This document shows positions 1 to 64,000 of a stretch of DNA of 64,000 bases, piece after piece. Location of the stretch: the NCBI GenBank assembly GCA_012295275.1, contig CM022672.1:6572001-6636000 (forward strand). The letters are read 5' to 3'. The translations under genes and the position numbers were made by a program. The DNA is from Chrysomallon squamiferum. Lineage: Eukaryota > Animalia > Mollusca. How positions within the stretch are numbered: the stretch's first letter is position 1; the number at the start of each line of letters is the position of its first letter. A model generated the notes under the pieces. The model made no database searches. It was not told the DNA's origin and saw only the letters and a program-made list of their open reading frames with translations.

Positions 1-386
1 GAAAGGTATTAAATTGTCGAGTCTCTGCATGTTATTTTGAATGATTTCTATAAAAAGAATGAGCAACAGAAATGCTTGTGTATATATTAAAAGATTTTCC
101 CCCTATCTTCAGGGTTCGACAAATACCGTCTTATCGAGGTAAAATTTTATCTTTTATTATTATTATTATTTATTTTATTTGAATATATTGATAATATACT
201 TAATGTGATGAAATCAGAGTTAACTGACGTTGAAATTCTTTAATTAATTAATTAATTATTATTATTATTATTACTGTGTTTTTGTTGTTGTTGTTGTTCT
301 TATTATTGCTGTGAATTTCATTTAATAATATTATTAATTAATTAATGAATTAAATTTATCATTGTTATTTGGTTGTTGTTGTTGTT

Positions 387-449
<63 letters not shown>

Positions 450-579
450 TTAAGATTCCAGAAAGATGGTGGTTATTAATTATTCAATCACTTTAAAAAT
501 ATTAATCTTCCGTGAGTATGTTCACAGCTTTTCATGATTTCCATGTCAATATTTGATTTTTGCTGGTTTCATACCTGTA

Positions 580-612
<33 letters not shown>

Positions 613-922
613 CGTTGTTATGAATTATGTATCTATCTATCTAACTGCCTACTTATATATATTTCCATATATCTATCTGAATCTCTATTTATCTGCCTCT
701 CTATCTATCTGTCTAGCTAAGTAGCCATATATTTCTTTATTTTTTAAATCTTATTGGTTTATTTATTTATTTTAACTTCAGTAATCATACAAATAACTAT
801 TTGTTAGCTTGAATGTTATCAATATTCATACGAATAAATAATCTAAAACATTTTATACATTTTTTATAAAAATTAATTTACATTATTTTGTTTTAGTTAT
901 TTTGGCAGTTTCATTTGTAAAG

Positions 923-956
923 ATGGATGATCCACCGACTGTAAGTAAATAAATAA

Positions 957-999
<43 letters not shown>

Positions 1000-3406
1000 T
1001 GTGTGTCTACAGTGGTACCTCAACTTACGAGAGCTCCAACTTACGAGTTTTCCGAGTTACGAGCAGTCGCCCGGTCGATACTTTGCTTTGAGTTGCGAGA
1101 TAAAATCCGAGTTACGAGCGAGCTTCAGATACGCCGCTGCTAGTTGGCGCAACGAACAACATAACATCCAGCCAGCATCACTCATTTGCTTTGTGGTTTT
1201 GCGAGATGGAAAAATCCGAGTTACATTATTTGACAAAATGGATAACGCAAAGGACAGTGCTCAGAAGTTGGATGATGTTCATTGAATTAAACATAAAATA
1301 CCAGCCAGCATGTAATCAAGTTGGTTTGTACGACGCGTTACTTTCGCCGATATGTAAGCATCTCAGAAGGAGTCGATAAAGACCATAACTCAGCCAAAGG
1401 CGATAAAATTTTGTGCTGCGGATTCTGTCCATGAAAATGGTTCCTAACCAAAAGTTTATTTCTTTACATTCTCTTTAACTTTTGAAGAACAATATTTGGA
1501 TGATGTTTTTTGATTTAAAAACACGTTACAATAAAATTTTTTTTTTTTTTTTTTAGAGGGGAATAGAACGGATTAATGGTATTTCAGTTAACTTAATTTG
1601 GGAAAATTGATTTGATATACGAGCAAATTGTCAGTCAAGGTACCACTCTATATATAAATTTAGAATGAATAGTTATTTTTTTATTTTGTCTGTTAAAATA
1701 TATATATATAAATATACAGAAATATGTATATATTATATATAATATATATAATTTATTATTATTATTATATATATATATATTTATTCAAGGTAAAATAAAA
1801 CACTTTTTTTTTTTTTTTTTTTTTTTTTAAAGGAAAGAAAAAAAAAAGAAAAAAAAAATTTCAAATTTGTAATCAAGACAATAATATATTGGGAAACCAG
1901 ATATTATTTTCCTTTCCGTTCTTTAATTAAAATGGCACCTTCTTAAAATAATTTAAATTTGATATCAATAAAACCGCAAGCAAAACAAAACTAGTATAGT
2001 TTTACGATCACAAGGGAACTTAGAGCGATTAGTAATTAAATTTATGTGTAAACGATATTCCCGAATGTCTTCGTGATGTTTCCGAGTTTATCCGAAATAT
2101 TTCCGTGACATTTCCGAGATATGTCTAATGCATTCGAGGTGTTCCGAAATATTCCGAATGTCGCCGAATATCTAAGAATATAATATTTATTCAAAATTCA
2201 CAAATAATTATGAACCATTCTTTGTCACTGAAACAATATGCTGTTATAGTCTTTGTAATAGTTATAAATATGAAATTTTGAAGTTCACTGAACCGAGCAA
2301 AATATTATTATACTTGCGGTGATTATAAAATTTATTTATCATTTGTAACAAAAAAAATGCAAAATAAATTATTGTGTGTGTGCGTTTGTGTGAGAATGTG
2401 TGTGTAAAACAAAAACAATAGTAACAATAATAATCTTTATAGAAGTAATAAAAAAACAACAACCTATAAATATGATATAATTTAATTCAGAGAGTATAAC
2501 TGATACCTAAATAAAAATAATTATTAGTTCATGTCTATAATAATAAAATTTGTTATTCTATTTTCAGACCACCGGAAAGGCAAATGGGGTAAATGTTTTT
2601 ATTTGACGATTCAAGATAAATATATATATAATGAATGTTTAATTAAACCCTTTAAAGTTAACTGTAAATTTAAATGATACAGGATTATTTGGGTTTATTT
2701 ATTTATTTATTTATTGATGATGATGATGGATAACAAGAATAACAATTTCAGTCTTTATAAAATATCATTAATCTAGCATCTTTTAAATCAGAAACCGCAA
2801 CTAAATATCACTGATTTATATATTGTCCTTAGGTGTTTACTAAGATTATCTATAATAATATAAAACTCTATTACACTTTCAGGATAAGGCGACTCAGGTA
2901 AATGTTTTTACATATTTGATGAATCTAACTGATCAACATATATTTTTATATTGTAAAACAATGAATTAAAGAAAACTTAATTGCAAGAATATATTCAGAT
3001 TTATTTTTCATATCGGAAGCAAAAATAAATAAAACTGGATGATTTCTTTTATTTTTATTATATATATATAACAATTAGGATTATGAGGGAAAAAAGTATG
3101 CTGTTTTTCGTAAAGTGTTGCATGTGCAAGATATTTATGCTAATAATAATTTTTCGTAAATTCAACTGTTACAATATAATTTGTGATTATAATTTTTTTT
3201 GAATAATTTTTTCAGCTTTTTTTGTGGGCGTCTTATTTTTTTTTTTTTTATTATTATAATTTTTTGTTTTTTTGACAAACTTTAGTTTCATCTATAATAA
3301 TCGAATTTGTTATTTTACTTTCAGGACAAAGCGAATGCTGACGCGGTAAATATTTTTTATATTTCATTCAGAATGGTATTCTAGTTTTATATTATTATTA
3401 TTATTA

Positions 3407-3471
<65 letters not shown>

Positions 3472-4119
3472 TTTTTATTATTATTATCATCATCACCATC
3501 ATCATCATTATTAATTTCTCAATATTTATAACATAACTTACATTATCTTAAATAAACATAAAATTTAAAGGAAGTAATAACTTTTAATATTTTTTTGTTA
3601 TTATTATTACTACTATTACTATTATTTATTTATTTATTTATTTATTTAGTTATTTATTTAAACGTATAACCAACGATTTAGAATTTATTTCTGACTGGGT
3701 TATTTTATTTTTATTTTCAGGAACACAACTAATTAGTTATTTAGTTGTTTGGTTTACTTTTATTTATTTATTTATTTATTTATTTGTTTGTTTATTTATT
3801 TTTCTAAGCTTCTCTGTATTTCTAATAAAACGTATTATATCTTAAAATTGGCGTAAACAATAACATTTTTAAAAATTCTGCAAAACATATTTTTAAACCA
3901 CTATATATAAAAAAAATATATGAAGCAAGCTGAAAAATTGTAAAAAAAAAAAAAAAAATCGGCTCAATGAAGAAATATATAAAACGGAAACAATATATTT
4001 ATTTATATAATCAGGGGCAATAACTGATATACATCGCAGAATAATGAATTTAAAATCTAGTGTTTAACTAGCAGATTTGTCTCCCTTCAGGGACTGCCGA
4101 TTTCTTTTTCTTTTAAACT

Positions 4120-4150
<31 letters not shown>

Positions 4151-6554
4151 GTATATTTGTTTGTTTGTTTGACTGTCTGATTATCTTTCTGTTTTTCTTT
4201 ATTTTGATTTAATCATAAGCAGAAAAGGATTAAAATTTATTTTTGAAGTGTTTATTTTCAGGACACCGAAAAACCACTCTTGTAAGTATTTCTACTATAT
4301 TTTATTAAATAAGTAAGTATGTATGTGTCATTCGTTCATGCATACATACATACATACATACATACACACATACCTATACACACACACATACACAAATATC
4401 TATTATATTTATTTGATTTTATTCACAAGGAAAATAACGTTAATTCAAATTTTATAAAATGAGTCTATTTTGTATGTACTAATATACTGAAACAAATGTC
4501 ATTATTTTTTTTTATTATTATAACAGTTCCTGAAGTAAATGAAAACGAAATTTAAAAAAAAAAATAAATAAACTCTTCGTAAAAACACAAAATCGCCTAA
4601 ATTAATACCTGCGGCCCGCCTCAGTATGAGCCAAGTCTCATGTGGCCCGTTTTCGAAAAAAGTTGCCTATGCCTGTTCTAGTACTATATTATTACTACTA
4701 CTACTACCATTACTATTATTATTATTATTATTATTTAGTGAATGTTTTTATTTATTTATTTACTTGTTGTTGTTGTTTTTCTTTAACAAGCTTCAGTGTC
4801 ATCTATAATAATAAAATCTGTTATTTTACTTTCAGAAAAAACCCGATGATAACGAGGTAAATATTTATTATATTTTATTCACAATGGTAGACTGTGAATT
4901 ATGAACGATTTAGAGGATCAGTTTCTAGTTCTGTATTATTAAACTCAATTATTATTCCAACCTCGGTTTCGTTAACATCTGAATTCTGAAGGATGTAGAT
5001 TTATAATTACAAACTGCTACTACTACTACTACTGCTACTACTACTGTTGTTGCTGCTGCTGCTGCTGCTATTACCACTACTACTACGAACAAAAATAGTT
5101 CGTTGTGCTTGTCTTTATAGAAATAGTATTAGTGTCAGTATTAGAAGTAATAGAATGGTAATATAAGTAGTAGTAGTAAAAGTAGTGTATATAGCATTGG
5201 CAGTAAAAGAAAAAAAAAACAATGATGATAATAATAATATCAAAAATAATTAGCAGTAATAGTAGTAATAGCAATGGTAATAATAAATATAACGATATTA
5301 ATAATTCTATAGTAGTAGTAATTTTTGTAATAATAATTATTACTGTAATAGTAGTAGGTGTAGGAGTAGGGGTAAGAATAGTAGTAGTAGTTGTTGTTGT
5401 TTTAGCTAAAGTAGTAATGGTAGTAATAATAATAATCCTCATCGTGATATTGTCTATTTTCAGAAAGGAGATACTACAACAGTGGTAAGTGTAGTTTATA
5501 TATTATTATACATTTTCCCATTTGCTCTCATCAATTAATAATGAAATCAAATTTTCGAATATATATATATATATATATATATACATGCAATATACAAACC
5601 TAAAGCAATATATATATATATACTTTACGTACGTTGCATACATATATTAAGTGATTGTATATTGCATGTTTATATGATGTAAATCTAGTGTGCATACGTA
5701 AATTGGGTAGAATTAACTGGTATGAACATTATATATCTGAAGACACAAAATGTATAAATCTGTAGAGGTTTCTTTCATATATATATATATATATATATAC
5801 GTAATAAAAGAACCCAGTATATGTTTTCGTATTTACGATCCTTAAAATAAATTTACGCAGTATAAGTATACGGAATATAAACCACTGTATGTAGTAGTCT
5901 ATCCCAGCATATTTTCGTTATCTATTTTAAGGACTGTAATTACGAAAACACATGGTGGATTCTTGTATTGCGGAATCATGTACAAGATATTGATGTTAAA
6001 TAAACTTATATTAAGTTTAGTACGTAAACCAGTATTTGTATTACGTAACCTTATAATGGATACTGTATTGGGAACTTATATAAATCCAGTGTTAATATGA
6101 AATATTGTAAACTATTATCTATGAATTCACTGATGATTAAATATTTTCTATTTTCAGGCTATTCAAAAGACAACTAATGTATGTTTTGGTACTACTTCTC
6201 TCATAGAAATATATACACGCATACATACACACATACACATAAATATGTACATACATACAAACATATATACATACATATATACACATAAATACATGCTGTT
6301 TGCATAGTTACATACATACACATTCATACAAACATTGATACACATACAAATATTCACACATACACATATACATACAACTTTGTTTTTGCTATAAATCTAT
6401 CATTTTTATTCCTTTCCTATTTTTTTTTTTTTCTGTTTATGTTATTTATGACGGAACTTTGAATGCTAGTTATAATAAACATAGACTTATTTTTATTTTT
6501 AAAACAGCTATTATGTTAAAACGATGAAATTCGTGATTTCAAAATTATCATCAT

Positions 6555-6593
<39 letters not shown>

Positions 6594-6865
6594 TCGTTAT
6601 TGTTGCTGATATTGATGTTGCAATTATTATTATTATTATTATTATTAATTGTTGTTGTTATTATAATTATTATTATTATTATTTTAATTTATTAATTACT
6701 AATTTTATTTTATATATATTTTAATTATTATTATTGTTGTCAGTTTCACTGAAGTTATTACTGCCGCTGATTTGTTTTTGTTTTTTCATTTAGAAGTCCA
6801 ACAGAATTGTCGTTCATTCGGTGTTTCTCGCTGTGACGAGTTGTCTCCCATCCTTGTATGCCTGA
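923..6865 (+). CDS. Micro-exon gene A (5' part outside window or unresolved); putative GPI-anchored small glycopeptide
   Basis: AG/GT-flanked phase-0 micro-exons: 923-940 MDDPPT, 2568-2588 TTGKANG, 2883-2897 DKATQ, 3325-3345 DKANADA, 4836-4856 KKPDDNE, 5464-5484 KGDTTTV, 6158-6178 AIQKTTN. Off-frame candidates at 113-138 (26 nt) and 4262-4281 (20 nt). Terminal exon 6794-6865 KSNRIVVHSVFLAVTSCLPSLYA* is homologous to the terminal exons of B-E. Confidence 0.75.
1010..1648 (+). mobile_element. Tigger/pogo-like (Tc1/mariner superfamily) non-autonomous DNA transposon
   Basis: TA-flanked termini CAGTGGTACCT...AGGTACCACTC; internal sequence resembles the transposase-bearing copy at 18413. Confidence 0.75.
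4607..4675. mobile_element. Possible hAT/Charlie-like MITE terminus fragment
   Basis: TGCGGCCC...GTGGCCC...AAAAAGTTGCCTATGCCTG followed by TTCTAG, resembling hAT ends recalled from memory; other end not found. Confidence 0.4.
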
Positions 6866-6981
6866 GTTGAGAAACGTCAGAACTGCGATAAGGAAGAGAA
6901 AAGTCACGATAAATGAAGCTGAAGAAAATAGCTGATGTTTATTTTTATTAGTCATTTATGTACGTTTGATAATAAAGACTA

Positions 6982-7021
<40 letters not shown>

Positions 7022-7149
7022 TAAGAAAAGTACCTGGGTTATGAGTTTTATTACCAGCTATATATAGATATATACATATATTCATACGTACATACGTATG
7101 TACGTACATTCGTACATTCATACATACATACATACATACATATATACAA

Positions 7150-7360
7150 GGATTGTCTCGGTACCCAAACGGTAACATCGTCCGCCTTCGTAATGCGGGC
7201 GAATGGGTGTCATACGTTCGAGTCTCGTCAGCGGCATCTGACGGGTTTGTGAGGTCGTGATTGGACTTTGTCCTCCTGCGCCAGTGCAGTTCCCAAATAC
7301 TGTCTATGTGCACCGTCTAATCAGACGTACATAAGTCAGATAATATTCACTCCTAAAATT
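7150..7360 (+). mobile_element. tRNA-derived SINE-like element
   Basis: B-box GTTCGAGTC at 7216-7224 in a GC-richer tRNA-like head; second related copy at ~14578-14750; followed by CA/TA-rich tail. Confidence 0.6.
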
Positions 7361-7387
7361 CATGCATACACATAAACGTGTAGGTAA

Positions 7388-7420
<33 letters not shown>

Positions 7421-7949
7421 CATAAACATATATGCGAGTATATATATATATGTACATAATAATGCATGTATGTTTTATGTAGGTATATGAAACAACGGCA
7501 CGTACAAGAAAACTGATCGTGATTAAATTTGTTACTATTTATTCTTTCGACTTCAGTTTTGACTTGTTCGCTGATTTATCTAACAAGTTCACACAAACAA
7601 CATGTCAAGATAAGGCATGCCTATCATAAGAAGACAACTCTAATTCGTTCTCAAACAAAAACCAGGTTTGGAAGTGTCTTAATAAACAGCGGACACAGTT
7701 GTTGTTGTTGTTGAAAAAAGACACCAAGGAAACTATCAGAGCACGTGATGTCAACAAATACAAACAGTGTCGTTGTTAGGGCGGTCGTTAGGACGTGGTT
7801 GTCTGGGTTGTAATCTAAGAAGGGTAACACACTACGACATTCTGAAGTACAAACAGCTTTACAAATTGAGAAGATTACCGGGGGCAGAGGCTTGAACAAA
7901 TAGGAAGTTGATTTATAGAGCTTCATGTAAATACATGCTTGCATGTGAG

Positions 7950-7990
<41 letters not shown>

Positions 7991-8135
7991 TTGTGTTTGT
8001 GTGTTTGTCTGTTTGTGTGTGGGTGTGTTAAAAATGTGTTTGTGTTATCTGTATCTATCTATCTTTCTATCTATATATATATTAGTAGTATAACCATTTT
8101 TCCAAAGATAATAACTTGTTCTGACTAAACTTTCA

Positions 8136-8229
<94 letters not shown>

Positions 8230-8865
8230 TGATGATGATGATTTTTGTTTTGGTTTTATTATTGCGTATACCATCTCTGGCTCTCGCGATTGAAACGATA
8301 ACTCGCGATTGAAAGTATTCTTGGTTTTAAGCTATTTGTACTCCATGCTGTTTTCAAAAGTATTTGTTACTAAGGCTCCTATCTCTCACTATAACTGAAC
8401 AGTACAGAAGATAACTCCCCATTTAAAAAAAAAAAAAAAAAAAAAACTGTTGTTAAAATTAAATTTAATCCTTTATTTCAAGGTGTCTGCTTTCAAAAGT
8501 AATTTTTTAATATTTACCATAGGTATACGTTAAGATTTTAAAAACTTAATTGCTCCTTTAGAATTATGGGCGAATAACTCATGATTGAGTGGTTGCAAAA
8601 AAAAAAAAAAAAAATAAAAAAAATAACTAATCCATTAGCCACGTCTAGAGTTTATATGTTAGAGTGATGGTGCATGTTAAGATATACTGAGATAAAACCA
8701 ATGCTTAAAGGTTTATTAAGCCTTTGATAAAGATTAAAATATTTGGATTTTATCTATACCCTTACAATAGTAAATATGTGTTTGAATTTGTAAGTGCATA
8801 GTAAATATTTGAAAGACAGATAAAATGAAATTTCAAACTCGTTAAGGATTGGGTGGGATTAAATC

Positions 8866-8953
<88 letters not shown>

Positions 8954-9284
8954 ATAGTATTTTACATTGTTTATATAAATTATATAAATAATTAATAATT
9001 TGATTTAAACTAGATGCTTGTCAATGATAAATAATAATAAAAATAACAATAATAATAATAATAATAACAATAATAACAGCAACAACCCGACAACAATAAT
9101 TATGACAACAGCTGCAACAACAACAATAACAACAACAACAACAATAAAACAATATGTGAAGTTTTTAAAAAACCAATATACTGTCACACTGTTTAACCGA
9201 TTCAACAACGAAGAAGACGATGATAATAATGATGATAATAATGATGATAATATTTATTTATTTATGTATTTATTCATGTATTTA

Positions 9285-9610
9285 CTTCTACTACTACTAA
9301 CATTACAACAACAACTAGTACTACTACCATTACTACTATTACTACTACTACTACTACCACTACACTAACCACTACAACTACTACTGCTCCCTCTTCTACC
9401 ACCACTTCTACCACCACTACTACTACCACTACAATTATTATAATAATAATTATTATTATTACTACTACTACTACTACTATTACTACTACTTTACTACTAG
9501 TACTACTACTACAATTACCACTACTACCATACTACTACTACCACCACTACAACTACTACTACTACTACTACTTCTACCACCACCACTACTACTACTGCAT
9601 TATAATTATA

Positions 9611-9648
<38 letters not shown>

Positions 9649-10178
9649 GCTTATTATTATCTTTATCTTTAAAATATATCTGTGTGTGTGTTTTCTTACA
9701 AATAATTCATTTAAAAATGTAGAATTTATACTGTAACAAATCAGATCACCCATAAACATTTTATTTTATTTCATATCTTTATCGTTAGTAAAGACTGGTT
9801 ACCACTAACAAACAAAATATTTGTTAATAATTTTCTATATATAAACGTTATATTTTTATTTATTTACTTATTTACTTATTTTAATCTGTTAAATCTTTTG
9901 TGCTGGCGATGAATGTCAAGAATAGATTTACTTTGGTGACGTTAGGAATGAGTTTAATGCAAACATCCTCGTCAAATAAGTGATAGATTTCGAAGATAAC
10001 CGAATATGGTGAAATATAAAAAGAAAGAGAGGTTTCGGATGTGTCAGTCTGTAAAACGGCTTCTGCGTTAATTTTGCTGTGATTTTCAGGTAACTGTTGT
10101 TACTACTACTACTACTACTACTCCTACTCCTACTCCTACTACTACTACTACTACTGCTACTACCACTACTACTACTTA

Positions 10179-10228
<50 letters not shown>

Positions 10229-10560
10229 CACTACCACTACTACTACTTCTATTACTACTATACTACTACTACTACTACTACTACCACTACTACTACTTCT
10301 ACTACTACTACTACTACTACTACTGCTGCTACTACTACTGCTACTACTTCTGCCATTACTTTACTACTACTACTACTGTTATTACTATTACTATTACGAC
10401 TACTACTACTATTACTACTACCACTACTACTACAACTTCTATTACTACTTTACTACTACTACTACTGTTATTATTATTACTATTATTATTACTGTTACTA
10501 CTACGACTACTACTACTACTACTGTTATTATTATTGTTATTATTATTGTTGTTGTTGTCG
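9285..10560. repeat. Long compound (TAC/TAT)n trinucleotide microsatellites flanking the gene B promoter and leader exon
   Basis: Directly visible tracts at ~9285-9650 and ~10100-10560; source of the poly-L/Y/T ORFs. Confidence 0.9.
9994..10089 (+). promoter_or_regulatory. Gene B core promoter and non-coding leader exon
   Basis: AGATAA then CArG-like CCGAATATGG (10000-10009); TATAAAA at 10015; Inr TCAGT with A at 10046 (TATA at -31); leader ends CAG|GTAACT at 10089. Same layout in C, D and E. Confidence 0.7.
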
Positions 10561-11014
10561 TCGTCGTCGTCATTAGCGTTATTGAGGATATTTGTTTTTA
10601 TTTATTACTGCCTCTGCTACTACATCTATTACTACTAGAACTACCACTACTACATCGTCTGCTACTATTACGATTACAGCATCTAAAAATACTTTGTAAT
10701 TTTTGGAAACTATTTAACACATGCAATGAAAATAATACTGCAACGTGTATTAGTGTCCACCCTCCAAAATCACATCCACTTGTTTTTGTTCATGCTGATG
10801 ATTATTTATAAATGACTTATAATATTGTATATACTTCTGTGCTGAAGAGTCATTCGGTTTAATGTAAATAAACTACTGCTACTACTAATACATTATCATA
10901 TTTCTTGTTATTGTCGTTATTCTTGTTCTGTTATATATTGTTGTTCGTCTTGTAATCCGTCTTCTTCTTCTTAAAGCGAATTATTTTCATTGCAGGTTTT
11001 GTGTGAAATCATTC

Positions 11015-11225
11015 ATGATGCGTCATTTGATTTTCTTCTCTCTGTTTTTCACTGGTGAGTATAAAACTTACTAATTTTATTAACAGTCAGACTGAAACAG
11101 AATGTGTATTTAGTTTATCGACTTTAGTTTTCAGAGATATTTTTTTCCTTTTTAAGTAGTGTTGTTGTTGTTGCTGCTGCTGTTATTGTTGTTGTTGTAT
11201 TTGTTGTTGTTATTATCGTTATTAT

Positions 11226-11257
<32 letters not shown>

Positions 11258-11310
11258 ACATAAGATGGGAAAGAAACTTAGAGAGTCACAGGTAAGAGTG
11301 AGAGCGAGCG

Positions 11311-11395
<85 letters not shown>

Positions 11396-12916
11396 TGGAA
11401 AGAGAGGAAAACAGACAAAGACGGAGTAAAAAAAATAAAATAATAATAATAATAATAATAATAAAAACTGAAAGATATGAAGGAATGAAAAAAAAAAAAG
11501 GAAGACAGAGAGATACACAGAATAAAATAAAGATAAAGAGATAACATAATGATAAGATAAAGCAAGAGCGGGAAGACCTTGAAGTAAAATAAAAATATTA
11601 TTTAGCTGGCTTGTAACTCTGTCCCCGATAACGGATGTGACTGTTCACATTAATATCTCGATGTCTGTTTTTTCTTTTTTAAAATAAAGTTTACTTTTCG
11701 ATAACAGGTGGATTTGAAATGTTTAGTCGAATATTTTATCGTGCACATTCCCACGTCGTTGTGAACAACGGTAGATGAAATGAAATGATCATCGATTTGA
11801 ATTTGGGTGGGAATACATTGAGAATTTGATTAAGTCAGTAATCTGTTGTTGTTATTAATAATGTTGCTGTTGTTGTTGTTACTGTTATTCTTGTTGTTGT
11901 TATTATTATTATCATTATTGTTGTTGTCTTTATTATGACTGTCACTGTTGTTTTAATTATTATTATTATTATTGTTGTTGTTGTTATTTTGAATTTCTAC
12001 CTATAATAATATTTCAGTAAAAGTAAAAAAATTTTTTATAAATAATAATAATATATATATATATATATATACTTTAATAATGTATTATTAATAAAGATTT
12101 ACCGTCATAAAAAGTAAACATTATGTGAATTTTCAACTAAAAATCACATTTTTGGGGATTCGAGGATTTCTATGAACGAATCATGGAAATATTGACACTT
12201 CTTTTGAAATAAGATCCATACTGACCACACCTATTACCACTGTCTCAGTATTTGCAAAGCCAGGTTTATCTGAAAATCAGTAATCGTGAACAGGTACTGG
12301 GAAACTAAACTATTCTCTTCAATCAGAGTTCAGAAAAGTCCTTCAAAAGTATCTTTAACTTTATAAAGGTGCTTTATTTTTTTTTTTTTTTTTTTTTTTT
12401 CCTCAGATGTTAGATAGTGTATTTATGTAGCCTTTTTCAGTTCAGGTCTGAAATATCGGAAAATCACAATGTTAAGACATTTTTCAATGTTAATTCCAAA
12501 GTCGAATTTGCTATTTAATCCTTGATTCAGTATCCATGGTAACTTAGTACTTAACATTTCACCATAAGTTTATTTTAGAGTATAATTAAAAATATGTATC
12601 ATAAGATACTAATATATATGCATACATACATACATACATACATACATACATACATACATACATACATACATACATACATACATGCATATGTTTACTTTGT
12701 ACCATATTACTAATTAAATATTAATTTTCATATTTCAGTTTTGTTGACTTCAACTCTTGCTGCAGCAGTAAGTAAAATAATTAATAATATTAAATATTGT
12801 CGTGAGAAATTAAAAATAAGTAAATACATACTGACAGACACACACATATATACATATATAGTTGTACCCATATACATCACACATGCAGAGGAATGGAGAG
12901 ACAGGGACATGTAGAG

Positions 12917-13002
<86 letters not shown>

Positions 13003-13431
13003 GTTTAATACAAAATTAGCTGTCAGAAACGTTAAGATTTATATAATATTCATATAGAAATAATATACAACAAAATATTATGTAATGATTTTATTACAAG
13101 ACCATCAAATGCATTAAAGCATAAAATGAGAAATATCTGTGGATATATATGTACAAATGTAAAATGAGAAATATCTGTGGATATATATGTACTAAATGTA
13201 TGTGTGTGTATGTATGTAATGATATGTCTGCATGAATGTTTGACTATCTATCCTTCTGTCTGTTTGTGTGTATGTATATATTTATATCTCTGTCTGTCTA
13301 TCTATCTATCTATCTATCATGTATGATTGTGTGTATGTATGTGTTGATATGTCTCACTGTAGGAATGTATATATGTGAATCTATCTATCCTTCTGTCTGT
13401 CTATCTGTCTATCTATCTATCTATCTATCTG

Positions 13432-13488
<57 letters not shown>

Positions 13489-13619
13489 GTATCATGTATG
13501 TGTTGATATGTCTCACTGTGTATGTATATATGTGAATCTGATATGTCTATCTATCTATGTAGGAATGTCTCACTGTAGGAATGTATATATGTATATATGT
13601 ATCTATCTATCTATCTATC

Positions 13620-13652
<33 letters not shown>

Positions 13653-14532
13653 ATGTATGATTGTGTGTATATATGTGTTGATATCTATGAATCTATCTAT
13701 CTATCTATCATCTATCTATGATTATCTATCATGTGATTGTGTGTATATGTGTTGATATGTCTCACTGTAGGTGTTGATATGTCTCATCTATCTATCTATC
13801 TATGTATGATTGTGTGTATATATGTGAATCTATCTATCCTTCTGTCTGTATGTCTGTTATCTATCTATATATCTATAGGCTTAATCGTGTTGTTTTGAAA
13901 CAAACAAGAAAAATTAACTTTATTTAATTAACTAACAGTTTTTGTCGTATTTAGACTAATAAATATAAATATTTTTTGTTATTACCTTTTTAGAATAATA
14001 ATACAACAGTAAGTATTATTTAAATATTAGTGCACAGATACAAACACAAATGCACACATTCATACTGATATTACATTTTATATATATATATATATATATA
14101 TTATTTATTCTAAATGATCGTTTTTATTATTATTATTATTATTATTATTAAAATTATTATCTTAATTTGTTTCTGTCTACCACTACCAAAACAGTGAGTT
14201 TTAATATTTTAATTATTTCTTTATCAGTCTGTCTGTGTTATTTATCTACAATATTTCTGTAATAATAATTTCTAAATATATATATATATATATATACATA
14301 CATTTTTTTTTTTTTTATCAGACTGTTGAAACAGTAAGTACAACTTTCGTCTGTTTATATATATGACTAAGTAATGTTAACATTATGACATTTTGTTTCT
14401 TACCTTTTTCTTGAAAATTTTCATTAGTAAAATTGTTTAGTGGTAGTGGTGTAATTTAAAACAATGCGTAAGTTCAGACTTTTCTATTTAACAGGTTCTA
14501 ACTAGAATAGAACTAGAATTAAAATCATATTG

Positions 14533-14581
<49 letters not shown>

Positions 14582-14910
14582 TGTCTTGTTTGCGGGCGAA
14601 TGGGTCCATATGTTCGAGTCTCGTCAGCGGCATCTGACGGGTTTGTGAGGTCGTGATTGAACTTTGTCCTCCTGCAGCCGAATATTGTCTACGTGCAGAG
14701 TCTAATCAGACGTACATATTACAGAGAATATTCAAATCCTAAAATACACGCACACTTTTGTATAAATATTATTATCAGACAAATGTACTCCTTTCTGGGT
14801 TTATGTTATTTATGATGTAACTTTGTGAATGCTAGTTCAAAATGCTACCTATAATAAAGATAAGCTGTCGTAAGTAAAGTGTTTTTTTCATGGTATATGT
14901 TCTGTGAATT

Positions 14911-14963
<53 letters not shown>

Positions 14964-15352
14964 TTAGTCTAATTTTTTTTTTTTTTTTTTTTTATCAGAT
15001 TACTACAACAGTAAGTATAACTTTCGTCTGTTTATTTACATGACGTTATAAATATTAACATTATGACATTTTGTCTCTTGCTTTTTCTTAAAGATTTTCA
15101 TTAGCAAAATTGTTTCGTGATGACGTTGTAATTCAAAACCGCCTGTAACTACAAACTTTTATATTTAAGGGTGTTCTAATTTCATAGAACAAGAATTAAA
15201 ATAATATTAAAATAATATTTTTAATTATTATATTATATTATATTATATTATATCTGTCTGCTGTTTCTTAAGTTGGTATATATTTTTTTTTAATTTCAGA
15301 TCCCACAAAACATACAGGTAAGTATAATGTTAATATATTTCAGGAATCATTT

Positions 15353-15385
<33 letters not shown>

Positions 15386-16260
15386 CACACACACATACAT
15401 ACATTTTCAGGGAATTACAAATATAAATTTGTTAATTAATATATTTATATAATATTTTATTTTTATTATTTTTAACAGTAAATCTAACTTTCGTCTGTTT
15501 ATATACGTGACGTTATAAATGTTAACATTATGACATTTTGTTGCTTACTTTATGCTGAAAATTTTCATTGGTAAAATTGTTTGTTGGTATTCACGTCATT
15601 TAAGACTGCGTGTAAGTACAGACTTTTATATTTAAGAGTTTCGCAGAACTAGAATTAAAATCATATTTGAATTATATTTTCAATTATTATATTAAATTAT
15701 ATTATATTATATTATATTATATTAAATTATATCATATTATATTATATTATGTTTGTCTGTTGTTTCTTAATTTGATATTATTTATTTATTTCAGGGCTCA
15801 CAAACCACAGCTGTAAGTACAATGTTAATATATTTCAGTAATCAGTTAAGAAACACATAAATACATACATATATTACACCATTACAACATATATACACAT
15901 ACATACATATGCATACATACATGTATACATAAATATATATATTCATTCATACACATACAAATATACACAGGCATCCTTATTTTTAATATATATTTATCTT
16001 TTATACAATATTATTATCAGACAAATGTACTACTTGCTTATTTAAAAAAAAAAAAACTAATTTGTTTTTGTTATTTACGATGTAATTTTGAATGCTAGTT
16101 ATAATAAAGATAGGCACTTTTGCAGATACACTTGACGTAAGTAAAATGTTTCTTTCATGGTGTATTTTCAGGGAAATAGCAATACAACGGTATGTATATA
16201 ATGTCGTTTTTATTTAATATCATAAACATTATTAATTTTGAATAGCATATATATATATCT

Positions 16261-16305
<45 letters not shown>

Positions 16306-16365
16306 TATTTAACCTAAATTTGTCTTCTCGCTGCCTCTCTTTTCCTCCTTTGTTCTTCTTCTTCT

Positions 16366-16396
<31 letters not shown>

Positions 16397-16493
16397 TCTA
16401 TGTATTGATTTGTTTTCTTTTCTTCTGTTTTGCTTTGTTGTTTTTCTTCATCTTCTTTAATACATTTAAACAATCTCACCACTACTACTATAT

Positions 16494-16546
<53 letters not shown>

Positions 16547-16754
16547 ATAATAATAATAATAATAATAATAACAACAATAATAATAACATTAATAAAATTA
16601 GTAGCAGTAGTAAAAATAGAATAAAATTAAATGCCTATTTAATTGTTTTAATATTAATTTTAATATGTTTCAGGATGGCGCTAAAGAAGTTGTTTCATCG
16701 ACATTTCTGACAGTGACATCATGTCTTCTATTTTTATTTACCAAGTTTGGATAA
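11015..16754 (+). CDS. Micro-exon gene B; ~80 aa signal peptide + Thr/Asn-rich core + GPI-signal-like tail
   Basis: Exons 11015-11054 and 12739-12767 ([23 protein letters not shown]); micro-exons 13994-14008 NNNTT, 14322-14333 TVET, 14999-15010 ITTT, 15300-15317 IPQNIQ, 15795-15812 GSQTTA, 16172-16189 GNSNTT; terminal 16674-16754 [26 protein letters not shown]. All sites canonical and in frame. Confidence 0.85.
14578..14750 (+). mobile_element. Second, internally deleted copy of the SINE-like element, intronic in gene B
   Basis: Shares TGCGGGCGAATGGGT...GTTCGAGTCTCGTCAGCGGCATCTGACGGGTTTGTGAGGTCGTGATTG with 7150-7360. Confidence 0.6.
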
Positions 16755-17547
16755 ATGGACGCAATAGTTTTAGCAGAAATAAAATTAAAAAAATGAAGCT
16801 GAAAAATCTTCAGCCGATGTTGTTTCAATTCTGACTGAACATTACACTGACTGTGACGTCATAGTGTTATGTTTAAAACAAAAAATGAAGATGAAACTGT
16901 CATTTTAGTGTTATATTTAATCACTTCTACGCACTTTAATCACAAATAGAGTTGTAATCGTTTTTTATATTACATTTATGAGAAAAAAAAATTAATAATA
17001 ATAAAATAAAAATATCTATCTGCAACCAATTGTATTTGTATGACTGTGGGCATGTATACATTGTTTTACATATGTTTAATTACCAAAATTTAATTACTCA
17101 TCCATCCATCCATCAAGTCATCAATCAACACACACATACACACACACATACACAAAAATAATACATCCTAAACGTACGTAATTGGATAAAAAAATATTTT
17201 AACACAAATACTTATTGGTTTTGCTACTTTTGTTTATTGTTTTGTTTGTGGGTTATTATTATTATTATTATTTTTTTTTTTTTTTTTTGTTTTTTTATTT
17301 GTTGGTGTTGTTGATGTTGTTGCTGTTTGTTTCTCGGTTTTTTCCTCTATTAGTTCTTCGCAAACAGAGTTATCTGCCCAATGGAATAATGTAGCGTCTG
17401 TCCCAAAATTAGTGGAGGTTTCTGGTTCATTACTGTAGTAACTGAATTACTGAAGGTGCAGCCTCTAGATCACCTATCTGATTAATATCGCATAGTTTTC
17501 AGATTGTTTAACAAACACAAACAAAACTTCAAACAAAAATATTTAAA

Positions 17548-17997
17548 CAGTTTGAAAATCATTTATCCGAAATGATTCGGACTGACAGTGTTTCGGAATA
17601 AAAGGAGATAGCCCGAGATATAGGATCAAAGTCTAGACACGAATTCCATTTATGTTTCATATACAGCTATTACAAATAATCGATGGATTTTTTTGTATAA
17701 CATATTTAATAAAACAACGTTAGTGCATGCAAAACAATCCGAAAACTATTAAACATCACTATTTCTATTGCTCGGAAAATGTTTCAGATTTCGGAGCTTT
17801 TCGGAGCTTTTCGGATAAGAGGTCCTTGACCTGTGTAAACATATCTGCAGACTAGGTGTAAAAGCTGGATATGGAAAATAAACAGACTTTGATTTTATAT
17901 TCGGGTTCTCTGCTAATATTACAAAATCAGAAAAAAATTCACAAGTACAAAGCATTTCAAGTCCCAAGGATTTCAGATAAGGTATCCTCATCGTGTA
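17548..17997. mobile_element. Tigger4/MER46-like MITE remnants (copies at ~29983-30440 and ~39132-39592)
   Basis: Ends resemble CAGGTTGAG..TCCCTTATCCGAAATG TIRs, with internal TTTCGGA repeats; copied with each duplication unit. Confidence 0.6.
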
Positions 17998-18412
17998 CAG
18001 GAATGAATATTTATGCTGTTAAAATTCTTTCCAAGACTGAGTAATATAAAATCAGTATGTGTTGGCTGAACTGAGATAAGTAATACATATAATAAAGAAA
18101 AAAGTGTTCACTCGCCTTTTTATTCTTTATTAACTTTTAATTAATCGCTTTTCAGTACAATCCCAAACACACATACAACATACAGGTAGACATAAATATA
18201 AATATATATAATAAATAAAAATTTAACGTGAAGAAAAACGAAAAAATTAAAATAAATTAAAAACCAAGCGAAAACAGTTATAATGATGACGACAATAAAA
18301 TGATGATTATGACGATGATTATGATGATGATAATAATAATATGTATGTACGTATGTGTGTATATTTATATGTATGTATCTGAAAGCATAGATATAACGTT
18401 ATAACTTAAATA

Positions 18413-18920
18413 CAGTGGTACCTCGACTTACGAGTGCCACAACTTTCTGATCTTCTGCTTTGAGTTGCGAGCCAAAATCCATGTTACTAGCGAGCTTCAT
18501 ATACGCCTCCGCTATTTGGTGCAGCGAACAACATAACAACCGGCCAACATCCCGCGTCTTACTTGTTTGCTCCACGTGGTGACCTCGCCGCGGAAGCATC
18601 ACTGTTGTGTTGTGCTCGCGTTTTATGTAGTATTTTGCCAAATTTCTTTTTTCTGGCCATGGATCCTAAGAAAGTGAGTACAAAGGACAGTGCTGAGAAG
18701 AAGTAGCGGACGATGTCTATTGAATTAAAGTATGAAATCATAGAAAAACATGAGTGAAGTGTGCATGTAGTCGACTTGGCTAGGCAGTACGAGTTTTGTA
18801 CTTCTACCATATGTACCATACTGAAGCTGAAGGAGTCGTTAAAGGCGTTAAAATGATTTGTCTGATCTCCAAGATAAATACACTTTACAAAACCATTTTA
18901 TTTCTTTACAGTCTCTTTTA
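18413..18920 (+). mobile_element. Tigger-like element with pseudogenised transposase N-terminus (CENP-B/psq-type HTH)
   Basis: TA|CAGTGGTACCTCGACTTACGAG terminus; from 18659 reads MDPKKVSTKDSAEKK*RTMSIELKYEIIEKHE*SVHVVDLARQYEFCTSTICTILK; absent from units 2 and 3. Confidence 0.8.
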
Positions 18921-19523
18921 CTATTATTATCGTTATCAGTGTTGTTGTTGGTAGTTATCGCGGCAGCGTGCTGGTAATGGCGTTACCTTCCTGATGTATC
19001 AAACATGTCATTATTAATCTTCTCCGTAGTTTTTATCTCTCTGACACTCACAAAAATCCCTGGTAATCCGTAACAAATATTAATCATACGAGTACGTCAT
19101 TTTTCATCAAATTAAAATTGTCTTTCAGAACGAGGAATTTTTTCACTCTTATTACAAACATATAAACTTTATTTATAATAATACTGATTAGAGACTATAG
19201 TAAGAGACGTGAGTGAGTATTTGAAAAACGTATCACCTATGCTCAACGTTTGGCTAATTACAGAATGCCAAGATTTATTTCAGATAACAGTTCCCTTATA
19301 TATTAATATCAAAAGAACATTAATTTTTACTGAAAAGCTAACTTGATTGTTTCAGTCTTTTCATATCTGATTAGATTTATTTGACTTTATTTACTTTTAA
19401 TATCTCTCAGCTTAGTGCTTAAAAAATTCACTTCAAATTAAAGTGAAATTTAGTGGGTAGTTTATGTTATGCGGTTTTTCTTGACAAATTTTTGTTTTTG
19501 TTTTACTTAAACAAGGTATTAAA

Positions 19524-19625
19524 AGATAGCCAAATATGGTTAGAAGATCGAATATAAAAGGAGTCAGATAATTCAGATGTATCACTCCGTAAAACATTCG
19601 TTTCGTTGATTTGCTGTAAATCCAG
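19524..19625 (+). promoter_or_regulatory. Gene C promoter (GATA, CArG, TATA, Inr) and leader exon
   Basis: AGATAG; perfect CArG CCAAATATGG at 19530-19539; TATAAAAG at 19553; TCACT with A at 19584 (TATA at -31); CAG|GTAATT donor after 19625. Confidence 0.75.
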
Positions 19626-19964
19626 GTAATTTCTAATTCATTCATTTAAATAATTTCAGATATTTATTTGGATCTTTGTTTATGCTATATATATATAATC
19701 TACACCAATTTTAAGGTAAATTCAAATATTCTGTTCCATAGATAATGTCGAATATTTATTTATTTATTCATTTATTTATTTATTTATTATACTTCTGATT
19801 ATCTGTTTATTATTATTATTATTGTTGTTGTTGTTGTTCATTTATTTATTATACTTCTGTTTATTTATTTAATATTACGCATTTCTGTTTGGTTATCATA
19901 TTACTACCGAATGAAAATTCAAGAAAATAATTTTTATTGCAGATTTTCTACGTCATCTCTCAAA

Positions 19965-20185
19965 ATGCGTTACCTGATTGTTTTGTGCGTAATTTTTGCT
20001 GGTGAGTACCAAACATTTATTTTTTAACTTTGAACATACTGAAATATTCGTTTAGTTCAATAACTATAGATAACCAACAAGGAGATTTTGTTTGCAAAAA
20101 TGACGATGTTACTTATTAATGACAAATGATTTTCTACCAACAATTAGATAAAAATAAAAAAAATAAAATAACTTTACGGTTCGTG

Positions 20186-20256
<71 letters not shown>

Positions 20257-20591
20257 GTATAAAATATCTCTGTTTTGTATATACATCTGATATATCCATA
20301 ATCTTAGAAATCATCAGTTTTTTTGAATCGGCTCATTTTGAAATAGTACTGTAAAGCAATAATTACATTTTACGAAATATCATATTTCAGCGTTGCTGGT
20401 TGCTACTATCGATGCACAAAATGTAAGTTAATGAAGTATAATAATTTATGTGTATTGTAATCAATATACATTTATATGTTGTTAAAGTGTAACAGATTTC
20501 GACTGCTGAAAGTTTTACCCTTAACTCTAATGATCAAGGAGATGATTTCCAAACGAGGCCTAGAAACTGATTTCACCGTACCCCGAGTATT

Positions 20592-20660
<69 letters not shown>

Positions 20661-21140
20661 TTACCCTTTTCTTTTTTTTAACACATTGAGTCCATTCGTG
20701 GACTGTAAATTACTAAATAGTTTTAAAAGGTGGACGAAATACTAATGTTATGCGGTATATGAACATGTTTAAAATATATATTATCGACATAAAGCGGATT
20801 CAGATTAACGCTTTTCTAAACTGGTCGCACCAACTTTAGCGCGCCAGATACATTCGCTCCAATAAAATAATTATTTATTTAATAATACAGCCATATATAT
20901 AATGCGGGCCTATTTAGAAATAAATATATTTAGCGGTCAATGTTACAAAATAAATGTGAGACATGTGTCTCACGCGATTAGCCTGATTACACACTTTCAA
21001 GATTGCGCTGCGCATTTCTTACAATCCGTGAAACACGAGGCATTCTCGACATCGCGCAAGGCTAACAGATTATCATGTAATCTGAGAATGTTCTTGTTTA
21101 ATTAAAATTTTGAAACTTCCTATGATCATAGCTTATTAAC

Positions 21141-21189
<49 letters not shown>

Positions 21190-23028
21190 GATGGTGATGA
21201 TAATGATGATGATGACGACATATTAGTTTCTTATCACCTCTGTGAATTTATGTCACTGAAGTTGGGTATCAGTTACGATTACGTTATAACTGGCACCTTG
21301 TGATGCAAATCATAATTATTAATTTGGTAATAAGTAAGCATGTAGTTTCAGTAACTGTATTAAAACGAGTTTGTTCCTGGTATCATCTCTCATTTTCATC
21401 TACGTTAGAGAGTGACGGTTTCAAAAACATTTCTCTACATTAAATTTAATTTCCATATTTGCGGTGGTTTCCACCTGTTCTCATTTCAAACTGATAAAAA
21501 TAACAGAAATCAAGCAGATTAGAAATGATTCAGTTAAATGATACAATGCAACATTTATGGACCAGTGATAAAATATTTAATATATAGCAAAATGTATGTA
21601 TTTCTTCAAGCCAAAATAAATTGCAAAATGAATATTACTTTTGATGCCCTAAACTCACGTTAAACAATGAAAAAACATCAAAATAAAGATTTGCTGTTTC
21701 CTCTGTGTTCCTTCTATCCAACTCCTGTTGCATGTTTCACCAGTGGCAGAATGTAATTTGTAAATAAATTAAAAAGGAGAAACCGGAATTGGCAGATTTT
21801 TTCAAATGTATTTTGATATATAAAACTGATATATTAAAACATTAAATTTAATACTAATGACAAGTTTTGCATTCCACAGAACACTAGTCTAGATACTTTC
21901 AAAACTGGTAGTGAAGTGATGTTTACAGCTGTTCCCATAGTTTTTCGTTAGGCCTACGTCCAGAACGCCAAAACAAAGAGTGCTAAGTATAACACGCAGG
22001 AGAAGTCTTGCGCGTTATCGAGAATGCTGCGCGTTTTACCGATCGTAAGAAGGCGCAGCACAATCTTAAAATAGCACAGATCGGCAAATTGCGCAAAAAC
22101 ATTTATATACGCACAAGGTTTATTTTGAGTTTTAAGCAAAATATAGAATGGAACGTTTGACTTTTCTTCTTATTTTTTTTTCTTTTTTTTTTCTTTCATT
22201 AATTATCATTAGTTAATATTATTGCATAAACATGTAAGCTAAAAAGTGGACGAAATGCTAATTTGATGACATATGAACTGGTTTAAAATGTGTGTTTTTT
22301 TATCGACATAAAGCAGATTCGGATTAATGTTTTTCTAAACTCGACGCGCCAGATACATTCGCGACAATAAACTAATTATTTATTTAATAACACAGGCGTA
22401 CATACGTGTGTGTGTGTGTGTCCTTAGAAATAATCTATTTGGTTGCCAAAGTTACAAAATAAATGTGATACATGTTCCGCATGATTTGCCTAAATACGCT
22501 GCACATTTCTTACAACGCATGAAACACGTGGCATTCTCAACATCGCACAAGGCAAATGAATTATCACGTAATCTCAAAATGTTCTTGTTTTGTACGATAA
22601 AAATAATAGAAATTAAGTAGAATATAAATGATTCAATGAAAAGATAAAATGCAACTCAGTGTTAAAATATTTAATAAATAACAAAATGTTTATATTTCAT
22701 CTAGCCAAAATAAAGTGTAAAATCAATATTACTTTTGATTAACTCACATTAAGCAATGGAAACACAAAAATAAAGATTTGCTGTTTCTTCTGTGTTTCTT
22801 CTTACCAATTCCTTTTGCATGTTTCACCAGTGGCAGACATTTTTTAAAATTATTTTCAAACAATCTGACTTTCTTGTAACAAATCTGTGTTCTAGTTTTA
22901 AGCCAAATAATGGTTAGAGGGGTTGGGGTTTTTATTCATACATTGTCATTATTTAATATTATTGTATAAACATTTCAGAAAATATTTAACTTTTAATTTA
23001 TCATAGAAGGTTATGAAAAAACTAACTT

Positions 23029-23064
<36 letters not shown>

Positions 23065-23268
23065 TTTCTTGAAATTTAATTTTTTTTTTTTTTTTTTTTT
23101 TTTTTACAGAATGCTACGAACGCAACAAATTCTGTAAGTATAGATTGCATAAATGACGAAAACATTTCAGAAAATATATAATTTTTTAAAATAAAAATGG
23201 AGTAGGTAGCAAAGAAAATTCATCTTTTTTATTTTATATTTATTGTCAGTAACAATTTTAAATAATAA

Positions 23269-23315
<47 letters not shown>

Positions 23316-24172
23316 TAATGATAATAATAATACTGATAAACAATAATAATTTCAGAATATTACATTTTTATGCAAATATTTATACCAATCCAAGATTTCT
23401 AAAATGAATATGATAATTTTATAAGGTTATATGTTTCAGTATCTTAATAATATTTTCATTATCTTGTATGTTGCATATGGTAATTATATTTTGTCTGTGA
23501 ACACAATTTGAGAAAATAATTTATCATTATGGTTACAAATAAAATTATTACAAGCTGGAAGGAAAAAGTTATTTCAAAAATACTTTTGTAAAATTATTTA
23601 TAGAAGTCATTTTATTTAATTATTTTCAAACAATCAGACTTTCTTGTAACAAATCTGTGTTCTAGTTTTAAGCCAAATAATGGAAGTAGGAAAAAAAACA
23701 GAAATCAAGTAGAATAGAAATGATTCAATGATAAAATATTTAATAAATAACAAAATATTTGTATTTCTTCTTGCCAAAATAAAGTGTAAAACGAAAATTA
23801 CTATTGATGCCTTAAACTCACATTAAGCAATGAAAACATCAAAATAAAGATTTGCTGTTTCCTCTGTGTTCCTTCTATCCAATTCCTTTTGCATTTTTCA
23901 CTAGTTGCAGAATCTAATTTGTAAGTAATTTAAAAAGGAAAAAAAAGAATGGGCACTTTTTTATTTTTTTATTTGTGATGAATAAAACTGATGTATTGAA
24001 ACATTATTTTTAATACTAATGACAAGTTTGCATTCCATAGGGCTCTAGTCTAGAAACTTTCAAAACCGGTAGTGAAGTGATGTTTACAGCTGTTCCCGTG
24101 GTTTTTCTTAGACCTAGGTCTAATTTATTTATTTTTTTTATTATTATTTTATGTCACATTTTCTGTTATGTA

Positions 24173-24256
<84 letters not shown>

Positions 24257-24594
24257 ATTTTATTTTTATCTTAAAACTTTAAAAAAAAAATTTTTTTTAC
24301 AGCATACTAATAACACAGCAAATTCGGTAAGTATAGATTGTATAAATGATGACAACATTTCAGAAAATATTTAATATTAAATTATTTATAGCAGTCATTT
24401 TATTTAATTATTTTCAAACAATCAGACTTTCTTGTAACAAATCTGTGTTCTAGTTTTAAGCCAAATATTGGAAGTAGGGGTTGGGATTTTTTATATATAT
24501 ATATACATTATCATTATTTAATATTATTGTATAAACATTTCAGAAAATAATAAACTTTTAATTTATCATACAAGTTTATGAAAATAAGTTGTTA

Positions 24595-24625
<31 letters not shown>

Positions 24626-24662
24626 TTTACATTTTTGGTACATATGTATTATTGTTATTGTT

Positions 24663-24706
<44 letters not shown>

Positions 24707-25052
24707 TTCACATTACAGAGTTCAGGACAATCGGGAGGTTCTGTGAGTACTGATATTTCCTTTATAATAATTTATATTTCTCCGAATTAAGACACTTTTA
24801 TACATATTACTGCTTATTGGTTTTTGACTGCTGACAGTTTATTCCGTAAATCTAATAGTTTAGGAGTTGATTTGCAAAAGACGCCTGGAAAATAGATTTC
24901 ATAGTACCCAGAGCATTCAAGTCTGGTTTTTTGATAAATTATCATTAGTTAACATTCTTGCATAAACATTTCAGAAAATATTTAATTTTTAATTTATTGT
25001 AGAAAGTTATGAAGACTAAGTTGTTATTATTATTATTGTTATTGTTATTGTT

Positions 25053-25088
<36 letters not shown>

Positions 25089-27771
25089 TTCACATTACAG
25101 GGTACAGGAGGTGGGGGAGGTTCTGTGAGTACTGACATTTTCTTTATAATAATTTACATTTCTCCTAATTAATACTCATTTTTACATTATTACAGTATAT
25201 CAGTCTTCAACTGCTGAAAGTTTCTTCCGTAAATCTAATAGTTCAGGAGCTGATTTTCAAAAGAGGTCTGGAAAAAGGATTTCACAGTACCCCGAGCATT
25301 TAAGTCTTTTCTCGAGACTTCATTCTTTTTTTATTTTTAAAAACATTTTTTGTTCCACATATGGATACCGTTCCTGATCTGTAAATTATTAAATAATTTT
25401 AAAACGTGGACGAAATACTAATATAATGACTTAGAGGAACATTTCTTTCGATGGGTGAAACACGAGGCATTCTCGACCTCGCACAAGGATAATCAATTAG
25501 CACGTACACCCGTCCTAATCTGAAAATGTTCTTGTTTAAGAAATGTTTTGAAATTTCCTAGCTTAATAATAATAATATGATCACATATTACATTCTTATC
25601 TGCCTCTGTATTAAAACGAATTTGTTCCTGGTATCATTTCTCAATTTCCTCTACTTTATAATGTTAGATAGTGATTGTTTCAAATTCATTTGTTCTATGA
25701 TAAATTTAATTTCGATGTCTGCAGTGATTGCCACCTGTTCTGATTTCAAACTGAATACTGTAGGATAAAAAAACAAAACACAGAAATCAAGTAGAATAGA
25801 AATGATTCAGTGATAAAATATTTAATAAATAGCAAAAACATTTGCTGTTTCCTCTGTGTTCCTTCTATCCAATTCCTTTTGCATTTTTCACTAGTTGCAG
25901 AATGTAATTTGTAAGTAAATTAAAAAGGAAAAACGAGAATTGGGACTTTTTAATTTAATTTTTTTTATATGAAATGTATAAAACTGATGTATTGAAACAT
26001 TATTTTTAATACTAATGACAAGTTTGCATTCCATAAGGCTCTAGTCTAGATACTTTCAAAACCTGTAGTGAAGTGATGTTTACAGCTGTTCCCATGGTTT
26101 TTGGTTAGGCCTAGGTTTAGAACTCCAACGTTACATGCCAAATCTGCATCGCAATTCAGGAGTTGATTTGCAAAAGACGCCTGGAAAATAGATTTCATAG
26201 TACCCAGAACATTCAAGTCTGGTTTTTTGATAAATTATCATTAGTTAACATTCTTGCATAAACATTTCAGAAAATATTTAATTTTTAATTTATTGTAGAA
26301 AGTTATGAAGACTAAGTTGTTATTATTATTATTGTTATTGTTATTGTTATTATTTATTTATTTATTTATTCACATTACAGGGTACAGGAAATTCTGGAGG
26401 TTCTGTGAGTACTGATATTTCCTTTATAATAATTTATATTTCTCTTAATTAAGACACTTTTATACGTTATTACTATATATTAGGAGGTTCTGTGAGTACT
26501 GATATTTCCTTTATAATAATTTATATTTCTCTTAATTAAGACACTTTTATACGTTATTACTATATATTAGGAGGTTCTGTGAGTACTGATATTTCCTTTA
26601 TAATAATTTATATTTCTCCTAATTAAGACACTTTTATACGTTATTATTGTATATTGGTTTTTGACTGCTGAAAGTTTCTTCCATAAATCTAATAATTCAG
26701 GAGTTGATTTGCAAAAGACGCCTGGAAAATAGATTTCACAGTACCCAGAGCATTCAAGTCTTTTCTATGTCTTTCATTCTTTTCTTCTTTTTTTTTCCAC
26801 ATATGGGTACCGTTCCTGGTCTGTAAATTATTAAATAATTTTAAAAAGTAGACGAGCTGCTAATATCATGCCTTATAGGAACTGGGTTAAAAATGAGTTG
26901 TTTTGTGTATGTGTCTCCTTAGAAGTAATTATATTTGGTTGCTAAAGTTAAAAAATAAATGTGATATATAAGTTCCGGACGATTTGCCTGATTGCGCTTT
27001 CTTAAGATTGCGCATTTTGAAATTTCCTAGCCGGAGAGATGTTATCTTTTTAGCTTAGTAATAATAATATGATCACATATTACATTCTTATCTGCCTCTG
27101 TATTAAAACGAATTTGTTCCTGGTATTATTTCTCAATTTCCTCTACTTTAGAATGTTAGATAGTGATTGTTTCAAATTCATTTGTTCTATGATAAATTTA
27201 ATTTCGATGTCTGCAGTGATTGCCACCTGTTCTGATTTCAAACTGAATACTGTACGATAAAAAAAGAAAAAAAAAAGAAATCAAGTAGAATAGAAATGAT
27301 TCAGTGATAAAATATTTAATAAATAGCAAAAACATTTGCTGTTTCCTCTGTGTTTTATATTTCTTCTAGCCAAAATGAGGTGTAAAACGAAAATTAATTT
27401 TGATGCCTTAAACTCACATTAAGCAATGAAAACATCAAAATAAAGATTTGCTGTTTCCTCTGTGTTCCTTCTATCCAATTCCTTTTGCATTTTTCACTAG
27501 TTGCAGAATGTAATTTGTAAGTAAATTGAAAAGGAAAAACGAAAACTGGCACTTTTTTATTTCTTTTATTTGTGATGTATAAAACTGATGTATTGGAACA
27601 TTATTTTTAATACTAATGACAAATTCGCATTCCATAAGGCTCTAGTCTAGATACTTTCAAAACCTGTAGTGAAGTGATGTTTACAGCTGTTCCCATGGTT
27701 TTTGGTTAGGCCTAGGTTTAGAACTCCAACGTTACATGCCAAATCTGCATCGCAAGATAGCGCTGAAGGGG

Positions 27772-27826
<55 letters not shown>

Positions 27827-28003
27827 TGATTGATTAATTAATTAATTAATTAATTTATTTATTAATTTTGTTTTATTTACATGATAGGGTGGTAACAGTA
27901 AAGGACAACTTTTTAAGTACATATTGTATAAACATTTCAGAAAATATTTAAGGTGGCAATGTAAAATAGTTTTTTGTTATGATTATTATTATTTTATTTT
28001 ATT

Positions 28004-28034
<31 letters not shown>

Positions 28035-28447
28035 TTTTATTTTATTATTTATTTATTTATTTTTATTTAAATTTTTATTTTACAGGGTAGAGGATGGGTA
28101 GGAGGTTCTGTGAATACTGATATATTATCTTTTAAAATTACAAACAGAGAAAATATTTTTAAATAATTCACTATGATTTCTCTTATTCTGTCTTTTTTTT
28201 TTTTTTACACATATGCTTTTTAAAAACATATTCTGTTTTTAATTTGACTGATTTCTAATCATAAGTTTATTTTCATAAAATAAATATTTTAATTTTAACT
28301 GGCAATTTGTTACGTTAATATTTATTTCATTTTACTTTGTTTAATCTTAAATAAAATTAAAGTTAAAGAAATTAATTAAATTAAATTAAATCTTTACTTG
28401 TTCCTTGTTCATTTATTTGTTTGCTATTTTATTTATTTGTTTACTGT

Positions 28448-28479
<32 letters not shown>

Positions 28480-29028
28480 TATTTATTTCTTTATTTTCAA
28501 TTTACATAAAAGGGAATGCACTTGAGTACATTAATTTCTTTCTCTTTAGTTTTAACTTATGATTTATAATTTTACTTGCATTTGACAATTATTTCATTTT
28601 TTCATCTTTTATTTATTTATTTTATTACTATTATAATTTTTGATTTATAGAAAACTACCCACAAACCAATGAGTACTGATTTTTTTCTTTTAAAATTTCA
28701 AACTTCTAAGATATAATATTTCTTATTTCTTTAAATATATACATTTTATCATTTTCAAATTTTTATTAAATAAATATTATATTGTTATATCTTGATAATT
28801 AATGAACTGTCTCTCTCTGTCTATGTGTTTCATATTATATGGACACACACACACACAAACTCATACACACTCATAAACACACACACACAGATTTATTATC
28901 ATAAATATATTTCAGCAAAATTATATTTTATGAGATTATTTTAGAAAGGTGATGCTGCCATTCCACTCGTTTCGACATTTTTTACTTTGCTGAGCTGTCT
29001 GCCTGCTCTCTACGCCAGATTTAACTGA
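19965..29028 (+). CDS. Micro-exon gene C; ~98 aa N-glycan/Gly-Ser-rich putative GPI-anchored peptide
   Basis: Exons 19965-20001 and 20391-20422 (MRYLIVLCVIFAALLVATIDAQN); 24-nt micro-exons 23110-23133 NATNATNS, 24303-24326 HTNNTANS, 24719-24742 SSGQSGGS, 25101-25124 GTGGGGGS, 26381-26404 GTGNSGGS, 28086-28109 GRGWVGGS (weaker GTGAAT donor); terminal 28945-29028 KGDAAIPLVSTFFTLLSCLPALYARFN*. Confidence 0.85.
20800..22120. repeat. Intronic element with internal inverted repeat (probable old DNA transposon); copies in D (~32500-33750) and E (~41400-42540), fragments re-duplicated within C
   Basis: 20999-21060 is an imperfect reverse complement of 22007-22067; CpG-richer than the flanks. Confidence 0.55.
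26397..26650 (+). repeat. 87-bp tandem triplication containing a micro-exon 3' end and donor site
   Basis: GAGGTTCTGTGAGTACTGATATTTCC... starts at 26397, 26484 and 26571. Confidence 0.9.
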
Positions 29029-30652
29029 CGTCATTTCTCTCGCCATGTTCTGATAATGAAGCTGAAGATGACGTCTTCTTTTAGCCGATGTTCTTGTTTT
29101 TCAAAACTTTTTTCACTTGTTTTGCTGTGATACAAGATGGTGCTGTGATATTTTAACATTTTTTTTAGATGTAACAGTAATAATCAGAAAGAATTCCAAA
29201 TAAAGGATAATGATTCATATATTTATTCTTACGTATTTTAAATAAAAGATAATGATTACATAATTATAATTATACTTTAAATACAAGATAATGATTACAT
29301 AATTATACTTATGTATTTTAAATAAGATAATGATTATAGAATTATACTTATGTATTGTATTTCATACCCAAGTTTAGAATTTACATTAATCATTAAAAGT
29401 ATTTTTCAACTACAGAAGTGATTGTTTGTTGTAATGTTAAAATAATTCATTTAAAAGTATTATTTTTTATTTCATTCAAGTAAAATGGAATGTGATTCAT
29501 TTTCAACTTGACTCAAATCACATCATATTCAATTACTGATCAACATCATCGACTGTATTCACTTTTCAGCATTTCAACATCTATAAAATAATAGAATTCT
29601 ACTCATAAAATTCAACATATGCATCTTCCTACATAGTGATAATGTAATTTATAAGTCCAATGACTGAATTATGATTTTCAAAGTATTTATAATAGTGCAG
29701 AATTGAACAATCACAGACACACATTCATGTATATATGTTTTGTACGTGCATGTGTTTGTAATTTAAGTATCAAAAGAATGTTTTAACCAAGAATTATATT
29801 TCATTATTTAATATTTCTCTCACCTTATATCTTTCTCTCTCTCACAACACACAAACAAAACAAAATAAAAGAAAAAAACAAAAACAAAAACAAAACAAAA
29901 AAACCCACCACAAAACAGTAAAAGTAAATTTATTATATAAATTAAATCAGTAATTTTATTTATGTTAACAAAAATATTTATACAGTTTGAGAATCCTTTA
30001 TCCGAAATGATTCGGGCTGGCAGTGTTTCGGATTTCCGAATAAAAGGAGATAGCCCGAGATATGGGATCTAAGCCTAGACACGAATTCCATTTATATTTC
30101 ATATACAGCTATTACAAATAATCGGCAGGATTTTTTAATATAACATATTTATTAAAACAACGTTAGTGCATGCAAAACAATCCGAAAACTATCAGACATC
30201 ACTATTTCTGTTGCTCGGAAAATGTTTCAGATTTCGGAGCTTTTCGGAGCTTTTCGGATAAGAGGTCCTTGACCTGTGTAAACATATCTGCAGACTAGGT
30301 GTAAAAGCTGGATGTGGAAAATAAACAGACTTTGATTTTATATTCGGGTTCTCTGCTAATATTACAAAATCAGAAAAAAAATTCACAAATACAAAGCATT
30401 TCAAGTCCCAAGGATTTCAGATAAGGTATCCTCATCGTGTACAGGAATGAATATTTATGCTGTTAAAATTCTTTTCAAGACTGAGTAATATATAATCAGT
30501 ATTTGTTGTCTGAACCGCGATAAGTAATATATATATAAAAGAAAAAAGTGTTCACTCGCCTTTTTATTCTTTGTTAACTTTTAATTAATCGCTTTTCAGT
30601 GCAATCCCAAACACACACACGATGTATAGTAATAAACATACATATATATATA

Positions 30653-30693
<41 letters not shown>

Positions 30694-31511
30694 AAAACCT
30701 TGAGAAAACAGTTATAGTGATGACGACAGTAAAATGATGATGATGAGATGATTATGATGATGCTCATAATAATAATACGTATTCATATATGTATGTACGT
30801 ATGTACGCACGGATGTGTGTATGTATGTATCTGAAAGAATAGATATAAAGTTATAACCCAAAATATTATAAAATCATCATTATCATCATCATCATCATCA
30901 TTACTACTACTACTACTACTACAACTACTACTACTACTGCTACCACTACCACTAATACTTCTTTTACTACTTCTACTACTACTATTAGTATTACAATTAT
31001 TATTATTATTATTATTATTATTATTGTTGTTGTTGTTGTTGTTGTCATCAGTGTTGTTATCATCAGTGTTGTTGTTGGTAGTAACCGCGGCACGGGCTGA
31101 TATTTGTGTTACCTCCGTGACGTATCAAACATGTCATTATTTTCTTCTCCATAGTTTTTATCTCTCTGTCACTCACAATGCCTGGTAATCAGTAACAAAT
31201 ATTAATCATACCATTGCCTCGAGACCATTACTGTTCTATAGTAAGAGACGTGAGTGAGTCTTTGAAAAACGTATCACATATGTTTAATATATGGGTACAT
31301 ATGGAATGCCTAAGTTGTTTCAGATAACGGTTCCCTTAGTTATGAATAGTAAAAGTATCTGATTAATTTTAATTTCTCTCAGCTTATCGCCTAAGACTAT
31401 TAGTCAAATTTAAGTGACATTTGGTGTCTAGTTTATGCTATGAGGATTTTCTTGACAACTTAATTCATTTTTTTTTTTTTTTTTTTTCGTTTTCTTAAAC
31501 AAGGCATTAAA

Positions 31512-31605
31512 AGATATGGTTAGAAGATAGAATATAAAAGGAGTCAGATAATTCAGATGTGTCACTCCGTAAAACATTCGTTTCGTTGATTTGCTGTAAA
31601 TCCAG
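31512..31605 (+). promoter_or_regulatory. Gene D promoter (CArG deleted) and leader exon
   Basis: TATAAAAG at 31533; TCACT with A at 31564; donor after 31605; AAGATATGGT versus AAGATAGCCAAATATGGT in C and E. Confidence 0.7.
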
Positions 31606-31853
31606 GTAATTTCTAATTCATTCATTTAAATAATTTCCGATATTTATTTGCTTCTTTGTTTATACTATATATATATATATAGGTCAATTCAAATATTCTG
31701 TTCCATAGATAATGTCGAATATTTATTTATTTATTTATTACACTTCTGTTTATTTATTTAATATTACGCATTTATGTTTGGTTATCATATTACTAAAGAA
31801 TGAAAATTCAAGAAAATTATTTTTATTGCAGATTTTCTACGTCATCTCTCAAA

Positions 31854-32080
31854 ATGCGTTACCTGATCGTTTTGTGTTTACTTTTTACTGGTGAGTACCA
31901 AACATTTATTTTATTAACTTTCAACATACTTAAACATTCGTTTAATTGAAAATAATTACAGATTTCAGTGATGAACCAAGGAGATAATGTTTGCAAAAAT
32001 GACGATGTTAAAGAGAAACTATCTTCACAAAGCTTCATTGTTTAATTTTACTAATTAATAGCAAATGATTTTGTACCAAC

Positions 32081-32132
<52 letters not shown>

Positions 32133-32859
32133 CATAAAAAATATATATATTGAACTTTCTGTTTTGTCAATATATCTATTAACTAGTTGAATTGAGTTTT
32201 TATTCATTTTAAAATGAAGTTTATCTTTGAAACAAATTTTCATTCTTCATTTCGAATGTCTTATTATGCTGATAATCCGTATCTTAGAAATCATCAATAT
32301 AAACATATTTTTTTGAACCGGCTCATTTTGAGATAGTACTGTAAAGCAATAATTATATTTTCATATTTCAGTGTTGCTGTCTTCTACAAACGCTGCAGCA
32401 GTAAGTATATATATATATAATATTTTGTATTTATGCGAATCAATATACGTTTATATTCATTTCTTTTCTCTTTCTTTCTTTCTTTACTATATATATTAAA
32501 ATGTGTTTTATCGACATAAAGCGATTTCGGATTAATATTTTTCTAAACTGGACGCACCGACATTTGCGCGCCAGATACATTAATAAAATAATAATTTATT
32601 TAATAACACAGGCATATATACGTATGTGTGTCCTTAGAAATAATCTGTTTGGTTGCCAAAGTTACAAAATAAATGTGATACATGTTCCGCACGATTTGCC
32701 TAAATACGCTGCACATTTCTTACAACGCATGAAACACGTGGCATTCTCGACATCGCACAAGGCAAATAAATTATCACGTACACTCGTCCTAATCTGAAAA
32801 TGTTCTTGTTTAAGAAATATTTTGAAATGTCCTAGGCTGAATGATCATAGCTTATTAAC

Positions 32860-32901
<42 letters not shown>

Positions 32902-34200
32902 GTAATATAATCACATATTTCCATTTGTCTGCTTCTGTGAATTCATGTCACTGAAGCTGTGGATCAAGTCATAATGACTAATTTGATAATAAGTAAACAT
33001 GTGTTTTCAACATCTGTATTAAAACGAATTTGTTGTTGATATCACCTCTCATTTTGCTCTACGTTAGAGAGTAATGGTTTCAAACACATTATTTCTATGA
33101 TAAATTTAATTTCCATGTTTGCAGTGATTGCCACCTGTTCTGATTTCAAACTGCAAGATAAAAATAACAGAAAACAAGTAGAATAGAAATAACTCAAGGA
33201 AAAGATACAATGCAACATAAAAGCTGCAGTGTTAAAATATTTAATAAATAACAAATGTTTTTATTTCTTCTAGCCAAAATAAAGTGTAAAATGAATATTA
33301 CTTTTGATTAACTCACATTAAACAATGAAAACACACACAAACAAAATGTTGCTGTTTCCTCTGTGTTCCTTCTATTTCACCAGTGGCAAAATGTAATTTG
33401 TAAGATTATTAAATACGAAAAACCTCAATTGGCACATTTTTTTATTTTTATTTTGATATATAAAATTGATGTACTAAAACATTAAATTTAATACTAATGA
33501 TAAGTTTACTTTCCACAGAACACTAGTCTAGATACTTTCAAAACCGGTAGTGAAGTGATGTTAACAGCTGATCCCATAGCTTTTGGTTAGGCCTAGGTCT
33601 AGAATGCCAACGTTACGGACCAAGTCCGCATCGCAAGAGAGCGCAAGAGGTCTTGCGCGTTCTCTAAGAATGCTGTGCGTTTTACGGATCGTAAGAAGGC
33701 GCTGCCCAATCTTAAGCTAGCACAGATCGGCAAATCGCGTGAAACATATACATATACACAAAGTACGCCGTTCACTGCTGGAAAATATTTTTAAAAATTA
33801 CTGTATGTGTTTTACTTTATATATATATATTACAGTAAATTCTGTAAATATAAACTGCATAAATGATGACAACATTTTAGAAAATATTTAATTTTAAAAT
33901 GAAAATGAAGTAGATAGCAAAGAAAAATCATATTTTTTATTTTATATATACTGTCAGTGACAAATTTAAATAATAATAATAGTAATAATAATTGAAAAAC
34001 AATAAAACACCCTGTTTCAGATTATTACATTTATATGTATATATTTATTCCAGTCCAAGATTTCTAAAATAAATATGATAATTTTATTAGGTTATCTGTT
34101 TGAATATCGTAATAAAAATTTTATATCTATATTTTGTCTGAGAACATAATTTAAGAAAATAATTATGGTTACAAATAAAGTAGATGGTTTTGAAAAATAA

Positions 34201-34233
<33 letters not shown>

Positions 34234-34711
34234 TTCTTATTATTATTTTCTTTATTTAATATTTCAGATTAATTTTTTTTTTTTTTTTTTAAACTTAGGA
34301 TTTATTATTTTACTTGCATTTTGCATTTATTACATTTCTTTTATTTATTTATTTATCATTTTATTTATTTACAGCCAGCAAATGGCAGTCAAGTGAGTAT
34401 CTATTTTTTCTTTTCAAATTTCAATCTTCTGAGAAATAAAATTCCTTATTACTTTAAACATATACTTTTTATTATTATTATTATTGTTATCATCATCATC
34501 AACATCATCTACATTATTATTATTATTATTATTATTATTGATTAATTAATTAATTTATTATTTATTTATTTTCAATTTAAATTAAAGGGTGATTTTAATA
34601 AATTAGAAGCTTGTGAGAAATAGCATTTAACATTTCACCTTAATTTTTTTTATGAGTAGTTGTAACTTAAGATTTATAATTTTACTTGCATTTCACCTTA
34701 TTACATTTCTT

Positions 34712-34742
<31 letters not shown>

Positions 34743-35208
34743 CAGCCAGCAAATGGCAACCAAGTGAATATCTATTTTTTCTTGTCAAATTTCAATCTTC
34801 TGAGAAATAAAATTCCTTATTTCTTTAACATAAGTACGCCGTTCACTGCTGGAAAATATTTTTAAAAATTACTGTTTTTGTTTGAGTTAACTGTTTATTT
34901 ACTTACTTATTTGTTTGTTTGTTTCTTTTCAATTTACATTAAAGGGTGATGGTTCTGGAATAGAGAGTTTAATAAATTACAAACTTGTGAGAAATAACAT
35001 TTAATATTTCACATTAATTTTTTTTTTTTTTTTTAAACCGATGATTTATTATTTTACTTGCATTTTGCATTTATTACATTTCTTTTATTTATTTATTTTA
35101 TTTATTTACAGCAAGCAAATGGCAAACAAGTGAGTATCTATTTTTTCTTGTCCAATTTCAATCTTCTGAGAAATAAAATTCCTTATTTCTTTAAACATAT
35201 ACTTATTA

Positions 35209-35239
<31 letters not shown>

Positions 35240-35527
35240 TTTTCAATTTACATTAAAGGGTAATGGCCCTGGAGTACAGATTTTAATAAATTACAAACTT
35301 TTGAGATATAAAATGTAACATTTCACCTTAATTTCTTTTTGTGTTTTAACTTGCATTTTACAATTATTATATTTTTTTTACTTTATCTTTTTTTATTATT
35401 ATTATTTTTTTTCATTAAATTTACAGGGAGCTAATGCCAAACAAGTAAGTACTGAATTTTTCTTTTCAAATTTCAGTCTGCTGAGAAATAAAATTCTTTA
35501 ATTCATTAAACATATACTTTTCATTAC

Positions 35528-35558
<31 letters not shown>

Positions 35559-35661
35559 TACAAATTACTTACAATTTAACATTTCACCTTAATTTCTTTG
35601 TCTTTTTTTTTAAACTTATGATTTACTATTTTACTAACATTTTACATTTATTTCATTTCTT

Positions 35662-35692
<31 letters not shown>

Positions 35693-38198
35693 CAGGGAGG
35701 TAATGTCAATCCAGTGAGTACTGATCTTCTTCTTTTCAAAATTTCAATTTTCTGAGGAATAAAATTCCATATTTCTTTCAACATATACTTTTTAATCATT
35801 ATTAAAATTTTATTAAATACATATTATATTGTCATATCTTGATAATTAATGAACAGTCTCTCTCTATTTCTGTTTCCTATTATATGGACACAGACACACA
35901 CACACACTCTCATACATCAGTAATGTTATATTATTATTAAATAATTCATGTCTGTTAAACACATTCCCATACATATGTATCACGAAATATCATAACCATA
36001 TTTCAATGAAATTATTCCTTATCAAGTAGTAGTAGCACCAGTAGCAGAAGTACTTGTTACTGCACCATTATTATATCTTGATAACAATTATCTCAATTTG
36101 GTTATCAATAAACAAATAAGTACATATTCTATAAACATATCAGAAAATATTTAAGTTTTAAATACAGATTATAAAGGTGGCAATGACAAATAGGTTTTAT
36201 TATTATTATTAATTTATTTATTTAGTTAGTTTAGTTTAGTTTAGTTTATTTAGTTTTAAAATGTAGCGGAAAGTTTAATAATGTAACCTTTAGGTTTTTC
36301 TTTAAACATTTACTCTGCTATTTTAATAATTTAAACAATTATTTGAAGAAAAAAACAACAAATGAAGAACATCAATGTAAAACAAGTAAGCAAACTAACC
36401 AAAAAAATACATATAATAATAAAACAAATTGAAGAAATAATGTATTTTTATGGTTGATAGAGTAAAATTTTATTTTAAAAATAGATTCTAGCACAACCAT
36501 TATATCTGTTTTGTATGTTTTCATTAGTATTTTTAACCTGAAAAACCAAAAGTACAATACAAACATCGAGATTTCACATATATATAAATATTTTTTTTAA
36601 TTTGATTTCCACTCATACATTTATTTTCATAAAATAAATATTTGTTCAAGTTTTAACATATTGCTACAGTAATATTTATTTCATTTTACTTTGTTTAATC
36701 TTAAATAAAACTAAATCAAATCAAATTAAATTAAATTAAACTGAATAGAACTTAATTAAATTGAAATGAATTGAATTTAGCTGAAAATGAAACATTTTCT
36801 TATTCCCTGTTCATTTATTTGTATCTATGTTTATTTATTTATTTAGTTAGTTAGTTATTATCAATTTACATTAAAGGGTAATGGCACTGGAGTACAGTTT
36901 TTAATAAATTACAAAATTTAACATTTCATATTAATTTCTTTCTCTTTAGTTTTAACTTATGATTTATCATTTTACTTGCATTTTACATTTATTTCATTTC
37001 TTTTATTTATTTATTTATTTATTTATTTACAGGCAGGTAATGTCAATCCAGTGAGTACCGATCTTCTTAATTTCAAAATTTCAATTTTCTGAGGAATAAA
37101 ATTCCATATTTCTTTCAACATATACTTTTTATCATTATTAAAATTGTATTAAATACATATTATATTGTCATATCTTGATAATTAATGAACAGTCTCTCTC
37201 TATTTCTGTTTCCTATTATATGGACACAGACACACACACACACACCCTCATACATCAGTAATGTTATATTATTATTAAATAATTCATGTCTGTTAAACAC
37301 ATTCCCATACAGATTTATCACGAAACATCATAACCATATTTCAATGAAATTATTCCTTATCAAGTAGGAGTAGCACCAGTAGCAGAAGTAATTGTTGCTG
37401 CCACTTTATTATATTTTGATAACAATTATTATTATTATTATGTATTTATTTATTTAGTTAGTTAGTTTAGTTTAGTTTATAATGTAAATGAAAGTTTAAT
37501 AATGTAGTCTTTTGATTTTTCTTTTAAACATTTACTCTGCTCTTTTAATAATTTAAATAATTATTTGAAGAAAAAAACAACTGAAGAACATCAACGTTAA
37601 ACAAGTAAACAAACAAACAAACAAAATACATATAATAACAATAAAACAAATTGAAGAAATAATGTATTTTTTATGATTGATAGTTAGTTATTTTCAATTG
37701 ACATTTAAGGGTAATGACACTGGAGTACAGTTTTTAATAAATTACAAAATTTAACATTTCATATTAATTTCTTTCTCTTTTGTTTTAACTTATGATTCAT
37801 CATTTTACTGGCATTTTACAATCATTACATTTTTTATCTTCTAATTTATTTCTTTATTTTATTATTTCTTTCCTTTCTTCTTTCTTTGTTTCTTTGTTTC
37901 TTTTATTTTTATTCATTCATTCATTCATTACTTTTTTAATTTACAGACTACTGCCAAAGCAGTGAGTACCAACTTTTTTCTTTTAAAATTTCAATCTTCT
38001 GAGAAATAATTTGTTGTATTATATGGACACACACATACACACACAAATAAAGTTATTATTGCTATAAACTTCATGTTTGTTAAACACATTCCCATTTTTA
38101 CTTGATTATTTTAGAAAGGTGATGCTGCCTTTCCACTGGCTTCAACATTTTTTACTTTGCTGAGCTGTCTGCCTGCTCTCTACGCCAGATTTAACTGA
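31854..38198 (+). CDS. Micro-exon gene D; ~90 aa Asn/Gly/Ala-rich putative GPI-anchored peptide
   Basis: Exons 31854-31890 and 32372-32400 (MRYLIVLCLLFTVLLSSTNAAA); micro-exons 34375-34392 PANGSQ, 34746-34763 PANGNQ, 35112-35129 QANGKQ, 35427-35444 GANAKQ, 35696-35713 GGNVNP, 37033-37050 AGNVNP, 37947-37961 TTAKA; terminal 38115-38198 KGDAAFPLASTFFTLLSCLPALYARFN*. Confidence 0.85.
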
Positions 38199-40686
38199 CG
38201 TCATTTCTCTCGCCATGTTCTGATAATGAAGCTGAAGATGACGTCGTCTTTTAGCCGATGTTCTTGTTTTTCAAAACTTTTTTCACTTGTTTTGCTGTGA
38301 TACAAAATGTTGCTGTGATATTTTAACATTCTTTAGATGTGACAGTAATAATCAGAAATAATTTTAAATAAAGGATAATGATTCATATATTTATACTTAC
38401 GTATTTTAAATAAATTTATACTTATGTATTCTAAATAAAAGATAATGATTACATAATTATACTTATGTATTTTAAATAAGATAATGATTATAGAATTATA
38501 CTTATGTATTGTATTACATACCCAAGTTTAGAATTTAAATTAATCATTAAAAGTATTTTTCAACTACAGAAGTGATTGTTTCTTGTAATGTTAAAATAAT
38601 TCATTTAAAATTATTTTTTATTTCATTCAAGTAAAATGGAATGTGATTTATTTTCAACTTGACTCAAATCACATCATCGACTGATCACTATCATCGAATG
38701 TATTCACTTTTCAGCATTTCAACATCTGTAAAATAATAGAATTTTACTCATAAAGTTCAACATATGTATCTTCCTACATAGTGATATTTTAATTTATTAT
38801 TCCAGTGACTGAATTTCGATTATTAAAAAATGTATAATAGTGCAGAATTGAACAATCACAGACACACATTCATCTATATATGTTTTGACGTATATATATG
38901 TATGTTTCTTTGGTTTGTTGAGTGCATGTGTTTGTAATTTAAGTATCAAAAGAATGTTCTCACCAAGACTTATATTTCATTATGTAATATTTCTCTCTCC
39001 TTATATCTTTCTCTCTCTCACAATACACACAAAAAAATAAAAATAAAAATAAAACACCACAAAACAGTAAAAGTAAATTTATTATATAAATTAAATCAGT
39101 AATTTTATTTATGTTAACAAAAATATTTATACAGTTTGAGAATCCTTTATCCGAAATGCTTCGGGCTGGCAGTGTTTCGGATTTCCGAATAAAAGGAGAT
39201 AGCCCGAGATATAGGATCAAAGTCTAGATACGAATTCCATTTAAGTTTCATATACAGCTATTACAAATAATCGGCAGGATTTTTTTTTTTTATATATATA
39301 TATAACATATTTAATAAAACAATGTTAGTGCGTGAAAAACAATCCGAAAACTATTAACCATTACTATTTCTGTTGCTCGGAAAATGTTTCAGATTTCGGA
39401 GCTTTTCGGATAAGAGGTCCTTGACCTGTGTAAACATATCTGCAGACTAGGTGTAAAAGCTGGATGTGGAAAATAAACAGACTTTGATTTTATATTCGGG
39501 TTCTCTGCTAATATTACAAAATCAGAAAAAAATTCACAAATACAAAGCATTTCAAGTCCCAAAGATTTCTGATAAGGTATCCTCATCGTGTACAGGAATG
39601 AATATTTATGCTGTTAAAATTCTTTTCAAGACTGAGTAATATATAATCAGTATTTGTTGGCTGAACAGCGATAAGTAATACATATATAAAAGAAAAAAGT
39701 GTTCACTCGCCTTTTTATTCTATGTTAACTTTTAATTAATCCCAAACACAACACGATGTACTGGTAAACATATATATATATAAAATTTTAAAATTTTAAA
39801 AAAAAAAAATAAAAATGAAAAAAATGAAAAACCAAGAGAAAACAGTTATAGTGATGAGGACAGTAAAATGATGATGATGAGATGATTATGATGATGCTCA
39901 TAATAATAATATGTATGCATGTATGTATGTACGTATGTATGTACGAATGTATATATGTATGTACCTAAAAGCATAGATATAAAGTTATAACACAAAAACA
40001 CAAATATTATTAAAAAAAAACGTATAAAATCATCATTATCATCATCATTACTACTACTACTACTGCAACTGCTACTACTACCACCACCACCACTACTACT
40101 TGTTTTACTACTTCTACTACTACTATTAGTATTACAATTATTATTAGTATTATTGTTGTTGTTGTTGTTGTTGTTGTCATCAGTGTTGTTGTTGGTAGTA
40201 ACCGCGGCGCGTGCTGATATTTGTGTTACCTCCGTGATGTATCAAACATGTCATTATTTTCTTCTCCATAGTTTTTATCTGTTTGTCACTCACAATGCCT
40301 GGTAATCAGTAACAAATATTAATCATACGATTGCCTCGAGACCATTACTGTTCTATAGTAAGAGACGTGAGTGAGTCTTTGAAAAACGTATCACATATGT
40401 TAAATATCTGGGTACACATGGAATGCCTAAGTTGTTTCAGATAAGTTGTTCCTTTATTTATGAATAGTAAAAGTACAATAATTTTTACTGAAAAGCTAAC
40501 TTGATTATCAGTCCTTTTTATCTGATTAAATTTATTTGACTTTTTTTGCTTTTAATATTTCTCAGCTTATCGCTTAAAAAATTAAGTTCAAATTAAAGTG
40601 ACAGTTAGTGGGTAGTTTATGATATGCGGTTTTTCTTGACAATTTTTTTTTTGTTTTTTTTTGTTTTACTTAAACAAGGTAATAAA

Positions 40687-40788
40687 AGATAGCCAAATAT
40701 GGTTAGAAGATCGAATATAAAAGGAATCAGATAATTCAGATGCGTCACTCCGTAAAACATTCGTTTTGTTGATTTGCTGTAAATCCAG
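40687..40788 (+). promoter_or_regulatory. Gene E promoter (GATA, CArG, TATA, Inr) and leader exon
   Basis: CCAAATATGG at 40693-40702; TATAAAAG at 40716; TCACT with A at 40747; donor after 40788. Confidence 0.75.
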
Positions 40789-41043
40789 GTAATTTCTAAT
40801 TCATTCATTTAAATAATTTCAGATATTTATTTGCTTCTTTGTTTATGCTATATATATATATATATAATCTACATCAATTTTAAGGTAAATTCAAATATTC
40901 TGTTCCATAGATAATGTCTACTAATTTATTGATTACACTTCTGTTTATTTAATATTCAACATTTATGTTTAGTTATGAAATTATTAAAAAATGAAAATTC
41001 AAGACAAAATTTGCTTTGCAGCTTTTCTACGTCATCTTTCAAA

Positions 41044-41250
41044 ATGCATTACCTGATCGTTTTGTGTTTCCTTTTTACTTGTGAGTACCAAACATTTCAA
41101 ATGTCTTATTATGCTGATAATCCATATCTTTGAAATCATCAATATAAAACATAATTTTTGGAACCGGCTCATTTTGAAAAAGCACTGTAAAGCAATAATT
41201 ATATTTTCATATTTCAGTGTTGCTGTCTTCGACAATCGCTGTAGATGTAA

Positions 41251-41308
<58 letters not shown>

Positions 41309-44300
41309 TTATATTTATGCTAATCAATATATGTTTATATTCATTTCTTTTCTCTTTCTTTCTATCTTTACTATATATATATGTTTAAAATGTATTTTTC
41401 GACATAAGGCGATTTCGGATTAATATTTTTCTAAACTGGGCGCATCGACATTTGCGCGCCAGATACATTAATAAAATAATAATTTATTTAATAACACAGG
41501 CGTATATGCATGTATATATATATAAATGGGTCTCTTTGAAAATAATTTTGTTAGGTTGCCAAAGTTACAAAATAAATTGAAACATAAGTCACGTGGGATT
41601 TGCCTTAAGATCGCACTGCGCATGAAACGCGTGCCATTCTCGACATCGCACATGGCTAATCAATTAGCACGTGCGTCGTCTAAATATGAAAATGTTCTTG
41701 TTTAATAAATATTTCTTTCTTATCTGCCTCTGTGAATTCATGTCACTGAAGCTGTGGATCAAGTCTTAATGACTAATTTGATAATAAGTAAGCATGTATT
41801 TTCAGTAACTGTATTAAAACGAATTTGTTGTGGATGTCACCGCTCATTTTGCTCTACGTTAGAGAGTGATGGTTTCAAACACATTATTTCTATGATAAGT
41901 TTAATATCCATGTTTGCAGTGATTGCCACCTGTTCTGTTTTTAAACTGAATACTGTACGATAAAAATAATAGAAATTAAGTAGAATATAAATGACTCAAT
42001 GAAAAGATAAAATGCAACATAAATGCTGCAGTGTTAAAATATTTAATAAATAACAAATGTTTTTATTTCTTCTAGCCAAAATAAAGTGTAAAATGAATAT
42101 TACTTCTGATTAACTCACATTAAACAATGAAAACACAAAAATAAAGATTTGCCGTTTCCTCTGTGTTCCTTCTATTCATTTCCTTTAGCATGTTTCACCA
42201 GTGGCAGAATCTAATTTGTAAGTAAATTAAATACGAAAAATTTGGATTGGCAAATTTTTGTTTCAGGTCTTTATTCATGATATATAAAATACATGTATTA
42301 AAACATTAAATTTAATACTAATGACAAGTTTTGCATTCCACAGGACACTAGTCTAGATACTTTGAAAACTGGTAGTGAAGTTATGTTAACAGCTGATCCC
42401 ATAGCTTTTGGTTAGGCCTGGGTCTAGAATGCCAACGTTACATGTCAAATCCACATCGCAAGATAGCGCAGGATCTGTAAAACACACAGGAGTAGCCTTA
42501 CATGTTCTCGAGAATGGTGCGCTTTTACCGATCGTATGAAGGCAAACAATTTAAGATAGAATTTAAATCTTGGAAACATAAACATACGCCAGTAAAAATC
42601 AAAAAGGCCTGGAAAATAGATTTCATAGACCTTAATCATTTGTTTTTGTTCACATATATATTATTTGTTTTTGATCAAGGGGAAATATTAGTGAGCACAG
42701 ATTCTGTAATATTGTACACACAGTCGGACAGTCATATCCGCGTGATTTAGCATCGATGGTTCGAAAACTGTTTTCAGTAACAATTTAAATAAGTTATTAT
42801 TATTATAAAGAATTTTTGGAATAAATATGATAATTTTATAAGGTTACAATTTCAATATCTTTCTTCTGTTTTTGTTAATGTTTTTAAGAGTATTACATTT
42901 TTATGCAAATATTTATACCATTTAAATCTTGGACTTTCTAAAATGAATATGAAAATTTTATAAGGTTATATGTTTGAATATGGTAATTATATTTTCGTAT
43001 CTATATTTTGTCTGTGAACAAAATTTGCGAAAATAATTTATTATTACGCTTACAAATACAATTATTACAGTTTGGAAGGGAAAAAGTATTTTCAAAATAT
43101 TTTTGTAAAATTATTTATAGCAGTTATGTTATTTAATTATTTTCAAACATTATTTTTTTTTTTAATTTTTTTTTTAATTATTATTTACATTACAAGGTGC
43201 TACCACTCAAAGAAAACTTTAAGTACATATTGTGTATAAACATTTCAGAAAATATTTTATTATTATTAATTTATTTTCTTCTTATTTATTTGTTTACTTA
43301 TTTATTAACTTTTTTTTTTTTTTTTTTTTTCAATTTACATTAATTCTCTTCAGTTTAAATTATGATTTATAATTTTTACTTGGATTTCATATTAATTATA
43401 TTTCTTTCATCTTTTTATTTCTATTTTTATTATTATTATTTTTTAAATTTTACAGACAACTGCTGCCAAAATAGTGAGTATCGATCGTTTTCTTTTAAAA
43501 ATTTCAATCTTCTGAGAAATAAAATTATAAATTTCTTTCAACATATACTTTTTAGCATTATTAAAATTTTATTAAATAAATATTATATTGTTTTATCCTG
43601 ATAATTAACCAACTGTCTCTCTCTATCTGTGTTTCATATTAAATAGACACAGACATACACACAAATACAGTTTATGATAGGTGGTTATGAAATATAAGTA
43701 TGCTATTACAGTGGTATGTTCCCAAAACTGGCATTCTCCAGATTATGTAATCGGTGAGGTGTTCTAATCCGCTTCCAGAAATGGGAAAACTGGCGTGAGC
43801 AATTAAGGCCAATTTAGAGGCATGAAGAACAGAATGGGCGATTAACGAGATTAACTTTAATGAGCAGTGAAGACAGGAAATACTACCTATATAAATACTG
43901 TACAGTCATGATGTTTGTTATGTTTCATCATGGCTGCGAAGGGAGAAATTTTGGACGGCAGAAAACCAGGTGCGGACCTCATACTTGATGGATATAGGTA
44001 TGCACAGTGGATTAGTAATAGGAATGATACGGTACCATGGAGATGTTTGTATTCGAGGTGCCTTGCCACCGTGACTACTACACCGGATGGGACTGTGGTC
44101 TTGAGAGATAAAGACCACATCCATTCCTCGGATGAGAGCTAAGTTGCTGTCCACCTACTGACCAACACCATGTTTGAGGGCATCAAATCCAGCTTGTACC
44201 GACAGAGAGCAAAAAAGGTCCCGCAAACTGGAACATTTCTTGCATAGAGTGTGACTGATTGTCCTAGAAATTGTGTACAAAATACAGTTTAACAAAAGTA

Positions 44301-47300
44301 CATCAATTAAGGTGACGGAACACCAATTAGTAAGGGTGAGCAATAAAATACCAGAAATGGAACAACTTTCATGCCCAGTTAAGATGTGTTATAATCTCAC
44401 TGCCAGATTCGGGAATAAACCATTACAGTATATCAGTTTTCGACTGCTGGAAGTTTCTTCCGTAAATCTAATAGTTCAGGAGCTGATTTCCAAAAGAGGC
44501 CTGGAAAATTTGCTTTTTGTTTGTTTTTGTTCACATATATAGTATTGGGTCATTCCGTGTCAAATCACCCAATGGTTTAAACCCGACCGTCTCAGATTTA
44601 AGTGTATAAAATGTAATTAGGCTATCTGTCAAAATATGAAAAGGATATTTTTTAACACAACTAAATATGACAATCAAAATGCAGCGCATCTAGAAAATAA
44701 ATGGGTTTCTTCAGTTCTTATAATCAATGAACTTTTAATCTCATCAGAAAAATGACATAAATAAATTTGTCTGTAAAACAGTTATACTGAAACCAAGCAA
44801 TCAAGAAACAGAATTATTCTTTACAGGAATTTTCTATACGGGTCATTCCGTGTCAAATCACCCAAAAAAAAAAAGAAATTTAAACCCGACCGTCTCAGAT
44901 TTTTATGAAACTTGGTATACTTGTTGACTGGGATCCCACAGCACCAAATCTGAAATTTTAGCCCAATCAGACTAGTGGTGTGGGAGATACGGCCCACCGA
45001 ATTTTGAGATTTTTGCCAAAAATGGGTGTGACCACCAACCTTAGAACCCTCATATCTCAGCAACTACTGGGCCAATCTTCATAAAATTGGTATTGTTAGA
45101 AAAGCAAAATGACAAGGATTCCAAATCTGCCATTTTTGTTTAGTTTGGAAAATACTGGAGTGCCTTGACCTTTTGACCTTTGCTATGACCTTGAAATTGA
45201 CCGTGTGGATCACGTGATCTTGAGATGACCTTTATTGAAATTTAATCTCCCACATGTTAACTAAAACATATAAAAGTTTCCTGGGTGTAATATTTTTTGT
45301 TTAGCCACAATATAGATTTAAAAAATGCACATACTTGAAAATAACACCTTTTCAGCCATTAACATCTGATTGACTAAAACCTGAATGATCAATTCTGGGT
45401 GCTAGGAATCACCATCTTTCTTGATCATCGAGTAAGACATTGTAGGCCTACATGTATGCATAAAGTATTACATTTTTATGCAAATATTTATACCATTTAA
45501 ATCTTGGACTTTCTAAAATGAATATGAAAATTTTATAAGGTTATATGTTTGAATATGGTAATTATATTTTCATATCTATATTTTGTCTGTGAACAAAATT
45601 TGAGAAAATAATTTATTATTACGCTTACAAATACAATTATTACAGTTAGGAAGGGAAAAAATATTTTAGAAATATTTTTGTAAAATTATTTATAGCAGTT
45701 ATGTTATTTAATCATTTTCAAACATACTATTTTTTTATTTTATTTTTTTTATTATTTACAGTACAAGGTGCTATCAATCAAAGAAAACTTTAAGTACATA
45801 TTGTGTATAAAGATTTCAGAAAATATTTTATTATTATTATTAATTTTCTTCTTATTTATTTGTTTACTTATTTATTATTAATGTGGTTTTTTTTTTTTTT
45901 TTTTTTTTTTTTTTCAATTTACATTAATGGGTAATGGAGTACAGATTTTAATAAACTGCAAAATACTGAGAAATAAAATATTACATTTCACCTTAAGTTC
46001 TTTCTCTTCAGTTTAAATTATGATTTATAATTTGATTTGCATTTTATATTTATTTCACATTTTCATCTTCTTATCTATTCATTTATTTTATTAATATATT
46101 TATTTTTAATTTACAGCCAGCTGAAGACAAAACAGTGAGTACCAATTTTTTATTTTTTTATTTCAGTCTTCTAAGAAATAAAATTTAAGATTTCACCGTA
46201 ATTTCTTTCTCTTTAGTTTTAACTTATGATTTATAATTTTACTTGCATTTCGTATTAATTATATTTCTTTCATCTTTTTATTTTTATTTTTTTATTTGTT
46301 ATTTTTTAATTTTACAGACAGCTGCTGCCATTCCAGTGAGTACCGAGTGTCTTCTTTTCAAAATTTCAATCTTCTGAGAAATAAAATTATAAATTTCTTT
46401 CAACATATACTTTTTAGCATTATTAAAATTTTATTAAATAAATATTATATTGTTTTATCCTGATAATTAACCAACTGTCTCTCTCTGTCTGTGTTTCATA
46501 TTATATAGACACAGACATACACACAAATACAGTTTATGATAGGTGGTTATGAAATATGAATAAACTATTACAGTATATCAGTCTTCAACTGCTGGAAGTT
46601 TCTTCTGTAAATCTAATAGTTCAGGAGATGATTTCCAAAAGAGGCCTGGAAAATTTGTTTTTTTGTTTGTTTATATTTGTTCACATATATATTTGTTTTT
46701 GATCAAGGGGAAATATTAGTGAGAACAGATCCTGTAATATTGTACACACAGTCAGACAGTCATATTGGCAAGATTTTAGAATAGATATGATAATTTTATA
46801 AGGTTACACTTTCAATGTATTTTTTCTTTCTGAGAACAAAATTGGGGAAAATAATTTATTTTTATGGTTATAAATAAAATTATTACAGGTTGGTAGGGTA
46901 AAAAATATTTTTAAAGTATTCCTTTTATTGTGTATTACACTTTTATGCACTTACTTATATCAGTCATTTTATTTAATTATTTTCAAATATTTGTTATATA
47001 TATATATATAACAAATAAAAACGTACATAAAAATATAAATATACAAATATATAAATTTTATTTAGATTTTCATAAAATAATTTCTTATTAAATAATAATA
47101 ATAATAATAATCGAAGTAAATGTTTAAAAGAAAAATTAAAGAATAAAAATTAAAGGTAAAATATTAAATTTTGTGTCTTCACATAATTTTCTACCACTGC
47201 CACTGCTGAGTATTAAAAAAAAAAAAAAAATTAATAATGTTAACTAATAATAACAACTTTGTTTCATGAAACTTTCATTGAAAGTCAGATTGTTTGAAAA

Positions 47301-47516
47301 TAATTAAATAAAATGACTGATATAAGTATATATCCATAATATATATACATACATATGTATACATATACATCTACATACGTGTGTCTATATATATAGACAC
47401 AGACGTATCTATATTACTTGCATTACAGGGTACTCATAAAGGAAATGTTTTAAGAAAATATTTAATTTTTAATTTATCATTGATAGTTATGAAAAATAAC
47501 TTGTTACTAAGATTAA

Positions 47517-47550
<34 letters not shown>

Positions 47551-49321
47551 TTTTTTAAGTGTTTAAGAGTATTACATATTTATACCATTTAAATCTTGGA
47601 CTTTCTAAAATGAATATGAAAATTTTATAAGGTTATATGTTTGAATATGGTAATTATATTTTCGTATCTATATTTTGTCTGTGAACAAAATTTGACAAAA
47701 TAATTTATTATTATGCTTTACAAATAAAATTATTACAGTTTGGAAGGGAAAAAGTATTTTAGAAATATTTTTGTAAAATTGTTTATAGCAGTCTTTAAGT
47801 ACATATTGTGTATAAACATTTCAGAAAATATTTTATTATTATTATTATTATTAATTTATTTTCTTCTTATTATTTATTTGTTTACTTATTTATTAATTAT
47901 TAATTAATTAATTAATTTATTTTATTTTATTTATTTTTTCAATTTACATTAATGGGTAAAGCCACTGGAGTACAGATTTTAATAAACTGCAAAATACTGA
48001 GAAATTAAATTTTACATTTCACCTTAATTTCTTTCTCTATAGTTTAAATTATAATTTATAATTTTACTTGCATTTTATATTTATTTCACATTTTCATCTT
48101 CTTATCTATTCATTTATTTTATTATTATTATTATTATTTTTAATTTACAGCAAAATCCAGTCAAAACAGTGAGTACCAATTGTTTTTTTTTAAATTTCAA
48201 TCTTCTAAGAAATAAAATTTAAGATTTCACCGTAATGTCTTTCTCTTAAGTTTTAACTTATGATTTATAATTTTACTTGCATTTCATATTAATTATATTT
48301 CTTTCATCTTTTTATTTTTATTTTTTTATTTGTTATTTTTTTAATTTTACAGACAACTGCTGCCAATCCAGTGAGTACCGATCGTCTTCTTTTCAAAATT
48401 TCAATCTTCTGAGAAATAAAATTATAAATTTCTTTCAACATATACTTTTTAGCATTATTAAAATTGTATTAAATAAATATTATATTGTTTTATCCTGATA
48501 ATTAACCAACTGTCTCTCTCTATCTGTGTTTCATATTAAATAGACACAGACATACACACAAATACAGTTATAGGTGGTTATGAAATATAAGTATGCTATT
48601 ACAGAATATCAGTTTTCGAGTGCTGGAAGTTTCTTCTGTTAATCTAATAGTTCAGGAGCTGATTTCCAAAAGAGGCATGGAAAATTGATTTCATAGGCCT
48701 CCGAGTATTCATTTGTTTTTTGGTTGTTTTTGTTCACATATATATTATTTGTTTTTGATCAAGGGGAAATATTAGTGAACACAAATTCTGTAATACTGTA
48801 CACACAGTCAGACAGTCATATCTGCCTGATTTAGCATCGACGGTTCGAAAATAGTTTTCAAAATTTCTGTTTTCAGTAACAATTTATATAAATTATTATT
48901 ATTATTATTATTAAAGTTTTTATATATACCATTTAAATCTTGGACTTTCTAAAGTAAATATGAAAATTTTGAAAGGTTATATGTTTGAATATGGTAATTA
49001 TATTTTCATATCTATATTTTGTCTGTGAACTAAATTTGAGAAAGTAATTTATTATTGTGCTTACAAATAAAATTATTACTGTTTGGAAGGGAAAAAGTAT
49101 TTTAGAAATAATTTTGTATATAGCAGTCATTTTTTTTTTTTTTTTTTTTTTTTTTTCCCCAAACAATCTGAATTTCATGTAACAATTCTGATTTAAGCCA
49201 AATATTGGTGTGGTGTAGTTATTGGGTTTTTCTTCTTTCTTATTATTAGGTAACATTATTGCACAAACATTTCAGAAAATATTTAATTTTTAATTTATCA
49301 TAGATGGTTGCAACCACTAAG

Positions 49322-49368
<47 letters not shown>

Positions 49369-50377
49369 TTTTATTATTATTATTATTTACTTATTTATTT
49401 AATTTATATATTTATTTAATATAAAAAATAAAATTATATATATATATATTTTTTTTTTTCATTACAAGGTGCTACCAATCAAAGAAAATATTTAAGTACA
49501 TATTGTGTATAAACATTTCAGAAAATATTATTAATTTATTTTCTTCTTCTTATTTATTTGTTTACATTAATGGGCAATGCCACTGGAGTACCGATTTTAA
49601 TTAACTGCAAATACTGAGAAATAAAATTTTACATTTCACCTTAATTTCTTTCTCTTTATTTTAACTTATGATTTATAATTTTTATTTGCATTTTACATGT
49701 ATTTCACATTTTCATCTTCTTATCTATTCATTTATTTTATTATTATTTTTATTTTTATAATTTGTAGCCAAAATAGCCAGTACCAATTTTTTTTTAAATT
49801 TCAATCTTCTAAGAAATAAAATTTTACATTTCACCGTAATTTCTTTCTCTTTAGTTTTAACTTATGATTTATAATTTTACTTGCATTTTACATTTATTTA
49901 TTTATTTATTTATTATTTATATTTTTTTTAATTTACAGCCAGCTGAATCCACAAAAGTGAGTACCAACTTCTTTCTATTAAAATTTCAATCTTCTAAGAA
50001 ATAACATTCCTTAATTCCTTAAAAATATGCTTTTTATCACTTTTAAAATTTTATTAAGTTTTATTTTATTTTGTTTTGTAATATTGTTATATCTTAATAT
50101 TAATTAACTGTCTCCATATTTCATATTATTTGGACACGCACACACACACATATACACACTCACAAACACACACACACACACATCAATGAAGTTATTATTA
50201 TTATTATAAAACTCATGTCTGTTAAATACATTTCCATACAGATCTTCCAATAAAATTATATTTTATGAGATTATTTTTACTTGATTATTTTAGAAAGATG
50301 ATGCTGCCTTTCCACTGGCTTCGACATTTTTTACTTTGCTGAGCTGTCTGCCTGCTCTCTACGCCAGATTTAACTGA
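41044..50377 (+). CDS. Micro-exon gene E; ~85 aa Thr/Ala/Pro-rich putative GPI-anchored peptide
   Basis: Exons 41044-41080 and 41218-41246 (MHYLIVLCFLFTLLLSSTIAVD); 18-nt micro-exons 43456-43473 TTAAKI, 46117-46134 PAEDKT, 46318-46335 TAAAIP, 48151-48168 QNPVKT, 48353-48370 TTAANP, 49939-49956 PAESTK (weak candidate 47429-47446 GTHKGN); terminal 50294-50377 KDDAAFPLASTFFTLLSCLPALYARFN*. Confidence 0.85.
43713..44421 (+). mobile_element. Non-autonomous MULE (Mutator-like) element with FLYWCH zinc-finger fragment
   Basis: 8-bp TSD ATTACAGT (43705-43712 and 44422-44429); imperfect 21-bp TIRs GGTATGTTCCCAAAACTGGCA / TGCCAGATTCGGGAATAAACC; ORF LILDGYRY...WRC....C.ATV......H.H plus FEGIKSSLYRQRAKKVP; empty site in sister cassettes (~46567, ~48598). 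Confidence 0.85.
44547..45466 (+). mobile_element. Fragments of the Sola2-like element: short end at 44547 and a ~625-bp solo TIR at 44840-45466
   Basis: GGGTCATTCCGTGTCAAATCACCCAA at 44547 and 44840; near-identical to 55587-56215. Confidence 0.8.
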
Positions 50378-52748
50378 CGTCATTTCTCTTGCCATGTTCT
50401 GATGATGAAGCTGAAGATGACGCCATCTTTTAGCTGATGTTCTTGTTTTTCAAAACGTTTTTCACTTGTTTTGCTGAGATAAAAAATGTTGCTGTGATAT
50501 TTTAACATTCTTTAGATGTGACAGTAATAATCAGAAATAATTTTGAATAAAGGATAATGATTCATATATTTATTCTTACGTATTTTAAATAAAAGATAAT
50601 GATTACATAATTATAATTATACTTTAAATACAAGATAATGATTACATAATTATACTTATGTATTGTAATATATACCCAAGTTTAGAATTTAAATTAATCA
50701 TTAAAAGTATTTTTCAACTACAGAAGTCATTGTTTCTTGTAATGTTAAAATAATTCATTTAAAATTATTTTTTATATCATTCAAGTAAAATGGAATGTGA
50801 TTTATTTTCAACTTGACTCAAATCACATCATCTTCAATTACTGATCAACATCATTGACTGTATTCACTTTTCAGCATTTCAACATCTGTAAAATAATAGA
50901 ATTTTACTCATAAAATTCAACATATGCATCTTTCTACATAGTGATAATGTAATTTATAAGTCCAATGACTGAGTTATGATTTTCAAAGTATTTATAATAG
51001 TGCAGAATTGAACAATCACAGACACACATTCATGTATATATGTTTTGACGTATATATATGTATGTTTCTTTGGTTTGTTGTGTGCATGTGTTTGTAATTT
51101 AAGTATCAAAAGAATGTTCTAACAAAGAATTATATTTCATTATTTAATATTTCTCTCACCTTATATCTTTCTCTCTCTCAAAACACACAAAACAAAAAGA
51201 AAACAAAGAAAAAAATAAAAATAAATAAAACACCACAAAACAGTAAAAGATTAATTTATTATATAAATTAAATCAGTAATTTTATTTATGTTAACAAGTA
51301 CAGTTGATCACAAGATGCATTATCAGAATGAAAATTAACAAAATGTACCGAAACCTCAACATCACCCAAACAGTCACATAAAAACTTGTTTACTGGTAAT
51401 TGTTTCAGTTATGATGTATTGTTGATTCACAACCTGGGTTAGAACACAGTAATGGTAAAAGCTGTACAACATATACATTCCTACAACTACACTACACAAT
51501 CAAAACACTTGTATCACAGCATAAAATTTAACCCAGGGGCCACAACCTTAAATATTATTGAAATGGGGCTCTGAAAAATAAAAGTATAACAACCACTGAA
51601 ATACAGTATACTATCTATAAAATAAATGGGGAAATAACTGGTTTCTGTCTTGACCTGAGAAGGATAATTTTGATATTTTAAGACAGTAACCATATATTTT
51701 TTTGTTTTATCCTGCAATCCTAAATAACAAAAACTAAATAAACTGTTTTATCTCTCAACTCACCACTCTTGACAGCAGCTGATTCATGAGTGTTGCTGTC
51801 ACATCAAACCAATTTAACAAAAATGTGTTACTTTTTAAATGAAAACCATTTTCAAAATGGTCTTTTAAGATCTAAGCCAGATATTAAACATTAAAGAAGA
51901 TACTCCAAACAATATATATATATACATCATAACATGTATAATAAAATTAAAAGTAATTTATTGAAATAAATATAGTTGTTACAAAAATTTGTTGAGCAAT
52001 TTTTTGCTAAAAACTAAATATTAACAACATAATAAATGTATCTTGAAAATAAATGTTACAAATTTTCAATTTAATAAAGAACAGTTATACAGGTAAATGT
52101 ATTTGTAAACATATTAAAAGTATTAATAGTATAATAAATCCATCTGACTATAAAAAGAATGTCACGAGTTATCAATAACAATAATTCTAATACACATAAT
52201 TATTTGTTAAAAGTAATGATATTAATAAAATGAAGTAAATTATTATTAATGCCATGTATTCTTACCATATTACAAAATGACATTCAACAAAAAAAATACA
52301 TATTTGACATTATCACATTAATTTGAATCTTGAATTTCAATGCAATGAATATCTGTCTGTGTTGTTAATTTTATTGTATTAATTTGTAGTCTTAAACAAA
52401 AACTTTACAATAGCCATAAATAAGTTGTGGAATATTTTTTTCTAAACAATTTTTGGGTAACTGTAAAATGTAGTCCAATATTTGTTTGACAATTTTGAAG
52501 TTGAAACAGGTTAAAATTATTCTTCACCATTTATTTATTTATTTATTTATTATTATTATTATTATTGTATTAATTAATTTATTACAATAATTATTACATT
52601 TTTTTTTTTTTTTTTTTTGCAATTAATTTATTTTCTTAATCACGAGGACTGAGTATTTCTCATTTTATGACTTACAACTTTCTCAAAATAAAGTGACTAG
52701 ACAGAAAAGAAAAAAAAAGAGATACTGTCTGTTGAAGTTATTTTCATC

Positions 52749-55700
52749 TCACAGACGAGGGGCAGTTCTGTCCGGTGGTGGTGGGTGTCTCCTTCCACAG
52801 TTACATTCTTCACTTTTCCTTCTACTTGAATCAGATTTGGCAGTTACTTGGGGCAGTAGTCTAGGAGGGGGTCTAGAGGGAGCAGGGGGTAGTCTGGATG
52901 GTGCAGGTGATGGTTCCAGTGGTGAAGAAAGCAGTCTGGAAACTGCTGGGCTTGGTCTAGGTGGAGCTGGGGCTGGTCTAGAAGAAACTGCGGGAGGTGT
53001 CTGTGATCGACTTCCTGGCTGATATGATGATAAGTGTGGAGACCATGGAACCGACTGTGACTCAAAAATAAAAATAAAAAGTCAATAAAAAGATATCTTA
53101 AAAGTAGAAAATTTAAACAGAAGCAAACCAAATAAATTTAGATCTGAAAAATATTACTGTCAGAAAATACATGAAAATACATTTGATTAGAAAACTCAGC
53201 TCAAAATAAAATACAAAGCTTGACCTTCTAAAACACCAGAAATGTTTATAATATGTAGTTAATGCTTCCAAAAAAAAAAAAATGTATTATTTATCAAAGA
53301 TTACTTTATGTATAAATAAAATTTTTATTTTTCATTCAGAAAAAATGTTTATTCATATCATCAAAATTACATTTTAAACTTAGCTGAAATCCATATACAT
53401 AACACAGATACATTCACATGCACATTCATATTTTTTCAAACTAAATAATACAGTTACATACCATCCTTAAACTAGATAAATTATTAAATCATTTAATATC
53501 GGAGGAACAAAAAGAAGAATGAAACAGTTTAGTTGTTTATTAATTTACCTTTCTTCTGCCCTCAAAACCAACAAAAGTGTCATCTTCTATCACACAGGAA
53601 ACAACCTGGAAAATTCAAAAATATAAATGTACATATGACACAATGTACAAAAACGAAAATGTTCCGAAAAAATTATAATGTTGGTTTCCATAACAAGCAA
53701 TCCTTAGTTTCAAGCTTATCAATGTTATTGTAAGCAAAAGTAAAAGCCTGAAGATGGTTTTTCATTACAGAATGTGCTGTTAACAACTCAGTCAAATAAA
53801 TAAATAAATAATAGATAAATAAATAATATAACCTTACTTTTGCCCTCCCAAGGAAATTCTTCTTTTCCAAATTATCCACCAGTGACTTAGGAGGATGAAA
53901 AAGAGAGTATTTCTCAGGTATTTCTATCAGCTGCATCCCGCTCTGAAATAAAAATCAGCATCTTTTATACTAAAGGTTTTTGTTAATAAATATCTTTATT
54001 TTTTGTTGTAACTAGCAACATTTCTAAGAATAATAAAGATAGATATGTTGTTTTGTTGTCGATTCTTCTTTCAAAATATTTTTAATTTATTATTGTTTAA
54101 ATTATTTAATTTGTTTTTTTATACATTTACTTCTCTGTTTTTATTAAATAACATTTTAAAAAGCTTTTTTCTTTTAAAATTATTATTATTATTTTGAATT
54201 ATTTATTTATTATTAGTAATAGTAGTAGTTTTTCAGCAGCAGTAGTAGTAGTAGTTGTAGTAGCAGTTTCTTTGCTTGATTGGGCTGAGAATTTATAATT
54301 CAGAAAAAGAACTGATTATCAACAACCCTTTGTTATAAATGAATCACACTGCAGTACATAGGCAAAACTTCATCTTTTGTTCTTCTTTATTGAACAGAAA
54401 CTTTCATAAATATGTTTCTTTTAATGAAAACAATTAATAAATGAATATTTATTCCTGATTATATTAAAAGAAGCATACCTTAGTTGCATGTTGTGAAGTT
54501 TTCAGATTCTGTAATCTCAGTGATTCTTGATAGAGATTCTGTGAAACAGACTCATTGCCAAGCTGAAGGTGTATGACAGCCAAATTATGCACAACCTGCA
54601 CATATAGAAAAAAAGAAGAAAAAATCAGTTACCACAGGCAATTTTATTTTAATTTTTTTTTTATATATTTATTATTATTATTATTATTCTTATTACATTT
54701 TTTTTTACTAAGAAACCTCCTGGCATAACTATTTTGTTTCCAAACATTTTTTTTCATTTCATTTATTATTATTTTTTGTTGTTGTTGACAAAATGATCAT
54801 TCCATTGATATAAGAAATATTTTTATTTTACTTTATTTTCTGTCAACTTCATTAAAATGTTTATAACTTATCAATGGTAAAATTAAGATTAAAATTGACT
54901 CAGATATTACAGTTACACGTTTAATTATATATTTCTTTTGTACCTGCAGTTATTTTCTTAACAAAAAGGATTACTTAACTTATGAAAGAGTAAAAATTGT
55001 AAACTACTATGTCTTTAGAAGTAGTTATAAACTGAGGTTTTTTCATCAGTTTTTCTTTTGTATGTAAATTGTATATATAATTTAAAAGTCTCAAGATTCA
55101 TAAGTTTCATAATCATAATATAGGCTATGGTGTAAATTAATAATGGTTCAATACACATATACTTTTTTTTTTTTAGTCAATTCATGAAAAATTTAAATAT
55201 TTTAATCTATTTCTAAAACTTAATTTTTAAATCTGTTTTTGTTTCTTTCTTAATGATATTGTTGTAGCTGATGTAATTACTTGTGGAAATGAAGAACTGA
55301 AAAGATAGAAAGTTCAAACTTTCACCTGATGTAGATACAATGTGAATGGAAGTCCAAGTTGTTTATAGATGATAAAAAGAAATCCTCGCATGCTTTTCTT
55401 TGCTAACAAGAAATCCTTTTCTGCATCTTCATACCTGATAATAGTAATAACAATAACAATAAAAGTAATGGAAGTACTAGAATTAGTAGTATTAATATTA
55501 ATAATAAAAATGGTAGTAAAAGCACTAGTAGGGTAATAATGGTACACTGAATAAATAATTGTAATTAAAAAATATTTAATGTTGAAGGGTCATTCCGTGT
55601 CAAATCACCCAAAAAAAAAAAGAAATTTAAACCCGACCGTCTCAGATTTTTATAAAACTTGGTATATTTGTTGACTGGGATCCCACAGCACCAAATCTGA

Positions 55701-58501
55701 AATATTAGCCCAATCAGACCAGTGGTGTGGGAGATACGGCCCACGGAATTTTGAGATTTTTGCCAAAAATGGGTGTGACCACCAACCTTAGAACCCTCAT
55801 ATCTCAGGAACTACTGGGCCAATCTTCATAAAATTGGTATTGTTAGAAAGGCAAAATGACAAGGATACGAAATCTGCCTTTTTTTTTTAGTTTGGAAAAT
55901 ATTGGAGTACCGTGACCTTTTGACCTTTGCTATGACCTTGAAATTGACCGTGTGGATCACGTGATCTTGAGATGACCTTTATTGAAATTTAATCTCCCAC
56001 ATGTTAACTAAAACATATAAAAGTTTCCTGGGTGTAATATTTTTTGTTTAGCCATAATATAGATTTAAAAAATGCACATACATGAAAATAACACATTTTC
56101 AGCCATTAACATCTGATTAACTAAAACCTGAATGATCAATTCTGGATGCTAGGGATCACCATCTTTCTTGATCATCGAGTAAGACATTGTAGGCCTACAT
56201 GTATGCATAAAGTTCACATAAATTTGAGAGAACTAGGTGTTTCTGATGCTTAACCTTCTCACGATGTTTGTTTCAAATGCTCACTGTATCCTTCATTCCC
56301 AGACACATTCTACTGTTCTCATCACTTTCATAAAATTGGATTATTTCCTCCTTCAATTCATTGTCCTTTCAATGGTAAAGGGTGACAAAATCAAGATTTG
56401 CACACGCTCTGTGTAGGATTCAGACATTAAGATGTCATTTTAATGTTACTGTAGCTGATGCTAGTTTTTTTCTGTCCTTTCATTCATTTACTGGAATGTG
56501 CTAGTGAATGGAGTTTGACAGGAGTTTCGCCTAAACTCAACAGAATAGAATTCAAATCAAAGTCCTTTTCTAGGGAAACAACAACCAGCAGTTTGTCTGG
56601 CAAGTTATCACCAAATTCTCCCATTGTAATACCACCCATACTAAAGCCATCCTCTGCAGGACCTTTGATTTCTGAAGGGTAATCAGACAGTCGCAGCACA
56701 ACTTGTCTCCTGGCACTAGTGTCTTTGGAGGATTTACTAAGCATTTGTAAGTGCCCATGCTAACAATTCTTAAAGATCTAGTGCGTGCTTGCTCAGGGTG
56801 GCGATTAAGGGGATCACAACAGTTTTTCTGCGATGTTGAAAATTTGATGAAAAGTTCTTGTTCATGATACTCTTGATGTCCTGTGTTTTGATCCCACTTC
56901 AAAGAGTGAGGAGTTCGATTTCCTCAGTTTTCCATACACTTCGCAACAACTCCTTTTTGATATGATGGTGTTGATAACACACATTTTCAGGAGAGTTAAA
57001 GCTGCAGTTAGCTCTGGAAGAAATAAGGATTTTCAGTATTGGCCTGCACCTTCAATTCAATAGAACAAAGTCAGTGCTTTCCTAAATATTAAATCAAATC
57101 CTGAAACCCTTTCAGTAAAGTTAAGCAGGTCATAAAATGGCAGCAGAGTACATGTGTTATTGCCAAAGGCCCACAAGTCTTGGGCATTTATGTCAATCTT
57201 CTCAAGTATAAATCACAGTTTATTAAGGTGAAGTAGACCTTGTTCATACTCTGTGCCGAAGACTGGGTGTACAAATACATTATGCAGTACATCACTTGAT
57301 GATGTCTGATTTCAGACTGGGTTGTACTGTTGTTGACTGAAGCCTTGTTCAAAACCAATGGCAAGGCCCACATGACATGATACAATTACTTAACAGGTTT
57401 TATGAAATAAAAATATTGTTTATGTATCAACATCTGACATTGTGTCCAACTTAAAAAGCTTCAGATTGTCAAAGAAATGCAGATGAAGAAACTTCTTTGT
57501 CTTAAACTTCTAATTGCCATGTGCTCAATGGGGATTGCACCAGGGAATCTAAAGGAGTTCCTGGCCTGCCTGAAGCATCACTTCCTGTTAACCCTTTGAG
57601 CCTGATTGTGTAGAACATGTCATGCCATTTGGCATCTTTTCATATCCTTCAGGCATTCCTTCAGACATGTCAGGTGCGTTTTAACTCCAAAGATGAATTT
57701 TTAGTCTCAGAGAAAATGTACATTGTAATGCATTGTATCAATCATCCATGCAGGTATGCATTTTTTTAAATCTCTATTATGGCTAAACAAAAAATATTAT
57801 ACCCAGGAAACTTTTATATGTGAACTTTATGCATACATGTAGGCCTACAATGTCTTACTCGATGATTAAGAGAGATGGTGATTCCTAGCATCCAGAATTG
57901 ATCATTCAGGTTTTAGTTAATCAGATGTTAATGGCTGAAAATGTGTTATTTTCATGTATGTGCATTTTTTAAATCTATATTGTGGCTAAACAGAAAATAT
58001 TACACCCAGGAAACTTTTATATGTTTTAGTTAACATGTGGGAGATTAAATTTCAATAAAGGTCATCTCAAGATCACGTGATCCACACGGTCAATTTCAAG
58101 GTCATAGCAAAGGTCAAAAGGTCAAGGTACTCCAGTATTTTCCAAACTAAAAAAAAAATGGCAGATTTGGTATCCTTGTCATTTTGCCTTTCTAACAATA
58201 CCAATTTTATGAAGATTGGCCCAGTAGTTCCTGAGATATGAGGGTTCTAAGGTTGGTGGTCATGCCCATTTTTGGCAAAAATCTCAAAATTCCGTGGCCC
58301 GTATCTCCCACACCACTGGTCTGATTGGGCTAATATTTCAGATTTGGTGCTGTGGGATCCCAGTCAACAAGTATACCAAGTTTCATAAAAATCTGAGACG
58401 GTCGGGTTTAAACCATTGGGTGATTTGACACGGAATGACCCTGAACAAAAATTAAAAAATTTCAGCCAGTCTTGGGATAAAGATGTAGAATAAGTGAAAA
58501 T

Positions 58502-58556
<55 letters not shown>

Positions 58557-59096
58557 CATACAGAACAGATAATTGGTAGTAAAGATGTAATCTGTTAAAC
58601 AGAAAAAAGTGTCACCAAATTTTGTAATCAAGTTATTAATAATAATTATTATTACATACATATTCCAAACAAAACTTCAATGTTTTTATGAAATTAGTTC
58701 ATCCAAATATTTCTTTAATTTTAAATATGTCTGTACTTCATACATATTAAAATTTGAATAAAAATGTTTAAAAATAAAGAGAAGAAATTAAAAAAAATAA
58801 TAATAATTTCAGTGAAATAGACAACATTCTTACTGATGCAGATAAAACTTGATAATTCCTCGCTGAAAATAGCCCACAGACAAAAAGTTGTCATGTTCAA
58901 GTGCTGAATTAAAACTCTGTAAAATAAGAATTTTAACAACTATTATATTATTTTATTCTTCTGTTTTAAAAATTAAAACAAACAATACATAATTCAAAGA
59001 CGAGTAAAATTGAAATACTACCTAAACTATTAAATAGCAGAAAACATTAAGATTGAGTATGTACTAAAATAGCAAGATCAGTTTATAAAATTGCTG

Positions 59097-59145
<49 letters not shown>

Positions 59146-59268
59146 TTTATTCAATTTTTCATTGGTGATTAAACTTTAAAGGGTCATAATTTTCGAACAT
59201 CACTAAAATAATTATTTAAATTAAGATCCTAATTTATTCGTTTCCAGCTGTCTTGTTTATTTGAACTG

Positions 59269-59335
<67 letters not shown>

Positions 59336-59591
59336 TAATTAATTAATTAATGATATAATTTTTTAGTTAAAAATGACAATATTTCCAAATATGAACGTTT
59401 ATCAATCTTGTACTCACTGTAACCGCACTGTCATATCGTCCAAGAAAGAAATTTAAACAGCCAATATTGTAAAGAATTTTAGACGTCTGGGAATCGATGT
59501 TTTGGAAAGTGTCGAGGGATTCTTGGTATCTTCCTTGTTCAAAAAGAATGACAGCTTCATTCCACTGAGAAATTATGTGTTTTAAGGACAT
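52749..59591 (-). CDS. NCF2: p67phox (NCF2)/NOXA1-like NADPH oxidase activator, ~316 aa: TPR domain + activation domain + Pro-rich tail
   Basis: Exons 59591-59418 (MSLKHIISQWNEAV...SKILYNIGC), 58916-58834 (D.FLSVGYFQRG), 55434-55326 (MRGFLFIIYKQLGL), 54595-54479 (VVHNLA), 53942-53838 (LFHPP...LEKKNFLGRAK), 53605-53549 (VVSCVIEDDTFVGF), 53054-52749 (Pro/Ser-rich, TGA). Motifs match p67phox; phases consistent. Orthology to NCF2 versus NOXA1 is not resolved. Confidence 0.9.
55587..58441 (-). mobile_element. Sola2-like DNA transposon with ~630-bp TIRs in intron 2 of the NCF2-like gene
   Basis: GGG...CCC termini; 4-bp TSD TGAA (55583-55586 and 58442-58445); long near-perfect TIRs (~55587-56220 and ~57815-58441); broken - strand ORF with CCDPLNRH..LRIVS..LVPGDKLCCDC and LNSILLSLGETPVKLHS. 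Superfamily assigned from recalled Sola2 traits. Confidence 0.8.
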
Positions 59592-59871
59592 TAGGAAATG
59601 TTAACTGAACAATGAGGAAGCATTTCTCTCTTTTACTAAAATTACTAAATAAACACGGAAGAGAATGCGTTAGTTTACGCGAAGGAAATCACGTACCTGA
59701 AATATTACCTAACATATCGTGATGTACCTTGAACCGTTTTTGTTAAATGGTTTTTAGGCCATATTGGTTACATTACAGTTCACAACCTTTATTTTGAGAA
59801 TGATTCAGCGTATTTATAAACAAACAGGAAGATGTCTTACTATTGTTGTTATTATTATTATTATTATTATA

Positions 59872-59906
<35 letters not shown>

Positions 59907-60349
59907 TGTAATATAGGAAGACCTAAAAAACATCTATATTATAAACAAACATGTTTCACTGTTTATAAATATTCTTAAAGATTCTCAAAGTAAAGGTATG
60001 AATCGATATATCATTAGTTATATAGATACAACTAATGATGGTAGCAACACTGATAACAGTTATAATAACTGTTGTAGCAGTAGTAGCAACATCAGTAGTA
60101 CTAGTAACAGCAACATATTTTGCAGAAGTAATTAATATAATATAATTATTCATACATAAATTCCAGCTAAATGTGATAAAAGGAATAAATTATGTAACTT
60201 TATTACAACTGATAAATTGTAATGAATATAATGATAATAATGATGATGATGGTAACCATTACGAAATGGATTTCTAAAATAACAACACTGAGGCATGTGT
60301 TTCGTTATAATTTAATACTGTTGCACACACTGACGACTGATTGGCTGTT

Positions 60350-62139
<1,790 letters not shown>

Positions 62140-62398
62140 GATTTAATATATGAGCCTAAAAAAAGAGAAAGAAATCTAATATGAAAAGAAGTTGTCTTTC
62201 TTTTATCTGTTTTTGTATATTTTATTTTTTTTATTATTATTATTCTTATTACCTTTTATCTTGTTTAAAAAAAAAAAAAAATTATTATTATTATTTAAAA
62301 CGTATTTGTAAAACCTGTAATTTTGTTGATAGTTTATTTTTATTTCTGATTCTTTTTTTAAAATAATGAATATTTTTTTTAGTTTGTAAATTATATAA

Positions 62399-62465
<67 letters not shown>

Positions 62466-62732
62466 TTTCCTATTCATAGCTGCAATTTATTAAAACACAC
62501 ATACACACACAACTCACACATACATACATACACACTCACACTCACTCACACACACACAGACACAAACCCACGCATTCACACCCACACCCACACTGAGAGA
62601 TTTACTCAGTGTAATTTCAATATTAACATATTTTAATGAACTGCTGTATAATTCATCCAGAAATTAAACGAAATTTAATCTCTGTGACTAATATGGATGA
62701 CCTAAGTGTAATGTAGGAAAAACTCGACTCAC

Positions 62733-62896
62733 CACCAAAACCAGTAAACTAAATGATTACCAAAACCTGACTTTTTTTTTAACTAGCAGATTAGACAGGT
62801 GAGATTTCTCACCGATTACATGTCCGAGTTAATCAGGAAATAAGATACACGACCTTTGCAAAAGATAAGAAATGAACACAAAAATAATTTTATATA
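62733..62896 (-). promoter_or_regulatory. Probable TATA box and non-coding first exon of the EF-hand gene
   Basis: Minus-strand TATAAAA near 62888-62894 and GTGAGT donor at 62732-62727; no usable ORF in between. Confidence 0.5.
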
Positions 62897-63373
62897 CAGC
62901 GGGGGAGTGTTTCTTTCTATTGCTGAAATGATAACCTGTTGTTCTTTTTAAATCTGTTTTTGTAAAGCATTATAGTAGTAATGATGGTGACCTTGTTGAT
63001 GTAGTAATGGGTGATTATGGTTGTGGCAGTAGTGGTGATGATGGTGGTAGTGGTAGTATTAATGTTGTAATAGTAGTAGTAGTTGTGAAGATATTAGTAG
63101 TGTAAGTAGCAATAGCGGTGATCAGGAACAGTAGAAGTGTTATTGGAGCTGCCATTACTATTAGTGATACTGCTGCTACTTCTACTGCTACTACTACTGC
63201 TACTACTGCTACTGTTACTGCTATTACTACTGCTACCACTACTACTATTATTACTGTTGCTGCTGTTATTATTATTATTATTGACGCTATTAAATAACAA
63301 CAACAACAACTAATAATAATAATAATATCTCTTTTCACATTTTTAAAACATTTTTTATTCAGTCGTTTGTGTC

Positions 63374-63435
63374 TCAAGCCAGCGACAGTTTCACCCACTG
63401 AACTGCAAATTCAGCTTCTGTTATTTGGTGGTTGT
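63374..63435 (-). CDS. Terminal exon of a second EF-hand paralog (rest probably beyond window end)
   Basis: 62-nt exon after TTTCAG encodes xNHQITEAEFAVQWVKLSLA*, same length and phase as 60411-60350 (NDGQITEAEFVVQWIKLSVG*). Confidence 0.8.
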
Positions 63436-64000
63436 CTGAAAAACATTTAAAATAAGATGGGTCAACCAGTCTTTATTAATAACAAAGTAGTAAGTTCACA
63501 GTTACGTAGAAGCAAGTAAATAAAATAAAACTCGAAAGACTGAGTCGCTAATTGCAAACTTCAGGAAATTCCACCTAATTTGTTATATAAATTTAATTTT
63601 TAATTTTTTTTAAATTTATTTATTTATTTATTTATTTTTTTTATTATTTTTTTTTTTTTGGTAGACAGAAATAAATAAAACATCAAGTATATAAAATACA
63701 TTTACAATTTTTCCTCTTACCACCAAAGATAAACATTGAGTACAAGCTATTTATTTTACTCGTGGCTAATATTAACTAATTTTGTTCACCGATACAAAAT
63801 TAATTTGAAATAAAAAAAATAACAGTAAAGCAACAGCAGCTGCAACAACAACAACAACATTTTGAAAATAGAAATTATATATATAAGAAGAAAAATAACA
63901 ACAACAACAACAACAACAACAATTATAAAAATAATAATAAAACATGTAGCAATAATAATTATGGTATTATAATAATTAATAATATTATTATATTTTTTTT

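Follow-up and report, generated by a model that had tools for sequence, protein, structure and literature searches.

Five tandem micro-exon genes in a probable gastropod genome are predicted to encode short GPI-anchored surface peptides

Micro-exon genes (MEGs) are usually read as a parasite device against host immunity. The presence of five paralogous genes with this layout in what is probably a free-living snail poses the question whether such exons reflect selection for combinatorial splicing or simply follow from cassette duplication. The locus, which fills most of the 64,000 nt analysed here (the window), allows a direct test, as it contains dead cassettes and partial copies alongside recent duplicates. 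Together with a GPI-type tail, the MEG layout in such a host would mean a convergent origin, and the parasitic explanation would be needless. The sequence-only reading had taken the DNA to be apparently molluscan, and this is supported by a neighbouring gene, whose sole match is a protein of the gastropod Gigantopelta aegis (73% identity). We consider it fairly probable that the five paralogues encode short, unstructured, GPI-anchored surface peptides, whose exposed part is diversified mainly via cassette duplication, cassette loss and rapid residue change.

The five gene models (A-E) lie in tandem on the forward strand, from position 49 to ~51300. A strict scan for splice motifs with 6-40 nt between acceptor and donor (range 1-51300; motif set picked after the window had been read) returned 45 candidates on this strand. 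Lengths divisible by three were found for 34 of them (binomial P 8e-9 against 1/3; here as elsewhere, P values overstate independence, the cassettes being duplicates of one another), and 34/34 were stop-free. The reverse strand gave 15 candidates, with 7 multiples of three and 3 stop-free, while in 300 sequences shuffled in 12-nt blocks, candidates averaged 15.0 (max 24) and multiples of three 5.2 (max 13). In a looser scan of the whole window, 75 forward candidates stood against 29 on the reverse strand. We kept 31 of the 34 as micro-exons (A 6, B 6, C 6, D 7, E 6), with lengths of 12 nt (two), 15 nt (three), 18 nt (fifteen), 21 nt (five) and 24 nt (six). Three 33-nt candidates (25196, 44429, 46574) were dropped as copies of one repeated stretch above the family size range. 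Of the 11 candidates that are not multiples of three, four represent exon 2 of a signal peptide, three are alternative 25-nt versions of the dropped 33-mers, one is a 20-nt cassette (4262-4281), one is a truncated cassette (33836-33843) and two are unexplained (4527, 23440). The phase-0, stop-free array of 12-24 nt exons described earlier thus stands, but its count of 32 becomes 31, plus the 20-nt cassette.

Frame 0 is free of stops in all 31 micro-exons, compared with stops in 14/31 in frame 2; 5000 base shuffles gave a mean of 9.0 and none with 0. Only 13 of the 196 residues in the micro-exon peptides are hydrophobic, against 41 expected (3000 shuffles, minimum 26). F, L, M, Y and C are absent and there is one W. 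Micro-exons make up 38-48% of each coding sequence and almost all of the predicted mature peptide. The earlier statement that any subset of micro-exons keeps frame holds without exception, with 384/384 subsets open and distinct (exhaustive, models A-E). The five-paralogue micro-exon array is confirmed as a real feature of the DNA.

All five genes share one layout, consisting of a TATA box (TATAAAA, 72-89 nt upstream of the first donor in 5/5), a non-coding first exon, a two-exon signal peptide, 6-7 phase-0 micro-exons and a hydrophobic last exon. Coordinates are all on the forward strand; signal peptides are from the gene models (with the splice scan in A) and micro-exons from the strict scan. 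In gene A, the TATA box is at 49-55 and the non-coding first exon ends at 138. Position 113, previously given as the array start, opens a 26-nt stretch (113-138) that is most simply the end of this exon. The two-exon signal peptide had been limited to B-E; gene A has one too, at 466-511 (the coding part, with a phase-1 donor; the acceptor lies at 454 or 461) and 897-940. Its micro-exons lie at 2568-2588, 2883-2897, 3325-3345, 4836-4856, 5464-5484 and 6158-6178. The 20-nt cassette in this gene is out of frame but has perfect splice sites, and a possible decayed cassette lies near 3721. The coding part of the terminal exon, including the stop, spans 6794-6865 and is a predicted GPI signal.

Gene B begins with a TATA box at 10015 and a non-coding first exon (together 10015-10089), with an initiator-like motif ~30 nt downstream of the TATA box. 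The signal peptide (11015-11054 and 12739-12767) is followed by micro-exons at 13994-14008, 14322-14333, 14999-15010, 15300-15317, 15795-15812 and 16172-16189, and by a terminal exon (coding 16674-16754) that again forms a predicted GPI signal. Decayed cassettes lie near 14177, where the acceptor is gone, and near 15478, where the exon has been deleted. In gene C, the TATA box and first exon (19553-19625) and the signal peptide (19965-20001 and 20391-20422) precede six micro-exons, all of 24 nt, at 23110-23133, 24303-24326, 24719-24742, 25101-25124, 26381-26404 and 28086-28109. Partial cassette copies have donors at 26492 and 26579, and decayed cassettes near 27890 and 28652 have lost theirs. 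The terminal exon, with a probable 3' UTR of ~1 kb common to C, D and E, spans 28945-29971 (coding 28945-29028).

Gene D has its TATA box and first exon at 31533-31605 and its signal peptide at 31854-31890 and 32372-32400. The seven micro-exons are at 34375-34392, 34746-34763, 35112-35129, 35427-35444, 35696-35713, 37033-37050 and 37947-37961. The first of these sit inside tandem units of 371 and 314 nt, and the truncated cassette lies directly 5' of the run. The terminal exon and putative 3' UTR span 38115-39120 (coding 38115-38198). Gene E comprises the TATA box and first exon (40716-40788), the signal peptide (41044-41080 and 41218-41246), six micro-exons, all of 18 nt (43456-43473, 46117-46134, 46318-46335, 48151-48168, 48353-48370, 49939-49956), and the terminal exon with its putative 3' UTR (50294-51297, coding 50294-50377). 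A decayed cassette lies near 49768 and further possible ones near 43197, 45768, 47429 and 49469.

Micro-exons at this locus multiply as cassettes of exon plus flanking intron, and decay when a splice site is lost or the exon is deleted. Intron flanks of sister cassettes are 76-98% alike, and tandem units of 371, 314 and 87 nt enclose sister cassettes. Among 12 extra donor-side places, 8 are decayed or partial cassettes; the other 4 were set aside as low-complexity matches. This birth and decay, seen in the DNA along with the gene anatomy, forms the first step of the mechanism we propose.

The exons themselves may have changed quickly. Across nine disjoint sister pairs, 44/171 exon sites differ vs 39/357 in the first 40 intron bases, and after base-composition correction 44 differences stand against 22.7 expected (40-nt flanks, P 5e-5). 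By codon position they number 19, 17 and 8. The excess weakens with flank width (P 1.4e-3 at 60 nt, P 0.08 at 100 nt) and is gone when G/C content is split against 200-nt flanks (40/93 vs 226/564, P 0.34; 4/78 vs 127/2074, P 0.71). A role as splicing enhancers may constrain the near intron flanks. Codons with only synonymous change number 2 vs 4.4-4.8 expected, a deficit of P 0.13-0.17, and the case for positive selection therefore falls short.

In the mechanism we favour, the TATA promoters would drive transcription and most micro-exons would be joined. Occasional skipping would add in-frame length variants as a secondary source of variety. Alternatively, combinatorial skipping could be the main function, each gene giving a broad in-frame mixture of isoforms and thereby a variable surface repertoire. 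This, the view taken in the sequence-only reading, we regard as unlikely. The 384 open and distinct subsets speak for it, as do the tolerated loss of cassettes in evolution and the exon size of 12-24 nt, which is below the usual size for exon definition. In the MEGs, which share the layout, skipping has been reported (PMC4350168, accessible part). The symmetry of the micro-exons, in turn, is no evidence for alternative splicing, because duplication of phase-0 cassettes forces symmetry even under constitutive inclusion. Nor do the splice sites look weakened: the donor consensus match is 5.74/6 for the 31 micro-exons vs 4.88 for 8 neighbour-gene donors, and acceptors are 67% T. An exon-final G, however, is found in only 8/31 micro-exons vs 13/23 other donors.

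The RNA comparison covered 31500-43200 (gene D and the 5' part of gene E), with contigs of four runs and almost no RNA cover. Among the 15 of 36 joints listed there, none was a splice joint, which tells against both readings as far as this cover reaches, stretches that no contig covers carrying no weight; the joints listed lie in repeats and fit no predicted intron. One RNA-library contig (239 nt, depth 2.3) matches the 3' end of gene E and is E-type at 5/5 listed differences, although it could be DNA, not RNA. A contig of run X2 spans 40889-41243, at the gene E signal peptide, without difference.

In a bolder form, a free-living gastropod would have independently evolved a MEG-type diversifier, in which 31 fast-changing micro-exons are spliced combinatorially into a GPI-anchored, cell- or tissue-specific epithelial glycopeptide code facing microbes. 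We put this forward as a tentative possibility. If the combinatorial reading were true, the window would give up to 384 in-frame products, at a locus where the mechanism of cassette birth and death is visible in the DNA. Under the duplication-based mechanism that we prefer, contact with microbes or other cells might conceivably drive the variation.

Signal peptides are predicted in 5/5 genes from an N-terminal 11-residue hydropathy of 2.7-3.4 and small residues at (-3,-1); a phase-1 intron splits each of them. The tails comprise 23-27 residues, with at most 1 charge in the last 18 and a Kyte-Doolittle 19-residue maximum of 1.6-1.8. A small-residue triplet 24-25 residues from the C terminus reads D-A-A in C, D and E, a triplet that also serves placental alkaline phosphatase as its omega site, and D-G-A in B. 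By a scripted pattern check, the GPI layout (omega site, spacer, hydrophobic end, no cytosolic tail) is clear in 4/5 (B-E) and poorer in A. Judged by tail hydropathy and the omega-site pattern, the A-E products are likely GPI-anchored, and to that extent the signal peptide and GPI-type tail named in the sequence-only reading are borne out. Its term glycopeptide is apt for B (3 N-glycosylation sequons) and C (4), and less so for A and D, whose mature parts hold 1 apiece, and for E, which has 0. Signal cleavage is predicted after about residue 20-22 and transamidation at a small residue 21-25 from the C terminus. The predicted glycans are N-linked in B and C and O-linked at Thr/Ser. A polar stalk of 35-55 residues would then stand on the outer membrane as an epithelial glycocalyx or mucus-facing coat.

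Could the products instead be secreted, with the tail acting as a self-association or binding module or as a cleaved active peptide, and the micro-exon part as a spacer or pro-region? We think this quite improbable. The length of the B-E tails, their small-residue triplet, spacer and near-zero charge fit the GPI rule, and the terminal exons of C, D and E are not more conserved than the 3' UTRs (2-4/84 vs 42-54/841-871), a result that weighs against our own reading as well. Conversely, 6/27 tail columns are invariant across the five paralogues, a cysteine among them, which is beyond what a GPI signal needs. The tail is only moderately hydrophobic and opens with Lys in 4/5 paralogues, and for MEG-8 the C terminus has been proposed to serve self-association or binding (PMC4671649, accessible part). 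Finally, a cluster mostly silent or in decay, whose micro-exons would be splice-site-like remnants copied in AT-rich repeats, would agree with the several decayed cassettes, the out-of-frame one and the absence of sampled words from 2/3 RNA runs (X3, X4), but is very hard to reconcile with open signal, micro-exon and terminal frames plus promoters in 5/5 genes and with stop avoidance and a polar composition far from chance.

How do these genes compare with known MEGs? An operational definition asks for a minimum of 7 exons, of which half or more are <70 nt and divisible by 3, with a run of 4 or more (bioRxiv 10.1101/2020.04.08.031872, accessible part). All five predicted models fall within it, having 10-11 exons, 60-64% micro-exons and runs of 6-7, though the run of gene A is broken if the 20-nt cassette is counted. 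In schistosome MEGs, long exons flank a coding centre built of micro-exons <36 nt (PMC4671649, in part), and the 31 exons of 12-24 nt share this core layout. As far as the available MEG texts go, A-E resemble Schistosoma and cestode MEGs in their symmetric exons <36 nt, signal peptide, tandem clustering and small disordered Thr/Ser-rich products; a mature part that diverges faster than the rest may be a further likeness, here dependent on flank width. MEG-8 proteins combine a disordered centre with a conserved hydrophobic C terminus from a long flanking exon (PMC4671649, in part), and the conserved hydrophobic tail of A-E is likewise encoded by a flanking exon.

In other respects, the two systems differ. 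MEGs have been described as apparently platyhelminth-restricted, with exon skipping and a faster-changing mature region (PMC4350168, in part), and carry a post-signal Phe/Leu/Trp aromatic motif (PMC10526429, in part). A-E have a probable gastropod host, no sequence homology to MEGs and no such motif (no F or L, one W in 196). Their signal peptide is cut by a phase-1 intron, and they are known from DNA, whereas skipping in MEGs is known from transcripts. The MEGs of the consulted texts are secreted or transmembrane, unlike A-E with their predicted GPI anchor; in the accessible parts, 'GPI' occurs 0 times in PMC10526429 and 3 times in PMC4671649, none on a MEG product. The earlier label MEG-like is thus apt for the layout, while kinship with schistosome MEGs falls away. 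A-E are likely a convergent, GPI-anchored variant of micro-exon genes, not homologues of schistosome MEGs. A signal-peptide likeness to a Hymenolepis MEG array was discarded as generic.

Homologue queries span only ~27 residues, so that blanks weigh little. Three terminal exons had no Pfam hit with E values of 1 or below. The word-indexed protein search gave 0/295 candidates at E 10 for the five-terminal-exon alignment (proteins >70 residues) and no relative of the TPR exon. ESM Atlas gave nothing for the gene B tail or the EF-hand exon, Rfam 0 matches and the metagenome scans 0 matches and 0/61 confirmed. HMMER, run on 1.84 billion representatives, returned 2 matches (E 6e-4, 9e-4), discarded as internally repeated and matching 9-10 positions. 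The literature searched on micro-exon genes in molluscs or gastropods, on symmetric exons with GPI and on peltospirid genomes does not describe the family; for micro-exon genes and molluscs, the matches listed were all flatworm-centred or incidental. Four supplementary files of a peltospirid proteome (PMC11871041; one scanned file is not searchable) gave 0 matches for three family motifs, 'GPI' and 'microexon', and the accessible main text of PMC7142155 mentions neither GPI nor alternative splicing. Micro-exon genes escape ORF-based annotation, and more of them are therefore probably overlooked in mollusc genomes.

Further systems share single traits with A-E. The mammalian genes CD24 and CD52 each have two coding exons and a single mature peptide that does not vary. 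Like them, A-E would combine a signal peptide, a short glycosylated mature peptide and a GPI signal in <100 residues, but have a micro-exon array, 10-11 exons and no Pfam or protein-search homology. SCPP genes (ameloblastin, caseins) encode vertebrate calcium-binding secreted proteins with virtually all introns in phase 0, and human AMBN gained exons via tandem duplication (PMC6732285, accessible part). Within that account, A-E likewise are clustered secreted-protein genes, whose phase-0 introns keep frame through exon duplication and loss and would also do so under skipping, yet the phase-1 intron in 5/5, the invertebrate host, the anchor-like tail and the lack of visible homology set them outside the SCPP group. 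The Xenopus integumentary mucins FIM-B.1 and FIM-C.1 and the schistosome SmPoMuc use short repeated exons that are variably spliced into polydisperse mucins. There too, short exons are copied together with their introns. However, these are large secreted mucins with near-identical repeats, whereas the A-E cassettes are each distinct, and their product is tiny and likely anchored.

In the gene models A-E, five tandem paralogues on the forward strand at about 49-51300 of the window, the predicted mature region is built almost wholly from very short exons (12-24 nt). A scan for short acceptor-to-donor stretches, with a strict splice-motif set that was chosen after reading the window, yields 45 candidates on the forward strand of 1-51300. 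The lengths of 34 are multiples of 3, and all 34 are stop-free. With the same motifs, the reverse strand of this interval holds 15 candidates (7 multiples of 3, of which 3 are stop-free), the remaining window 2 and 4, and 300 block shuffles a mean of 15 and a maximum of 24. Looser motifs give 75 candidates on the forward strand versus 29 on the reverse. Three 33-nt candidates are copies of a repeated stretch and were excluded, leaving 31 micro-exons in five runs of 6, 6, 6, 7 and 6.

Every run is bounded by a two-exon signal peptide, interrupted by a phase-1 intron, and by a terminal exon of 23-27 codons. The array described in a sequence-only reading is hence present, with 31 micro-exons rather than 32, and the two-exon signal peptide that had been limited to B-E extends to A. 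In all five genes TATAAAA lies 72-89 nt upstream of the donor of a non-coding first exon, and in B-E an initiator-like motif comes about 30 nt after this TATAAAA. Since TATAAAA occurs 32 times on the forward strand of 1-51300, its constant spacing from the donor is the telling point. With all micro-exons included, the models encode 80-98 residues.

None of the 31 micro-exons has a stop in frame 0, while 14 have one in frame 2; in 5000 base shuffles a mean of 9.0 micro-exons, and never 0, contain a stop. Among the 196 encoded residues T, G, N, A, K, S, Q and P predominate, and 13 are hydrophobic where 41 are expected. Duplicated cassettes (a cassette being a phase-0 micro-exon with flanking intron) were counted as independent, so the significance of both tests is overstated; their direction agrees across all five genes. 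Were the micro-exons random splice-like remnants, neither stop avoidance nor polar composition would be expected.

Hydropathy reaches a maximum of 2.7-3.4 at the N-terminus and stays at or below 0.4 in the micro-exon part. The C-terminal tails carry at most one charge in the final 18 residues, with a small-residue triplet 24-25 residues from the C-terminal end in B-E and 21 in A. Judged by pattern alone, this layout would correspond to a GPI signal, and the products likely bear a GPI anchor. The mature parts contain 1, 3, 4, 1 and 0 N-glycosylation sequons in A to E, and Ser and Thr make up 7-42% of micro-exon residues. Six columns of the tail alignment are invariant across the five paralogues, a pattern compatible with a tail that is kept and functional, as in the schistosome protein MEG-8 (PMC4671649).

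Sister micro-exons share intron flanks of 76-98% identity, the tandem units that contain them measure 371, 314 and 87 nt, and larger blocks recur inside single genes and across genes. A search with donor-side flanks returned 12 additional places: four low-complexity matches and eight decayed or partial cassettes. The acceptor is lost near 14177 and the donors near 27890 and 28652, deletions occur near 15478, 33836 and 49768, and partial copies lie at 26492 and 26579. An X2 contig (X1-X4 being sequencing runs compared with part of the window) spans the cassette truncated at 33836 and differs there at a single place in 306 nt; the truncation is therefore present in that run's DNA too, although X2 may be the assembly source. 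A further cassette in gene A, at 4262-4281, has perfect splice sites and a length of 20 nt, which may reflect a real deletion or an assembly slip in its run of A residues.

The interval 26396-26655 consists of three tandem copies of 87 nt, in which the final 8 nt of a micro-exon of gene C are directly preceded by AG and followed by the donor; these 8-nt pieces, if used, would shift the frame. In gene E a cassette-like stretch with T replacing the donor G recurs at 43197, 45768, 47429 and 49469. It is similar to the decayed gene C cassette near 27890 and is probably a dead cassette duplicated alongside live ones.

In nine disjoint sister pairs 44 of 171 exon sites differ (19, 17 and 8 at codon positions 1, 2 and 3), with 30 amino-acid-changing codons against 2 with synonymous changes only. 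Flanks of 40, 60 and 100 nt predict 22.7, 26.8 and 35.0 differences after base-composition correction (P = 5e-5, 1.4e-3 and 0.08); the wider flanks take in unrelated sequence, and constraint may act on the nearer ones. Third-position differences agree with expectation (8 versus 7-10), the shortage of synonymous changes falls short of significance (P = 0.13-0.17), and sites split by G/C content show no excess exon divergence against 200-nt flanks. The term 'hypervariable' holds between cassettes, and the sequence comparison does no more than suggest positive selection on the micro-exons.

A run search with the terminal exon and 3' end of gene E found four runs, sharing 0.18 (X1, RNA), 0.58 (X2, kind unrecorded) and 0.00 (X3 and X4, RNA) of the query words. 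The comparison covered 31500-43200, which contains gene D plus exons 1-3 of E. The X2 contigs continue uninterrupted across introns, and this run behaves as DNA. No joint matching a predicted intron was found among 15 of the 36 listed for X1-X4 over this interval. X1 contributes a single contig of 239 nt (depth 2.3), which at its five listed differences fits E in 5/5 and C in 4/5 cases; it is a weak hint of transcription, possibly DNA. We consider it very probable that the genes are expressed and spliced.

Micro-exon donors match the intronic consensus at a mean of 5.74 out of 6, versus 4.88 for eight donors of neighbouring genes, so the sequence does not suggest that their splice sites have been weakened to permit skipping. 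Because each duplication copies a phase-0 exon together with its intron, symmetric exons would be expected with or without skipping; ameloblastin offers a vertebrate parallel to this duplication logic (PMC6732285). As the main function of these genes, combinatorial skipping appears unlikely.

Searches of Pfam, protein and metagenome databases found no homologues, a weak blank given the short queries. The models fit the operational definition of micro-exon genes (MEGs) in bioRxiv 10.1101/2020.04.08.031872 and the structural description in PMC4671649, and contain no counterpart of the MEG motif of PMC10526429. This makes them MEG-like in layout and outside the schistosome families. PMC4350168 treats MEGs as apparently restricted to platyhelminths, and PMC4398949 names micro-exon organisation as one of the features that parasitic flatworms are proposed to have gained. 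No description of a comparable molluscan family was found in the literature within reach, to which most subscription papers and bioRxiv supplements do not belong. The cluster is real and apparently undescribed, its products probably GPI-anchored surface peptides in a gastropod. CD24/CD52, FIM-B.1 and SmPoMuc are further systems for comparison.

Convergent with gene E, a multi-exon reverse-strand gene (52750-59540) encodes N-terminal TPR repeats and a proline-rich last exon. Its repeats align from residue 2-64 to the N-terminus of human NCF2/p67phox (E = 5e-6); we assume a short NADPH-oxidase-activator-like form, and the gene is a useful synteny marker. Also on the reverse strand, an EF-hand protein gene (60326-62160) has as its sole match a protein of the peltospirid gastropod Gigantopelta aegis (73% identity over one exon). 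This makes a gastropod host likely, although a single match does not settle the family. Of a second EF-hand gene copy in tandem, the window contains the last exon, at 63370-63440.

Inside the p67phox-like gene, 55586-58442 is probably a DNA transposon: its two ends, each about 636 nt long, are inverted copies of one another with 96% likeness, and the interior is disrupted. One of these ends also occurs by itself in gene E (44840-45466). Blocks of 0.9 kb downstream of B, C and D (17532-18414, 29967-30857 and 39116-40000; 85-88% alike) were duplicated together with these genes, and the first part matches many contigs in X1-X4, which marks it as a dispersed repeat. A forward-strand open stretch inside gene E (43880-44140) resembles a fragment of a FLYWCH/Mutator transposase, and we take 1010 and 18413 to be the two ends of a Tigger-like element.
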